The notes under the pieces were generated by a model. It saw nothing but the letters and a program-made list of their open reading frames with translations. It was not told the DNA's origin and ran no database searches. Position numbers and translations under genes: made by a program. From a virus, in the IMG/VR virus record IMGVR_UViG_3300032315_000748: 64,000 bases of DNA. One strand, written 5' to 3'. Numbering within the stretch: position 1 is the first letter of the stretch; every line of letters begins with the position of its first letter. Shown piece by piece: positions 1 to 64,000 of this stretch.

Positions 1-3000
1 AATGCGGATAAACTTCAATTATCTTCAGATGATGAAGTTATTGGACACAATAAAATTGATATTCGTTCTAGTATTCTTTCTTCCGAGCAATCCATTATTG
101 GTATTGGCGTATCTTCATTTAAATTTAATTTAGATCAAAAACCAGAATACACAGCATATACACAAGTATTAGGAATTTCTTCTGTATTTTATGATACTAA
201 TTCTAAAAATACATCTGGCCCAATATCACAAATAAGAATAAATTCATATGGAAAATCATATGAAATTCTTCCATCAATAAGTTCTATCGGCAGTACCTCT
301 GGAAGTAGTGCTATTCTATATCCTATATCAAAAGAAATAGGAAAAGTATTATCATTTGATAGGGTAAAAGATGGATTTGATTATCCAACAGACCCAACAA
401 TGTTGCCGCAACTGAGTGTTCCTGCCGTTTGTATTATCAAAGAAATTTCTAGAGTAAATTCTGTTGGAATTTTGACAGGTGGGAAAAAATACAACACTCC
501 ACCAAGGTTAAAAGTAATTGGAAATGATGAATTAAAATTAACTGCAGGCATTCAAGGTGGATCTGTAAATACGGTTTCTATAGATACAAATTCATTTAAT
601 TTAAAGGATCCACTCAGAATTGTACCTTACAACAATTCAAATGGATATGAGATTGATAATATATACACAAATAATTTAACTGGTCTTGGCACAATTGAAT
701 TAGTTAATGATCCAACACAATTTCCATATATTTCAACTGGTTATGGGTCATCTATTTCTATCTTCCCATTTGAAGTAGGAGATCAAATATTCATAGAAAA
801 ATGCAGATTATCTGTCGGAACTGCAAGTTCCGCAAACTATAATTCAAGAAATTATGGTTATAATTTCTTTATAGTAACTGGAATCAATACTACAAATAAA
901 ACTTTAGATTATAGTATGGTTGGTTTGCAGACTGGAAAGTTTGGTACTTATAATCAAGATTTGACGCTTGGGTATGTTGTAAACAGAAAGGATATGCCAG
1001 AATTTGAAATGAAATTGATTGATGATGCTGAATATTTTTCTGGAGAAAAAGTTTCATCCACTAATTTTTCAGCTAAAGTAATGGAAAATGGTTGGGACAA
1101 TGACATCAATCAATTGAGAATGATTGATGCCAAAGGAACATTAAATCCTGGCGACAATCTTTATGGCGAAATTTCAAAATTAAATGGAGTGGTAAAATTT
1201 GTAAGTCAATTTAATCTTCCTGCTTCCCTTGGAGTCACAAGAGACAAGATTCATAATCTCAATGATAATATTGGATATTTGAATGATTTTCAACAAAGAA
1301 TTTCTGATAATAATTATTATCAGAAATTTTCATACTCAATTAAAGGAGAAGTTCCATATTCAACTTGGAAAGAATCCGTCAAATCCATCATTCACCCTTC
1401 TGGTTTTAAAGAGTTTTCAGATTTAGATATAATTGGAGTAGCTACTACCGAACCAGTAAATCTTGGTATTGCAAAATCTACCAATATGAAAGTAAATATT
1501 TCATCATCAGAACCATCATTACTTGTAGAAATTGACAATTTAAGTTCTCTTTATACAAAAAATAATTTTTCAATGGTATATGAAGATGATATGTTAGATG
1601 ATGGTTCTGTGGAAAGAGTATATTTCCCACAAGGAATTGCACTAAAATCATACATTTTAAATAAAACTAATAAAGTATTGCAGATTGATGATATTAGTTC
1701 TCAATTTACTGGAATTACAAGTACAATTGGAGGTTCTGTTGTAGGTCTTTCTTCATTCAAACTTACATCTTCTGGTTATCCACTATTTTATAAAGAATTT
1801 GTTGGTTCTGCATCTACAGTAATTGATTTAATAAATGACAAATTTACGATCCCAAATCACGGATTTCAATCTGGACAACAAATTACATATAACTCTGGAG
1901 TTGGATCTACGATTGGAATTGCTACGACATCATATGCTCAAGGGCCATTAGATGTAATAATGGCAGTTGGTGCAGGAATTGGAAGTGCAATATATGAAAA
2001 TGGATACAATCAATATGTTCCATATAGTGGAATTGTTACTGGAATTAGTACAACATTAGTTCCTGCTGGACCATCTATTCAATATTTTGGTTTTGGAACT
2101 CCAATCCCATCAACAGTAAATACTGGAATTGGGACTGGTGCTTTATTCCAGGTATTAATAAATTATAATGCTGGAACTGGAATTCCAATCGGAACATCAA
2201 TTCAATTAATTGATGGCGGAAGAGGATATTCTGTTGGGCAGCAAATTTCTATTGCAGGTACATACATTGGAGGATCTACTCCTACTAATAACTTATATTT
2301 TACAATTTCCAAAGTTTCTTCAACTAGAACTGGAATTGCAAATGCTTCTTATGTAAGTGTCGCATCATCTTCTTCTGGAACTGGAACTGGAGCAAGATTT
2401 GATGTCTATAGAGATTCAAATAAAGATATCAGTTTGGTAAATGTAATTGAAGGTGGTGTTGGATATGCTTCTACAGATCAAATTATTATTGCGGGAGGAG
2501 ATATTGGTGGATCTGCACCGGCAGATAATCTTTACTTATCACCAATAATATTAGGAACAAAAAAATTACCAACAAATCTTTTTGTTCGTAAAATAGATGT
2601 AAATAATTTCCAACTTTCTGGTTTATCTACGACAATTTCATCTCCATTTGATTTAATTTCACTTGGATCTGGAACACAATCATTCAGTCTACAAGAATCA
2701 AATCAAAATGTAATTATTTCTGTAGATAGTATCATTCAAAGTGCAATTCATAGAAAAAATATTACAATAGGACTTTCTTCATCTGTTGGAATTGCTTCAA
2801 CATCCATATATGTTTCTTCTGGAATAAACTCAATAACAGCAAGTGATATATTGAAAATTGATAATGAATATTTGAAAATTAATTCTATCGGAATTGGATC
2901 TACAAATAGTATTAATGTTACTCGTTCATTTATGGGTTCGGTTGCAATTGCACATACTATAGGTGCAGCAGTTACAGTATATACTGGTGATTTCAATATC

Positions 3001-6000
3001 GTAAAAGATTCAATTTATTTTTCTACTCCACCATATGGACCAGCAATAGCATCAACTGATCCACAATTTGCAACTTTTTCATCATTTAATGGAAGAGTAT
3101 TTTCAAGAGCATATGATTCATCACAACCAAATGATTTTAATTTAATTTTAGATGATATCTCAACAGATTTTACTGGAATTGCAGCAACTCAATTTGTATT
3201 GAAATCTAATGGAAATTCCGTTGTTGGTCTTTATACAAATACGAATGATAATACAGACATTAATAATAATCCAATTATTCTTATAAACAATGTATTCCAA
3301 GTTCCAGGAGTAGATTATTCAATTGACACTCCTGGAACTAACACAATCAAATTCTTATCTGGAATTCCAAATGCTGGAAAAATTGTTAACGTCGCAATTA
3401 CTACTGGATATGGTTATCAACCTCTTCTAGGAGCATCTGCAACAGCATCTGTTTCTGTTGGTGGAACTATAAATGCAATTACGATAAATGGCGCTGGAAG
3501 CGGTTATAGGACTCTCCCAAGCATTAGTATTGCATCTACTGTGGGATCTGGTGCTTCAATTACTTCAACCATTGGTGCTGGTGGAACAATAACAAATATT
3601 AATATTACCAATGGTGGTATTGGATATACGTCATCATCTCCAATTTATGTAAATATTGATCTTCCTCTTGGGTATAGTAATCTTGGAATTGCTTATACTA
3701 ATGGTTCAAGTGGATCTGGAATTAATGCAAAAGTTTCTGTTCAAGTTGGATCTGGTTCTAGTATTATTCAATTTAATTTAGATAATCCTGGTACTGCGTA
3801 TAAAGTTGGGGATATCCTCAAAGTAGTAGGTTTAACAACAAATCCAAATGCTGGAGCAACATTTGAAGAATTTAAAATTACAGTAACAGAAGTTTTAAAT
3901 GATAAATTTAGTGGATTCTATCCAGGACAGTTTATTTTCTTTGATGATTTTTCGCAATATTTCAACGATTCTCGCAAGAAATTCACTTTAACTCAAACTA
4001 AACTTGATGGAACCATAGAAGTAGTAGATTTAAAGAAATTGCCTGGTTCTGATTTGGATCTTCAGAATAATTTATTTGTATACTTAAATGATATACTTCA
4101 AGAACCAAATTATTCTTATACATTTACCGGAACAAGAATTGTATTTAATGAAGCACCAAAAGTGAATTCAAAATGTTCTGTTATATTCTATAGAGGTTCT
4201 TCGCTTGATGTGGAAACAATTACTCCACCAAAAACAATCAAAGAAGGAGATGTCATTGTAATTGGAGAAAATATTTACGATAATTTAGATAGAGAGCAAT
4301 TTGAAAGAGTGGTCAAACAAATAGTTTCTTCTGACCAACTTGATACTTATAATTACGATAGTATCGGAATCAACACAGATCCTAATAAGTTTAGACCTTT
4401 AAAATGGACCAAACAAACACAAGATAGAATAATTAAAGGTTCTTTGGTATCGAAAGCAAGACCAAGTTTAATATCAACAATTAGGCCAACAACTAGAATT
4501 ATAAACCAAGTAAATTCTACTGATACCTCAATATATGTAAATAATGCTTATCCTTTATTTACTGATGTTGACAATCTCACAGAATCAGATAGAAATGTAT
4601 TGATAATCGAAAGTAAAGATACAACAACGTCAATATCAACAGCAGTTGTATCGGTTTCTAGTACAATTTCTTCTATTGTCATATCAGATGGTGGCATAGG
4701 ATATGCTTCTACAACTTCGCCAAAAGTTTCAATATCTACAGTTTCGGTCCAAAGTAAAGATCCAATTTTAAATTGGACAATATCTAGTGGATTATCAACT
4801 AGTGCATCACTGTTATCTGTAGTTGTTTCGAATCCAATTGTAGCAGTTGGAAGTTTTGGAGTTGTTGCCATTACAACTGATGCTAAATCATTGCAATCAT
4901 TAACTAATATTGGATATGCAAAAACAATAACATTTAATTCTATTGGTGTTGGTTCTACAAATAAGTACATTGCTGTTGGCCAAGGCGGAAAAATTGTATC
5001 TGCAGTTGGTTTTGGGACTACGATATCTTCTTGGACCGAAATTGACAAGTATGAAGAAACTTCTGTATTTGGAATTATAACTAGATCTGCAAGTTCATAT
5101 ATTTCATCTTTATCTGATATTAAATACTCTACAACTTTAGATAAATGGTTTTCTGTTGGTTATTCTGGAGCAATTTTCTCTGCAGTTGGTGTAGGTAGTA
5201 CTTCATTCGTCAAAGTTCCTTCAAATACTTTAGAGAATTTGAATTCAATTGCATTTGGTAATATTATTGTTGCTGTTGGAAATAATGGTGCAATTATCAC
5301 TTCTGGAATTGGAACTTTCTGGAGTTCCAATAATGTGACATCACAAAATTTAAATAAAATAATTTGGACTGGAACAAGATTTGTAGTGGTTGGAAACAAT
5401 AGCACAATACTCATTTCTTATGATGGAAATAGTTGGAGTACTATAACACCAACTATTGTAGGATCTTTCTCAAATATTCATTATAATAATTCATATGATT
5501 TATATACATTATTAGATTCTAGTGGTATTTTGTATTATTCCAAAGATCTTCAAAATTGGATTCAAAGATCATCAAATCAATCAAATATACTAAAATCTAT
5601 TGATTATTCTTCAAGTTTGGACAGATATATTTCCGTTGGAATTGGTGCTACGATGATCTATTGTGATCCTGTTTATAATTTTGCTACAGCAACTTCAAAT
5701 ACGACATCTGGAATAATAACTTCAATTACAATAACAAATCCTGGATTTGGTTATAATTCAAACAATATACCAAAAATATTAATTGAACCAGAAAAAACAA
5801 AATTTGAAGAGGTAGTGTCAATTAAAGCAAAAGGTGATTTTGGAATTATTGTAGGAATTGATACTAGTGTTGGAACTGGATCTACTGTCCCTAAAATTAA
5901 ATTTAACTTGAAATCCGAAAATTACGATAATAGTACTTTAGGTATTGGTTATTCTTCTCTCAATACATACGGAGTAATATCTAGTGGAATTTCAATTGGA

Positions 6001-6399
6001 GATTATTTTATAATTTACAACAGTAACGTCCAATGTGGTCACGCTTTGACTGGTATTACTACAAGTTCTACTCCTTGGGTAGTCGTAGGAACTGCTAATA
6101 CATTTATTGATGGTGTTTATCGTGCAGAAAATGTGGAGTCCTCTGGGGTTGGAATTGTCACAGTAACTTGCAGTTTTAATCCTGGACCAGGATTGACTAA
6201 TTCAATTAATTTTGTAACAAATACACAATTAATAACAAATGGATTTTATGGAAATTATAGTTGGGGCAAAATATATGATTATCAAAATAGAGCACTTGGT
6301 TCACCAAAACAATTTACATTAAATGCAAATAATGGTTTGATTGGTCTTTCAACTTCCCCAGAAGTTACAAGAACTAGAGGATTATTTAAAAGTAAATAA
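1..6399 (+). CDS. gp7: Giant baseplate wedge initiator-like structural protein (gp7-like), 5'-truncated by the window edge
   Basis: Frame 1 is open from base 1 (NADKLQLSS...) into the 400..6399 ORF. Ser/Thr/Gly-rich with many I-x-x-G-G-x-G-Y repeats and a 'YYQKFSYSIK...HPSGFK' segment. Lies directly upstream of gp8, as in cyanomyoviruses. Confidence 0.75.
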   Translation, partial: NADKLQLSSDDEVIGHNKIDIRSSILSSEQSIIGIGVSSFKFNLDQKPEYTAYTQVLGISSVFYDTNSKNTSGPISQIRINSYGKSYEILPSISSIGSTSGSSAILYPISKEIGKVLSFDRVKDGFDYPTDPTMLPQLSVPAVCIIKEISRVNSVGILTGGKKYNTPPRLKVIGNDELKLTAGIQGGSVNTVSIDTNSFNLKDPLRIVPYNNSNGYEIDNIYTNNLTGLGTIELVNDPTQFPYISTGYGSSISIFPFEVGDQIFIEKCRLSVGTASSANYNSRNYGYNFFIVTGINTTNKTLDYSMVGLQTGKFGTYNQDLTLGYVVNRKDMPEFEMKLIDDAEYFSGEKVSSTNFSAKVMENGWDNDINQLRMIDAKGTLNPGDNLYGEISKLNGVVKFVSQFNLPASLGVTRDKIHNLNDNIGYLNDFQQRISDNNYYQKFSYSIKGEVPYSTWKESVKSIIHPSGFKEFSDLDIIGVATTEPVNLGIAKSTNMKVNISSSEPSLLVEIDNLSSLYTKNNFSMVYEDDMLDDGSVERVYFPQGIALKSYILNKTNKVLQIDDISSQFTGITSTIGGSVVGLSSFKLTSSGYPLFYKEFVGSASTVIDLINDKFTIPNHGFQSGQQITYNSGVGSTIGIATTSYAQGPLDVIMAVGAGIGSAIYENGYNQYVPYSGIVTGISTTLVPAGPSIQYFGFGTPIPSTVNTGIGTGALFQVLINYNAGTGIPIGTSIQLIDGGRGYSVGQQISIAGTYIGGSTPTNNLYFTISKVSSTRTGIANASYVSVASSSSGTGTGARFDVYRDSNKDISLVNVIEGGVGYASTDQIIIAGGDIGGSAPADNLYLSPIILGTKKLPTNLFVRKIDVNNFQLSGLSTTISSPFDLISLGSGTQSFSLQESNQNVIISVDSIIQSAIHRKNITIGLSSSVGIASTSIYVSSGINSITASDILKIDNEYLKINSIGIGSTNSINVTRSFMGSVAIAHTIGAAVTVYTGDFNIVKDSIYFSTPPYGPAIASTDPQFATFSSFNGRVFSRAYDSSQPNDFNLILDDISTDFTGIAATQFVLKSNGNSVVGLYTNTNDNTDINNNPIILINNVFQVPGVDYSIDTPGTNTIKFLSGIPNAGKIVNVAITTGYGYQPLLGASATASVSVGGTINAITINGAGSGYRTLPSISIASTVGSGASITSTIGAGGTITNINITNGGIGYTSSSPIYVNIDLPLGYSNLGIAYTNGSSGSGINAKVSVQVGSGSSIIQFNLDNPGTAYKVGDILKVVGLTTNPNAGATFEEFKITVTEVLNDKFSGFYPGQFIFFDDFSQYFNDSRKKFTLTQTKLDGTIEVVDLKKLPGSDLDLQNNLFVYLNDILQEPNYSYTFTGTRIVFNEAPKVNSKCSVIFYRGSSLDVETITPPKTIKEGDVIVIGENIYDNLDREQFERVVKQIVSSDQLDTYNYDSIGINTDPNKFRPLKWTKQTQDRIIKGSLVSKARPSLISTIRPTTRIINQVNSTDTSIYVNNAYPLFTDVDNLTESDRNVLIIESKDTTTSISTAVVSVSSTISSIVISDGGIGYASTTSPKVSISTVSVQSKDPILNWTISSGLSTSASLLSVVVSNPIVAVGSFGVVAITTDAKSLQSLTNIGYAKTITFNSIGVGSTNKYIAVGQGGKIVSAVGFGTTISSWTEIDKYEETSVFGIITRSASSYISSLSDIKYSTTLDKWFSVGYSGAIFSAVGVGSTSFVKVPSNTLENLNSIAFGNIIVAVGNNGAIITSGIGTFWSSNNVTSQNLNKIIWTGTRFVVVGNNSTILISYDGNSWSTITPTIVGSFSNIHYNNSYDLYTLLDSSGILYYSKDLQNWIQRSSNQSNILKSIDYSSSLDRYISVGIGATMIYCDPVYNFATATSNTTSGIITSITITNPGFGYNSNNIPKILIEPEKTKFEEVVSIKAKGDFGIIVGIDTSVGTGSTVPKIKFNLKSENYDNSTLGIGYSSLNTYGVISSGISIGDYFIIYNSNVQCGHALTGITTSSTPWVVVGTANTFIDGVYRAENVESSGVGIVTVTCSFNPGPGLTNSINFVTNTQLITNGFYGNYSWGKIYDYQNRALGSPKQFTLNANNGLIGLSTSPEVTRTRGLFKSK

Positions 6400-6422
6400 A
6401 TAAAGATAAACATTCAGTAAAA

Positions 6423-8006
6423 ATGCCTGCTATTATATCTGACCAATTTAGAATATTAAATGCTGAAACTTTCGTGAAAAGTTTTATTGGTGTAGGTCAA
6501 ACTTTAAATAGATATTATACTTTTATAGGTCAACCGAATTCCACAAATCCACTTGCTGGTGGTTCTTCTTCTTGGGGGACAGGACCATCTCCTTTAGATG
6601 GATTTAAGGAAGAAAATGACATTAAAGATACTATAATTGCAATGAAGCAAATCACTACAGACGATGTTCGTAGAATGATCAGAAAAGTCACTTGGACTGC
6701 AGGAACAACTTATGAAATGTATAAAAATAATTACAATATTTACAATTTAACTCCAGTAACTAATCAATCAAGTTTATACGAATCAAATTATTATGTATTA
6801 AATGAAGATTTAAGAGTTTATATTTGTATCCAAAATGGATCAAATCCAGAAAATCCCACAGGAAGACCATCATATGACCAACCAACTTTTATTGATTTAG
6901 AACCAAGAGCTGCAGGAACTAGTGGTGATGGTTATGTGTGGAAATATCTTTATACTATTAAACCATCAGAGATTGTAAAATTTGATTCAATTGAATTTAT
7001 TCCAGTTCCTGAAAATTGGGGAACATCGGGAGAAAGTATAGCAACTCAATCAAATGCTATAGATGGAAAAATTAATTCAGTAATAATAAATCAAAGAGGG
7101 GTTGGGTATAATCCAACCTCGTCTACATTTACAAATATTCCAATTTTAGGTGATGGAAATGGTGGAAAAGTTACAGTAACAACAGATTCTTTTGGAAAAG
7201 TTTCTGAAGTTTATGTTACCAATGGTGGTCAGGGATATACTTATGGATCTATCCAATTTTACCCTGGAGCACCAGGAATAACATCATCATTGACTAATGT
7301 TGGTGTTGGTGCGACTTCCTTTGCTACTTTTGATGTGATCATTCCACCAAAAGGTGGTCATGGATATGACATTTATAGAGAACTTGGTGCATATCGTGTT
7401 CTTGTATATTCCAGATATGAAACTTTAGAATCAAATCCAGATATAATTACAGGAAACGATTTTTCAAGAGTTGGAATTATTAAAAATCCACTTACACTCG
7501 GAAGCAATACGCAACTTTTGAATACATCTTTGATAAGTGGTCTTAGTGCAATTAAATTTACTGGTTCGGCAACTACTGCTACTACTTATGCTGTAGATTC
7601 TGTCATTACCCAAACTGTTGGTGTTGGATCTACAGCAATTGGTTTTGTTGCATCTTGGGATAATGTTACTGGAGTTTTAAAATATTATCAACCAGTAGGA
7701 TTATCTACAATCGGTGTTGGGTATAAAATAAATCAATTTACTTCATCCCCTTCTTCTGGTGGAAGTTTACTTATAAATGGTTCTTCAATGAATGGCACAA
7801 CACCACTATCAATTGATAGTGGATTTAGTGGTGTATCTACTGCAATATACAATAGAACATATCAATTAGGAATGACATTCAATGCAGGTATTGCATCTGC
7901 AGAATATAATAAAAGGTCCGGTGAGGTCATATACATAGATAATAGATCAGCAATCCCGAGATCTTCCAGCCAAAAAGAAGATATTAAAATTGTATTGGAA
8001 TTCTAA
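6423..8006 (+). CDS. gp8: Baseplate wedge subunit gp8
   Basis: MPAIISDQFRILNA start, 'DGYVWKYLYTI' and 'PPKGGHG' motifs, 'YIDNR...QKEDIKIVLEF' end; synteny. Confidence 0.88.
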   Translation: MPAIISDQFRILNAETFVKSFIGVGQTLNRYYTFIGQPNSTNPLAGGSSSWGTGPSPLDGFKEENDIKDTIIAMKQITTDDVRRMIRKVTWTAGTTYEMYKNNYNIYNLTPVTNQSSLYESNYYVLNEDLRVYICIQNGSNPENPTGRPSYDQPTFIDLEPRAAGTSGDGYVWKYLYTIKPSEIVKFDSIEFIPVPENWGTSGESIATQSNAIDGKINSVIINQRGVGYNPTSSTFTNIPILGDGNGGKVTVTTDSFGKVSEVYVTNGGQGYTYGSIQFYPGAPGITSSLTNVGVGATSFATFDVIIPPKGGHGYDIYRELGAYRVLVYSRYETLESNPDIITGNDFSRVGIIKNPLTLGSNTQLLNTSLISGLSAIKFTGSATTATTYAVDSVITQTVGVGSTAIGFVASWDNVTGVLKYYQPVGLSTIGVGYKINQFTSSPSSGGSLLINGSSMNGTTPLSIDSGFSGVSTAIYNRTYQLGMTFNAGIASAEYNKRSGEVIYIDNRSAIPRSSSQKEDIKIVLEF

Positions 8007-8012
8007 AAGAAA

Positions 8013-11000
8013 ATGCCACAAAACACTAATTTAAATGTATCTCCATATTTTGATGATTTTTCTGATTCGAAAAATTATCAAAGAGTTTTATTTAAACCTG
8101 GGACTCCAATACAGGCTAGAGAATTAACAACTCTACAATCAATTTTACAAAATCAAATTGAAAAATTTGGCAAAAACCTTTTTAAAGAAGGTTCGATGGT
8201 TATTCCTGGTCAAATTGCATATGATCCAGAATATACTTGCGTTCAAATTGATGAAGTTCATTTAGGTATTCCAATTTCTCTCTATGTTGAGAGTCTTTTG
8301 GGAAAATTGATTCAAGGGGAAACCAGTGGAGTTAAAGCAAAAGTAGAAAATTATATCACCAGTTCAGAATCAGAAAGAAATACATATACTCTTTATATTA
8401 AATATCAAAGTTCCAGTGATAGTGATTTTTTATCAAAAACATTTGTTGATGGTGAGAATTTAATTGCATTAGAAGATATTTCATACTCTTTATCTTCAAT
8501 AAGATCTGGTTCTACATTTGCGACATCCATTCTTACAAATTCAACTTCTATTGGATCTGCCGCTAAAATTGTATCTGGGGTATATTTTATTCGTGGTTTC
8601 TTTATAACTGTAAATTCGGAAACAGTTGTATTGGACCAATATACCAATAGTCCAAGTTATAGAGTTGGTTTATTAGTTAATGAAGAAATTGTTGTGGCAT
8701 CAAATGAATATTCTGATTTATTTGATAACGCTCAAGGATTTTCAAATTATGCTGCTCCAGGAGCAGATAGATTAAAAATATCTACATCATTGATCAAAAA
8801 AAGTATTAATGATTTCAATGATGAAAATTTTATTGAATTATTAAGAGTAGAAGATGGATCACTACAAAAATTTGTAAAAGAAACAAATTATAACTTAATT
8901 CGTGATGAACTTGCAAAAAGAACTTATGATGAATCGGGAGATTATTATATAACCCCATTTGATATTACACCAAAAGAATGTCTAAATGATAGAATAGGAA
9001 ATAATGGTATATATTTTGAAAATCAAGTAACAAAACAAGGAAATCCAGTATCTAAAGATTTACTCTGTTTATCAGTAAGTCCAGGAAAAGCATACGTTAG
9101 GGGTTATGAAGTTGAAACTATTAATAATACTATTATTGATTTAAATAAACCAAGAACTACTGATAATGATTACAATCAAGCAATTCCATTTAATCTAGGA
9201 AGACAAATCAATTTAAATAATGTAACTGGGACACTTCCAGTTGGATTTGGAACAACTTCATATGTTAATTTATACAATGGAAGAACTGGAATTGCTGGTA
9301 TTTCTTCCGGAACTCAAATTGGTGTTGCTAGAGTATATGATTTGAAATTAAAAAATAGTGTTTATGTAGATAATACAACACAATTTGAAACTTCTTTATA
9401 TGATATTCAAACTTATACAAATCTTACATTAAATACATCATTAACACAATCCATTCCTGCATTTATTCAAGGAAATAGTAGTGGAGCAAGTGGTTATCTT
9501 GTAAATAGTATTTCTTCATCTAATATTTTAACTTTATATCAAGTTTCTGGTTCATTTGCAAATAATGAAACTATTAATATAAATGGAAATACTAATGTGA
9601 GAACAGTTATTGGGGTTAGAGATTATAATTTCTCCGATATTCATCAAATAGTTGGAAATGGAGTAAGTTTTACTGCAGATCCAGTACTTTCAAATCAATC
9701 ATATATTTCACAACCAGGAACAGTATTTACAATTTCAATTGCATCTGCTGGTATCAGTACAATTACTACTACTGATCAGAATTTTTATGTTGGCATAAAC
9801 ACTGGAGATATTATTTCATATGCAAAACAAGGGGATACCCTTCCAACATATAATCAAGTATATCAAGTTAGCTCATCAGCAAAAAGTATTCAAATTGTAG
9901 CATTGCCTTCCATTTCTGGTGTTTGTGTTGGAACATTGCCAACATCCACATTCACAAATACTGATATTAGAAAATCTACTCTTGATGTTTTAAATACAAC
10001 AAATGTTTCATTATATTCTAAATTAAATAAATCAAATATTTCAAATTTAACATTAACTGGTTCTGATATTACAATTAAGAGAAGTTATAATGTAACTATA
10101 ACTAATGGTGCAGCAACTCAAGTACTTGAAACGGATGTTAATTTAACTTTATTGCCATTTAATGAGCAGGATTATAATTTAGCATTTGCTAATGGAACTG
10201 TAGAATCACTAAGCGATCAGAAATTAACTGTTTCCGGAAGAACTATTAGTTTGCAGAATATTAGCCAAAATGGATCTGCCGTTTTAACTGTTAGCTTCAA
10301 TAAAATTAATGCATCCACTAAAAAGAAAATTTTCAATAGATGCACATCATTAATTGTAGATAAATCAACATCTCAAGGATCTGGAATTGGATCTACTACT
10401 TTCAATGATGGATTATCATACAGTCAAATATATGGAACCAGAGTACAAGATAGAGAGATTTCCCTAAATGTTCCTGATGTGTCAAATATTATTGCAATTA
10501 TTGAATCTTCCACCTCTGGAGATCCATCGCTATCATACTTGCAACTTATAAATTTATCTTCTAATATTTTAAATTCCGTAACAGGAGAACTAATTGTAGG
10601 AACAAATAGTAAAGCTGTAGCAACATTAGTTTCATCCACTGGAACAAATCAAATTGATATTGTTTATTTAAATGAGAATATATTTACTATTGGGGAACTT
10701 GTCACATTCCAAGAATCAAAAATACAAGCAACAATAACAACAGTATTTCCTGGTGATAAAAACATCAAAAATAATTTTATTTTTGATGATGGACAAAGAT
10801 CCGAATATTTGGATTATTCTAGAATCATAAGAAAGCCAAATAATTCCTCCCCAACTAGAAAAATTAAAATAATTTTCAATAATTATACGATCAATTCTTC
10901 CGACAATGGTGATTTTGTTGGAGTAAATTCATATGACAAAGATCGTTATGATGATTATATTCCATCAGTTGATGGGAAAAGAGTTACTGATCTTTTAGAC

Positions 11001-14000
11001 TGCAGACCAAGAGTTTCTCAATTTAATAGTTTAGTTGCATCGCCATTTGAATTTAAATCAAGAATCTTCCAGAATACAAATGGATCTGCAACTGATATTT
11101 TTGCTAAAAATAAAAATATTAATCTTTCATATGATTATTATTTACCAAGAATAGATAGAATCTTTTTAGATAAAGATGGCGCATTTATTGTCAATAAAGG
11201 AATTCCTTCCCTTTCGCCAAAAGTTCCCAATAGTCTAGATTCATCATTAGAAATTGGAACTGTATATTTACCTGCATATTTATTTGATGCCTCTAGTGTC
11301 AAAATATCTTTAACAACACACAAAAGATATAGAATGCAGGATATTTCTAGTTTAGATAGAAGAATTACCAATATAGAATACTACACTTCACTATCTTTAC
11401 TTGAAACTGATACTCAAAATTTAACAATAAGAGATTCTACTACTCAACTTGATAGATTCAAATGTGGTTTTTTTGTAGATAATTTCAAATCTTCCAATGG
11501 TGGAGATATTTCAAATCGTTTATATAAATCTAGTATTGATAAAGATGCGGGAACATTAAATCCACAACCATATTCAACAAGTATTGATCTTCTTATTGGT
11601 TCAGAATCAATACTTGGAATAGGGACAACATCAAATGTAGATGCAGATTTGAGATTTGTGAATGATCTAGGATCACCAAATCTAACAAGAGTTGGTGATG
11701 TTGTATGTTTAAAATATTCTGATGTTGAATATGTGAAAAATCCATATGCAACAAGAACTGAAAATGTAAACCCATTTAATGTTGTGAATTGGATAGGAAC
11801 AATACAGTTGAGTCCTTCTTCAGATACTTGGGTAGAAACAAGAAAAACTGAAAAAATATCTGACATTGAAGGATCTTATAGTTCTGCTATTCAGCAATTG
11901 GGAGTTGATACCAATACTGGTCTTTCTCCAGTTGATTGGGGATCTTGGGAAACAACTTGGACTGGAGCACAAGCAACAAATGGTCCAGCATTATTCACAC
12001 AGCAGACTGGATCCACTTTAACCTCTTCAACTGATTGGGTTGCTACTTCTGGATTGTGGCAATCTCGCAATCCCGAAAATGGTGCGATGATGCAAAGTCA
12101 AGATAGAACTACTACTTATGAAGATAGTTTTATTAATTTTTCAAATCAAACTACAATTACATCAAGAAATCAGACTAGACAGGGAATACAATATGGAGTT
12201 AACCAAAGATTTGATACAACAAATCTTGGTGATAGAGTAGTTTCTAGAGATATCTTGACTTATATGAGATCAAGAAATATTGAAGTTATTGCAAAAAGAC
12301 TAAAACCAAATAGTCAATTTTATGCATTCTTTGATAATGTTGATATGACAAATTATATCATCCCCAAACTTCTAGAAGTTTCAATGATAAGTGGAACATT
12401 TTCTGTTGGGGAAACTGTTATAGGAATTTTGGGATCAAAATCAATCAAATTTAGATTAGCAACTCAAAATCATAAGTATGGACCATATAATACTCCATTT
12501 GAATATTACACAATTAATCCATATGATGTATCAAGCACAATTTCATCAAGTTATTCTTCAACTACTGGATTATTAAATGTTGATACTGCAAGCTTAGAAT
12601 TGCAATCAAATTCTAGTTTCTATGGATGTATTTCTAATGGAATGCGTTTAATTGGACAAACTAGTGGAGCAATTGCAGATATAAGAAATATTAGATTAAT
12701 TAGTGATAATTCTGGATCTTTTATTGGATCATTATTCATACCTGACCCAACTTCACCATCAACTCCAGTATTTACTACAGGAAATAAAACATTCACACTC
12801 ACTACAAGTTCAACCAATTCTACAATTTCTGGATTTGCTCAAAGTTCTGCAGAAACTAATTTTTCATCAAGTGGGACATTGGACAATGTGGAATCAACTA
12901 CACTTCGTATTCGCAATGCAAATATTTCCAGAGATGTAAAAACTGATGACAGAAAGACATCAGAAACAGATACAAGACTTGTAGCAAGTACATCATTTAT
13001 AAACAGAACTGTAACTCAAACTAGATGGGTAGATCCACTTGCAGAATCATTTGAAGTAGCAGATCCAAATGGAGTATATCTAACAAAATGTGATATTTTC
13101 TTCAAGTCAAAATCCACAAATAATCTTCCAGTTACTTTACAAGTAAGAACAATGAGTACTGGTTTGCCAACACAAACCATTTTACCATTCGCAGAAGTTA
13201 TTTTAGAACCAGATAAAGTTTTTATTTCAAATGATTCTTCCGTTCCAACTACTTTTACATTCCCATCTCCTGTCTACCTTGAAACCGCAAATTCATATGC
13301 AATTGTTCTTCTCTCTGCTTCAGATGAGTACAATGTTTGGATCTCAAGAATGACTGAAACTGATGTTTCAACTTTAACTAGACCAGAAGCAGAGAGAATT
13401 GTAGTAGCGCAACAACCACTTCTTGGTTCTCTATTCAAATCTCAAAATGGTTCTACTTGGGATGCAAGCCAACTTGAAGATTTGAAGATGACACTTTATC
13501 GTGCAAATTTTGTAACAAGTTCTGCATCTGTAAGATTCTATAATCCAAGTTTAGATATTGGAAATAACCAAATTGCAGCATTGAGACCAAATCCAATTCA
13601 AATGTATTCCAAATCAAGTTTGGTTGGAATTGGAACTAGTATTTCTGCTGCCGATCAAGCAAATCTAATTAATGGAGTTCAAATTTTACAGAAAAATAAT
13701 TCCAATTTCTCTGGAAAATTAAGATCAGTTTTGGGTGGTATTAGTACTGGAGCGACTGGAACATTATCAATAACAAATCCGGGAAGTGGATATACGAGTG
13801 GATCTACCACATTCCAAAATAAAAATTTAGTTGCCGTGAGTGGATATGGTCAAGGTGCTAAAGCAAATCTTACCGTAATTGGTGGTGTTGCAGTAGCTGC
13901 GACAGTTTCAGTTGGTGGAACTGGTTATGCAATTGGTGATGTTTTAAGTATTGCTTCTACTGATACCGGAAGTCTTGGAAAAAATCTTCTCATTACAATT

Positions 14001-15530
14001 CCAAATACTGCCGGAATTATTACTTCAATAAATTCTTTAATTGTAGATAACATTCAAGGAAAACTTGATGTCACAGATTCAACAAAGTACATTACTTATA
14101 ATGGGCAAACTGGAATTGTTACGATGGCATACGCAAGTGTAACCTCGCTTGTTGATATTGCTACTGGTTTAGTAATTAAAGTAAATCACAATAATCACGG
14201 AATGTATTCTTCGCAGAATAAAGTTACTTTAAGTGGAATTGAGCCAGATTTATCACCATTAAAATTATCAGCATCATATAGTTCTTCTTCAACTTCAGAT
14301 CTTCCATTATCATCCTCTGTTGGAATATTTACAAGTTTTGAAAATATTGCAGTCGGCTCAGCAAATACTGGTTATATTAATATCAAAAATGAAATAATAG
14401 GTTACACAGGAGTAAATACTTCAACTAATAGTTTGACTGGAATTATCAGGGGTCCAATTGCTGGATCGTACTCTGCAAATGATTTGGTATTTAAATATGA
14501 ACTTAATGGTGTATCTTTAAAGAGAATCAATAAAACTCACACAATCTCTGGTTCATATAATATTGATTTGGATGAATATAATCTAATATTAGATACATCT
14601 ATTGATGGTGCAGATAGAACTACTTCTAATGTAAATGGATATCCAGAACTATTTTTCTCACAAAGAAAATCTGGAGGAACATATGAATCAACAAGTCCAG
14701 TAGTTGGATTTGAAAAAGGTCCCAAAGCAACACAAAATATTCCATTTAGTATTATAAGACCAAATATACAAACATTATTACCACAAACTACTGAAATTAG
14801 TGCTAGAATTAGAACTTTCTCCGGAACAAGTGCTGACGGTATTGAATCATCATTTGTAGATCAAGGATTTGAAGATATTTCATTAAATTCCAATAATATA
14901 TTAAATACTACTAGAATTATTGCGTCTAAAATAAATGAATCCAATTATCTTGGAAATTATCCTGGGGCAAAATCATTTACCCTAGAAATGGTACTTTCTA
15001 CTGGTGATCCAAAAGTATCTCCAATGATTGATTTGGATAGAGTAAATATTATCACTATTATGTCTAGATTGAATTCCCCAGTATCAAATTATGCTACAGA
15101 TTCTAGTGTTAATAGTTTAACTGATGACCCACATGCAGCAATTTATGTGTCAAAAATTATTAAATTGAAGCAATCTGCAGATAATTTGATGGTATTATTT
15201 GATGCATATAGAGATGCTTCTAGTGACATTAGAGTAATGTATAGATTGATGAGAGATGATACCTCATCCCAACAACAAGGATTTGAATTATTCCCAGGTT
15301 ATACAAATTTAAATAATAATGGAGATGTCATTGATCCAAAAGATAACAATGGACTTCCAGATAAATTTATTATACCTTCTGTCAATTTTAATGATTTGGG
15401 TAGTTATGAATTTACTGCTCACAATTTAGCTCCATTTAATGGATTCCAAATCAAAATATTAATGTCAGGAACGAATCAGGCGCTTTATCCAAAAATCAAA
15501 GACTTAAGAGCAATTGCGACAAAATCATGA
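8013..15530 (+). CDS. Large virion structural protein (VrlC/DUF4815-like)
   Basis: MPQNTNLNVSPYFDDF...VLFKPG.PIQARELTTLQSILQNQIE N-terminus; 'APGADRLKI', 'RTYDESGDY', 'DPLAESF' motifs; 2505 aa; follows gp8. Confidence 0.8.
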   Translation: MPQNTNLNVSPYFDDFSDSKNYQRVLFKPGTPIQARELTTLQSILQNQIEKFGKNLFKEGSMVIPGQIAYDPEYTCVQIDEVHLGIPISLYVESLLGKLIQGETSGVKAKVENYITSSESERNTYTLYIKYQSSSDSDFLSKTFVDGENLIALEDISYSLSSIRSGSTFATSILTNSTSIGSAAKIVSGVYFIRGFFITVNSETVVLDQYTNSPSYRVGLLVNEEIVVASNEYSDLFDNAQGFSNYAAPGADRLKISTSLIKKSINDFNDENFIELLRVEDGSLQKFVKETNYNLIRDELAKRTYDESGDYYITPFDITPKECLNDRIGNNGIYFENQVTKQGNPVSKDLLCLSVSPGKAYVRGYEVETINNTIIDLNKPRTTDNDYNQAIPFNLGRQINLNNVTGTLPVGFGTTSYVNLYNGRTGIAGISSGTQIGVARVYDLKLKNSVYVDNTTQFETSLYDIQTYTNLTLNTSLTQSIPAFIQGNSSGASGYLVNSISSSNILTLYQVSGSFANNETININGNTNVRTVIGVRDYNFSDIHQIVGNGVSFTADPVLSNQSYISQPGTVFTISIASAGISTITTTDQNFYVGINTGDIISYAKQGDTLPTYNQVYQVSSSAKSIQIVALPSISGVCVGTLPTSTFTNTDIRKSTLDVLNTTNVSLYSKLNKSNISNLTLTGSDITIKRSYNVTITNGAATQVLETDVNLTLLPFNEQDYNLAFANGTVESLSDQKLTVSGRTISLQNISQNGSAVLTVSFNKINASTKKKIFNRCTSLIVDKSTSQGSGIGSTTFNDGLSYSQIYGTRVQDREISLNVPDVSNIIAIIESSTSGDPSLSYLQLINLSSNILNSVTGELIVGTNSKAVATLVSSTGTNQIDIVYLNENIFTIGELVTFQESKIQATITTVFPGDKNIKNNFIFDDGQRSEYLDYSRIIRKPNNSSPTRKIKIIFNNYTINSSDNGDFVGVNSYDKDRYDDYIPSVDGKRVTDLLDCRPRVSQFNSLVASPFEFKSRIFQNTNGSATDIFAKNKNINLSYDYYLPRIDRIFLDKDGAFIVNKGIPSLSPKVPNSLDSSLEIGTVYLPAYLFDASSVKISLTTHKRYRMQDISSLDRRITNIEYYTSLSLLETDTQNLTIRDSTTQLDRFKCGFFVDNFKSSNGGDISNRLYKSSIDKDAGTLNPQPYSTSIDLLIGSESILGIGTTSNVDADLRFVNDLGSPNLTRVGDVVCLKYSDVEYVKNPYATRTENVNPFNVVNWIGTIQLSPSSDTWVETRKTEKISDIEGSYSSAIQQLGVDTNTGLSPVDWGSWETTWTGAQATNGPALFTQQTGSTLTSSTDWVATSGLWQSRNPENGAMMQSQDRTTTYEDSFINFSNQTTITSRNQTRQGIQYGVNQRFDTTNLGDRVVSRDILTYMRSRNIEVIAKRLKPNSQFYAFFDNVDMTNYIIPKLLEVSMISGTFSVGETVIGILGSKSIKFRLATQNHKYGPYNTPFEYYTINPYDVSSTISSSYSSTTGLLNVDTASLELQSNSSFYGCISNGMRLIGQTSGAIADIRNIRLISDNSGSFIGSLFIPDPTSPSTPVFTTGNKTFTLTTSSTNSTISGFAQSSAETNFSSSGTLDNVESTTLRIRNANISRDVKTDDRKTSETDTRLVASTSFINRTVTQTRWVDPLAESFEVADPNGVYLTKCDIFFKSKSTNNLPVTLQVRTMSTGLPTQTILPFAEVILEPDKVFISNDSSVPTTFTFPSPVYLETANSYAIVLLSASDEYNVWISRMTETDVSTLTRPEAERIVVAQQPLLGSLFKSQNGSTWDASQLEDLKMTLYRANFVTSSASVRFYNPSLDIGNNQIAALRPNPIQMYSKSSLVGIGTSISAADQANLINGVQILQKNNSNFSGKLRSVLGGISTGATGTLSITNPGSGYTSGSTTFQNKNLVAVSGYGQGAKANLTVIGGVAVAATVSVGGTGYAIGDVLSIASTDTGSLGKNLLITIPNTAGIITSINSLIVDNIQGKLDVTDSTKYITYNGQTGIVTMAYASVTSLVDIATGLVIKVNHNNHGMYSSQNKVTLSGIEPDLSPLKLSASYSSSSTSDLPLSSSVGIFTSFENIAVGSANTGYINIKNEIIGYTGVNTSTNSLTGIIRGPIAGSYSANDLVFKYELNGVSLKRINKTHTISGSYNIDLDEYNLILDTSIDGADRTTSNVNGYPELFFSQRKSGGTYESTSPVVGFEKGPKATQNIPFSIIRPNIQTLLPQTTEISARIRTFSGTSADGIESSFVDQGFEDISLNSNNILNTTRIIASKINESNYLGNYPGAKSFTLEMVLSTGDPKVSPMIDLDRVNIITIMSRLNSPVSNYATDSSVNSLTDDPHAAIYVSKIIKLKQSADNLMVLFDAYRDASSDIRVMYRLMRDDTSSQQQGFELFPGYTNLNNNGDVIDPKDNNGLPDKFIIPSVNFNDLGSYEFTAHNLAPFNGFQIKILMSGTNQALYPKIKDLRAIATKS

Positions 15531-15748
15531 TTCCTGTTGAAAATAATAAATCATTATTTCGTGATGAAAAATCTGGAGCAATTATAAATTGCTCCGATAG
15601 TGATTATGAAAGATATTTGAGAGCAAAAGAAAATAAATTAAAAGAAATAGAAAAATCAAAACAATTGGAAACTGATGTAGAAAATATCAAAAAAGATATT
15701 GATATGATAAAAGATTTATTAATTCAATTAGTTTCCAATAAAACCTAA
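15527..15748 (+). CDS. Conserved small hypothetical protein with C-terminal coiled coil
   Basis: ATGA overlap with upstream gene; 'LFRDEKSGAIIN' motif. Confidence 0.7.
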   Translation: MIPVENNKSLFRDEKSGAIINCSDSDYERYLRAKENKLKEIEKSKQLETDVENIKKDIDMIKDLLIQLVSNKT

Positions 15749-15777
15749 ATATATCAGAAAGTATTAAATTTTAAATA

Positions 15778-16122
15778 ATGGCAGCTTCTTATGTTAGTAA
15801 TATCATAATCAATTCGGGAACTGATTTTACCCAAACATTTGATTTTGAAACCACTTCAAATACTCCATTGGATTTGACTGGATATACTGCATATTCCTCC
15901 ATTAAAAAAAGTCCAGCATCATCAAAAGTTACAGCTAATTTTACTATTTCATTTACCAATAGAGCTTTTGGTAAATTGACAATTTCTTTAGGATCTTCAA
16001 TAACATCCACAATAAGATCAGGAAGATATTCTTATGATATTTTGCTGGTAGATGCTGCTTCCACCAAGACTAGAGTCGTAGAAGGGAGTGCGATTGTTAC
16101 TGCTGGTATTACTACGGTATAA
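15778..16122 (+). CDS. Conserved hypothetical, probably virion-associated beta-sandwich protein
   Basis: TAAATA late promoter upstream; 'GRYSYDILL...TRVVEG' motif. Confidence 0.7.
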   Translation: MAASYVSNIIINSGTDFTQTFDFETTSNTPLDLTGYTAYSSIKKSPASSKVTANFTISFTNRAFGKLTISLGSSITSTIRSGRYSYDILLVDAASTKTRVVEGSAIVTAGITTV

Positions 16123-16125
16123 AAA

Positions 16126-17226
16126 ATGGCAGATATAAGAGTAAGACTTGGTTCAGAAAGCGCAATCAGAGTTCCTGCTACATCTATTGTGGCAGGAGGA
16201 AAATTATATCAACTTTCTGATGTTGATGTAAGTAATGGACAAGTTAGTGGAATGGTTTTGGTATTTAACTCCACCACATTAAAATGGGAAGCAACTAGCA
16301 ATCCAGTTTTAGTTGGATCATTGACTGTAAATGGAAATACTACACTTGGGCAAGTAAGTACAAATTTAAATACTTTTATTGGAATTTCATCATTTATTGG
16401 AACTATTGTAAATACTGGTGGTGCAACATTTGATAATGTTAAAATTAAATCAAATACAATTTCATCTTTACCTGGATCTGGAAATATTTTATATATTGAT
16501 CCATATCCAGATGGATTAAGTAATCAAGGTACAGTAGTTATTAAAGGTGATCTTCAAGTTGATGGTAATACTACTTCAATAAATTCATCAACTGTAAACG
16601 CAGATGGAGATATATTAAATCTTGGCGATATAACAAGTATAAGAACAGTGATGTCACCAGTAGTAACTGGAATTTCATCTATTACTTTAGATTCTGTCGT
16701 TGGAATTAATACTGGAGATTTAATTAGCGGAAATGCAAATCTTCCATCAAGTGGAATCACAACAATAAGTTCATATAATCCAAGTACAAATGTTATTATT
16801 ATTCAGGGAACTACTACTGGGTCAATTTCAACCACAACACAATTGACAATTAGACATTATTATGATACTAATACAGATAAAGGTATTTCATTTGAATATA
16901 ATATAAGTTCTGGTGTTCAAAATTATAGAAAAGGATTTTTTGGTTATAAGGACAGCACTCGTTATCTCACATATATTCCAGATGCTACGATTACTGGAAA
17001 TGTAGTATCTGGAACAAAAGGTACTCTTGATATAGGTTCAATTTTACTTAATTTCACTACTTCTGGAATTAGTACTAGAGGATCTGCATATTTTGATTCT
17101 TCTGGCAAATTGATTAGTACTAATTCTCCAGAAGTTGGGTATGCATCTACTTCAAATTATATTTTAACAACAGATAATTCAAATGTTCCGGTATGGACAA
17201 ATACTATAGATGGGGGACAATATTAA
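16126..17226 (+). CDS. Putative tail-fibre/virion structural protein
   Basis: Ser/Thr/Gly-rich; 'LSDVD', 'GDLQVDG' and terminal 'IDGGQY' motifs common in cyanophage fibres. Confidence 0.6.
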   Translation: MADIRVRLGSESAIRVPATSIVAGGKLYQLSDVDVSNGQVSGMVLVFNSTTLKWEATSNPVLVGSLTVNGNTTLGQVSTNLNTFIGISSFIGTIVNTGGATFDNVKIKSNTISSLPGSGNILYIDPYPDGLSNQGTVVIKGDLQVDGNTTSINSSTVNADGDILNLGDITSIRTVMSPVVTGISSITLDSVVGINTGDLISGNANLPSSGITTISSYNPSTNVIIIQGTTTGSISTTTQLTIRHYYDTNTDKGISFEYNISSGVQNYRKGFFGYKDSTRYLTYIPDATITGNVVSGTKGTLDIGSILLNFTTSGISTRGSAYFDSSGKLISTNSPEVGYASTSNYILTTDNSNVPVWTNTIDGGQY

Positions 17227-17227
17227 A

Positions 17228-17419
17228 ATGAATAATGAAAATGATATTGATGTAACAATTCTAATCAATATATATTCTCAAAAAATATCTTCACTTTCAA
17301 TTGAAAATATTGTATTGGAGTCAAAAATTCAATCTTTAATTAAAGATTTTGAAAAAGAAAAATTTGATCTATTGGAAAAAATAAAAAAATTACAAACAGA
17401 TTCTACTGATAAATATTAA
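17228..17419 (+). CDS. Small coiled-coil hypothetical protein
   Basis: ATG at 17228 right after the upstream stop; heptad pattern. Confidence 0.6.
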   Translation: MNNENDIDVTILINIYSQKISSLSIENIVLESKIQSLIKDFEKEKFDLLEKIKKLQTDSTDKY

Positions 17420-17437
17420 AAGGAAGGTATTTAAATA

Positions 17438-18253
17438 ATGTCAAAACCATCATCCCGTCAAGGATTAATTGATTACTGTCTAAGAAGACTTGGGTATCCG
17501 GTATTAGAAATTAATATTGAAGATGACCAAATTGATGATTTGGTGGATGATGCTATTCAATATTTTAATGAAAGGCATTATGATGGTATTGAAAAAGTAT
17601 TTTTAAAGCATAAATTAGACCAAACACAATTAGATACAATAAGAACTGGTGTCACAACTTCAACTGCATCTTCGGCAGTGGGAATAACAACTGTAGCATA
17701 TACAGAGACAAATAACTTTTTGCAGTTGCCAGATCACGTAATTGGTGTGAATAATGTATTTAAAGTAGATTCCAGTACAATATCCAGTGGTCTATTTAAT
17801 ATCAAATACCAACTGTTCTTGAATGATTTGTATTATTATGGAGCACTCGATCTATTAAATTATGCAATGGTAAAAACATATCTTGAAGATTTAAGTAGAA
17901 TTATTACTCCAGATATTCAAATTAGATTCAATAAAAAAAATCATAGATTATATATGGATATTGATTGGAGTCAAATGGGTCCAAATAATTATTTAATTTT
18001 TGATTGCTATAGATTAATAGATCCTTCAGATGCACCAAGCATTTATAACGATTGGTGGTTGAAAAAATATTTAACTGCTTTGATGAAGAGACAATGGGGA
18101 ATCAATTTAAGTAAGTTTCAAGGTGTATCTCTTCCTGGTGGTATTCAATTTAATGGAGAACGAATTTTAAATGATGGAATAAGAGAAGTTGAAGAAGCAG
18201 AAAAACAACTCAAGGATGAGTATGAAACTCCTCCAATGGATATGATAGGTTGA
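17438..18253 (+). CDS. gp13: Neck protein gp13
   Basis: 'LIDYCLRRLGYPVLEIN', 'KRQWGINLSKFQGVSLPGG'; synteny. Confidence 0.93.
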   Translation: MSKPSSRQGLIDYCLRRLGYPVLEINIEDDQIDDLVDDAIQYFNERHYDGIEKVFLKHKLDQTQLDTIRTGVTTSTASSAVGITTVAYTETNNFLQLPDHVIGVNNVFKVDSSTISSGLFNIKYQLFLNDLYYYGALDLLNYAMVKTYLEDLSRIITPDIQIRFNKKNHRLYMDIDWSQMGPNNYLIFDCYRLIDPSDAPSIYNDWWLKKYLTALMKRQWGINLSKFQGVSLPGGIQFNGERILNDGIREVEEAEKQLKDEYETPPMDMIG

Positions 18254-18257
18254 TAAT

Positions 18258-19673
18258 ATGTCTCCACTTAATCCTTATTTTTTAAATGGAACTGTCGGTG
18301 AGCAAAGATTAGTACAAGATCTAATCAATGAGCAGTTAAAAATGTTTGGGCAAGATATTGTCTATATGCCCAGAAAGATAGTAAATAAAAGTAATATATT
18401 AAAAGAAGTAACTGTATCCAACTTTGATGATTCATATAGATTAGAAGCTTATATAATGAATTATCAAGGATTTGGTGGAAGGGGAGATATATTATCAAAA
18501 TTTGGAGTTCAAACTACTGATGAATTAACTTTAATTATATCCAGAGAAAGATATGAAGATTTTGTTTCTAATTTTATCGCAAATAGTGAAGAAATAGAGG
18601 TATCCACAAGACCAGAAGAAGGTGATATAATTTATTTACCTTTAGATAATACAATATTTGAAATTAAATATGTAGAGGCAAAGTCTTCATTTTATCAATT
18701 AAATAATCTTTATATTTATGAATTGAGATGTGAAGTATTTGACTACGAAGCAGACGAAAATATTAACACAGGCATCAGTGAAGTTGATGAATCTGTAAAA
18801 GATTTTGGATACATTACAACTTTAAATATGGTTAAATTTGATGCTGCACCAGCATCGGCAATTGGGAGACTTGCATCTAGTCTTGCTGCCGTGTATGGTG
18901 GTTCAGTTTCTAAAATTGATCTAATTAATGATGGTACTGGTTATTTGACAACTCCAACAATTTTAATTTCTCGCCCAATTAGTGGTGGAATAAATGCAAC
19001 TGCGGTTGCGATTATGACAAGTCGTTCCAATCAAACTGGAAAATCTATTGATAAAATAATGATTATAAATCCAGGAATTGGATATACAGTTACACCATCA
19101 GTTACAATTGTGAATTCAAGTGGTTCTGGCGCAATAGCAACAGCAATCGTATCATCTGGTTCTCTGGGCACATTTGAAATTACTAGTGGCGGTGTGGGAT
19201 ATTCTACTAATCCCATAGTAGCAATATCAACAGCACCTTCTGGCGGAGTAGACGCAAAAGCAGAATCCGTAATAAATTCTCTAGGAATAGTAACTGCCAT
19301 TAGATATAATAATGCTGGATCTGGATATACATCAATACCCTCAATTTCTTTCTCTTCACCTATTGGAGTTTCTACTGGAAATTATGTATTCAATGAGATA
19401 GTTAAAGGTGTTTCTACCGGAACAACTGCATACGTTGCTGATTGGGATTACGATACAAGAATACTTAAAGTTAAAATAACAAATGGTTCTTTTGCTTTAG
19501 GCGAATCCATAATTGGAATTGGAACTACTTTTGGTGGTTCCAATTCCAATTATAAACTTCTTTCAGTTAATACACAAGATGAATATGATCCATATGCAGA
19601 GAACATTCCTATTGAATCAGAAGCAGATGAATTTTTGGATTTTAGTGAGCGCAACCCCTTTGGAGATTTTTAA
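18258..19673 (+). CDS. gp14: Neck protein gp14 with repeat-rich insertion
   Basis: 'EQRLVQDLINEQLKMFG.D..YMPR', 'RPEEGDIIY.P', C-terminal 'DFSERNPFG'. Confidence 0.9.
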   Translation: MSPLNPYFLNGTVGEQRLVQDLINEQLKMFGQDIVYMPRKIVNKSNILKEVTVSNFDDSYRLEAYIMNYQGFGGRGDILSKFGVQTTDELTLIISRERYEDFVSNFIANSEEIEVSTRPEEGDIIYLPLDNTIFEIKYVEAKSSFYQLNNLYIYELRCEVFDYEADENINTGISEVDESVKDFGYITTLNMVKFDAAPASAIGRLASSLAAVYGGSVSKIDLINDGTGYLTTPTILISRPISGGINATAVAIMTSRSNQTGKSIDKIMIINPGIGYTVTPSVTIVNSSGSGAIATAIVSSGSLGTFEITSGGVGYSTNPIVAISTAPSGGVDAKAESVINSLGIVTAIRYNNAGSGYTSIPSISFSSPIGVSTGNYVFNEIVKGVSTGTTAYVADWDYDTRILKVKITNGSFALGESIIGIGTTFGGSNSNYKLLSVNTQDEYDPYAENIPIESEADEFLDFSERNPFGDF

Positions 19674-19702
19674 ATCTAAATAATTAATAAAAGGACATTA
19701 TT

Positions 19703-20755
19703 ATGCTAGGAGAATACTATTACCACGAAATAGTCAAAAAAACTATAATTGCATTTGGTACTTTATTTAATAATATTAACATTAAACACAAAAAACAAGA
19801 TGACAGCGATTATAGCACAATAAAAGTTCCTATTGCATATGGTCCAGTAGAGAAGTTTACGGCAAGATTAGAACAAAAACCAGATTTGAGAAATAGGGTT
19901 TCTATCGTTCTTCCAAGATTAGCATTTGAGATGACTAGTATTCAATACGATAATACTAGAAAAGTCTCTACTATGCAAACTTTTAAAGCATTAAGTTCTA
20001 CAGATAATCAGGTAGTAAAAAAAGTTTTTATGCCTGCCCCATATAATATTGGCATTCAACTTTCTATTATGACTCAATATAATGATGATGCTCTGCAAAT
20101 TATTGAGCAAATTCTTCCATATTTCCAACCATCTTTCAATTTAACAATAAATTTGGTTTCCTCTATAGGGGAAAAAAGAGACATTCCTATGATACTTGAA
20201 AATATTAATTTTAAAGATAATTATGATAGTGGTTATGAAGAAAAAAGAATTATAATTTATGATTTAAGTTTTACTGCTAAAACTTATTTGTTTGGTCCCA
20301 TTCCAGACAATACAGAAGGCTTTATCAAAAAAGTCCAGGTAGATTATTATTCTGATACAGAAACCAAAAATGCATCTAGGCAACTTCGTTATGTTGCAGA
20401 ACCAAGAGCAATTAAAGATTATAATTCAGACAATACAACCTCTCTTGCACAAGATGTAGATGATAAAATTACTAAATTTATTGTAAATAATGCAACTTCT
20501 CTTGTAGAAGATACATATATACAAATTGATGACGAAGAAATGTATATTAAATCTATATCTGGAAATACTATTACTGTATTAAGAGGTAGAGATGATTCTT
20601 CAGTAGTTTCACATTTAAATGGTTCGTCTGTAAATATTATTAATGCTGCAGATGATAATTTGATTGAACAAACAGATGATTTTGGGTTTGATGAGTATCG
20701 TTTTGATTATGGTGATGGTAAAATTTATAGTCCGTCTAAAGGTATTGATGTATGA
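19703..20755 (+). CDS. gp15: Tail sheath stabiliser/terminator gp15
   Basis: 'YYYHEIVKKTIIAFGTLFNNI', 'VPIAYGP', 'EQILPYFQP'. Confidence 0.92.
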   Translation: MLGEYYYHEIVKKTIIAFGTLFNNINIKHKKQDDSDYSTIKVPIAYGPVEKFTARLEQKPDLRNRVSIVLPRLAFEMTSIQYDNTRKVSTMQTFKALSSTDNQVVKKVFMPAPYNIGIQLSIMTQYNDDALQIIEQILPYFQPSFNLTINLVSSIGEKRDIPMILENINFKDNYDSGYEEKRIIIYDLSFTAKTYLFGPIPDNTEGFIKKVQVDYYSDTETKNASRQLRYVAEPRAIKDYNSDNTTSLAQDVDDKITKFIVNNATSLVEDTYIQIDDEEMYIKSISGNTITVLRGRDDSSVVSHLNGSSVNIINAADDNLIEQTDDFGFDEYRFDYGDGKIYSPSKGIDV

Positions 20756-21174
20756 ATAACAAATTTGACGATATAAATCAAGCATTGGATATAGAAGCAA
20801 CTTCTATAGAAAAAGAAATTGTAAAAAGATCTCCATCAAAATTATCTAGACCAACAGATAAGAATGATTTGGATGCCGATTATGAATATGCAAGAGGGCA
20901 TTATTATGCCCTATTGGAAAAAGGCCAGGAAGCAATTGATAGTATATTAGAACTAGCACAAAGTTCAGAAAAAGCAAGAGATTTTGAAGTCGCTCTTCAA
21001 GGAATTAAAAGTATGGCTGATGTTGCCGATAAACTTATGGACTTACAGCAAAAAAATAAAAAAATAAGAGAAGAAGATAAATCCAACCCAAAGAATGTTA
21101 CGAATGCACTTTTTGTTGGTTCTACTGCAGAGTTACAGAAATTACTCAAGAAAGGAATCATAGATTCTAAATAG
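20752..21174 (+). CDS. gp16: Terminase small subunit gp16
   Basis: 'DYEYARG...LLEKGQEAI', 'NALFVGSTAELQKLLK'. Confidence 0.9.
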   Translation: MNNKFDDINQALDIEATSIEKEIVKRSPSKLSRPTDKNDLDADYEYARGHYYALLEKGQEAIDSILELAQSSEKARDFEVALQGIKSMADVADKLMDLQQKNKKIREEDKSNPKNVTNALFVGSTAELQKLLKKGIIDSK

Positions 21175-21187
21175 TTAGAAAGTTTAT

Positions 21188-22360
21188 ATGAAAAATTTTA
21201 AAGAGTTTATAGATGAAACTAAAGCAATAAAAATAAAATCACATAAAACTGTAGACCAAATAGCAAAGAAACACAGACTTGATGTTTCTTTTATACAAAA
21301 TCAACTTGAAATGGGAATTCCAATTGAACACGAACATACTCGTGATAAAGTTTTAGCAACTGATATTGCTTTGCAGCATTTGAATGAAATTCCAGATTAT
21401 TATACTCGTTTGAAAAAAATGGAAGCATCTGCAAAAAAAGAACACAAGAAATTTAAAGATGTAAAAGAAGAGAAAGGAGAAATAAGATATTGTAGTCTTT
21501 GTAAAAAAGAAGAATCTCAAGAAGAATGTAAATATGGTCCTGCTATGTGGAATATTAACGCACGAACATTAACACAAAATCAAATTAAGTTTAATACTAC
21601 TAGAATACATCCTGCAAATGAATCAGTGACTATTGAAGATGCAAATGGTAATACTTTTTTGGAAGTTATTGATTTAATTAAACCAGAAAAAATGAAAGGT
21701 GTTAGTGAAGAAACAAAATCTGGTGATTCATCTCTTCACGATTGGTTTTCAAAAAGCAAATCAAGTGATGGAAAGCCAGGGTGGGTTCAGTTGGGGGGCA
21801 GATACGCAGGGAAACCTTGCGCCAAACAACCAGGACAAAATACTAAACCAAAATGTGGATCATCAAAAATGGCTGCAAATATGTCTGATGATGAAGAAGA
21901 TGCAGCAGCAAGAAGAAAAAGAAAAGAAGATCCAAATCCAGATAGGTCAGGGCAAGCAAAAAATGTTAAGACTGAAGAATTTGTAAACGAGGATGCTTGT
22001 AAAGAAAAAGTAAAATCTCGTTATAAGATTTGGCCTTCTGCATATGCATCTGGAGCAGTTGTCAAATGTCGCAAAGTTGGTGCGGCAAACTGGGGAAATA
22101 AGACAGAAAAAAATAATGTCTCGGAAAACTATCTGAGGATACAGACTCGCGGAACAACTTATACTATAGTTCTCAATTGGAGAGGTAAATATATTACAAC
22201 TCAAATGTTCTTTCAACAATTTACTAGACCAACAAAAGTAGAAGTAACAAAAGAAGTTAGAAAAGTTTATCCAAATGCAATTGTATTAGCATTCAATCCA
22301 TCATTAAAAGACCCAACAAAACCATTATTATTTACAGGACAAACTAATGAACCCAGATAA
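21188..22360 (+). CDS. Modular hypothetical protein, candidate capsid-internal polyprotein
   Basis: Own TAAATA (21168-21173); starts MKNFKEFIDE; several unrelated-looking modules separated by x-x-E(E) junctions. Confidence 0.75.
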   Translation: MKNFKEFIDETKAIKIKSHKTVDQIAKKHRLDVSFIQNQLEMGIPIEHEHTRDKVLATDIALQHLNEIPDYYTRLKKMEASAKKEHKKFKDVKEEKGEIRYCSLCKKEESQEECKYGPAMWNINARTLTQNQIKFNTTRIHPANESVTIEDANGNTFLEVIDLIKPEKMKGVSEETKSGDSSLHDWFSKSKSSDGKPGWVQLGGRYAGKPCAKQPGQNTKPKCGSSKMAANMSDDEEDAAARRKRKEDPNPDRSGQAKNVKTEEFVNEDACKEKVKSRYKIWPSAYASGAVVKCRKVGAANWGNKTEKNNVSENYLRIQTRGTTYTIVLNWRGKYITTQMFFQQFTRPTKVEVTKEVRKVYPNAIVLAFNPSLKDPTKPLLFTGQTNEPR

Positions 22361-22535
22361 TATTGAACTTGACAATTTAAGTAAAATTTTTGAATATGAA
22401 AAAATATCAAGAGAATTGGAATCTTGCACCAATATTGATTTATTAAAAAATATTTGTAGGTGTTATGTGAAACTTTATTTAAAGCAACAAGAAACACTAA
22501 CCTTACTGGATATGAAAGAATTTGAGGTAAAATAA
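22347..22535 (+). CDS. NblA-like small helical protein (putative phycobilisome degradation adaptor)
   Basis: 62 aa, predicted helix-loop-helix; L-x2-L-x3-F and LK...Y...Q pattern resembles NblA; judged by eye only. Confidence 0.5.
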   Translation: MNPDNIELDNLSKIFEYEKISRELESCTNIDLLKNICRCYVKLYLKQQETLTLLDMKEFEVK

Positions 22536-22537
22536 GT

Positions 22538-24235
22538 ATGAGTAGTGGTGATCAGTATCTAGGAAATCCTTTACTAAAAAAGGCGAATACGCCAATAGAG
22601 TTTACTAAGGATAATATTGAACAATACATAATATGTAAAGAAGATCCTGTATATTTTGCAAGAAATTATATAAAAATTGTTTCTCTTGATCATGGTCTTG
22701 TGCCATTTGATATGTATAAGTTTCAAGAAAAACTTATCAGTAATTTCCATGATCATAGATTTAATATCTGCAAAATGCCAAGGCAGTCTGGAAAATCCAC
22801 TACTGTAGTTTCCTATTTGCTTCATTACGCAATATTTAATGATAATGTCAATATTGCAATTCTTGCCAATAAAGCGTCTACTGCCAGAGACCTTCTTGGG
22901 AGACTTCAATTAGCATACGAAAATCTCCCCAAATGGATGCAGCAAGGCGTCTTGATATGGAACAAAGGTTCACTAGAACTTGAGAACGGTTCCAAGATTG
23001 TTGCTGCTTCTACTAGTGCATCTGCTGTTCGTGGTGGATCATATAATATTGTATTTTTGGACGAATTTGCGTTCGTTCCAAATAATGTCGCAGAAGAATT
23101 TTTCAGTTCAGTATATCCTGTTATATCATCTGGTAAATCTACCAAGATGATTATTGTTTCTACCCCTCACGGGATGAATCATTTTTATAAAATTTGGCAC
23201 GATGCGGAAAGAAAAAAGAACGAATATATACCAACCGAAGTTCATTGGAGTGACGTTCCCGGTAGGGATGAGGAATGGAAGCGTCAAACAATAGCAAATA
23301 CTAGCGACCAACAATTTGCAGTTGAATTTGAGTGTGAGTTTCTTGGTTCTGTTGGAACTTTAATCAGTGCATCAAAATTGAGAAACTTAGTTTATGACGA
23401 TCCAATAGAAAGAAGTGGAGGATTGGATGTATATGAAGAACCACAAGAAGATCATACTTATATAATGACTGTGGATGTTTCAAGGGGATTAAATAATGAT
23501 TACTCTGCTTTTGTTGTTTTTGATATAACTACGTTTCCATATAGAATAGTTTCAAAATATAGAAATAATGAAATTAAACCTATGCTTTTTCCAAATATTA
23601 TTTTGGACGTAGCAAAAGCATATAATAAAGCATTTGTTTTGGCAGAAGTTAATGATATTGGAGAACAAGTAACAAGTATTTTACATTTTGATTTAGAATA
23701 CGATAATATTCTAATGTGTGCGATGAGAGGTAGAGCTGGACAATTGGTTGGACAAGGATTTTCTGGAAAGAAAACTCAATTGGGCGTTAAAATGTCCAAA
23801 ACAGTAAAAAAAGTTGGTTGCTCTAATTTAAAAACGATTGTAGAAGATGATAAATTAATATTCAATGATTATGATATTATTAGCGAGTTGACAACTTTTA
23901 TCCAAAAAAATCAATCATTTGAAGCTGAAGAAGGATCAAATGATGACTTGGTAATGTGTTTAGTTATCTTTGCTTGGTTGGTTGTCCAGGATTATTTCAA
24001 GGAGATGACTGAAAATGATGTTCGTAAAAGAATATATGAAGACCAAAAAGAACAAATAGAACAAGATATGTCTCCTTTTGGATTCATTACTGATGGTCTA
24101 AATAATGAAAATACTTTTGTTGATACTGAAGGAGATACTTGGAAAGTTATTGGTGGCAATCAAGTTCAAGGTGATGAAAATGGATGGCATCTTGATGAGT
24201 ATGGGGATAGTTCATATATGTGGGAATATAGGTAA
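22538..24235 (+). CDS. gp17: Terminase large subunit gp17
   Basis: Walker A 'MPRQSGKST', Walker B 'FLDEFAF', 'STPHGMNHFY', nuclease 'DDLVM'. Confidence 0.97.
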   Translation: MSSGDQYLGNPLLKKANTPIEFTKDNIEQYIICKEDPVYFARNYIKIVSLDHGLVPFDMYKFQEKLISNFHDHRFNICKMPRQSGKSTTVVSYLLHYAIFNDNVNIAILANKASTARDLLGRLQLAYENLPKWMQQGVLIWNKGSLELENGSKIVAASTSASAVRGGSYNIVFLDEFAFVPNNVAEEFFSSVYPVISSGKSTKMIIVSTPHGMNHFYKIWHDAERKKNEYIPTEVHWSDVPGRDEEWKRQTIANTSDQQFAVEFECEFLGSVGTLISASKLRNLVYDDPIERSGGLDVYEEPQEDHTYIMTVDVSRGLNNDYSAFVVFDITTFPYRIVSKYRNNEIKPMLFPNIILDVAKAYNKAFVLAEVNDIGEQVTSILHFDLEYDNILMCAMRGRAGQLVGQGFSGKKTQLGVKMSKTVKKVGCSNLKTIVEDDKLIFNDYDIISELTTFIQKNQSFEAEEGSNDDLVMCLVIFAWLVVQDYFKEMTENDVRKRIYEDQKEQIEQDMSPFGFITDGLNNENTFVDTEGDTWKVIGGNQVQGDENGWHLDEYGDSSYMWEYR

Positions 24236-24246
24236 GTTTAGCAATT

Positions 24247-24254
24247 TATAAATA
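24247..24254 (+). promoter_or_regulatory. T4-type late promoter TATAAATA (representative copy, before gp18)
   Basis: (TA)TAAATA also recurs just upstream of gp8, gp13, gp15, gp20, 29118, gp22, gp3 and several accessory genes; gp55 is present. Confidence 0.85.
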
Positions 24255-24291
24255 CTTCTAGACAAAATGAAACTTCTTTAGAGGGAAAGAC

Positions 24292-26694
24292 ATGTCGCTA
24301 AACTTAGTATCTCCAGGGGTCAATATAAGAGAAGTTGACTTAACTATTGGGGGAATTACTGCATCAAATGAGCAGGTTGGCGCAATAGCAGGTCCATTTT
24401 CAAAAGGACCAGTCAATGTACCTATTTTAATTCAGAATGAGAACGATCTTCTCAATACATTTGGAAAACCACTTTCTACCGATTCTCAATACGAGTATTG
24501 GTTGAGTGCTTCTTCATACTTATCATATGGAGGAATTCTCAGAGTTCTTAGAACAGATGGAACTACATTAAATAATTCAAACGCTTCAACAGTTGGCAGT
24601 GGTTCAACTACTTTGAAAATTTCTTCATATGAAGATTATATCAATAGCTATTCAACAGCATCTTCTTGGTCCTATGCATCAAGAGATCCAGGAAGTTGGG
24701 CAAATAATTTAAAAGTATGTGTAATTGATGCTGCTGCAGATCAAAGAGTTGCAATTGGAACTTTTGGAATGTCAGTTGGGTATGGCATTACTGTTGGATT
24801 GAACACTTCATATGCTAATACAGATGGTACTGTTGGTTCATCTGTTGGTTATTTGAGAGGAATTATTACTAATGTTGGAAATCAATATGTTGATGTAAAA
24901 GTAACTGACAGATACGATAATGCTGCTGGAACCTCAAGTTTAGTTTCATATTCGCAAAATAGCATCAATTCTTTTCCATCTGGTGTTGGTGTAGCTTATA
25001 TCAAAACATCTTCTGGAGTTTCAACTTCAATTGAAGTAAATAGATTCTATGGATCTATTGGTTCTGGTTCTACAATTATCCTACCACCTTCAATTTCAGT
25101 ATCACTTCCTACTGTTGCTATTGGCAATTTAGTTCAAACAATATCTAATGGTATTGTAAATGAATCTACTATCGTAGGATTAAGTACAACTTCCGTGAAT
25201 GGATCAACACAGACAACTATTGTAACCAATACTGCTTCTGTTGGTGTAGGGACAAATGTTGAGTTTGTAGTAAAATCTCCAGCAGCATCTGGAATTAATT
25301 TTACGACTGGTCCATCAACTCCAACTGTTGTTTCCGATTGGTATAATCTTCAAACTCTTGGACTTACAAATTCAACAGTTTATTGGAAGACAATTGCAGA
25401 AAGACCTTCCACTTCACAATATGTAAATGATAGAAGCGGAAAAAATGATGAGATTCACATTGTAGTTGTAGATGATAGTGGTTCTGTTACCGGAGTTGCT
25501 GGTAATATTGTAGAGAAATTTACATATTTGACAAAAGCATTTGATGGTAAAATTTCACCTACACAATCTGTATATTATAAAGATTTTATTTCTGCAAATT
25601 CAGAGTATATTTTTGCGGGTGCTGCACCAACTGGTTCTGCTACTGGATTCACAAGCACTACTGGATATACAAATACTAATGTTGGTAACTGGGCACAAAA
25701 TGCTCAAGGCACAACTTTCTCTGGCGTAGGAAATATTACTTATAATTTGACTGGTGGTGTTGATTATTCTTCTTCTGGGGGAATGGGCGCTACTCTTGCT
25801 AATATTATTACTTCTTATAATGTTTTATCCAATCCAGCAGAATATCAAGTCAATTTCTTAATTAATGGTCCTTCTGGTGGTGCAACAATCTACGAATCTC
25901 AAGCAAAAGCAAATGCTTTAATTGGAATTGCCGAAGCAAGAAAAGATTGTGTTGCTGTAATTTCCCCACATAAATCCGGAATTGTAAATATTACAAATTC
26001 CGATACTCAAACCACTAATGTTATTAATTTCTTTGATCCAATCACATCCAGTTCTTATGCTGTATTTGATAGTGGTTATAAGTATATGTTTGATAGATTC
26101 AACAATACCTTCAGATACATTCCCTGTAGTGCCGACATTGCCGGTCTGATGGCTAGAACATCTATTAACCAATACTCCTGGTTCTCTCCTGCTGGTGCCT
26201 CTAGAGGGGCAATTAATGGTGCCGTAAAGCTTGCTTACAATCCATCAAAAGCACAAAGAGATCTGTTATATCCAAAGAGAATCAATCCAATTATATTCTC
26301 TCCTGGTGCTGGTATTATTCTTTACGGAGATAAGACTGCACTTTCATATGTCTCCGCTTTTGATAGAATTAACGTTCGTCGTTTATTCCTCACAATTGAA
26401 TCCACAATTGAAAGAGCAGCAAGAGCGCAGTTATTTGAATTCAATGACATAATTACAAGATCAAATTTTGTAAATATTGTTGAACCATATCTTCGTGATG
26501 TAAAATCAAAGAGAGGCATTATTGACTTCTTGGTTGTTTGTGATGAAACAAATAACACTCCCGACGTGATTGATGGAAATCAGTTTAGAGCTGATATCTT
26601 TGTTAAACCTGCAAGATCAATTAACTTCATCGGACTTACCTTTGTTGCTACACGCACAGGTGTAAGTTTTGAAGAAGTTGTTGGAAACGTTTAA
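24292..26694 (+). CDS. gp18: Tail sheath protein gp18
   Basis: 'LVSPGVNIREVDLT', 'WFSPAG', 'FDRINVRRLF', 'KPARSINFI'. Confidence 0.96.
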   Translation: MSLNLVSPGVNIREVDLTIGGITASNEQVGAIAGPFSKGPVNVPILIQNENDLLNTFGKPLSTDSQYEYWLSASSYLSYGGILRVLRTDGTTLNNSNASTVGSGSTTLKISSYEDYINSYSTASSWSYASRDPGSWANNLKVCVIDAAADQRVAIGTFGMSVGYGITVGLNTSYANTDGTVGSSVGYLRGIITNVGNQYVDVKVTDRYDNAAGTSSLVSYSQNSINSFPSGVGVAYIKTSSGVSTSIEVNRFYGSIGSGSTIILPPSISVSLPTVAIGNLVQTISNGIVNESTIVGLSTTSVNGSTQTTIVTNTASVGVGTNVEFVVKSPAASGINFTTGPSTPTVVSDWYNLQTLGLTNSTVYWKTIAERPSTSQYVNDRSGKNDEIHIVVVDDSGSVTGVAGNIVEKFTYLTKAFDGKISPTQSVYYKDFISANSEYIFAGAAPTGSATGFTSTTGYTNTNVGNWAQNAQGTTFSGVGNITYNLTGGVDYSSSGGMGATLANIITSYNVLSNPAEYQVNFLINGPSGGATIYESQAKANALIGIAEARKDCVAVISPHKSGIVNITNSDTQTTNVINFFDPITSSSYAVFDSGYKYMFDRFNNTFRYIPCSADIAGLMARTSINQYSWFSPAGASRGAINGAVKLAYNPSKAQRDLLYPKRINPIIFSPGAGIILYGDKTALSYVSAFDRINVRRLFLTIESTIERAARAQLFEFNDIITRSNFVNIVEPYLRDVKSKRGIIDFLVVCDETNNTPDVIDGNQFRADIFVKPARSINFIGLTFVATRTGVSFEEVVGNV

Positions 26695-26714
26695 TTCAAT
26701 AGAGGAAACCCACA

Positions 26715-27350
26715 ATGGCTAACTTAAACATTCCAAATACAAAAGACAGAACCCTTGATCAATTCAAGGGAAGAATGCTCGGGGGTGGAGCGAGACCTAA
26801 TTTATTTGAATGTGAATTGTTTTTTCCTTCCGATTCAATTCCAGTAGGAACTACCGAAGATGCGCTTTCGGATAAAACTAGATTTTTAGTCAAAGCTGCA
26901 AATCTTCCTGCTTCTACTCTTGGAGTTATTGATGTTCCATTTAGAGGAAGAAACCTCAAAATTGCTGGAGATAGAACATTTGACCCTTGGACCATTACCG
27001 TAATTAATGATTCCGATTTCATAATTAGAACTGCTTTTGAAAGATGGATGAATCTTATCAACAAGCACGAGGATAATGCTGGAAAAAATAATCCAGTAGA
27101 TTACCAAAAAGAAGTTTATGTGAAGCAATTTGGAAGAGCTTTAACTAATGGTTCAACTCCAACAAGTGCAACTCAAATTCCAGTATTGAAGCAATATAAA
27201 TTCTACGGAGTTTTCCCAACTTCAGTAAGTGATATTGCTCTTTCGTATGATTCTTCAGATACAATTGAAGAATTCACTGTAGATCTTCAAGTTCAATGGT
27301 GGGATGCTCTTGATCCTTCTGGCGCAACTCAACTTGGAACTGGAGCATAA
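26715..27350 (+). CDS. gp19: Tail tube protein gp19
   Basis: 'GGARPNLF', 'GDRTFDPWTITVIND', 'IEEFTV'. Confidence 0.96.
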   Translation: MANLNIPNTKDRTLDQFKGRMLGGGARPNLFECELFFPSDSIPVGTTEDALSDKTRFLVKAANLPASTLGVIDVPFRGRNLKIAGDRTFDPWTITVINDSDFIIRTAFERWMNLINKHEDNAGKNNPVDYQKEVYVKQFGRALTNGSTPTSATQIPVLKQYKFYGVFPTSVSDIALSYDSSDTIEEFTVDLQVQWWDALDPSGATQLGTGA

Positions 27351-27375
27351 ATAGTAGAAACTGATTTAATTATTG

Positions 27376-29085
27376 ATGGCTAAATTATTTGGATTTAAAA
27401 TACAAGATACTACTGGAGCAGATAAGTCCAAAAGCATTATCTCTCCAGTACCTCCTAATGAGGAAGATAAGTCAGATTTTTATCTTCAAAGTGGATTTTA
27501 TGGCCAGTATGTAGATATTGAAGGTGTTTATAAAAGTGAGCAAGATTTAGTAAGAAGATATCGTGAGATGGCACTTCACCCAGAATGTGATAGTGCCATT
27601 GAAGATGTAGTAAATGAAGCAATCGTATCAGATTTGAATGATTCTCCCGTAGAGATTGAACTTTCAAATCTTCCAGCTTCAGATAAACTAAAACAAATTA
27701 TTAGAAACGAATTCAAAACAATTAAAGATATTTTAGATTTTGATAGAAAATCACACGAAATATTCAGAAATTGGTATATTGATGGAAGAATCTTTTATCA
27801 TAAAGTAATTGATTTTAAAAAACCAGAAGAAGGAATCAAAGAAATAAGATATATTGATCCTCTTAAAATTAGATTTATTCGTAGAGCAGAACAATCTGGA
27901 CCAAATGCAAATTTCCCAACTCCTATGGGAACAAGTAAGGATCCAATTGATATCTACCAAGCACCAAAAATAGAAGAATATTATCTATATGATCCAAATT
28001 CTTCTATGGGTACTGGAGGAACTACATCATTCAGGAATGAATCAAAAAGTGTAAAAATCACAAAAGATGCGATTACATTTATCACTTCTGGACTCGTAGA
28101 TCGCAACAAACAAACAGTTCTTTCATATCTCCATAAAGCAATTAAAGCACTCAATCAATTAAGAATGATTGAAGATAGTCTTGTAATTTATAGACTATCT
28201 CGTGCTCCAGAACGTAGAATTTTCTATATTGATGTTGGTAATCTACCAAAAATTAAAGCTGAGCAATATCTTCGTGATGTGATGAATCGTTATAGAAACA
28301 AACTTGTCTATAACGCAGATACAGGAGAAATTCGTGATGATCGTAAGTATATGGCGATGCTTGAAGATTTTTGGTTGCCACGTAGAGAAGGTGGTCGTGG
28401 AACAGAGATCACTACACTTCCTGGTGGACAAAATCTTGGAGAACTTGCTGATATTGAATATTTCCAAAAGAAACTTTACAAATCTTTAAATGTCCCATCA
28501 AGTAGAATTGACGTTGGTGGTGGTGGATTCAATCTTGGAAGATCTTCTGAAATTTTAAGAGACGAACTTAAATTTACAAAGTTTGTAGGAAGACTGAGAA
28601 AGAGATTTTCTCAGATGTTTAATGATTTTCTAAAAACACAACTGATTTTAAAAAATATTATTACTCCGGAAGATTGGGAATCATTATCAGAACATATTCA
28701 ATATGATTTTATTTACGATAATCATTTTTCCGACTTAAAAAATAATGAACTTTTAAATGACCAATTGGGAGTTGTTGCCGCTATGCAACCATATATTGGT
28801 ACTTATTTCTCAACACAATATGTGAGACAGAAAGTTCTCAAACATTCCGATACTCTTATGGGAGAAATTGATAATCAAATCAAAAAAGAAATTGAAAAAG
28901 GAATTATACCAGATCCAGCAACTATTGATCCATCCACTGGTATGCCTTTCCAAGATAATTCTGCAGGAATGCAACCCCAAAATAATGCTGGAGGAATGGA
29001 TTTGGGACAACCAATGATGGAACCAGACTTAACAAAACAAGCAAAATCCACTGAAATCAAGATGCCTAAAGGTGGAGAGATATAA
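27376..29085 (+). CDS. gp20: Portal vertex protein gp20
   Basis: 'IYRLSRAPERRIFYIDVGNLP', 'EDFWLPRREGGRGTEI'. Confidence 0.97.
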   Translation: MAKLFGFKIQDTTGADKSKSIISPVPPNEEDKSDFYLQSGFYGQYVDIEGVYKSEQDLVRRYREMALHPECDSAIEDVVNEAIVSDLNDSPVEIELSNLPASDKLKQIIRNEFKTIKDILDFDRKSHEIFRNWYIDGRIFYHKVIDFKKPEEGIKEIRYIDPLKIRFIRRAEQSGPNANFPTPMGTSKDPIDIYQAPKIEEYYLYDPNSSMGTGGTTSFRNESKSVKITKDAITFITSGLVDRNKQTVLSYLHKAIKALNQLRMIEDSLVIYRLSRAPERRIFYIDVGNLPKIKAEQYLRDVMNRYRNKLVYNADTGEIRDDRKYMAMLEDFWLPRREGGRGTEITTLPGGQNLGELADIEYFQKKLYKSLNVPSSRIDVGGGGFNLGRSSEILRDELKFTKFVGRLRKRFSQMFNDFLKTQLILKNIITPEDWESLSEHIQYDFIYDNHFSDLKNNELLNDQLGVVAAMQPYIGTYFSTQYVRQKVLKHSDTLMGEIDNQIKKEIEKGIIPDPATIDPSTGMPFQDNSAGMQPQNNAGGMDLGQPMMEPDLTKQAKSTEIKMPKGGEI

Positions 29086-29117
29086 ATAGTTTTTAGTTAT
29101 TAATATATTATAACAGT

Positions 29118-29333
29118 ATGGACGATTTAATAGATATGATTGCTGCTGGTGATTCTCAATCACAAGTATCTGATCGGATTAAAGATCTTCTTTTTTCTAA
29201 AAGTGCAGAAAGAATAGATGCAGTAAGACCATATGCTGCTGCTAGTCTTTTTGGTGAAGAAGATTCAGAATCTTATGAAGATGATGAGTCCGATGAAGAC
29301 GATGAAGACGAATATGAAGAAGAGGAAGACTGA
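29118..29333 (+). CDS. Small acidic hypothetical protein (prohead-core position)
   Basis: TATAAATA upstream; D/E-rich tail; lies between gp20 and gp21. Confidence 0.7.
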   Translation: MDDLIDMIAAGDSQSQVSDRIKDLLFSKSAERIDAVRPYAAASLFGEEDSESYEDDESDEDDEDEYEEEED

Positions 29334-29854
29334 TGAGTTTTAGAATTGTACAAACAGTCAGTGCAGTAAATGCTGCCGCTGCAACTACCGCAACATCTAA
29401 TCCCATCGCTCTCCAATCTGGATATATTCGTGTTTCCTGTGGAACAACTGCTGCTTACATTCAAATTTCTGAAAACCCAGTGGCAACCGCAAATGATTTT
29501 ATGATTGTTCCAAATAGTTCAGAAATTTTAAAGCAAAGAGTTGCTAGACAAAGAATTTCTGGTATTACTACAGGAACAACAACCGTTATAGATTTTGGCG
29601 AAAATAATGGAAATCCATTTATTGTTGGTGATTATGTAACAATTCAAAATGCACATCCTGCAGGAATTAATACAGTTCATTCACAAGTGACCGTATCAAC
29701 TCCATCAAATATTACTTTGAATTATAATAGTTCTTCAGTTGTTGGAGTTGCATTAACAAATGCTTCCATTTCTAGAAGTGTGAAGGTTTCTGTATTTGCT
29801 CCAGTGGCAGCATCTGTAAGTATTGCAGAAATTCAAACCGCATCACTAAACTAA
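29333..29854 (+). CDS. Hypothetical virion-type protein
   Basis: TGATG overlap; beta-rich Ser/Thr/Ala composition. Confidence 0.7.
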   Translation: MSFRIVQTVSAVNAAAATTATSNPIALQSGYIRVSCGTTAAYIQISENPVATANDFMIVPNSSEILKQRVARQRISGITTGTTTVIDFGENNGNPFIVGDYVTIQNAHPAGINTVHSQVTVSTPSNITLNYNSSSVVGVALTNASISRSVKVSVFAPVAASVSIAEIQTASLN

Positions 29855-29855
29855 A

Positions 29856-30506
29856 ATGAAACTAATCACAGAAGAAGTCCAAAAAGTAGAATTTATTGTT
29901 GAAGGGACTGGATCCTCCAAAAGAATGTTCATTGAAGGTATATACCTCCAAGGAAATATGAGGAATCGTAATGGAAGAGAATATCCACTCGAAATTCTTG
30001 ACCGCGAAGTACGTCGTTACAACGAGTCTTTTATTCAAAAAGGTCGTGCTCTTGGTGAACTTGGACATCCAGATGGACCAACAATCAATTTAGATCGTGT
30101 TTCTCATAAAATTACTTCACTTATTCGTGAAGGAAATAACTTTAAGGGAAGGTCACAACTACTTTCTACCCCTATGGGCAAAATTGCACAATCACTTATT
30201 GGTGAAGGTGTGACTCTTGGGGTTTCTTCTCGTGGTGTTGGTTCATTAATTCAAACGAATGAAGGACATAAAGTTGTTGGTGAAGATTTTATGTTAGCAA
30301 CTGCTGCGGATATTGTTGCCGATCCATCTGCTCCTGATGCTTTTGTTCAGGGAATTATGGAAGGAAAAGAATGGGTATGGGATGGTGGAATTTTGAGAGA
30401 GCAATTTGCAGAAAAGACATATAAAACAATAAATACATTAGTTGACAAAAAAATGCTCAATGAGCATAAAGTAAAATTATTTGATAATTTTCTTTCAAAT
30501 CTTTAA
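29856..30506 (+). CDS. gp21: Prohead protease gp21
   Basis: 'NRNGREY', 'GELGHP', 'GVSSRGVGS', 'DIVADPSAPDA'. Confidence 0.96.
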   Translation: MKLITEEVQKVEFIVEGTGSSKRMFIEGIYLQGNMRNRNGREYPLEILDREVRRYNESFIQKGRALGELGHPDGPTINLDRVSHKITSLIREGNNFKGRSQLLSTPMGKIAQSLIGEGVTLGVSSRGVGSLIQTNEGHKVVGEDFMLATAADIVADPSAPDAFVQGIMEGKEWVWDGGILREQFAEKTYKTINTLVDKKMLNEHKVKLFDNFLSNL

Positions 30507-30552
30507 ATTATAAATAAATATAGATTTAACAAAGGTAAATCGGAGAGTTCAA

Positions 30553-31743
30553 ATGTCCCGTGGTAAAAACTTACAAGAAATGGAAACAGGCACTACACAA
30601 TCTCGTACTGCTGTAAATGCCAATGCAAAGGCAGCAGAACCAATGCAAAAGTTGAGCACAGGCATTCCTGATGGTCAAACTGGTAGTTGGGAAGATCTTG
30701 GTGGACCAACACCAGAGAATTACAGATCAGATGATGATTCTGCTAAACTTAAAACTCCTGGTGCAACCCTTAAGCAAGTTAAGGATGTTGTAAATAAAGG
30801 AGCAAAGGCAGCAGAAGCAATGAAAACTGGTGCGGTAAAAGAAGATTCTGAATATGATGATGAAGATGAAGAACTCCTAGAAGCTGCCGAAGAAGAAGAT
30901 ACCGAAGATGAAGACGAAAAGGCAGAAAAGAAAAAATCTTCCAAAAAATCTGAAAAAGATGATGATGATGAAGAAGATGAAGATGACGAAGAAGATGGCA
31001 AGAAAAAAATGGATGAATCCATTAGCATCGAAGAAGATGTTGATGCTCTTCTTGCCGGTGAAGAACTATCTGAAGAATTTAGAGATAAAGCAAAGTTAAT
31101 TTTTGAAGCAGCAATCAATTCAAAGATTTCTGAAATATATGAATCTCTAGAATCACATTATGAAAATCAACTTGTTGAGCAAGTTGAAGAAATCAAATCA
31201 GAATTGACTGAAAGAGTTGATTCTTATCTTGAGTATGTAGCCGATGAGTGGCTACAGGAAAATGCCCTTGTTGTAGAGCAAGGACTTAAAACTGAAATGA
31301 CCGAATCATTCCTTCAAGGAATGAAGGGTCTTTTTGAAGAACATTATGTAACAATCCCTGAAGATAAATATGATGTAATCGAGAGTATGGTAGATAAACT
31401 TGATGAAATGGAGACCAAACTCAATGAGCAAATCGAAAGAAATATTGCTCTAAACCAAAGACTAGCAGAATCGGTTGCCGATGTAATTTTAAGTGATGTT
31501 TCTGAAGGTCTTGCGACCTCCCAGAAAGATAAACTCGCTTCCCTATCTGAAAGTGTTGAGTTTGAAAGTGAGGCAGACTATCGTGAGAAGCTAGCAACAT
31601 TGAGGGAAGCATACTTTCCAAGAAATGCTGGCGCTCAAAGAGGGTATTCGGAAGTAATTTCTGAAGAAGCTGATTATACTCAACCAGTTTCTGGTGCGAT
31701 GGAATCTTATCTTCAGACACTTTCCAGAGTTTCTAAAAAGTGA
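30553..31743 (+). CDS. gp22: Prohead core scaffold protein gp22
   Basis: 'LSEEFRDKAKLIFEAA', 'VDSYLEYVADEW'; acidic coiled coil; synteny. Confidence 0.93.
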   Translation: MSRGKNLQEMETGTTQSRTAVNANAKAAEPMQKLSTGIPDGQTGSWEDLGGPTPENYRSDDDSAKLKTPGATLKQVKDVVNKGAKAAEAMKTGAVKEDSEYDDEDEELLEAAEEEDTEDEDEKAEKKKSSKKSEKDDDDEEDEDDEEDGKKKMDESISIEEDVDALLAGEELSEEFRDKAKLIFEAAINSKISEIYESLESHYENQLVEQVEEIKSELTERVDSYLEYVADEWLQENALVVEQGLKTEMTESFLQGMKGLFEEHYVTIPEDKYDVIESMVDKLDEMETKLNEQIERNIALNQRLAESVADVILSDVSEGLATSQKDKLASLSESVEFESEADYREKLATLREAYFPRNAGAQRGYSEVISEEADYTQPVSGAMESYLQTLSRVSKK

Positions 31744-31791
31744 TTTTTAAATCATAAATCAAACTAACAATTTCCAAAAGAGGTAAAACAA

Positions 31792-33189
31792 ATGCAAATG
31801 TTCAATGCAGAACAATTGCAGGAGAAGTGGGCACCACTCCTTAATTATGAGGGTCTTGATAAAATCAAGGACTCACATCGTAGAATGGTAACCGCAGTCC
31901 TGCTCGAAAACCAAGAAAAATTCCAAAGAGAGGAGCGCGAGTTCCTTTATGAAGCCCCAACCAACTCAGCTGGTACTGGTGGTTTCTCAAATACTGGTAC
32001 TGGAGCTGTTGCTACTGGACCTGTTGCTGGTTTTGACCCCGTTCTAATCAGCTTGATTCGTCGTTCTATGCCCAACTTGGTCGCTTATGACCTCGCTGGC
32101 GTACAACCAATGAACGGTCCTACTGGACTTATCTTTGCGATGCGTTCACGTTACACCAACCAATCCGGAACTGAAGCATTCTTCAACGAAGTAGATACTT
32201 CATTCTCTGGTGAGAATGCAGGTCAGAACCTTACTGGTTCCTTCACTGACGGTGTTGCTGGTTTCGGTACTACTTCAAATCCAGCAGGTACAAACCCAGG
32301 TCTTCTTAACCCAGTAGGAGTTGCGGCAACCAACACCTATGCTACTGGTCAAGGCATGAACACTGGCGATGCTGAAAATCTTGATGGTAGTGGCGCTAGT
32401 GCGTTCAACCAGATGGCGTTCTCAATTGAGAAAGTCACCGTTACTGCAAAGTCACGCGCATTGAAAGCTGAGTATTCACTAGAACTCGCTCAAGACCTCA
32501 AGGCTATCCACGGTCTAAACGCAGAAGCAGAACTTGCTAACATTCTCTCAACTGAAATCCTTGCGGAAATCAACAGAGAAGTTATTCGTACAATCTACAA
32601 GATTGCCGAGCAAGGCGCTGCTGTTAATACTGCAACCGCTGGTATCTTTGACCTTGACGTTGACTCCAACGGTCGTTGGTCTGTTGAGAAGTTCAAGGGT
32701 CTTCTTTTCCAAATTGAGCGCGATGCTAACGCAATCGCACAAAGAACTCGTCGTGGAAAGGGCAACATGATCCTCTGCTCTGCTGACGTTGCTTCTGCAC
32801 TCACCATGGCAGGTGTTCTTGATTACACCCCTGCTCTTAACGCTAATCTTAACGTTGATGACACCGGAAGCACCTTCGCTGGTGTTCTCCAAGGCAAGTA
32901 TAAGGTCTATATTGATCCTTATTCTGCAAACGTATCTGCTAACCAGTACTACGTTGTAGGTTATAAGGGTTCTTCACCTTATGATGCTGGTCTCTTCTAT
33001 TGTCCTTATGTTCCTCTCCAAATGGTTCGTGCCGTTGGTGAGAACAGCTTCCAACCAAAAATTGGATTCAAGACTCGTTACGGAATCGTTGCTAACCCAT
33101 TTGCTGAAGGCACCGCTCAAGGTTCAGGTCGTCTTCTTGCTAATGCAAACCGTTACTACCGTCGTGTTCGCGTTGACAACCTAATGTGA
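31792..33189 (+). CDS. gp23: Major capsid protein gp23
   Basis: 'GVQPMNGPTGLIFAMR', 'KSRALKAEYSLELAQDLKAIHG', 'FQPKIGFKTRYG'. Confidence 0.98.
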   Translation: MQMFNAEQLQEKWAPLLNYEGLDKIKDSHRRMVTAVLLENQEKFQREEREFLYEAPTNSAGTGGFSNTGTGAVATGPVAGFDPVLISLIRRSMPNLVAYDLAGVQPMNGPTGLIFAMRSRYTNQSGTEAFFNEVDTSFSGENAGQNLTGSFTDGVAGFGTTSNPAGTNPGLLNPVGVAATNTYATGQGMNTGDAENLDGSGASAFNQMAFSIEKVTVTAKSRALKAEYSLELAQDLKAIHGLNAEAELANILSTEILAEINREVIRTIYKIAEQGAAVNTATAGIFDLDVDSNGRWSVEKFKGLLFQIERDANAIAQRTRRGKGNMILCSADVASALTMAGVLDYTPALNANLNVDDTGSTFAGVLQGKYKVYIDPYSANVSANQYYVVGYKGSSPYDAGLFYCPYVPLQMVRAVGENSFQPKIGFKTRYGIVANPFAEGTAQGSGRLLANANRYYRRVRVDNLM

Positions 33190-33211
33190 GTCTTTCTCGC
33201 ATCTCTTTTAC

Positions 33212-33240
33212 AAGGGACCCCAATATGGGGTCCTTTTTTT
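33212..33240 (+). terminator. Rho-independent terminator after gp23
   Basis: aagggacccc-aatat-ggggtcc stem followed by T7. Confidence 0.88.
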
Positions 33241-33262
33241 ATGAAAATAAATAGAAATAAAA

Positions 33263-33811
33263 ATGACGCAAACTCCTTGGTCTAAGCAATTATCAAATAG
33301 AAATTTTTTATCTCCAGTTGGATTCAAATTTTCTGTCACAAAATTGCCAAAAGTAGACTTCTTTTCAAATACAGCAGAAATTCCAGGAATTAATCTTGGT
33401 GTTGCGATGCAACCAACATACCTCAAAGACATTCCAGTTCCAGGTGATAAAATATCTTATGATGATTTTTCTTTAGAATTTTTTATAGATGAAAATTTGG
33501 AAAACTATCTTGAAGTTCATAAGTGGTTAAGGGGACTTGGATATCCATATAGTATTCAAGAATTTATAGATTTGAAATCTAATGATGAGTATTTGCCAGA
33601 TAATGCTGCTAAAAATTCATATAATGAATACTCCGATGCTACTTTATTCATCTACAATAGTAATTTTAATATTATATCGCAAGTTCATTTTAAAGACTTA
33701 TTTCCAATAAGTTTATCTACCGTTCAATTTAATTCAAAGGAATCTGACATCAATTATGTGACTGCAAGCGTCCAATTTAAGTATTCTATATATGATATAG
33801 TTGTTTTATGA
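33263..33811 (+). CDS. gp3: Tail tube terminator/completion protein gp3
   Basis: 'NFLSPVGFKF', 'PGDK..YDDF...F.IDE.LENY.E...W'. Confidence 0.9.
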   Translation: MTQTPWSKQLSNRNFLSPVGFKFSVTKLPKVDFFSNTAEIPGINLGVAMQPTYLKDIPVPGDKISYDDFSLEFFIDENLENYLEVHKWLRGLGYPYSIQEFIDLKSNDEYLPDNAAKNSYNEYSDATLFIYNSNFNIISQVHFKDLFPISLSTVQFNSKESDINYVTASVQFKYSIYDIVVL

Positions 33812-33814
33812 TTT

Positions 33815-34243
33815 ATGAATCTTGATGAAATTCAATCGTTATGGGAAGAAGACGCAAAAATAGACCCGGACAATTTACACGAAGAATCTATTAAAATTCC
33901 TTCACTTCACGCAAAATATTATAAAATTTATAACAATATTCTTCTTCTCAAAAAATTAGAAGAAAACAAATTCAAAATATTAAAAAAAGAAAAATGGATG
34001 TACTTTTCTGGAAAATCAGACCCAGAAATTTATATAAAAAATCCATTTGATTATAAGGTATTGAGACAGGATATAGATAAGTATATGGATGCCGATGAGG
34101 ACATTTTAAAATCCATATCCAAAATGGAGTATTATCAAACAATGTTAAGTTATTTGGATAGTATTCTAAAAACAATAATGAATAGGTCTTATCAAATTAA
34201 AAATAGTATTGAATATATGAGGTTCACTGCAGGTTATGGTTGA
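33815..34243 (+). CDS. uvsY: Recombination mediator UvsY
   Basis: 'ESIKIPSLHAKY', 'RSYQIKNSIEYMRF'; synteny. Confidence 0.88.
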   Translation: MNLDEIQSLWEEDAKIDPDNLHEESIKIPSLHAKYYKIYNNILLLKKLEENKFKILKKEKWMYFSGKSDPEIYIKNPFDYKVLRQDIDKYMDADEDILKSISKMEYYQTMLSYLDSILKTIMNRSYQIKNSIEYMRFTAGYG

Positions 34244-35699
34244 TTTAATTATACAAAAAAAGAATGAAATTTATCTAAAGATAGAAGCAGAGCCGCATAT
34301 ACATCAAGAGTTATTTGATTATTTCACTTTTGAAGTTCCTGGCGCAAAATTTATGCCTCAGTACAGAAACAAATACTGGGATGGAAAAATTCATTTATAT
34401 AGCAATCACACTGGAGAAATTTATGCTGGACTACTTGATAAAGTTGTATCTTGGGCAAAAAAATCTGATTACAAAGTAGAGTTCAAACATAATAAATTCT
34501 ACGGAGATCCATTTGAAGAAAATGAAAATATATCCAAAGAAGGTGTAAAGGATTACATCAATTCAATTTGTAAGTATTCGCCAAGAGATTATCAAATTGA
34601 TGGAGTTTATGATGCTTTGAAATATAATCGTAAACTTTTAATCTCTCCAACTGGAAGTGGAAAGAGTTTGATGATTTATTCTTTGGTTCGTTATTATACA
34701 GACAAAGATTTGAATACTTTGATTATTGTTCCAACTACTTCTCTTGTAAGTCAAATCTATAAAGATTTTGAAGATTATGGGTGGGATGTGAATGAGAACT
34801 GTCATCAAATTTACTCAGGAAAAGAAAAACAAACAGATAAAAGTGTAACCATTTCAACTTGGCAAAGTCTTTATAAAATGGATAGAAAGTTCTTTAATAC
34901 TTTTGACACTGTTATCATAGATGAGTGCCATCTTGCCCGTAGCAAGTCTATTACAGGCATTATGACAAAGATGGATGACACCAAATACAGATATGGGTTC
35001 ACGGGCACTCTAGATGGGTCTCAGACGCATAAATGGGTTCTTGAAGGATTGTTTGGTCCTTCTTACAAAGTCACACACACAAAAGAACTCATAGAAAAGG
35101 GTCATCTATCAAAATTAGATATTAAAGTTCTTTTGTTGAAGCACAACCCACAAAAATTTGATGAATATGAAGAAGAAATTCAGTATTTGATTACCCACGA
35201 AAAAAGAAATAAATTTATCAAAAATCTGACTTTGGATCTAAAAGGAAATAGTTTAGTTCTTTTTAATCGTGTGGAAACTCACGGACAACCTCTCTATGAA
35301 CTCATAAATAGTTCAGCATCAGATGAAAGAAAAATATTTTTTGTTCATGGTGGAGTGGATGCTGAAGAGAGAGAACAAGTAAGAGCAATTACCGAAAAAG
35401 AAAATAATGCAATTATTGTTGCATCTTATGGCACATTTTCTACTGGAATTAACATTAAAAACTTACACAATGTTGTATTTGCTTCTCCCTCTAAATCTAG
35501 AATTAGAAATTTGCAGTCAATTGGTAGAGTTCTCAGAACAAGTGAAAGTAAAACAGAAGCAATATTATACGATATAGCAGATGATACTACTTTTAAATCA
35601 AAGAAAAATTATACATTGAATCATCTTGTAGAAAGAATTCGAATTTATAATGAAGAAAAATTTAATTATGAAATTATTCAAATAGACTTTAAAAATTAA
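34236..35699 (+). CDS. uvsW: SF2 helicase UvsW
   Basis: 'SPTGSGKS', 'DECH', 'QSIGRVLR'. Confidence 0.95.
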   Translation: MVDLIIQKKNEIYLKIEAEPHIHQELFDYFTFEVPGAKFMPQYRNKYWDGKIHLYSNHTGEIYAGLLDKVVSWAKKSDYKVEFKHNKFYGDPFEENENISKEGVKDYINSICKYSPRDYQIDGVYDALKYNRKLLISPTGSGKSLMIYSLVRYYTDKDLNTLIIVPTTSLVSQIYKDFEDYGWDVNENCHQIYSGKEKQTDKSVTISTWQSLYKMDRKFFNTFDTVIIDECHLARSKSITGIMTKMDDTKYRYGFTGTLDGSQTHKWVLEGLFGPSYKVTHTKELIEKGHLSKLDIKVLLLKHNPQKFDEYEEEIQYLITHEKRNKFIKNLTLDLKGNSLVLFNRVETHGQPLYELINSSASDERKIFFVHGGVDAEEREQVRAITEKENNAIIVASYGTFSTGINIKNLHNVVFASPSKSRIRNLQSIGRVLRTSESKTEAILYDIADDTTFKSKKNYTLNHLVERIRIYNEEKFNYEIIQIDFKN

Positions 35700-35700
35700 A

Positions 35701-36099
35701 ATGTACGAAGAAGAATTTTACGCAGCTATAAAAATGGTGTCCGGAGAAGAAGTTTTCTCAAAAGTTTGTCCTTGTGAAGAAGAAGATAGAACTATCTTAA
35801 TTTTAGACAATCCAGTTGTAATGGAAACTATTACCATGAAACAACTTGGAATGACCGCACTTAAAGTTGTTCCTTGGATGAAACTTACAGATGACACAAT
35901 GTTTATTGTGGATATGGAAAAAATTATCACTATGACGGAAGTAAATGAATCTTCAATCATTAAAGTATATGAAAAATATATTAAAGATGTAAATAAAAAA
36001 ACTAATAAATCAAAAATAAGTCCTAATATGGGATATATTTCTTCCATTTCTGAAGCTAGAATATCTTTGGAAAAACTTTATAAATCATCTAATACTTAA
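35701..36099 (+). CDS. Hypothetical protein, possible Sm-like fold
   Basis: 'IKMVSGEEVFSKV...LDNPV...PW' pattern shared with 46000..46392. Confidence 0.65.
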   Translation: MYEEEFYAAIKMVSGEEVFSKVCPCEEEDRTILILDNPVVMETITMKQLGMTALKVVPWMKLTDDTMFIVDMEKIITMTEVNESSIIKVYEKYIKDVNKKTNKSKISPNMGYISSISEARISLEKLYKSSNT

Positions 36100-36132
36100 A
36101 GATATAACTTATCTATCAACCCTAACAGAGTG

Positions 36133-36161
36133 ATTCTAACTGTTACCAAAACTAATGTCAA
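36133..36161 (-). promoter_or_regulatory. Antisense sigma70-type promoter
   Basis: Minus strand TTGACA-17 nt-TAGAAT. Confidence 0.65.
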
Positions 36162-36164
36162 GTC

Positions 36165-36194
36165 TTTACAGATAAAGAAATATTATGGTATAAT
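36165..36194 (+). promoter_or_regulatory. Sigma70-type early promoter for gp55
   Basis: TTTACA-18 nt-TATAAT with extended -10 TG. Confidence 0.7.
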
Positions 36195-36220
36195 AGAGAT
36201 AAATCAAAATTCATAAAATA

Positions 36221-36727
36221 ATGAAAGAAAGAAAAAATCCACATTATGTAAATAATAAAGATTTTCATGATGCCTTAATTGCATACAAAATGAAAATTGA
36301 TATTGCAAAGGAAAAATATTTCCAAAAATATGAAAAGTATCCTCCAAACAATGGACCCTGGGAAGGAAAACCAAGAATACCAAATTATTTGGGAGATTGC
36401 TTTTTAAAAATTGCTACACACCTTTCATATCGTCCGAACTTTGTAAATTATATGTTTCGTGAAGATATGATAAGTGATGGAGTGGAAAATGCAGTTCAAT
36501 ACATTCATAATTTTGATGTAGAAAGAACTAATCCATTTGCTTACTTTACTCAGATTGTTTATTATGCTTTTCTTCGCAGAATTCAAAGGGAGAAGAGGCA
36601 AATGGAAATTAAAGATAAACTAATTGAACGTAGTGGATTTGAAGAAGTATTTACATCAGATGAAAGTGGTTTTAATTCTGATTACAATACGATTAAAGAT
36701 AATGTACATATTAAGATGAATCAATGA
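36221..36727 (+). CDS. gp55: Late-transcription sigma factor gp55
   Basis: 'HYVNNKDF', 'LSYRPNFVNY', 'NPFAYFTQI.YYAFLRRI..EK.Q'. Confidence 0.95.
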   Translation: MKERKNPHYVNNKDFHDALIAYKMKIDIAKEKYFQKYEKYPPNNGPWEGKPRIPNYLGDCFLKIATHLSYRPNFVNYMFREDMISDGVENAVQYIHNFDVERTNPFAYFTQIVYYAFLRRIQREKRQMEIKDKLIERSGFEEVFTSDESGFNSDYNTIKDNVHIKMNQ

Positions 36728-37767
36728 AACTTGGACTCATAACGGATACTCACTATGGATTCAAGAAAGCAAATAAATCTTTTCACGATTACTTTGCTAA
36801 ATTTTATGGTGAAGTATTTTTCGCTACATTAGAAAAAAGAAAAATCAAAACAGTAGTTCATTTGGGTGATGCTTTTGATAATCGGAAGGGTGTTGATTAT
36901 TGGGCACTTGAATGGGCAAAAAAGAATGTTTATGACCGATTTGAAAAATTGGGGATTACAGTTTATAATATAGTAGGAAATCACGATTCTTATTATAAAA
37001 ATTCTAATGAAGTAAATGCAGTTGATGGATTATTACGACAATATGATAATGTAATACCAATCTCAAGACCAACAGAAATTTGTATTGGAGGAATGAATTC
37101 TTTGGTTCTTCCTTGGATTTGTTCGGATAATGAAGAAGAAACTTTTAATTTAATTCAAGAAACCAAAGCAAAAGTTGTTTTTGCACATTTGGAGTTGAAT
37201 GGATTTTCTGCTTATCCTGGCCATATTATGACTGATGGTTTGTCTGCTGAAAAATTTGAAAAATTTGATAGAGTATTTACCGGTCATTATCATACTAAAT
37301 CTAATAATGAAAAAGTATTTTATCTCGGAAATCCTTATCAAATGTTTTGGAATGATGTGGATGATGCTAGAGGATTTCATATTTTTGATACTGATACTTA
37401 TGAATTGGAATATTTTAAAAATCCATACAATATATTTGAAAGAATCTACTATGAAGACAGTAATATAAAACAAATTGATAGTTCAATTTTAAAAGATAAA
37501 ATTGTAAAAGTTATAGTTCGCAAAAAAACAAATCAATTAAATTTTGATAAATTTTTAGATAAAATTGTAAAATCTTCACCTTTAGATTTGAAAGTTGTAG
37601 AAATTATTGATGTTGATGATGAAGATGTAGATTGTGAAGAAATATCTGCAGAAGATACATTATCCATTTTGGATAAATATGTAGAAGAAGCAGAATTTGG
37701 TTTAGACAAAACTATAATCAAAAAACTACTTCGGGATGTGTATAAAGAAGCATTGGAAACAAACTGA
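36724..37767 (+). CDS. gp47: Recombination endonuclease subunit gp47 (Mre11/SbcD-like)
   Basis: Metallophosphoesterase motifs DTH, GD, GNHD, GHYH. Confidence 0.94.
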   Translation: MKLGLITDTHYGFKKANKSFHDYFAKFYGEVFFATLEKRKIKTVVHLGDAFDNRKGVDYWALEWAKKNVYDRFEKLGITVYNIVGNHDSYYKNSNEVNAVDGLLRQYDNVIPISRPTEICIGGMNSLVLPWICSDNEEETFNLIQETKAKVVFAHLELNGFSAYPGHIMTDGLSAEKFEKFDRVFTGHYHTKSNNEKVFYLGNPYQMFWNDVDDARGFHIFDTDTYELEYFKNPYNIFERIYYEDSNIKQIDSSILKDKIVKVIVRKKTNQLNFDKFLDKIVKSSPLDLKVVEIIDVDDEDVDCEEISAEDTLSILDKYVEEAEFGLDKTIIKKLLRDVYKEALETN

Positions 37768-38051
37768 TGTATTTACTTACAATTAAAGGAAAAGAAGACG
37801 AAGGGGCATATGCCGTAACCGATGAAGATGGAGAAAAGGCTCTGTATCTTTTTGAGGATGGTGATGATGCTGAACGTTATTCTGGATTATTGGAGGCAGA
37901 AGATTATCCTGAAATGACTATAGTTGAAGTTGATGATGATCTTGCAGTAAAAACCTGCGAGATCTATGGGTACAATTATGTTATAATTAATTCAAATGAT
38001 TTTGTAATACCACCAAGAGAATATGATACTGTTCAAGCGAATAAAATTTAA
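37767..38051 (+). CDS. Conserved hypothetical protein
   Basis: Overlaps both neighbours; 'EGAYAV...LYLFE..DDA.RY' pattern. Confidence 0.75.
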   Translation: MYLLTIKGKEDEGAYAVTDEDGEKALYLFEDGDDAERYSGLLEAEDYPEMTIVEVDDDLAVKTCEIYGYNYVIINSNDFVIPPREYDTVQANKI

Positions 38052-39738
38052 GAATTTTTTGTCTTCTGGAAATACGCCAACAGAAATTAATTTTGCCGAA
38101 GTTTCAACAACATTAATTGTTGGAACAAATGGTTCTGGCAAAAGTACAATGTTGGATGCCTTGTGTTTTGTTTTATTCAATAAAGCATTTAGAAAGATTG
38201 TAAAAAATCAACTCATCAATTCAACCAATGAAAAAGAATGTCTGGTTGAAATTGAATTTAATATTTCAGACAAAGAATATAAAGTCATAAGAGGAATTAA
38301 ACCAAATATTTTTGAAATTTGGATTGATGGTGTTCTGCAAAATCAAGTAGCAGCATCAAATGACCAACAAAAATACCTAGAAGATACAATACTGAAATTA
38401 AATTATAAATCATTTACACAAATTGTAATTCTTGGAAGTGCTTCTTTTGTGCCTTTTATGCAACTTTCGGCAGCACATCGCCGTGAAGTTGTGGAAGACT
38501 TATTGGATATTAAAATATTTTCAACAATGAATTCTATTTTAAAAGAAAAAATAAGAAATTCAAATGAAAAAATAAAAGAATTCACTTTGCTTGAAAAATC
38601 AATTGACGAAAAGATTTTGATGCAGACTGATTTTATTGAAGAATTGGAAAAAAGAGGTAAAAAAAATATAGAGCAAAAGCAAAATAAAATTCAAGAACTT
38701 TCTGATTTGGAAGTTTCTGTGAGTGATGAAATTGACGCGATACAAAAAAAAGTTGTTTCATTAAATTCGCAACTTGAAGAGTTTTCGGATGCAGCAACTA
38801 AACTCAAAAAACTCACCTCCCTTAAAGGAAAAATACAACAAAAAGTTATTTCTATTACTGAAGAGCACAAATTTTTTAATGAGAATTCTGTATGTCCAAC
38901 TTGCAAACAATCAATTGAAGAAGATTTTAGGTTCAATAAAGTAAATGAAATAGAAACAAATTCAAAAGATTTGAAAGAAGGATATGTTGAATTGGAAAGG
39001 ACAATTGAAGATGAAGAAAAAAGAGAAGAACAATTCATTCAAATTTCAAAAGAAATATCAAGATTGAATAATGAAATTTCCAAAGATAATATTTGTATTT
39101 CAAATTACAGAAAAAATATTAAAGAATTGCAGAATGAAATTCAAACCATTACAGAGCAATTTGAAAATAAAAACATTGAAACCGAAAAATTAAAATTTTT
39201 ACATAAAGAAAAAGAAGATAATTTTAAAAAGAAATCAAAATATAAAGAAACTGTAAATTATTTTGACTTTGCTCAACTTTTAATGAAAGACGGTGGAGTT
39301 AAATCAAAAATTATTCAAAAGTATATTCCATTGATGAATCAACAAATCAATAAGTATTTGCAGATGATGGAGTTTTATATTAATTTTACTCTTGATGATG
39401 AATTCAAAGAACATATTAAATCTCCAATTCACGAAGATTTCAGTTATGAAAGTTTCAGTGAAGGTGAAAAAATGAGAATTAACTTGGCAATTCTTTTCAC
39501 TTGGAGGGAAATTGCTAGAATGAAAAATAGTGTCTCTACAAATCTTTTGATTTTGGATGAAGTTTTTGATAGTTCTTTGGATAATACTGGAACTGATTAC
39601 TTCACAAAAATTATTAAATATGTCATTAAAGATACTAATGTATTTGTGATTTCACATAAGACAGATGAATTGATTGATAAGTTTGATAAAATTATTACAT
39701 TTGAAAAAGTGAAAGGATTTTCTAAGATAAGCACTTGA
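38023..39738 (+). CDS. gp46: Recombination ATPase gp46 (Rad50/SbcC-like)
   Basis: 'GTNGSGKST', zinc hook 'CPTC', signature 'FSEGEK', 'LILDEVFD'. Confidence 0.96.
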   Translation: MILFKRIKFKNFLSSGNTPTEINFAEVSTTLIVGTNGSGKSTMLDALCFVLFNKAFRKIVKNQLINSTNEKECLVEIEFNISDKEYKVIRGIKPNIFEIWIDGVLQNQVAASNDQQKYLEDTILKLNYKSFTQIVILGSASFVPFMQLSAAHRREVVEDLLDIKIFSTMNSILKEKIRNSNEKIKEFTLLEKSIDEKILMQTDFIEELEKRGKKNIEQKQNKIQELSDLEVSVSDEIDAIQKKVVSLNSQLEEFSDAATKLKKLTSLKGKIQQKVISITEEHKFFNENSVCPTCKQSIEEDFRFNKVNEIETNSKDLKEGYVELERTIEDEEKREEQFIQISKEISRLNNEISKDNICISNYRKNIKELQNEIQTITEQFENKNIETEKLKFLHKEKEDNFKKKSKYKETVNYFDFAQLLMKDGGVKSKIIQKYIPLMNQQINKYLQMMEFYINFTLDDEFKEHIKSPIHEDFSYESFSEGEKMRINLAILFTWREIARMKNSVSTNLLILDEVFDSSLDNTGTDYFTKIIKYVIKDTNVFVISHKTDELIDKFDKIITFEKVKGFSKIST

Positions 39739-39763
39739 CTTTTTTTGATTTTTGTGTTAGTAT
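39735..39763 (+). promoter_or_regulatory. Sigma70-type early promoter
   Basis: TTGACT-17 nt-TAGTAT upstream of 39788. Confidence 0.6.
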
Positions 39764-39787
39764 TTTAAGGTAGTTTGATACTAAATT

Positions 39788-40096
39788 ATGAAATGGAAGT
39801 ACAATGAAGAACAAATTCTAAAAGATATTGGTGAATATGTTCTCAGTACATATGGTAGTCATTACGTCGGCAGTGAAGAAGGATATGAAGATATTCAAAC
39901 GATTGATTTGGCTGCTTCCAAAGGACTTGCTCAAGACTTCTGTCAAGTGAATATTTTGAAGTATGGTTCTAGATATGGGCAAAAGAATGGTCGCAATAAA
40001 AGAGATTTGCTTAAAGTCATTCATTATGCTATGCTACTTCTTCACTTTGACAGGCACTATAGCCGTGTTGATAATGGACTGGATGAATTTAAATGA
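39788..40096 (+). CDS. Conserved hypothetical protein (DUF3310-like)
   Basis: 'TYGSHY', 'NILKYGSRYG.K.G...DLLKVIHY'. Confidence 0.7.
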   Translation: MKWKYNEEQILKDIGEYVLSTYGSHYVGSEEGYEDIQTIDLAASKGLAQDFCQVNILKYGSRYGQKNGRNKRDLLKVIHYAMLLLHFDRHYSRVDNGLDEFK

Positions 40097-40758
40097 AACT
40101 ATCTGAAAATACAATTTCAATTCTTAAAAACTTTGCGTCAATTAATCAATCTATTCTTGTGAAGAGTGGATCAAAAATTCGCACTATGTCTGTAATAAAA
40201 ACTATCTTGGCACAGGCAGAAGTAGAAGAAGAATTTCCAAAAGACTTTGCAATTTATGATTTAAATCAATTTCTAAACGGTCTTAGCCTTCACCAAGACC
40301 CAGAACTTGATTTTTCAAATGATAATTATCTTGTAATCCGAGAAGGGAAACGTAAGGTAAAGTATTTCTTTGCTGATCCAGAAGTAATTGTTTCTGCGCC
40401 AGAAAAAGAAATTGAACTTCCTTCCAAAGATGTTTGTTTTCAACTTGATCATTCCCATTTAGATAAATTGAAAAAAGCATCAGCAGTATATCAGTTGAAT
40501 GATCTATCTGTAATTGGTGATGCTGGTGTAATTCGTTTGGTTGTAAGAGATAAGAGAAACGATACTTCTAACGAGTATTCAATTACTGTGGGAGAAACTG
40601 ATAAGGAATTTGTGTTTAATTTTAAAGTTGAAAATCTTAAAATTATTCCAACAAATTATGATGTTGTGATTTCATCTAAACTCATTTCCCAATTTACAAA
40701 TGAGAAGTATAATTTGAATTATTGGATTCCAATGGAACCCGATTCTGAATTTAAATAA
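40093..40758 (+). CDS. gp45: DNA polymerase sliding clamp gp45
   Basis: 'MKLSENTISILKNFASINQSI', 'FAIYDLNQFL'. Confidence 0.95.
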   Translation: MKLSENTISILKNFASINQSILVKSGSKIRTMSVIKTILAQAEVEEEFPKDFAIYDLNQFLNGLSLHQDPELDFSNDNYLVIREGKRKVKYFFADPEVIVSAPEKEIELPSKDVCFQLDHSHLDKLKKASAVYQLNDLSVIGDAGVIRLVVRDKRNDTSNEYSITVGETDKEFVFNFKVENLKIIPTNYDVVISSKLISQFTNEKYNLNYWIPMEPDSEFK

Positions 40759-40775
40759 CTTTATTTTTTTATATT

Positions 40776-41303
40776 ATGAATATATTCGTGGTCAATTCGT
40801 GTCCAGTTCTTTCTGCCGTGGCACTTCCTGATAAACACGTTGTCAAAATGCCTTTGGAGACCTGTCAAATGGTCTCCGTCATCTTCTCCAAGTGGTACTA
40901 TAATTGGGGGCACATTCCCAAAAAAGACGGTCTGCCGTACAGTACAGAAAAAGGTGCGTTCCGTAATCATCCTTGTACTCAATGGGCAGCAAAATCCCAC
41001 GAGAACCTTGCTTGGTTGATTCGGCACGGATTTGCCCTTTGTAATGAGTATCGGCATCGTTATGAAAAAGACCACGCTTGTATGAAAGGTCTTGAAGTTG
41101 CGGAGAATATCTTTGCTACTAAAAGTGGAAAAGAAATCGGTATCTACAAAAATGTGGTAGAATTCACAAGGGCAATGCCGGATGAGTTCAAGTGCGATAC
41201 TTCAATTGATACATTTGAGGCATATAGAAGATATATTGCCTCCAAACCTTGGGTTGCATCTAATTATCTTCGTATCCCTGAAAGACGACCGCAATGGATC
41301 TAA
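40776..41303 (+). CDS. Pyrimidine-dimer DNA glycosylase-like protein (DenV/Pyr_excise family)
   Basis: 'MNIF...DKHVVKMPLETCQM', 'NHPCT.W', 'EY..RY.K.H'. Confidence 0.75.
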   Translation: MNIFVVNSCPVLSAVALPDKHVVKMPLETCQMVSVIFSKWYYNWGHIPKKDGLPYSTEKGAFRNHPCTQWAAKSHENLAWLIRHGFALCNEYRHRYEKDHACMKGLEVAENIFATKSGKEIGIYKNVVEFTRAMPDEFKCDTSIDTFEAYRRYIASKPWVASNYLRIPERRPQWI

Positions 41304-41319
41304 ATTGTGATAGAATGTA

Positions 41320-41619
41320 ATGGAAGACTATTTTTTTCGCCCTTCAAAAGAATTGGATTCCTATCTTTATTCTATTTTTTTAAAATATGCTTCTGTTGAA
41401 GAATTAGAACGAGATACTCTACACATTCAAACAAATTGGAAGTTGGCAAATCATTTTGGTGATGGTTGCAAAGAGTATAACGTTTGGTTTGTTGGTGAAG
41501 TGGCAGTTACAAAACAACCAACTATTGTTGATAAAAAAATGATTAGAAGGTATTATGATTGGGCAAATCCAAATAACCCTTTACACGGGGCAATTATTCA
41601 ACCAAATATTGAGGTATAA
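41320..41619 (+). CDS. Hypothetical protein
   Basis: 99-aa ORF in a co-oriented run. Confidence 0.6.
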   Translation: MEDYFFRPSKELDSYLYSIFLKYASVEELERDTLHIQTNWKLANHFGDGCKEYNVWFVGEVAVTKQPTIVDKKMIRRYYDWANPNNPLHGAIIQPNIEV

Positions 41620-41626
41620 TTAAATT

Positions 41627-42079
41627 ATGACTACGATTAAAACCTATGCGATTAATGAACTAACCAGAATCGGAATGTATAATTCTGGGGAAGAAATGAA
41701 TGATGAAATGTGTCAACATATTCTCAAAATAGTGGATGTATTTGACGAAGAGGGGCACTCTGGATTTTCGGCAGAATATGCGATTGGTATTCTTCAAAAA
41801 CTTCTAAGATGGGAACCACTTTCGCCCTTGACTGGTGATGATGATGAGTGGAAGAATTTGGAGAATGAAGGATTTCAAGATAAAGGATTTCAAAATAAGA
41901 GATGCTCTCGTGTCTTCAAGGATGAAAAAGGTGGACAAGCATATGATATTCGTGGCAAAGTCTTCGTGAATCCTGATGGTGTTGCTTTTACTAGTCGTGG
42001 CAGTCGGGTGTATATTGACTTTCCGTATGTTCCTAAAACTGAATATGTAAATGTAGAACACGAAACTACTGAAGACTGA
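41627..42079 (+). CDS. Conserved phage hypothetical protein
   Basis: GAGG RBS; 'GHSGFSA', 'PLSPLTG.DDEW', 'QNKRCSRVFKD' motifs. Confidence 0.7.
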   Translation: MTTIKTYAINELTRIGMYNSGEEMNDEMCQHILKIVDVFDEEGHSGFSAEYAIGILQKLLRWEPLSPLTGDDDEWKNLENEGFQDKGFQNKRCSRVFKDEKGGQAYDIRGKVFVNPDGVAFTSRGSRVYIDFPYVPKTEYVNVEHETTED

Positions 42080-42081
42080 CT

Positions 42082-42360
42082 ATGACTTTTAAATTAACAC
42101 AAGAACAGACCGAAACTATTCAAGCAGTATTTGATAATCAACGACCCGGAAAGTCTGACTATGATTGTTGGGAAGGAATAAACAAACAACTTCAATCAAC
42201 AGATGAAAATCGGATTAGAATAAATGAAGAAGGAAAAGAAGAATTTACAATCTTTTACAGTGAAATTATTACCCCAAATAGGACAAGACTTCATATAATG
42301 AAAGTCTATGTGGATATGCAAGAGAGGTTGAGATTATTTGCGAATTGTGGTTACCTTTGA
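42082..42360 (+). CDS. Hypothetical protein
   Basis: 92-aa ORF tightly packed between neighbours. Confidence 0.6.
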   Translation: MTFKLTQEQTETIQAVFDNQRPGKSDYDCWEGINKQLQSTDENRIRINEEGKEEFTIFYSEIITPNRTRLHIMKVYVDMQERLRLFANCGYL

Positions 42361-42373
42361 ACTTATTTAAATT

Positions 42374-43327
42374 ATGAACACAGACAGAACTGACTTCTTG
42401 TGGTGCGAAAAATATCGCCCAAAGACGATTGAAGATTGTATCCTTCCAGAAGGTATTAAAAAGACTTTCCAAGACTTTCTAAATAGGGGTGAAATTCCAA
42501 ATATGCTACTTGCCGGTCCTGCCGGATGTGGTAAGACTACAGTAGCAAAAGCACTATGTAATGAATTAGGAGTAGATTTTTATGTCATTAACGGATCCGA
42601 CGAAGGTAGATTCCTTGATACTGTCAGAAACAATGCGAAAAACTTCGCTTCGACCGTCTCACTTTCTTCGGATGCTAAACACAAAGTCATCATCATTGAC
42701 GAAGCAGATAACACAACCAATGATGTACAACTCCTCTTACGGGCATTTACTGAGGAATTTAGTAGGAATTGTAGATTCATCTTCACCTGTAACTACAAAA
42801 ATAAAATCATTGAACCCCTCCACTCCCGATGTGCAGTTGTTGAGTTCTCAATCAAAGGAAAAGAAAAAGCGCAGTTGGCAGGATCCTTTTTCAAGCGTCT
42901 TCAAAACATCTTGGATGAAGAGAGGATCCGATATGATCCGAAAGTCCTTGCGGAACTGATCAATAAGCACTTTCCTGATTTCAGACGAGTCACCAACGAA
43001 TGTCAAAGGTATTCTGTAAGTGGTGAAATTGATTCTGGTATTCTTGCATCGTTCTCTGACGTAAAAGTAAATGATCTCATTAAATGTCTCAAGGAAAAGA
43101 ACTTTACGGAAGTTCGTAAATGGGTTGTATCCAATCTTGATAATGACACTTCTGTTATTCTTCGTAGGGTGTATGATGCACTTTATGAATCTTTGGTTCC
43201 TGCCAGTATTCCTGCTGCTGTTCTTGTTATTGCGAAATATTTGTATCAAGGGGGATTTGTAGCAGATCAGGAGATAAATCTTCTTGCTTGCCTGATTGAA
43301 ATAATGTGTGAGTGCGAGTTTCTATGA
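42374..43327 (+). CDS. gp44: Clamp loader large subunit gp44
   Basis: 'EKYRP', 'GPAGCGKTT', 'IIDEAD', 'LHSRC'. Confidence 0.96.
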   Translation: MNTDRTDFLWCEKYRPKTIEDCILPEGIKKTFQDFLNRGEIPNMLLAGPAGCGKTTVAKALCNELGVDFYVINGSDEGRFLDTVRNNAKNFASTVSLSSDAKHKVIIIDEADNTTNDVQLLLRAFTEEFSRNCRFIFTCNYKNKIIEPLHSRCAVVEFSIKGKEKAQLAGSFFKRLQNILDEERIRYDPKVLAELINKHFPDFRRVTNECQRYSVSGEIDSGILASFSDVKVNDLIKCLKEKNFTEVRKWVVSNLDNDTSVILRRVYDALYESLVPASIPAAVLVIAKYLYQGGFVADQEINLLACLIEIMCECEFL

Positions 43328-43491
43328 GACCTGAAACAAGAGAAGCAATGGAAATGCTTTTTGCTGCTAAGTGGAACCTTCCAAAGGCAGCAGAGCATTG
43401 TAATCTTACTCATAAGGAGTGTAAGATTGTGTTTAATGAGTATTGTAATTTTCACCCAAAGACTTATGAAATCCCTGAAAACCTGTCTTAG
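43324..43491 (+). CDS. Small hypothetical protein (55 aa, not in ORF track)
   Basis: Hand translation MRPETREAMEMLFAAKWNLPKAAEHCNLTHKECKIVFNEY...; ATGA overlap with gp44; HTH-like spacing. Confidence 0.65.
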   Translation: MRPETREAMEMLFAAKWNLPKAAEHCNLTHKECKIVFNEYCNFHPKTYEIPENLS

Positions 43492-44371
43492 ATACCCCGG
43501 CGGTAAGTCTCGTGCTTGCGTCAAGATGGACCCATATTTTCCGGACTTACGAGACTATGATGAGTTTCGGGAACCATTTCTTGGTGGTGGAAGTGTTGCA
43601 ATTCACATTACAAAGAAGTATCCAAACTTGGATATTTGGGTGAATGATCTTTATGAACCTCTGGTAAATTTCTGGCAGCAACTCCAGATGTTTGGGGAAG
43701 AAATGAAAAACATATTGGCGGAATTAAAAACCGAACATAATACTCCAGAACTAGCAAGGGATTTATTTACAGCAGCTAAGACACATATTAATAATGAAGA
43801 TTATCCAAATCTTGGTCGTGCTGTAGATTTTTATATTGTTAATAAATGTTCTTTTAGTGGACTCACAGAAAGTTCCTCATTTTCGCCACAGGCAAGCAAC
43901 TCCAACTTCTCCCTGCGTGGTATTGAAAAACTGCCAGAGTATTCTAAACTGATTGAGAAGTGGCGTATAACTAATTATTCCTATGATTATTTGATGGATG
44001 GAAACAAAGGTGCGTTTATGTATCTTGATCCTCCTTATGATATTAAGGATAATCTCTATGGGTGCAAAGGATCAATGCACAAAGGATTTGATCACGATAA
44101 GTTTGCTGCTGATTGCGATGCTAATGATATGGATCAGTTGGTGAGTTATAATTCTGACCAACTTGTAATGGATAGATTTAAAAACTGGAATGCTGCGGAG
44201 TTTGATCTAACTTACACGATGCGTTCTGTGGGTGAATATATGCGAGAACAGAAAGAACGAAAAGAACTTCTGTTATTCAATTACAGCAAAAATCCTAAAA
44301 TACAGTTTAGTTTTGATGGATGTTATAATTATGATAGATTGAAGAAAGGGGGATTATTGGATGACGTATGA
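43466..44371 (+). CDS. dam: DNA adenine methyltransferase (Dam/D12 class)
   Basis: 'LRYPGGKS', 'EPFLGGGSV', 'YLDPPY'; start moved to ATG 43466 (MKSLKT). Confidence 0.92.
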   Translation: MKSLKTCLRYPGGKSRACVKMDPYFPDLRDYDEFREPFLGGGSVAIHITKKYPNLDIWVNDLYEPLVNFWQQLQMFGEEMKNILAELKTEHNTPELARDLFTAAKTHINNEDYPNLGRAVDFYIVNKCSFSGLTESSSFSPQASNSNFSLRGIEKLPEYSKLIEKWRITNYSYDYLMDGNKGAFMYLDPPYDIKDNLYGCKGSMHKGFDHDKFAADCDANDMDQLVSYNSDQLVMDRFKNWNAAEFDLTYTMRSVGEYMREQKERKELLLFNYSKNPKIQFSFDGCYNYDRLKKGGLLDDV

Positions 44372-44747
44372 ATTGAAAGATTGGTTGAATTCTATCAACC
44401 AGAATAAAAAAAATATTATGAATGATGACCCATCATCAGAAAAAGATTATTCTCCTTATGTTATTAATCATTGCCTTTCGGGACATATTGATTGCGTAAT
44501 GTACGCAAATGAGATGAATAAGTATAACTTTTTGCCAAAAAGACTTCAATATGATTTTTTTATAAATATAATTAGGAAAAAGAAGAGATTCTCTCCTTGG
44601 TTAAAAAAGGAAAAAATCAAAGATATTGATTATGTCAAACGTTATTATGGATATAATAATGAAAAGGCACTACAAGCTTTGTCTATTCTATCAAAAGAAC
44701 AATTAACATTTATTAAAGCGAAATTTGAAACTGGAGGAACAAAATGA
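44361..44747 (+). CDS. gp62: Clamp loader small subunit gp62
   Basis: 'LKDWLNSIN..K', 'QYDFFIN.IRKKKRFSPW'. Confidence 0.9.
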   Translation: MTYELKDWLNSINQNKKNIMNDDPSSEKDYSPYVINHCLSGHIDCVMYANEMNKYNFLPKRLQYDFFINIIRKKKRFSPWLKKEKIKDIDYVKRYYGYNNEKALQALSILSKEQLTFIKAKFETGGTK

Positions 44748-45181
44748 GTGTAATTCAAGAACCTGTTGTAAATTGGACACCTGACCAAATGGTAGAAGTG
44801 ATCCTAAATGAACCTGATGACTTTCTGAAAGTTCGTGAAACTTTGACACGCATCGGAGTTGCTTCACGCAAGGAAAAGAAAATCTATCAATCTTGCCATA
44901 TTCTTCACAAGCAAGGCAGATACTATCTTGTGCATTTTAAAGAATTATTTGCACTTGATGGAAAACACGCAAATCTTACGGTAAATGATGTCCAACGTCG
45001 TAATCGTATTGTACAACTTCTTGCGGATTGGGGACTTATTACTGTAATTTCTCCGGAAAAAATTACTGATATTGCACCTTTAAATCAAATTAAAGTTCTT
45101 GCATTTAAGGATAAAGGTGAATGGGAACTTGAAACCAAATACAATATTGGTAAAAAGACTAAACCACAGGAAACCGAATGA
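44744..45181 (+). CDS. regA: Translational repressor RegA
   Basis: 'DDFLKVRETLTRIGVAS', 'QSCHILHKQGRYY.VHFKELF'. Confidence 0.96.
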   Translation: MSVIQEPVVNWTPDQMVEVILNEPDDFLKVRETLTRIGVASRKEKKIYQSCHILHKQGRYYLVHFKELFALDGKHANLTVNDVQRRNRIVQLLADWGLITVISPEKITDIAPLNQIKVLAFKDKGEWELETKYNIGKKTKPQETE

Positions 45182-45187
45182 TTTTGT

Positions 45188-45213
45188 AGGGAGTTCAACA
45201 CTCCCTTTTTTTT
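45188..45213 (+). terminator. Rho-independent terminator after regA
   Basis: agggagt-tcaac-actccct stem plus T-run. Confidence 0.85.
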
Positions 45214-45234
45214 ATGTTTTGTGATATATACTAG

Positions 45235-45288
45235 TGATGTTGCCTTCGGGGACATCATTCATTTACAGACGCTTTAAGGAGGTCTATT
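45235..45288 (+). promoter_or_regulatory. Structured hsp20 5' leader, candidate RNA thermometer
   Basis: cUUCGg hairpin (45235-45257) plus a weak hairpin (45267-45285) that pairs the AAGGAGG SD with a bulged G. Confidence 0.5.
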
Positions 45289-45774
45289 ATGTTTGGAACA
45301 GATTCATTTACACTCACAGTACCACAAACTGCAAAGTATTTGTTGGAAATTCAAAAGAATAGTATTGGGATGGATGAGTGGTTTAAAAAATTTGATAGTG
45401 CGTTTGATACACACACAAATTATCCACCATACAATTTAGTCAAAGAAAGTAGCGTTGAATTTAGATTAGAAATCGCACTTGCTGGATACAAAAAAGAAGA
45501 TATTAGGGTATCTACGGAAGAAAATATACTTACCCTTGATGTAGCAGAAGATAAAAAATCCAAAGATGCTACCGAATATCTTCATAATGGAATAGCAAAA
45601 AGAAGATTGAAAAGAACTTGGACTTTATCTAATGATGTAGTTCTTGGTGATGTTTCTTTTGTTGATGGATTGCTTACCATCAAACTAAATAGAGTTATTC
45701 CAGAGCATCAAAAGAGAAAAGTTTATGAAATCATTTCAGGAGTTCGTGAAGACAATTCGGGAAATGAAGGGTGA
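45289..45774 (+). CDS. hsp20: Small heat-shock protein Hsp20
   Basis: 'NYPPYNL', 'LEIALAGY', 'HNGIAKR', 'DGLLTI.L..VIPEHQK'. Confidence 0.93.
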   Translation: MFGTDSFTLTVPQTAKYLLEIQKNSIGMDEWFKKFDSAFDTHTNYPPYNLVKESSVEFRLEIALAGYKKEDIRVSTEENILTLDVAEDKKSKDATEYLHNGIAKRRLKRTWTLSNDVVLGDVSFVDGLLTIKLNRVIPEHQKRKVYEIISGVREDNSGNEG

Positions 45775-45886
45775 TTTTGGCGCTGATGAAAAGATGAGTG
45801 ATCAACCAGTTAATTGTTATGGTAAAACCGTGAAATATAAAATGGCGCCAAACAAAAAAGTATGTGCCTTTAAAAGAAAAAGATAA
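45725..45886 (+). CDS. Small basic protein with capsid-targeting-like leader (53 aa, not in ORF track)
   Basis: MKSFQEFVKTIREMKGDFGADEKMSDQPVNCYGKTVKYKMAPNKKVCAFKRKR; TAAATA at 45686-45691 inside hsp20. Confidence 0.6.
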   Translation: MKSFQEFVKTIREMKGDFGADEKMSDQPVNCYGKTVKYKMAPNKKVCAFKRKR

Positions 45887-45889
45887 ATA

Positions 45890-45967
45890 ATTGTGGGCTA
45901 CCCCAATTAACTATCGTCGCCGCAGAGGGGAAGACTGGCAGAATCAGTCTTGACACCCCTCTTTTTT
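45890..45967 (+). ncRNA. Candidate small structured RNA / terminator element
   Basis: TAAATA at 45884-45889, short hairpin, linker tatcgtcgccgca, long stem gagggg-aagactg...cagtctt-gaca-cccctc, T6. Confidence 0.4.
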
Positions 45968-45978
45968 CTTGTTATAAT
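45950..45978 (+). promoter_or_regulatory. Consensus sigma70 early promoter for the operon leading to gp43
   Basis: TTGACA-17 nt-TATAAT. Confidence 0.85.
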
Positions 45979-45999
45979 ATATGAACGTATGAGGAATTT

Positions 46000-46392
46000 A
46001 TGTCAATTAAATTAGCACTTCTTAAATCAGGAGAAGAAGTGATTGCCGATATTAAAGAGATTGTGAATGAAGAAGAAAAGATAGTTTCTCTTCTATTTTC
46101 AAATCCATATGTCGTTAAACTGATTACTCCACAAATTTTAGTTGAAGAATTGTCCGAATCACCAGAGATGGAATATAAAGTTTCCTTTTCTTCTTGGTTG
46201 CCATTATCTCTAGAAAAAGATATTGTGGTTAGGACTGATTGGGTGGTTTCAATTGTAGAACCAGTAGAAATGGTAAAAAAATCTTACGAGGAAAAATTTA
46301 ATGGAAGAGGAAATGACATTGCCGATGGACGAGCAGGTGGAGGAAACGACAATTCAAGTATTGATCTTAACGAATCAATTAGTTTTAGTTAG
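46000..46392 (+). CDS. Sm-like domain protein (cyanophage type)
   Basis: 'IKLALLKSGEEVIADIKE...NPY...WLPLS...V..DWVVSIVEP'; between hsp20 and gp43. Confidence 0.65.
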   Translation: MSIKLALLKSGEEVIADIKEIVNEEEKIVSLLFSNPYVVKLITPQILVEELSESPEMEYKVSFSSWLPLSLEKDIVVRTDWVVSIVEPVEMVKKSYEEKFNGRGNDIADGRAGGGNDNSSIDLNESISFS

Positions 46393-46612
46393 TGAAGTAA
46401 GGGAAGTTTTAGCTGACATTGGGCAACCTGATTGTTTGCTAATCAAACCTTTCCAAATCAAAAAAGGAATTTCTGAAAACAATTACCTAGTACCTTGGTT
46501 ATTTGGTGATTATACAAATGAAAAAGAAATTGCTATAAGTTCTGATAAAATTTTAGCATTAGTAGATCCAAAAAAAGATTTACTTGAAGAATATTTAAAA
46601 CTTTCCAAATGA
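46301..46612 (+). CDS. Second Sm-like/hypothetical protein
   Basis: 'LVSEVREV...PDCLLIKPF...PW...ISSDKILALVDP'; start codon uncertain. Confidence 0.6.
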   Translation: MEEEMTLPMDEQVEETTIQVLILTNQLVLVSEVREVLADIGQPDCLLIKPFQIKKGISENNYLVPWLFGDYTNEKEIAISSDKILALVDPKKDLLEEYLKLSK

Positions 46613-46618
46613 GGATAA

Positions 46619-49114
46619 ATGCGTTTTTATACATCAGTTTATGAGAAATTTAATAAAATTTATGTGAGAGGGTATGAAGACGGAAAGTATTTTGAATCAA
46701 TAGAAGATTTTTATCCCACATTTTATGTTTCTTCAAAAAAGGAAAGTAAGTATAAAACTTTGAGTGGAGAATCAGTAGAACCGATTCAACCCGGAAAAAT
46801 ATCAGAGTGTAAAGATTTTCTTCAAAAATATTCAAATGTTGATGGATTTTCTGTGTATGGAAATGATAATTATAAAGCACAATATATTTCCCAAACATAT
46901 CCAGAAGACGAAATTGAGTTTGATATTAAGAAAATTCGTCTTGTGACAATTGATATTGAGGTTGCTTCTGAGAATGGATTTCCAAATGTATTTGATTGTG
47001 CGGAAGAACTTCTAGCAATCACATTACAAAACTACGCAACAAAGAAGTTGGTATGTTTTGCTTCTCGTCCTTATATTAATACCCGTAAGGATGTTGAATA
47101 TGTTGAGTGTAGAGACGAAATTGATTTAATTCAACATTTTCTCGGATTTTGGGAAAGGGAAACTCCAGATGTGATTACAGGATGGAACTGTGAATTGTAT
47201 GATATTCCTTATATTGCTGGAAGAATTGAAAGAATTTTGGGAGAGAAAGAAGCACGTCGTCTTTCTCCTTGGGGAAATATTCGCAGAAGAGAACTTGTAA
47301 TTAAAGGAAGAGAACAAATCTCTTATGAAATTTCTGGAGTTTCTGTGATTGATTATCTTGATCTTTATAAAAAGTTTACTTACAAAGCACAAGAATCTTA
47401 TCGTCTAGACCATATTGCGAATGTGGAATTAGGCCAAAAGAAATTAGATCACTCTGAATTTGAGACCTTCAAGGATTTTTATACAAAAGATTGGCAGAAG
47501 TTTATTGATTATAATATTAGAGACGTAGAACTTGTAGATCAACTAGAAGATAAAATGAAATTAATTGAACTTTGTTTTACAATGGCGTATGACGCAAAAG
47601 TAAATTTTAATGATGTTTTCTATCAAGTAAGAACTTGGGATGCTATCATTTATAATTACTTAAAGAAAAGAGATATTGTCATTCCTCCTAAGGACCATTC
47701 GGAAAAGAGTGATAAATTTGCTGGTGCATATGTAAAAGATCCAATTCCCGGAAAATATGATTGGGTAGTGAATTTTGACCTTAACAGTCTATACCCTCAC
47801 CTGATTATGCAATATAATATAAGTCCAGAAACTTTAATTGACCAAAGGCATCCTTCTGTAACTATTGATAAAATTTTAAATCAAGATATTACTTTTGATA
47901 AGTATAGTGATTATGCAGTTTGTGCGAATGGCGCGATGTATCGCAAAGATGTTCGTGGATTTCTTCCAGAACTAATGGAAAAAATGTATAACGACCGTGT
48001 AATCTTCAAGAAAAAGATGTTGGTTGCAAAGCAGCAATATGAAAAAACCAAGACAAAAGAATTGGAAAAAGAAATTGCAAGATGCAACAACATCCAAATG
48101 GCGAAAAAGATTTCTCTTAATAGTGCTTATGGTGCTATTGGAAATCAGTATTTCAGGTATTATAAACTAGCAAATGCCGAAGCAATCACAATGTCGGGAC
48201 AAGTTTCCATTCGTTGGATTGAAAGCAAAATGAACTTATACTTGAATAGAATTCTCAAAACTAATAATATTGATTATGTAATTGCTTCTGATACAGATTC
48301 TATCTATCTTAATGTGGGTCCATTGGTTGATAAAGTGTATAGCGAAAAGGAAAAAGATACTAAAAATATTGTTTCATTCCTAGATAAACTCTGCAAGGTA
48401 GAACTTGAAAAATATATTGACAGTTGTTATCAGGAACTGGCAGATTATGTAAATGCTTATGACCAGAAGATGCAAATGAAACGTGAAAATATCGCGGAAC
48501 GTGGAATCTGGACTGCCAAAAAACGATACATCTTAAATGTCTGGGATAGTGAAGGTGTTCGTTATGAAGAACCTAAACTTAAAATAACAGGTATTGAAGC
48601 AGTTAAATCGTCAACTCCTGCCCCTTGTCGTCAAATGATTAAAGACGCACTTAAAATAGTGATGACAAAAACAGAAGATGATCTAATTTCTTTTATAGAT
48701 AATTTTCGTAAAGATTTCAATCAACTTTCCCCAGAAGAAATTTCATTTCCGAGAACAGTTTCTGATGTAAATAAGTATAAATCTTCATCAACTCTTTATA
48801 GTAAAGGAACGCCAATTCACGCAAGAGGAGCAATTCTTTATAATTATTTAATTAAAGAAAAAAAGTTAGATAAGAAGTATGCGAAAATTCAAAATGGCGA
48901 GAAGATTAAATTTTGTTATTTAAAACTTCCAAATCCAATTCAAGAAAATGTTATTTCTTATATTCAAGAATTTCCGAAGGAATTTGGGCTGGACAAATAC
49001 ATTGATTATGACCTACAATTTAGTAAAGCATTTTTGGAGCCAATGAAAGTAATTTTGGATTCAATTGGTTGGAGAACAGAAAAAACAGTAACACTTGACT
49101 CATTTTTTATATAG
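46619..49114 (+). CDS. gp43: Family B DNA polymerase gp43
   Basis: Exonuclease 'DIEV', 'FDLNSLYP', 'KISLNSAYG', 'SDTDS'; no intein evident. Confidence 0.98.
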   Translation: MRFYTSVYEKFNKIYVRGYEDGKYFESIEDFYPTFYVSSKKESKYKTLSGESVEPIQPGKISECKDFLQKYSNVDGFSVYGNDNYKAQYISQTYPEDEIEFDIKKIRLVTIDIEVASENGFPNVFDCAEELLAITLQNYATKKLVCFASRPYINTRKDVEYVECRDEIDLIQHFLGFWERETPDVITGWNCELYDIPYIAGRIERILGEKEARRLSPWGNIRRRELVIKGREQISYEISGVSVIDYLDLYKKFTYKAQESYRLDHIANVELGQKKLDHSEFETFKDFYTKDWQKFIDYNIRDVELVDQLEDKMKLIELCFTMAYDAKVNFNDVFYQVRTWDAIIYNYLKKRDIVIPPKDHSEKSDKFAGAYVKDPIPGKYDWVVNFDLNSLYPHLIMQYNISPETLIDQRHPSVTIDKILNQDITFDKYSDYAVCANGAMYRKDVRGFLPELMEKMYNDRVIFKKKMLVAKQQYEKTKTKELEKEIARCNNIQMAKKISLNSAYGAIGNQYFRYYKLANAEAITMSGQVSIRWIESKMNLYLNRILKTNNIDYVIASDTDSIYLNVGPLVDKVYSEKEKDTKNIVSFLDKLCKVELEKYIDSCYQELADYVNAYDQKMQMKRENIAERGIWTAKKRYILNVWDSEGVRYEEPKLKITGIEAVKSSTPAPCRQMIKDALKIVMTKTEDDLISFIDNFRKDFNQLSPEEISFPRTVSDVNKYKSSSTLYSKGTPIHARGAILYNYLIKEKKLDKKYAKIQNGEKIKFCYLKLPNPIQENVISYIQEFPKEFGLDKYIDYDLQFSKAFLEPMKVILDSIGWRTEKTVTLDSFFI

Positions 49115-49122
49115 GAGGTAAA

Positions 49123-50127
49123 ATGGATTTTTTAAAAGATATAGTAAACGAAATTGGTGGAGAATACACACAACTTGCATCAGAGATTGACGAAACTGAA
49201 ACGTATGTGGATACTGGTAGTTACATATTCAATGCTCTTGTTAGCGGGAGCATCTTTGGTGGGGTATCTGGTAATAAAATTACTGCAATTGCGGGCGAAT
49301 CAAGCACTGGAAAAACTTTCTTTAGTTTGGCAGTCGTTAAGAATTTTCTTGATAATAATCCTACTGGATACTGTCTGTATTTTGATACTGAAGCTGCAAT
49401 CACCAGATCCTTATTAGAGGGGAGAGGCATTGACACAACTCGCTTGGTCGTTATCAATGTTGTCACCGTAGAAGAGTTCCGTGGGAAGGCGCTTAAAGCA
49501 GTTGATCTTTATATGAAGAAACCCGAAGCAGAACGCAATCCTTGCATGTTTGTGCTAGATTCTTTGGGAATGCTTTCTACCAGTAAGGAGATCAACGATG
49601 CTCTGAACGACAAGGAGGTGCGAGATATGACCAAATCTCAACTCATCAAAGGTGCATTCCGTATGCTCACACTGAAACTGGGTCAGGCAAATATTCCAAT
49701 GATCGTGACAAATCACTTATATTCTGTTGTGGGAGCTTATGTTCCAACACAAGAACAATCTGGAGGAAGTGGATTGAAGTATGCAGCCTCTTCTATAGTT
49801 TATCTTTCCAAAAAGAAAGAAAAAGATGGAACGGAAGTTATTGGTAACATTATTAAATCAAAATTAGTCAAATCTCGTTTAAGCAAAGAAAATCAAGAAG
49901 TAGAAATACGACTTTATTATGATGAAAGAGGTCTTGATAAGTATTATGGTTTATTGGAACTTGGAGAGATTGGTGGATTGTGGAAAAATACTGCTGGTAG
50001 ATATGAAATGGATGGAAAAAAAATATATGGAAAGGAAATATTAAAAAATCCAGAACAATATTTTACACCTCAAGTATTACAAGCACTTGATGAAATTGCT
50101 AGACAAAAATTTTCTTATGGAAAATGA
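49123..50127 (+). CDS. uvsX: RecA-like recombinase UvsX
   Basis: 'AGESSTGKT', 'FDTEAA', 'LDSLGML', 'GGSGLKYAAS'. Confidence 0.95.
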   Translation: MDFLKDIVNEIGGEYTQLASEIDETETYVDTGSYIFNALVSGSIFGGVSGNKITAIAGESSTGKTFFSLAVVKNFLDNNPTGYCLYFDTEAAITRSLLEGRGIDTTRLVVINVVTVEEFRGKALKAVDLYMKKPEAERNPCMFVLDSLGMLSTSKEINDALNDKEVRDMTKSQLIKGAFRMLTLKLGQANIPMIVTNHLYSVVGAYVPTQEQSGGSGLKYAASSIVYLSKKKEKDGTEVIGNIIKSKLVKSRLSKENQEVEIRLYYDERGLDKYYGLLELGEIGGLWKNTAGRYEMDGKKIYGKEILKNPEQYFTPQVLQALDEIARQKFSYGK

Positions 50128-50159
50128 TATAAATAAGTATGGTTACTAACCATACGCAA

Positions 50160-50717
50160 ATGTTTATAGATACGCACCACATAATACCAAGATCTGAAGG
50201 TGGAACTGATGATCCAAAAAATCTTGTTAAACTTCCAAGAAGATTACATCAAGAAGTTCATCATCGTAGGTGGTTAGTTGGTGGATCTATTAATGATTTG
50301 TATGCTTTCCAAATATTAGGTGGAAATTTGTCTGATGATGAATTAAATAAAATTTATGAAGATCAAGTTTATAGATGTAAAAGAGATCAAACTAAATTGA
50401 CCGAATCTAGAATAAATTCTGATAAATGGAAACAATCACATCAAAATGATGAATATAAACAAAAGAAAAGAGAGCAGAGTATTTTATTGAATAAACTTGG
50501 AAAGATTAATTCTGAAGAATCCTCAAAACTTATAAGTGAAAAGAAAAAATCGGTGAAAAATTACAATTCAAAATTAATTTCAGTTTATGGTAAAATATGG
50601 GAGGATGCTTCTAAATGTGTGAGGAATGGTGGCTCTAATGGATTAAGTTTAAGACAATTGAGATACCGAGCGAATGAAATTAATTATCCCGATATATTTT
50701 ATGTGGAGCAAATTTAG
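50160..50717 (+). mobile_element. Free-standing HNH homing endonuclease gene
   Basis: 'HHIIPRSEGGTDDPKNLVKL..RLHQEVH' HNH motif plus basic C-terminal region; own TATAAATA at 50128-50135; alternative start 50139. Confidence 0.82.
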
Positions 50718-50719
50718 TT

Positions 50720-51280
50720 ATGGTAATTGATTTAAATTATTTTGTTCAAGTTTATGAAAATGCACTGGAAGAAAATATTTGTGATTTCTTAATTTCATTA
50801 TTTGATCAAGTTCCAGACAAACACGAGAGAGTAGAAAATGAAAGAAAACCAAACTTTACTCAATTCAATCTTACTGAAAATTGTAAAATTACGGAAGAAG
50901 TAAATACTGTTCATAATCATCTAATCAAAAAGACATTTGATTATCGTAATGAATATTATGATATGATTGATAAGAGAGTTTTTCCGGAAGAACACGCATT
51001 TGAACAATTTCGCATTAAGAGGTACAATAATGATGGCAACGATGAATTTGACACTCACGTAGATGTTATAGATCACGCAACATCAAGAAGATATTTGGCA
51101 TTCTTTTGGTATTTGAATGATGTAGAACAGGGAGGAGAAACTAAATTTGCTGATATGATTATACAACCAAAGAAAGGGAGTCTTCTTGTATTCCCTCCTC
51201 TTTGGATGTTTCCTCACGCAGGATTGCAACCAATAAGCAATCCAAAATATATTTTACACACGTATTTGCACTATAAGTAA
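50720..51280 (+). CDS. 2OG-Fe(II) oxygenase
   Basis: 'HVD', 'YLND...GGET.F', 'FP..W.FPH.G......K'. Confidence 0.88.
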   Translation: MVIDLNYFVQVYENALEENICDFLISLFDQVPDKHERVENERKPNFTQFNLTENCKITEEVNTVHNHLIKKTFDYRNEYYDMIDKRVFPEEHAFEQFRIKRYNNDGNDEFDTHVDVIDHATSRRYLAFFWYLNDVEQGGETKFADMIIQPKKGSLLVFPPLWMFPHAGLQPISNPKYILHTYLHYK

Positions 51281-52656
51281 TGGAAAAAGTCGAAACTACT
51301 ATTTTAAGAAATTTACTTTTTAATAATGATTATTGTAGAAAAGTATTACCATTTATTAAAAATGAATATTTTGAAAACCTTCACGAAAAAGTAGTTTTTG
51401 AAGAGATTTGTAAATTTATTGTTGCTTATGATGGTCTTGCGACAAAAGAAGTTCTTTTAATTGAAACTGAAAAAAGAACTGATATTACAGAAGATACTTA
51501 TAAAACAATTTGTGAATATGTTTCTAATTTAGATAATACTCCTGCTGATACGAATTGGGTTACTGATACTACAGAAAAATGGTGTCGTGATAGAGCAATC
51601 TATCTTGCACTTATGGAAAGCATTAAAATTGCTGACGGGCAAGATGACAAGAAGAATAGAGATGCAATTCCAACTATTCTTCAAGAAGCACTTGCTATTT
51701 CTTTTGATGACCATATTGGCCATGATTATCTAAACGATTATGAGGACAGATTTGATTCTTATCACAGAAAAGAAGATAAAATTTCTTTTGATTTGGAATA
51801 TTTTAACAAAATTACCAAAGGTGGTATTCCCAATAAAACACTCAATATTGCTTTAGCTGGAACTGGTGTGGGAAAATCTCTGTTTATGTGTCATTTTGCT
51901 GCATCAGTTCTTCTTCAAGGAAAGAATGTTTTATACATTACACTTGAAATGGCAGAGGAAAAGATTGCTGAAAGAATTGACGCAAATCTTCTAAACATTA
52001 ATATTAAAGACATTGAAACATTACCTAAAATGATGTTTGACTCAAAAATAAATAGTATTGCGAAGAAGACTCAAGGAACTTTAATTATTAAAGAGTATCC
52101 AACTGCTTCCGCACACGCAGGACATTTCAGAGCACTTCTAAATGAACTTTCTCTTAAGAAATCATTCAGACCTGATATTATTTTTATTGACTACCTTAAT
52201 ATTTGTGGCTCCTCAAGATATAAGAGTAATTTTTCAGTTAATTCTTATTCATATATTAAAGCAATTGCAGAAGAACTTCGTGGTCTTGCAGTTGAAGCAA
52301 ATGTTCCAATTGTTTCCGCTACTCAAACTACTCGTAGTGGTTTTTCTAGCTCTGATCCTGATCTTACTGATACTTCTGAATCCTTTGGTCTCCCTGCTAC
52401 TGCTGATCTTATGTTTGCCCTTATTAGCACAGAAGAGTTGGAACAACTCGGGCAGATTATGGTAAAACAATTGAAGAATAGATACAATGACCCAACAATG
52501 AATAAAAGATTTGTAGTTGGTATTGACCGTGCGAAGATGAGATTATTTGATGTAGAGCAAAGTGCTCAAACCGATATACTTGACTCTGGACAAGAAGAAG
52601 AGTATACTTATGAAGAAGATAAACCCAAAAAACAATTCTCTGGATTTAAATTTTAA
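51280..52656 (+). CDS. gp41: Replicative helicase gp41
   Basis: 'LAGTGVGKS', 'ITLEM', 'IDYLNI', 'SESFGLP', 'KNRY'. Confidence 0.96.
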   Translation: MEKVETTILRNLLFNNDYCRKVLPFIKNEYFENLHEKVVFEEICKFIVAYDGLATKEVLLIETEKRTDITEDTYKTICEYVSNLDNTPADTNWVTDTTEKWCRDRAIYLALMESIKIADGQDDKKNRDAIPTILQEALAISFDDHIGHDYLNDYEDRFDSYHRKEDKISFDLEYFNKITKGGIPNKTLNIALAGTGVGKSLFMCHFAASVLLQGKNVLYITLEMAEEKIAERIDANLLNINIKDIETLPKMMFDSKINSIAKKTQGTLIIKEYPTASAHAGHFRALLNELSLKKSFRPDIIFIDYLNICGSSRYKSNFSVNSYSYIKAIAEELRGLAVEANVPIVSATQTTRSGFSSSDPDLTDTSESFGLPATADLMFALISTEELEQLGQIMVKQLKNRYNDPTMNKRFVVGIDRAKMRLFDVEQSAQTDILDSGQEEEYTYEEDKPKKQFSGFKF

Positions 52657-53066
52657 TGACTAAAAAAATTGACTTTTCAAAATATCAAAATTTTGTAGAT
52701 GTAGTAACTTCTGATGCATCTAAAGACTTTCTTGCTCTTTCTGACCGTATGGTAGAACTTGATGAGAAGGGTGCTAATATTGAAAGACTTTTGACTGCTG
52801 GTGTTGGCATTAATGCCGAAGGTGGTGAATTTCTTGAGATTGTAAAGAAAATGCTATTTCAGGGAAAACCTTGGAATGACGAAACCCGTACTCACCTGAT
52901 TAAAGAACTTGGAGATACGATGTGGTATGTTGCCCAAGCTTGCATTGCTCTTGAAGTTTCTTTTGATGAAGTAATTCAAACCAATATTGACAAGCTAATG
53001 AAGCGTTATCCAGAAGGTTACTTTGATGCTTACTACAGCGAAAATCGTGAAGTGGGAGACATTTGA
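52656..53066 (+). CDS. mazG: MazG-like nucleotide pyrophosphohydrolase
   Basis: 'EGGEFLEIVKK', 'ELGDTMWY', 'N.DKL.KRYP'. Confidence 0.9.
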   Translation: MTKKIDFSKYQNFVDVVTSDASKDFLALSDRMVELDEKGANIERLLTAGVGINAEGGEFLEIVKKMLFQGKPWNDETRTHLIKELGDTMWYVAQACIALEVSFDEVIQTNIDKLMKRYPEGYFDAYYSENREVGDI

Positions 53067-53230
53067 TGAATGCTTCAACTTGACCATATAATCATAGACA
53101 TTCTTCGGAATTGTGGGACATTACTGCTGAAATTCTTACAGAACTTTCCAGAAGGGATGGAGTTCGGTATCAAGTGAAAGCAACACCAGAATCTATAAAG
53201 AAAAAATTGGAGAATTTGAAGAACAAGTAA
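53066..53230 (+). pseudogene. Small ORF interrupted by an in-frame TGA at codon 6
   Basis: MNAST*PYNHRHSSELWDITAEILTELSRRDGVRYQVKATPESIKKKLENLKNK; starts by TGATG overlap with mazG. Confidence 0.4.
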
Positions 53231-53241
53231 AATAATAATTT

Positions 53242-53280
53242 AATCCCCCCTCTTTCTAAATATAAGAAAGAGGGGGGATT
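53242..53280 (+). promoter_or_regulatory. Perfect 16-bp inverted repeat with late promoter TAAATA in its loop, covering the downstream RBS
   Basis: aatcccccctctttct-aaatata-agaaagaggggggatt, ending 6 nt before ATG 53287. Confidence 0.8.
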
Positions 53281-53286
53281 TCTTAT

Positions 53287-54354
53287 ATGGCAAATATCGT
53301 AAGACGTGTTCCTATAGATCCATATAAGGTTCAGGGATTGGTTGAAAAAATTGTAAGTAAAAAAGATAATTTGATTTACAAAAAAAATGAAACGATTTAT
53401 ATAATTCCCAAAGATTTAAATAACGGTCCATATATACACAAACTTATATACGAAAAATTAGTTTCTGAGTTTCCAATATCAGAATTTAAAGAATGGACTG
53501 ATGGAGATATAAAAAAAATAAGATCAGTTTCTAATGGAAAGGGTGGAGTTTATACTCAATGCCCCAAGAAAAAAAATCCATCTGTGTTGGGTGCTGGTAG
53601 AGCATATGAATTATATTTTTACTCTGTTATAATGGATGGATTGGTAGATATTAAAGATTTGAGGAAAAAATGGCAAGATATTCCCAATTCAATATTTAAT
53701 ATGTACAATAACTTAACTGTAGTCGTAACATCTAAATCTAAACGTTTTCCTATTGGTCCAATCATATCAGTTGATGATGTAGCAGGAAAAAATGAAAAAT
53801 CAGACATAACAATAACTACTTTGCCCAAAAACGGAAAAAATAAATTTAAAATATCTCTAAAACAATCTAATTTTTTCTCTTGGGGAAGTGCCGGAACTTT
53901 TAATGAAAAACATTCCGCTAGAGCCAAAAAAATATTATTGCAAGCAATTTCTCAAGAAATAGTATCATTAGACACTAATGATGAAAATAGAGTAATATTC
54001 CCATCTGGAATGATGGGTTTGAGATGTCCCGCTACAGATGATGAAATTAATTATTATTGCTTTGGAAGTGGCGACAATACTGCGGATTATATAATTATAA
54101 ATGCTAAAGGGGCAAAATATGATAATCCACAATTAATACATATGGAAGCAGAAAGGGTATATAAAAGAGGCAAGCAATCTGATTTAAATGAACTTCGTTC
54201 TGATGTTTATTTGGTAGTATATGAAAGTAAATCAAATTCTACTGCTTTGAGTCCATATAAAAATTTATCAGTTCAATTTGTCAATAAAAAACACGCTTAT
54301 AATGGAGATATTAAAACTAAGAAAAAATACATACCAATTGATTTTAAAGATTGA
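53287..54354 (+). CDS. Putative PD-(D/E)XK restriction-endonuclease-like protein
   Basis: 'GRAYE' helix, then 'KSDITI...KISLK' (D...SxK variant); Lys-rich. Confidence 0.55.
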   Translation: MANIVRRVPIDPYKVQGLVEKIVSKKDNLIYKKNETIYIIPKDLNNGPYIHKLIYEKLVSEFPISEFKEWTDGDIKKIRSVSNGKGGVYTQCPKKKNPSVLGAGRAYELYFYSVIMDGLVDIKDLRKKWQDIPNSIFNMYNNLTVVVTSKSKRFPIGPIISVDDVAGKNEKSDITITTLPKNGKNKFKISLKQSNFFSWGSAGTFNEKHSARAKKILLQAISQEIVSLDTNDENRVIFPSGMMGLRCPATDDEINYYCFGSGDNTADYIIINAKGAKYDNPQLIHMEAERVYKRGKQSDLNELRSDVYLVVYESKSNSTALSPYKNLSVQFVNKKHAYNGDIKTKKKYIPIDFKD

Positions 54355-54378
54355 ATAAATAATTAAAAACCAATATAA

Positions 54379-55572
54379 ATGAAGACTTTTGTCCAGTTCA
54401 TAATAGAAGCACGAACTACTGCCGCATCCACGGAAGCAAAAAATCGTGGTCTTAAAAGTGATGCCCACGGAGATTATTACGATAATCAAGGAAATCTTGT
54501 AGCAAAGACTGTTGGAGGAAAGTTGCAGTATTTTGGTCAAGGTGGTGCCGGAGCACAACAGCAGCAACAAACACAACAAAAGACTTCACAGACCGCACCA
54601 CAACAAACTGCGCCACAGCAGACTCAAACTGCACCACAGGAAGAGCAACAAGAACCAAATGGTGCAGTAATTGTATTGGGAAGATTCAATCCGCCATCCA
54701 AAAATCACGAAGCACTTTTGAGAGCAGGATATTCGCAAGCAAATAGAAGAAAATTTGAATATCGCATATACCCAAGTCGTATTCAGGATGATGCTACAAA
54801 TCCATTGAATGTAAGACTTAAAGTTTCTTATATGCAATCAATGTATCCACAATATGCAGAATATATTGTGGATAGTGATAAAATGAAAACAATATTTGAT
54901 GTTCTTGAATCTTTATATGGTGATGGATATACCGATGTAGTTATTGTGGTTGGACAAGATAGACTTGGAGAGTTTCAAAGTTTGGCACATAAAGGCGAAG
55001 GAGAAGCATATCAATTCAATACCATTCAGGTAATTTCTGCTGGTGTGAAAGATCCAGATAGTGATGTTGGAGGTGCTGGTTCTTCTGCGATGATGAGAAC
55101 TGCTGCTGCTATGGGAGACTTTGAAAAGTTTTCAAGTGGCCTTCCCGCTACTATGAAGATTAGTGAAAGAAAAGAAATGTTTAATACTATAAAAAGGTCT
55201 ATGAAGGTAAATGAAAATACTGAATTATGGAAAATAGCGCCTGAACTTGATTATAATGGAATGAGATGGAACTATAAGAAAAATGGATTATTTGAGGTGG
55301 GAGCATTCGTTGAAAATTTAAATACTGGATTAATTGGAAGAATACTTCGCAAGGGGTCAAATCATCTTATCTGTGTAACGGAAGATGGAGTAATGTTTAA
55401 GAGTTGGTTAAGAGATTTGAGAGAAGTTCAAGAGATTGGGACTTGTGATTATAGAGCACACGCACAATCAATAACACCCGGACAACCTGTTGTTTCTTAT
55501 ACAGATACTGAAGTTAAAATAACAATGCCAAAGAAAAAGATAAATACTAAAAGAAATAGTGCGCTTAAGTAA
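54379..55572 (+). CDS. Cytidylyltransferase-like (HIGH superfamily) protein with capsid-targeting-like leader
   Basis: 'GRFNPPSKNH', 'VVGQDR', 'SSAMMR.AA' core; MKTFVQFIIE leader; Gln-rich QTAPQ linker. Confidence 0.8.
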   Translation: MKTFVQFIIEARTTAASTEAKNRGLKSDAHGDYYDNQGNLVAKTVGGKLQYFGQGGAGAQQQQQTQQKTSQTAPQQTAPQQTQTAPQEEQQEPNGAVIVLGRFNPPSKNHEALLRAGYSQANRRKFEYRIYPSRIQDDATNPLNVRLKVSYMQSMYPQYAEYIVDSDKMKTIFDVLESLYGDGYTDVVIVVGQDRLGEFQSLAHKGEGEAYQFNTIQVISAGVKDPDSDVGGAGSSAMMRTAAAMGDFEKFSSGLPATMKISERKEMFNTIKRSMKVNENTELWKIAPELDYNGMRWNYKKNGLFEVGAFVENLNTGLIGRILRKGSNHLICVTEDGVMFKSWLRDLREVQEIGTCDYRAHAQSITPGQPVVSYTDTEVKITMPKKKINTKRNSALK

Positions 55573-55576
55573 AAAA

Positions 55577-57418
55577 ATGAAGACTTGGAAAGAAATCATT
55601 ACAGAAGCAGAATCAAGAATACAGAAACAACGTAGAATTGAAGTAGAGAAACTTGCCGATACAGATCCAGATTTTGAAGGAAGTAAAAGACTTCAAAGTA
55701 AAGGAAACAGAACAAAATATATAGAAAAAAAGAAATCTGACTATCAAGATTATTTGGACAGACAACTTGCATTTAAAACGCAAAAATATGAAGACCAAAA
55801 GAAAGCACAAATTGAAAGATTAAGAAAAAAAGGAGTAGAGGGACACGCAGCAGCAGCAAAAGCATCTCTTTCTGGTATTAAAACTCAACAGATTAGTAGT
55901 GATGATAAAGAAGGAACTGCATATTCCAAAGCAATGGGAAATGTAGGGTCTGCTGCTGCTGGCGTTGCTGGTGCGGCTATTCATGGTGTAAAGTTGTTGG
56001 CTGCGAAAAGAAAAGCAGAAGCAGCAGCAAAGGCAGCAAAAGAAGCACAACCAGAAAAGAAAGAGCCAGGAGCACCTGGAAGACCACCACGAGCAAAAAC
56101 AACTACACCAGCATCTACACCAAAAACTACTACATCAACCGCACTAGCAACTAGACCTGCTCCTCCTATGGCGGCCAATAAAAGAAAAATGCTTCCTGCT
56201 TCAAGTCAAGGCGGAACAAGAGTAGGGCAACCAGCACCACGACCCGCTTTGCCTGGGCAAGGTATGAACCAGAAAAAACTTTCTTCCGCAAAAACAATTG
56301 GACAACCAGCACCCCAAAGACCTGCTCTTCCTATGGCAGTTGATAAAAGAAAGATGCTTCCTGCCTCAAGTCAAGGTGGAACAAGAGTAGGACAATCTGC
56401 TACTGGAACAAGACCACAACTTCCAGGAAGTCAAAAGAGAAAGGCAATTCAAGCAGGAACTTATAAACCAATCAAATCTGTCAATGAAAAATATTCCAAT
56501 TGGAGGGAAGAGTTTTTGTTTGAAATTGATGATTTTGGATTAAAAGATAACAAAAAAGAAAAAGGAGAGAAAAAGATTATTGACGTGATGAAAGGAAAGA
56601 ATAAGATTGATATTAATCCAAATGAAACTTCGGTTAAAGAAGAGGTGTCTGGTGTGGATACTCAACAAAATCCAAATCAAGCAAATGATTTAGAAAAAAA
56701 ACAAAAAGCAATACAAAGACAAATCTTATTGAAAAAAATACAGTCATTATCTGTTCCTGGTCCAACTGATATTACTGCATCTTATGACCCAAGAATTGAA
56801 GAGGCATATAAAGACGAAGAAGGCGGAATGTCCCGCAATGAACTTTCTACTGTGGAAAGAGCAATCAAATCTCTTCGTAAAAAAATAAAGTCTAATAATC
56901 AACAGTTGCCTGCTTGGGTCCAATCTAAAATCACAAAAGCAGCAGACTATATTGATACTGCTGCAGATTATATGTCAGGTGAAACTGAACAAGTTAAAGA
57001 AGCATATGATGATGACAATGAAACTTTCCGTCAGCATTCTCGTGAGAGATTTACTGCTGGTCCTGCTGATGATGATAGAGCACAAAGAACTTCTAGAATT
57101 CTTCAAAGAATGAAAGAAATGAATAAAGATGCTGAACCAAAGAAAAAGAAAAAGAAAAAAAAAATTAAACTAGAAGAAGAAGGTCCAGTATTATCTGTTG
57201 GAAGAGGTGAAAAACTTTCAGTAGAAAGGGGTGGAGGACTTACTCAAAAAGGTAGGGATAAATACAATCGTGCTACTGGTTCAAATCTTCAAGCACCAGT
57301 TACTGGTGATGTAAAACCAGGAAGTAAAGCAGCACAACGCCGTAAGAATTTCTGTTCTCGTAGTAGAAGTTGGAAGGGTGAAAGAGGTTTAGCAGCAAGA
57401 AGACGTTGGAAGTGTTAG
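55577..57418 (+). CDS. Modular basic hypothetical protein, candidate capsid-internal polyprotein
   Basis: TAAATA at 55541-55546; MKTWKEIITE start; internal repeats; Glu-delimited modules. Confidence 0.75.
   Translation: MKTWKEIITEAESRIQKQRRIEVEKLADTDPDFEGSKRLQSKGNRTKYIEKKKSDYQDYLDRQLAFKTQKYEDQKKAQIERLRKKGVEGHAAAAKASLSGIKTQQISSDDKEGTAYSKAMGNVGSAAAGVAGAAIHGVKLLAAKRKAEAAAKAAKEAQPEKKEPGAPGRPPRAKTTTPASTPKTTTSTALATRPAPPMAANKRKMLPASSQGGTRVGQPAPRPALPGQGMNQKKLSSAKTIGQPAPQRPALPMAVDKRKMLPASSQGGTRVGQSATGTRPQLPGSQKRKAIQAGTYKPIKSVNEKYSNWREEFLFEIDDFGLKDNKKEKGEKKIIDVMKGKNKIDINPNETSVKEEVSGVDTQQNPNQANDLEKKQKAIQRQILLKKIQSLSVPGPTDITASYDPRIEEAYKDEEGGMSRNELSTVERAIKSLRKKIKSNNQQLPAWVQSKITKAADYIDTAADYMSGETEQVKEAYDDDNETFRQHSRERFTAGPADDDRAQRTSRILQRMKEMNKDAEPKKKKKKKKIKLEEEGPVLSVGRGEKLSVERGGGLTQKGRDKYNRATGSNLQAPVTGDVKPGSKAAQRRKNFCSRSRSWKGERGLAARRRWKC
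56152..56395 (+). repeat. Imperfect ~80-bp direct repeat encoding RPA.PMA..KRKMLPASSQGGTRVGQ
   Basis: Copies at about 56152-56230 and 56318-56395, differing mostly at synonymous sites. Confidence 0.85.
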
Positions 57419-57419
57419 T

Positions 57420-58418
57420 ATGTCCCAAGAATTGAATGATTTCTTTAAATTATTAGCAGAGGATAAAAAACAGAAAAAAGAAGAATTCAATTCCATAGTG
57501 GGAGACTTGGGATTGAATTCTCTTTTTGGTGAATTTGCTGCGATTAAAAAAGAACAAAAAGAAAAGAAAATAGAAGAGAAGAGAGAACAAGAGTCTATTG
57601 TTGGTGAAATTAGTTTAGATTCTATTTTTGAAGAAGTTACTAATTTAAAGAAAGAAACTAAAAAGAAAAAAGTACAAGAACAAAAGACCGTAAAGGCATT
57701 TGAGAAGTGGTTGTATTCAGAGACACCCAAAGAACAAGAACAGATTATTGATGATGTAATTGAAGAATCTTTGGATGAAGTTCTTGAAGTTCTTGAAGAG
57801 CATAAAGAAGAACTAAAAGAACCAACACTTATTGAAAGATCATTGGGACTTCTTGCCGAACCTTCAAATGTTAAAGTTCAACAAGATCCAATTACCCCAT
57901 TAGATCAAAAGTTCGCAACACTTGATGACTTACATAAGCATTACAGTACTTTCCTTTCTCGTATTCAACAACAACTCTCCACATTAGGTGGTGGTGGAGA
58001 AACTCGTCTAAGATACTTAGATGATGTCGTAGGTATTGCAACAAATTCTGGTGCTTATAATAATAAATTTTTACAATGGAATTCTACAACGAATAAAGCA
58101 GAGTTTGTTGACCCAAATGATGTTGGTGGAACAACAATAGTCAATATTAGTGGAACTACTAACTACTATCAGGCATCAAATGTTGATGATTATATTGGTG
58201 TAAATGCAAATGTTCCAGTAACAATAGTCCTTCCAACATCTCCAAATACTGGCAAAAAACTTATCGTAAAAGACGAGGGTAATAAGATTGCTACATACAA
58301 TATAACAGTCCAGGCAGGTGCTGGAACAAGTGTAGAGAATGATAGTTCAGTTATTATGACTATCAATCATCAAAGTTTTACTTATTTTTACAATGGTTCT
58401 AATTGGTTCTTAATCTAA
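57420..58418 (+). CDS. Hypothetical protein: charged coiled coil plus fibre/baseplate-like C-terminus
   Basis: 'STLGGGGETRLRYLDDV' and 'TIVLP.SP..G....VKDE' motifs. Confidence 0.7.
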   Translation: MSQELNDFFKLLAEDKKQKKEEFNSIVGDLGLNSLFGEFAAIKKEQKEKKIEEKREQESIVGEISLDSIFEEVTNLKKETKKKKVQEQKTVKAFEKWLYSETPKEQEQIIDDVIEESLDEVLEVLEEHKEELKEPTLIERSLGLLAEPSNVKVQQDPITPLDQKFATLDDLHKHYSTFLSRIQQQLSTLGGGGETRLRYLDDVVGIATNSGAYNNKFLQWNSTTNKAEFVDPNDVGGTTIVNISGTTNYYQASNVDDYIGVNANVPVTIVLPTSPNTGKKLIVKDEGNKIATYNITVQAGAGTSVENDSSVIMTINHQSFTYFYNGSNWFLI

Positions 58419-58419
58419 T

Positions 58420-60129
58420 ATGTCTTATAATCCTCTTCCCCAACCAGCACAATCCGTAGTTCTTACAGGTGCTGGAACATCATTAGTTACTTATGCTAAT
58501 CCATTTCCAGTATCTCTTGGAAGTTCAAGTATTACAATTAATGGAAGCATTACAATTCCAACAACTGTAAGTGTTGCAAGTTCTCCTGCAAATCCAGTTC
58601 ATACTCATATTACTCAAATTGGTTCAAGTGGTCTTTTGGAAGATGAAAGTATTCCTTATATGCCCGTTGGCATTGGAACTAATAATTTAAATCTTACATA
58701 TCTTCCAGTTGGTATTTCCACATTACTGAATACTGTATCAATCTCCAATACAAGTTTTTATATCCTAAATCCAGTTACAACAGTCGCAGTATCAGGTATT
58801 GGTTCTACTGTTACAGTTCAAGGAACAGTAGGAATTGGAACAACGGGGCAAGTATCAATCAACCTCAACAATTCACCAGTCAGCACCACAAATCCATTTC
58901 CGGTTACAGGAACTGTTGATATTGAATTACCACCAATAGCAACTGATGCATTTGGTCGTTTAAGAACTTCAACTCCACTCACACTTTTTGATAGTTCCCA
59001 CAGATACAGGGACAATAATCTTTGGAGTAGTTTAGTTGTAGGAACTGGTTCTACAGTTGGATTTGTAACAACACAAGGTTTAATCAATATTGGTATAGGA
59101 ACTACTGCTGGATGTTCTGTGATTAGGGAAACCACAAAAGTATTCTCTTATCAACCAGGAAAATCATTACAGGTATTGAATACATTTATAATGAACCCAG
59201 CAAAAGCAAATCTTCGTCAAAGAGTAGGATACTTTGGTGCAGATAATGGAATGTATCTGGAACTTGATGGAAGCACTTTATATTTTGTGGAAAGAAGTTT
59301 ATCTACTGGAACAACAACAAGAGTTGCACAAAACAACTGGAATATTGATACGATGCTTGGTGCAGGGCATCTCAATCCATCTGGTGTTACATTAGATATT
59401 TCCAAAGCACAAATTTTGTGGATGGATATTGAATGGTTGGGACTTGGAACAGTTAGATTGGGTTTTGTAGTTGATGGGAAGTTTATTCACTGCCATTCAT
59501 TCCATCACGCAAACTTAATTGAATCAACTTATATTACAACGGCATCATTACCAGTTAGATATGAGATTGCAAATACTGGAATTACAACAAGTTCAAGCAC
59601 ACTGAAACAAGTTTGTTCTAGTGTAATTTCAGAGGGTGGTTATGAACTTCGTGGAATACAGCAGGCAGTTGGTATACCAATCAATTCTCCAAGAACATTA
59701 GGAACTGCGGGAACATTTTATCCTGTAATATCTTTGCGTCTCAAAGCATCACCAAATCGTTTGGATGCTATTGTAATTCTCACGGCACTTTCTATAATGC
59801 CAATTAGCACTGGTAATTTTAATTGGCAGGTTATAGCATCTGAAACTACTACTGGTGGTGCTTGGGTAAGTGCTGGTACTGATAGTGCTGTTGAATATAA
59901 TATTACTGGAACTTCTGCTGCTGGGGGAAGAATACTAGCAAGTGGATTTTTTAATGCATCAAATCAAGGAGCAAGTCAAGTTGATATTCTGAAAGAAGCA
60001 TTATTTAAGTTTCAGTTAGAAAGAAATGGATTAACTTCAACTCCTTATGAACTTACACTTGTGGTTGCTTCTGATAGTAGTAATGATACTGTTGTTGCTT
60101 CTTTGGACTGGGAAGAGATTAGTAGGTAA
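58420..60129 (+). CDS. Putative virion structural protein
   Basis: 'NPFPV' repeats, 'DAFGRLRTS.P.TLFD', 'YQPGKS', 'EWLGLGTVR.GF'. Confidence 0.7.
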   Translation: MSYNPLPQPAQSVVLTGAGTSLVTYANPFPVSLGSSSITINGSITIPTTVSVASSPANPVHTHITQIGSSGLLEDESIPYMPVGIGTNNLNLTYLPVGISTLLNTVSISNTSFYILNPVTTVAVSGIGSTVTVQGTVGIGTTGQVSINLNNSPVSTTNPFPVTGTVDIELPPIATDAFGRLRTSTPLTLFDSSHRYRDNNLWSSLVVGTGSTVGFVTTQGLINIGIGTTAGCSVIRETTKVFSYQPGKSLQVLNTFIMNPAKANLRQRVGYFGADNGMYLELDGSTLYFVERSLSTGTTTRVAQNNWNIDTMLGAGHLNPSGVTLDISKAQILWMDIEWLGLGTVRLGFVVDGKFIHCHSFHHANLIESTYITTASLPVRYEIANTGITTSSSTLKQVCSSVISEGGYELRGIQQAVGIPINSPRTLGTAGTFYPVISLRLKASPNRLDAIVILTALSIMPISTGNFNWQVIASETTTGGAWVSAGTDSAVEYNITGTSAAGGRILASGFFNASNQGASQVDILKEALFKFQLERNGLTSTPYELTLVVASDSSNDTVVASLDWEEISR

Positions 60130-60134
60130 TTTTT

Positions 60135-60224
60135 ATGAGTGATAATATCTACTTAGGTAATCCACTTTTAAAAAAAGCAAATACACCTATACAATTTTTA
60201 CTGGATTATATTGAGAACTTATAA
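60135..60224 (+). pseudogene. Truncated remnant of a terminase large subunit (gp17) 5' end
   Basis: MSDNIYLGNPLLKKANTPIQFLLDYIENL* matches gp17 MSSGDQYLGNPLLKKANTPIEF at 22538. Confidence 0.85.
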
Positions 60225-60264
60225 TAAATAAATAATATAGGATCATTCATTACACGAGGTTATT

Positions 60265-60444
60265 ATGTCAGCACTTATCGCATGGGCATTTGCTAATCAA
60301 GCACTCATCGCAACTGTACTTTTTGCAGTTTCAGAAGCACTTGGAGCAAACCCAAAAATCAAAGCAAACGGTCTTCTTTCGCTCATTCTTTTGCAAGTCC
60401 AAGGACAACTAAAAGCAAAGGGTGGTAAAGATTTAACACCTTGA
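60265..60444 (+). CDS. Small membrane protein, holin-like (59 aa, not in ORF track)
   Basis: MSALIAWAFANQALIATVLFAVSEALGANPKIKANGLLSLILLQVQGQLKAKGGKDLTP; TAAATA and GAGG RBS upstream, terminator downstream. Confidence 0.7.
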   Translation: MSALIAWAFANQALIATVLFAVSEALGANPKIKANGLLSLILLQVQGQLKAKGGKDLTP

Positions 60445-60465
60445 ATATAAATCAAATAAATTACT

Positions 60466-60500
60466 AAATGGAGACTTAATTTATAGGTCTCCATTTTTTT
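60466..60500 (+). terminator. Rho-independent terminator
   Basis: aaatggagac...gtctccattt stem plus T-run. Confidence 0.8.
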
Positions 60501-60533
60501 ATAAATAAAAATAGGAAACTTACGGAAAAAAGA

Positions 60534-61568
60534 ATGGCACTCTGGGGCATTTCAACAACAACCGAAACTGCGGCAAATAATTATAACATTCCAAAGTTTA
60601 TGCACATCGTTGACAAAAACATTACAGGGCATAATGTTTTTGCTGATGGTCGAGGATGGATACACAGACACTACAAGAGTTCTGAAAACTCTGGAATTAG
60701 CACCAGGTATTGTGATGAGATTTTAGTTCCTATTGCTGGTCTGAATACTACTGGTATTAGTTCAAATACTACAGGACTCGGAAATGCTACTCCAGTAGCA
60801 GTTTTCTTCGAAGACCCAAACAAGGCATCGTCAATTTCTGTTGGTGGTGGCGGAACTACCGGTATTGCTACTAATACTACTGGACATGTTCATCTTGTTT
60901 ATAATGAACTGGTTTATGTTTCTGCCGGAGCAACAGTTAGAATTCGTACCTTTGATGCTAATAATGCAAATGAAAGTACTGCAATTGTTGGGACAGCAGC
61001 ATCAGTCGCACCTGGAGCACCAGTTGTTAACTATGTAAATGGCAACGGATTGACTGTTTTTACAAATTACAACGGACAAATCACCAACAGAGTAGCATTT
61101 GCCTTTACTTCACCAAGTTCAGTTCTTACTGCAAACGTTCCATTCACAACATCAGTAACTACGACAGGACAAACTGTTGCGATTGGTGGAACTAATATCT
61201 TTGTTGACTCAGTAACGGGTGTTTCTATTGGAAGTTCACTTACAGTAGCAGGTAAACTTACAAATGTTTCTGTTGTTGCTGTTGGAACTACTTCTGTTCA
61301 AATTGGAACTGCAAGTACAATTTCTTCAACAATTACTGCAGGACTTGGAGTTACATTTAGCACAAGAACAAATGCTACAAAGTTGTTTATTGATATGAGT
61401 AGAGGATTTATTGGTGTTGGTACTGATGGTGCAACTGGCGTTGGTATCATTAGCTCCTTTACTTCTGACATCATTCGTCAAATAGGCGGTGCTGGAACTT
61501 ATCTTTCTTTACAAAAAGATGGAGTAACTGCCGTTGGACTTGGAACAACTACATTAACAGTTAGATAA
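60534..61568 (+). CDS. Putative virion structural/decoration protein
   Basis: 'MALWG' start, Thr/Gly/Val-rich, TATAAATA upstream. Confidence 0.7.
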   Translation: MALWGISTTTETAANNYNIPKFMHIVDKNITGHNVFADGRGWIHRHYKSSENSGISTRYCDEILVPIAGLNTTGISSNTTGLGNATPVAVFFEDPNKASSISVGGGGTTGIATNTTGHVHLVYNELVYVSAGATVRIRTFDANNANESTAIVGTAASVAPGAPVVNYVNGNGLTVFTNYNGQITNRVAFAFTSPSSVLTANVPFTTSVTTTGQTVAIGGTNIFVDSVTGVSIGSSLTVAGKLTNVSVVAVGTTSVQIGTASTISSTITAGLGVTFSTRTNATKLFIDMSRGFIGVGTDGATGVGIISSFTSDIIRQIGGAGTYLSLQKDGVTAVGLGTTTLTVR

Positions 61569-61576
61569 TATACAAT

Positions 61577-61948
61577 ATGAGATTTGATGAATTGAATGAA
61601 GAAAATTATATAATCTTTGCTATCAAACATTATGAAAATCCTCAAGCAATGACGCAAGAGGATTTTTTTGAAGATATGAAAAGATTCAAATGGATTAAGA
61701 GACTTCTAAACAAATACAAAAATACAGGTGAATTAAATATTCATCTAATTATTAATCATTTTATGGTTCTTTATAATGTATTTGGAGAAGCAGCAACACC
61801 TTTGTTGTTTTACAAATTAAATAAAGAATTGTGGAGTATATTAAAGACTTTTGTTTTATATCTTGGGCGACTTCCAGAGTATCCAAAGACATCTATACAC
61901 GATATACCAATTGATATTGAATGTCTTAAAATTTTAAAATCAATCTAA
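61577..61948 (+). CDS. Conserved T4-like hypothetical protein
   Basis: 'FAIKHYENP...F.ED.KRFK..KRL...L..NH...LYNVFG'. Confidence 0.75.
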   Translation: MRFDELNEENYIIFAIKHYENPQAMTQEDFFEDMKRFKWIKRLLNKYKNTGELNIHLIINHFMVLYNVFGEAATPLLFYKLNKELWSILKTFVLYLGRLPEYPKTSIHDIPIDIECLKILKSI

Positions 61949-62169
61949 TGAAAGAAGAAACTCTTTTAAAGTTAATTAATATTATTCGTAATCTTCGTGA
62001 AGATGGTGAGATGGTTATTACTAATAATGCATCAAGTGGAAAAATTGCGGGATTGCCACCGGATAATCCTCCGGTTTTCAAAAAAAGAAAAACTGAACCA
62101 AAAAGAAAAAATCACAATCCATTTTTCAAAAACTTATCTCAAATAGAAAGACGAAACCCACCGCAATAG
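61948..62169 (+). CDS. Small basic hypothetical protein
   Basis: TAATG overlap; 'TNN.SSG.IAGLPPD.PPV'. Confidence 0.65.
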   Translation: MKEETLLKLINIIRNLREDGEMVITNNASSGKIAGLPPDNPPVFKKRKTEPKRKNHNPFFKNLSQIERRNPPQ

Positions 62170-62173
62170 AAAA

Positions 62174-62638
62174 ATGTTCAACCAAAACTCCTCTTCGCCT
62201 GAAACAAAAATTGCAGTTCTTGAAGAAAGGCTTTCCGTGTACGAACAAATGATATCTCGTATTGATGCAGCAATCGAAAAGATTAGTGAGACTAATCAAA
62301 ATATCAGTAAGATGTTAGCAGTTCACACAGAAAAAATAGAACAAGCAGTCAAAACAGATAACTTAATTGTTTCTATGATAGAGGAGATAAAAATATCATC
62401 AAAAGAACAACATGATTTGATTAGTGAAGAATTAGGAGAAAGAATAGAAAAATTAGAACTGAAAGTGGAAAATATATCAAAAATAAAATGGATGGTGGTT
62501 GGAATGGGAACATTGACAGCATTGGTTGTTACCATATTATCCCAATTGGCCGGTGGAATTATACGTCACCCAGAAAAACCCAATCAACAAATTTTACAGA
62601 ATAATTTGACAGCATTAAATATTAGCGGTAAGATGTAG
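62174..62638 (+). CDS. Coiled-coil protein with C-terminal transmembrane helix
   Basis: 'KIAVLEE...KMLAVH.EKIEQ'; hydrophobic 'WMVVGMGTLTALVVTIL'. Confidence 0.7.
   Translation: MFNQNSSSPETKIAVLEERLSVYEQMISRIDAAIEKISETNQNISKMLAVHTEKIEQAVKTDNLIVSMIEEIKISSKEQHDLISEELGERIEKLELKVENISKIKWMVVGMGTLTALVVTILSQLAGGIIRHPEKPNQQILQNNLTALNISGKM
62606..62634 (+). promoter_or_regulatory. Sigma70-type early promoter for primase/nrdA
   Basis: TTGACA-17 nt-TAAGAT. Confidence 0.72.
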
Positions 62639-62655
62639 GACCTGATCCTTTTGTG

Positions 62656-63660
62656 ATGAATTTTATTGATCAAAAATACATTGGTCTGGTTTCTTCAAGA
62701 CTGGAGAAGTTTAAACAAGTTAAAACTGGACTGTATAATTTTAGATGTGTATATTGTGGGGATTCACAAAAGAATAAAAGCAAGACAAGAGGATATATTT
62801 ACGGTTATAAGAACGATCATAATTACAAGTGTCACAATTGTGGAGTATCTAAATCTTTTACTAATTTTCTAAAAGATATTGACACCACTCTTTATGATCA
62901 ATATATTATGGAGAGATATAAGAATGGTTCTACTGGCAAGGGATCTAATACACCAGAACCAAAATTCACCTTTGAAAAACCAAAATTCACAAAAAAAGCA
63001 TTTGATTTGCCATCCATCGCAGAACTAAATAAAGAACATTCGGCAAGAATTTATTTAGAAAACAGAAAAATTCCTCAAGATTTTTTGAGTCAATTATTTT
63101 ATTGTGAAAAGTTCAAACAATGGACGAATGAACAAAAAAAAACTTTTGAATCTACAAAATACGATGAACCTAGAATCATCATTCCACTTATCAACAATGG
63201 AGAAATATTTGGATTTCAGGGTCGTAGTTTAAGTAAGAAACCAAAAGTAAAATACATCACAATTATTCTAGATGAAGATCAACCAAAAATTTATGGATTA
63301 AACAGAATTGATTGGAACAAAACTGTTTATGTTGTAGAAGGTCCATTTGATAGTATGTTTATTGAAAATTCAATTGCGATGGTTGGTGCTGATATTGATA
63401 AAATGTTTTTCATAGCAAATTTTGAAACCAATTTTGTTATGGTCTATGATAATGAAAAAAGAAATAAAGAGATGGTTGCACGATTGGAAAAAAGCATTGA
63501 GATGAAATTTCCTGTGGTAATTTGGCCAAAAGATTTAAAGGAAAAAGACATTAATGATATTGTATTATCTGGACAAGACGTGGAATCTATGCTAAAATTA
63601 AATACTTACCAAGGATTAGAAGCAAAACTTAAATTTACCAACTGGAAAAAAGTAGCATGA
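62656..63660 (+). CDS. gp61: DNA primase gp61
   Basis: Zinc finger 'CVYCGDS...CHNCG', 'GFQGR', TOPRIM 'EGPFDS', 'KDIND'. Confidence 0.95.
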   Translation: MNFIDQKYIGLVSSRLEKFKQVKTGLYNFRCVYCGDSQKNKSKTRGYIYGYKNDHNYKCHNCGVSKSFTNFLKDIDTTLYDQYIMERYKNGSTGKGSNTPEPKFTFEKPKFTKKAFDLPSIAELNKEHSARIYLENRKIPQDFLSQLFYCEKFKQWTNEQKKTFESTKYDEPRIIIPLINNGEIFGFQGRSLSKKPKVKYITIILDEDQPKIYGLNRIDWNKTVYVVEGPFDSMFIENSIAMVGADIDKMFFIANFETNFVMVYDNEKRNKEMVARLEKSIEMKFPVVIWPKDLKEKDINDIVLSGQDVESMLKLNTYQGLEAKLKFTNWKKVA

Positions 63661-64000
63661 GTAACGGCATAAACGTAGTTAAGAGAGATGGGTCTATTGA
63701 AAGTTTAGACCTCAATAAACTTCATTTGATGGTTGAAGAGTCTTGTAAAGACCTTGCTGGAGTGTCTGCATCTCAAGTTGAGATGACTTCCGGAATTCAA
63801 TTTTATGATGGAATTTCAACAAGAGAAGTTCAAGAAATTTTGATCAAATCTGCAGCAGATTTGATTGATTTAGAAAATCCAAATTATCAGTTTGTGGCAG
63901 CAAGACTTCTTTTGTTCTCTGTTCGTAAATCACTTTACGGAAAAATTAAAGATCATCCTACATTCTTTGAACATATTAATAAATGTGTAGATGCAAGTGT
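63657..64000 (+). CDS. nrdA: Ribonucleotide reductase alpha subunit, 5' part (runs off the window)
   Basis: MSNGINVVKRDGSIESLDLNKLH... ATP cone; 'NYQFVAARLL'. Confidence 0.92.
   Translation, partial: MSNGINVVKRDGSIESLDLNKLHLMVEESCKDLAGVSASQVEMTSGIQFYDGISTREVQEILIKSAADLIDLENPNYQFVAARLLLFSVRKSLYGKIKDHPTFFEHINKCVDAS

Follow-up and report, generated by a model that had tools for sequence, protein, structure and literature searches.

Four genes in the 64-kb stretch of viral DNA that was analysed as a whole (the window) probably encode proteins that a T4-like cyanophage packs into its head as cargo; the first ten residues of each product form a T4-type capsid-targeting sequence (CTS), and the proteins would be expressed late, docked on gp22, cut by gp21 and carried out of the head with the DNA. 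Four ORFs in the window, and no more, begin MK-x-[F/W]-x-[E/Q]-[F/I]-[I/V], and the preliminary description, which had reported four ORFs with near-identical leaders, placed all of them correctly:

21188..22360, + strand: cargo 1, P0001, 390 aa, leader MKNFKEFIDE; homologues in the S-SM1 and S-CREM2 virion proteomes
45725..45886, + strand: cargo 2, P0002, 53 aa, leader MKSFQEFVKTIRE; conserved position in relatives
54379..55572, + strand: cargo 3, P0003, 397 aa, leader MKTFVQFIIE; phrog_395, AF2 model, family in virions
55577..57418, + strand: cargo 4, P0004, 613 aa, pI 10.0, leader MKTWKEIITE; C-terminal DUF6321 module

When all ATGs on both strands of the window were scanned with a loose pattern only the same four ORFs were recovered, each starting at the first ATG of its frame, and a relaxed regex gave three genuine matches and one out-of-frame 48-aa ORF. 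The shortness of the motif, 10 residues, is what speaks for a chance resemblance or for common descent of four paralogues. However, 20 shuffles of the window gave a mean of 0.05 matches compared to the 3-4 observed, and the bodies of the four ORFs share no similarity, in keeping with the earlier claim that they are unrelated. Beyond the window, the strict motif was found in at least 120 IMG/VR loci with at least 133 matches, almost always at the first ATG, whereas 596 Gb of cellular genomes yielded only a chance-level count of 28 matches, mostly spurious, about half of these being internal or tiny ORFs and 4 lying on mis-binned T4-like contigs. The leader proteins of at least 40 aa, 148 in all (the IMG/VR matches listed, the four of the window and 14 ORFs from cultured phages), fall into at least 67 unrelated cargo clusters. 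Chance or paralogous origin is already refuted, as far as computation can do so.

In T4, the CTS of IPII and IPIII is MKTYQEFIAE (Mullaney and Black 1996, reviewed in PMC9026906), where positions 4 and 7 serve targeting and positions 8 and 10 serve processing (PMC9026906). The leaders in the window match these determinants, with F/F, F/F, F/F and W/I at positions 4/7, I or V at position 8 in all four and E at position 10 in three, the exception being T10 of P0002. As a positive control the degenerate pattern was run on the T4 genome, where it found only ipII, ipIII and gp61.1, and the reversed pattern gave 0 matches; a literature search on gp61.1 returned nothing relevant. The likeness to IPII and IPIII thus covers a 10-residue N-terminal leader with an aromatic residue at position 4, F/I at 7, I/V at 8 and Glu at 10 with a small residue after it, and it extends to basic mature products and to the presence of the gp21, gp22 and gp23 machinery. 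The window encodes both a gp21-type protease and a gp22-type scaffold, as alignment with T4 indicates, and the head genes are:

29118..29333, + strand: gp67-like small acidic prohead core protein, from sequence
29856..30506, + strand: gp21-type prohead protease; full-length alignment with T4 gp21, annotated as prohead protease in relatives
30553..31743, + strand: gp22-type scaffolding core protein; C-terminal two thirds align with T4 gp22
31792..33189, + strand: gp23 major capsid protein; predicted site EFLYE54/APT (slash, cut) aligned with T4 SFLTE/AEI

The gp22-type scaffold is the presumed docking partner of the leader and the gp21-type protease the presumed enzyme that removes it. In the proposed course of events the cargo proteins would be expressed late, under promoters of their own, and the leader would dock them onto the gp22 scaffolding core during prohead assembly. 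The gp21 protease would then cut after the leader Glu, at F-I-x-E/A, the same motif as that of the gp23 maturation site. The mature proteins, all four predicted to be basic (pI 8.9-10.0), would remain with the DNA and most likely exit with it at infection, so that they would act before any phage gene expression. In the window the set would be one nucleotidyltransferase (NMNAT-like), two basic proteins of long, modular build and a basic peptide of 40 aa, all with putative roles in the host.

Late expression is indicated by a TAAATA hexamer upstream of each gene:

21168..21173, + strand: TAAATA late-promoter hexamer of gene 21188, from sequence
45686..45691, + strand: TAAATA hexamer of gene 45725, within the hsp20 3' end, from sequence
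54356..54361, + strand: TAAATA hexamer of gene 54379, from sequence
55541..55546, + strand: TAAATA hexamer of gene 55577, from sequence

The distances from the end of the hexamer to the ATG are 14, 33, 17 and 30 nt, respectively, which bears out the claim that every leader ORF has its own hexamer 14-34 nt upstream. About 20 of 60 crude gene calls in the window have a TAAATA within 60 nt, which leaves the association no more than mildly significant in the window itself. In 120 related loci, where enrichment had been proposed as a check, the hexamer was found upstream of 54% of the leader ORFs compared to 17% of other ORFs (odds ratio 5.9, p = 1e-17). Unlike the two ip loci of T4, the genes here are scattered. 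P0001 is encoded between gp16 (small terminase) and gp17 (large terminase), and three of the four genes had been described as lying outside the head-gene cluster; that stands, with the qualification that two of these are in a second late cluster adjoining virion structural genes, the neighbours being:

57420: tail-fibre-like gene
58420: virion structural protein gene

It could be argued that this N-terminus is unrelated to the capsid and reflects translation initiation or the mRNA in highly expressed late genes, or that it is recognised by another partner, e.g. a chaperone or modifying enzyme, since an AAA second codon and AT-rich starts favour initiation and the leader genes are late and probably abundantly expressed. 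We regard this as very improbable. At the fixed residues F4, F7, I8 and E10 the codons change freely among synonyms, which means that selection acts on the peptide and which rules out a signal at the nucleotide level. Conservation ends at E10-A11, position 11 being Ala in 46% and Ser in 17%, and the sequences downstream are unrelated. Moreover, the motif is that of the experimentally defined T4 CTS and of the gp23 cleavage site, no conserved partner gene was found adjoining the dispersed leader genes, and virions are enriched for leader proteins.

That enrichment comes from the proteomes of cultured cyanophages. Cytidylyltransferase/NMNAT-like proteins, SAM hydrolase and kinases have repeatedly been found in CsCl-purified cyanophage particles, and these reports left true packaging open and offered no mechanism (PMC3037559, PMC9602691, PMC10665884). 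These enzymes belong to the same families as cargo 3 and the cargo of relatives, and our literature search found no earlier link between them and a CTS-type leader. In S-CREM2 the pattern set beforehand matched only ORF6 (SAM hydrolase) and ORF154 (cytidylyltransferase). With ORF13 and ORF14 (kinase), which were added by a relaxed regex that was set after the N-termini of S-CREM2 had been inspected, the leader ORFs number four, and every one of them belongs to the 52 ORFs, out of 221, that were detected in virions (p = 0.003). The authors of the S-CREM2 study cautioned that enzymes present in large amounts may accompany virions through purification. S-SM1 has a single leader ORF, a cytidylyltransferase that was detected in virions, and the NMNAT of S-SCSM1 has the leader and is virion-associated. 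S-SCSM1_30, a 106-aa leader ORF, is without virion-protein annotation, and a pattern match at 199830 of S-SCSM1 was discarded as an internal Met of a tail-fibre gene. Three of the proteome matches represent one enzyme family. The proposal that the leader loads proteins into the head agrees both with the T4 determinants and with the finding, in purified virions, of homologues that bear the leader, and on the proteomes of these cultured relatives packaging of leader proteins is well supported. Removal of the leader after Glu is what the sequence of the site would predict, with indirect support from the end of conservation at E10/A11 and from the match to the gp23 site.

Cargo 3 is the enzyme of the set. 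P0003 consists of the leader, a small N-module (~12-52), a Gln/Pro-rich linker, a HIGH-superfamily nucleotidyltransferase domain (~95-275) and a C-terminal small beta-barrel. It belongs to phrog_395 by a PHROGs search and had no sequence match in Pfam, NCBIfam or PDB. Its AF2 model (pLDDT 72 overall, 80-94 in the core) is nearest to NadM/NadD/NMNAT/PPAT with a Foldseek probability of 1.0, and the motifs GRFNPPSKNH, of the (H/T)xxH type, and GSSAMMR, ISSTxxR-like, are present. P0003 is, on this modelled fold, an NMNAT/NadD/PPAT-like nucleotidyltransferase of the HIGH superfamily. The leader is retained in 118 of 120 close homologues, and the family is present in the published virion proteomes of S-SM1, S-CREM2 and S-SCSM1. 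The earlier assignment of the cargo as an enzyme and two long modular proteins is in line with this, P0003 having the nucleotidyltransferase fold in its model and P0001 and P0004 being long and modular.

In P0001 the leader MKNFKEFIDE is followed by DUF5661 and by a conserved module at residues 172-310, and the predicted mature form has a pI of 9.5. Its homologues SSM1_115 (S-SM1, T4-GC119) and ORF160 (S-CREM2) are in virion proteomes. The S-SM1 member is virion-associated without having the leader, which means that the leader is not the sole route into the particle. P0004 has the leader MKTWKEIITE, long low-complexity basic stretches and DUF6321 at the C-terminus. DUF6321, which is small and basic, occurs without the leader in podo- and siphoviruses, in podoviruses as a stand-alone protein, and with the leader only in T4-like phages; the leaderless podovirus copies rule out that the leader is part of the DUF6321 domain.

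P0002, with the leader MKSFQEFVKT, has V8 and has Thr instead of Glu at position 10, and the next I-x-E site is I-R-E at residues 11-13, so the cleavage point, predicted at Glu13, is uncertain. A cut at Glu13 would leave a peptide of 40 aa with a pI of 9.8. The "40-aa basic peptide" of the preliminary description is indeed basic, but the ORF itself is 53 aa long and would come down to 40 aa only with this predicted cut. The ORF overlaps the final 50 nt of its conserved upstream neighbour:

45289..45774, + strand: hsp20 small heat-shock protein

At three related loci (L018, L048 and L072) small leader peptides likewise lie between hsp20 and the phrog_431 gene. Searches of Pfam and PHROG gave no family for P0002, and its conserved position between hsp20 and phrog_431 is its sole validation.

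Whether the packaged proteins are delivered is a separate matter. The leader may load the head with proteins that work there in condensing DNA, neutralising charge or assisting assembly, and this is suggested by the basic pI of all four mature products, by the richness in lysine and arginine of P0004 and its DUF6321 module, which is like that of DNA-binding proteins, and by the domain search, in which no recognisable enzyme domain was found in P0001 and P0004. We think this unlikely, although less so than a role unrelated to the capsid, because enzymes whose targets are cytoplasmic are found among the other leader cargo (SAM lyase, ADP-ribosyltransferases, GNAT, NMNAT-like) and because ejection into the host is established for Alt and the internal proteins of T4 (PMC9026906). 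The cargo families S-AdoMet lyase, ART-PolyVal, Tox-ART-HYD1, GNAT and Zeta_toxin (a zeta-type kinase) fit injected effectors. By analogy with T4, and considering these types of enzymes, the head-packaged cargo would be ejected into the host and act there as effectors.

The T4 ADP-ribosyltransferase Alt resembles the proposed cargo as a head-packaged enzyme that is trimmed by gp21, injected and active ahead of phage gene expression (PMC9026906). Unlike the leader proteins here, Alt has different propeptides at both termini and no 10-residue CTS, and in relatives of this phage the CTS-type leader sits on unrelated ART families. The window also differs from the IPII and IPIII system in that the phage is a cyanomyovirus (Kyanoviridae) and not T-even, in that the cargo includes an enzyme and modular proteins of 43-66 kDa, and in that packaging here is predicted from the genes. 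In the giant phages SPN3US and phiKZ, ejection proteins are processed by a gp21-like protease. Polyvalent packaged proteins have reportedly been described by Iyer et al. in 2017. The likeness to these two systems is a large and varied head cargo with effector-type domains, e.g. ART-PolyVal, and a T4-like protease that cuts after Glu. However, their propeptides are long and are not known to share a 10-residue tag, whereas here one short tag is reused across families.

By lineage the motif belongs to T4-like phages: their core genes are present in 78 of the 120 listed loci and a gp23 homologue in each of the three records with a completeness of 90% or more; the cultured S-CRM01 has the leader on g185 (acetyltransferase), g127 and g33. 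It is about an even call whether the CTS-type leader is an address label, readable from sequence, of the Kyanoviridae and other aquatic T4-like phages. On that reading the injected set could be predicted from genomes and metagenomes, and its SAM lyases, ADP-ribosyltransferases, acetyltransferases, zeta-type kinases, NMNAT-like enzymes and small basic peptides would make up a large arsenal that evolves fast and is the first to strike at cyanobacterial defences. The shared T4-type leader offers a mechanism and a simple sequence test for the enzymes in cyanophage particles that their authors could not assign as cargo or contaminants, and it could be a tool to package foreign proteins in cyanophage heads, a use already made of T4. 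If this is true, metagenomes could be used to list what T4-like phages of marine and fresh waters deliver ahead of their own gene expression; a SAM lyase delivered in this way would weaken SAM-dependent restriction, and an NMNAT-like enzyme might work against defences that deplete NAD.

The window is T4-like myovirus DNA of 33% GC with nearly all genes on the + strand, and in the core genes its nucleotide identity to cyanomyoviruses of the Kyanoviridae is about 75%. When a loose leader pattern was applied at every ATG on both strands, only four ORFs matched; they are real, lie where the preliminary description had placed them, and in all four the leader Met is the first ATG of its own frame. 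These ORFs and the head genes of the window are as follows.

21188-22360, + strand, P0001, 390 aa, leader MKNFKEFIDE
45725-45886, + strand, P0002, 53 aa, leader MKSFQEFVKTIRE
54379-55572, + strand, P0003, 397 aa, leader MKTFVQFIIE
55577-57418, + strand, P0004, 613 aa, leader MKTWKEIITE
29856-30506, + strand, gp21 protease
30553-31743, + strand, gp22 scaffold
31792-33189, + strand, gp23

A relaxed regex gave three genuine matches and one out-of-frame ORF of 48 aa on the window, and a mean of 0.05 matches on 20 shuffles of it. The predicted mature forms of P0001-P0004 are all basic (pI 8.9-10.0).

It has been summarised from the mutagenesis of Mullaney and Black that in the T4 capsid-targeting sequence (CTS) targeting rests mainly on residues 4 and 7 and processing on residues 8 and 10 (PMC9026906). 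The leaders of P0001, P0003 and P0004 have F or W at position 4 and F or I at position 7, together with I8 and E10. In the P0002 leader, V stands at position 8 and T at position 10, and an I-R-E site comes next, with its Glu at residue 13. A cut at this predicted site would yield a basic peptide of 40 aa, pI 9.8, so the 40-aa peptide described earlier is right for the cut product and not for the ORF itself, which is 53 aa. When, as a positive control, the whole T4 genome was scanned at the DNA level with a degenerate pattern that encodes M-K-x-[aromatic/Leu]-x-x-[hydrophobic]-[hydrophobic]-x-E, exactly three starts matched, those of ipII and ipIII, both MKTYQEFIAE, and that of gp61.1, MKTFKEFIKE, an uncharacterised protein of 54 aa; reversed-pattern controls over the T4 genome gave no matches. 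The gp61.1 gene (L151:267-431 in our T4 locus, NC_000866 18966-19130, minus strand; hypothetical) adjoins the primase gene, and its leader is nearer the aquatic leader consensus than is that of IPII and IPIII. From its sequence, gp61.1 may be an unrecognised packaged T4 peptide comparable to P0002. T4 gp23 is cut after Glu65. In a pairwise alignment this maturation site, SFLTE/AEI, aligns onto EFLYE54/APT of the window gp23, which suggests that the presumed protease already has an F-[LI]-x-E/A substrate site, and the leader has the same form as this predicted site.

In a scan of IMG/VR, the strict motif MKTFx[EQ]FIxE found at least 133 matches in at least 120 loci, and nearly all matches listed begin at the first ATG of the ORF. 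When the matches listed, the four ORFs of the window and 14 leader ORFs of cultured phages were clustered without their first 12 residues (148 proteins of at least 40 aa), the bodies formed at least 67 unrelated clusters. Among the matches listed, synonymous codons vary freely at fixed leader positions (Thr3: ACA 57, ACT 39, ACC 18, ACG 13), and judged from codon use selection on the leader acts at the peptide level. At residue 11, 46% of these matches have Ala and 17% have Ser, and there is no conservation from residue 12 onward, a boundary that falls where the predicted cleavage site is expected. T4-like core genes homologous to those of the window are present in 78 of the 120 IMG/VR loci listed, and a gp23 homologue in all three records with CheckV completeness of at least 90%, the remaining CheckV-tested records being 5-30% fragments of large genomes. 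In bacterial and archaeal genomes, 596 Gb in all, the same pattern found only 28 loci, about half of them internal methionines or tiny ORFs and four of them mis-binned T4-like contigs. Some contigs carry three or four leader ORFs in tandem (four inside 2.4 kb in L043, an IMG/VR contig of 27% GC; also L110, L037, L052 and L091). Three matches lie in contigs of 22-23% GC that are 30-132 kb long and for which CheckV gives 5-19% completeness, implying that the genomes they come from are very large.

Each leader gene had been credited with its own late promoter, and TAAATA was indeed found 14-33 nt 5' of the ATG in all four. Since about one third of the window genes have a comparable hexamer, the association is weak inside the window. 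Across the 120 IMG/VR loci listed, the share of ORFs with TAAATA within 50 nt upstream is 54% for those with a leader and 17% for the rest (odds ratio 5.9, p = 1e-17), which is the enrichment among relatives that the earlier idea called for.

In S-CREM2 (OR473000, 175 kb) the pre-set DNA pattern has exactly two matches, ORF154 (cytidylyltransferase) and ORF6 (SAM hydrolase), two of the six non-structural proteins of CsCl-purified virions (PMC10665884, Table 3). The authors of that study warned of possible co-purification of abundant enzymes with the virions. A relaxed regex, defined after the N-termini were known and run on all possible starts of the six frames, matched ORF6, ORF13, ORF14 and ORF154, of which ORF14 is a kinase that starts with GTG; each of the four is virion-detected compared to 52 of 221 ORFs overall (hypergeometric p = 0.003); ORF136, which starts MQTFSMFFSE, is likewise virion-detected. 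The sole genuine leader ORF of S-SM1 is a cytidylyltransferase, for which the virion proteome has 25 peptide counts (PMC3037559, Table S8). In the out-of-sample case, S-SCSM1, the pattern matched ORF91 (NMNAT, a virion protein) and ORF30 (106 aa, annotated without virion status); a third match, an internal Met of a tail-fibre gene, was dropped. Pooled over the three phages, four of the five leader ORFs found by the pre-set pattern are virion proteins, the background rate being 15-24%; three of the matches are one enzyme family, and shotgun MS easily misses small proteins.

Behind its leader P0003 has a small N-module (about residues 12-52), a Gln/Pro-rich linker and a nucleotidyltransferase domain that contains GRFNPPSKNH and GSSAMMR as motifs. 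Its AF2 model (mean pLDDT 72, core 80-94) is nearest NadM, NadD, NMNAT and PPAT, and P0003 is a predicted NMNAT-like nucleotidyltransferase. The S-CREM2 virion kinase, a protein otherwise unrelated to P0003, has the N-module behind its leader as well, and this module might serve packaging or DNA binding as a further element. It is a small beta-hairpin (window 54412-54534; ORF14, L146:7580-9847, minus strand) with the approximate consensus A.K.GL..DGHG.WY...G..VAKT. P0001 contains DUF5661 and a conserved module (residues 172-310) whose homologues, S-SM1 SSM1_115 (T4-GC119; 13 peptide counts) and S-CREM2 ORF160 (7 peptides), are both in virions. The N-terminus of SSM1_115 was checked and has no leader, so the P0001 family can reach the particle by another route too. 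P0001 orthologues (in loci L006, L026 and L093) differ by entire inserted blocks; in relatives a Cys-rich block comes directly behind the leader, and P0001 has a CxxC-containing block at residues ~93-163. In sequence, these differences would fit modular shuffling, and also a role of P0001 as a cleavable polyprotein. P0002 is one of a set of small leader peptides always encoded between hsp20 and a phrog_431 gene. Its start and late promoter lie within the last 50 nt of hsp20 (45725-45774). The window hsp20 is ~15 aa longer at its C-terminus than that of relatives, in which there is no overlap between the two genes.

At its C-terminus P0004 has a DUF6321 module. In S-TIP28 (a T7-like cyanophage), HTVC028P (a pelagiphage) and Venkman (a Methylophilales phage) DUF6321 stands alone as a very basic protein, 75-83 aa long, whose N-terminus is ordinary. 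In T4-like contigs it either follows straight after the leader (95-aa proteins in L021, L038 and L119) or forms the last part of a long protein that begins with the leader, as in P0004. This indicates that the leader is added specifically in phages with T4-type head assembly. The stand-alone forms (L162-L164) end in RRRWKC and are encoded immediately 5' of terminase or recombination genes; in these podoviruses and siphoviruses DUF6321 may also be a DNA-associated internal protein. The P0004 orthologue in locus L095 (ORF containing 4569-5531) has an in-frame tandem duplication of leader and first module, with MKTWKEIITE twice. The tail-fibre-like gene 3' of P0004 (57420-58418, phrog_30742) begins MSQELNDFFKLLAED, with a leader-like F..LL.E motif shifted by four residues, and S-CREM2 ORF12, a Cas9-like virion protein, has LRFASFMAE/A at residues 17-25. 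From these two sequences, longer propeptides may exist.

T4-type capsid targeting followed by gp21 trimming is the best reading and a quite probable one. By every testable feature the leader system is of the same kind as the T4 CTS, its closest known counterpart, with leader removal and ejection predicted. Our literature search found no paper tying cyanophage virion-associated enzymes to a CTS-type leader. New here are the positive control on T4, the negative control on cellular genomes, the natural swap of DUF6321 and the agreement with published virion proteomes of three phages. The earlier proposal of pre-packaged head cargo is thus largely supported by the CTS fit, the presence of gp21, gp22 and gp23, and the virion-detected homologues, while its delivery and effector part is only plausible. 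Leader-bearing cargo of relatives includes S-AdoMet lyase, ART-PolyVal, Tox-ART-HYD1, GNAT, a Zeta_toxin-like kinase and glucosaminidase, the kinds of enzymes that would be expected of proteins delivered to disarm the host.
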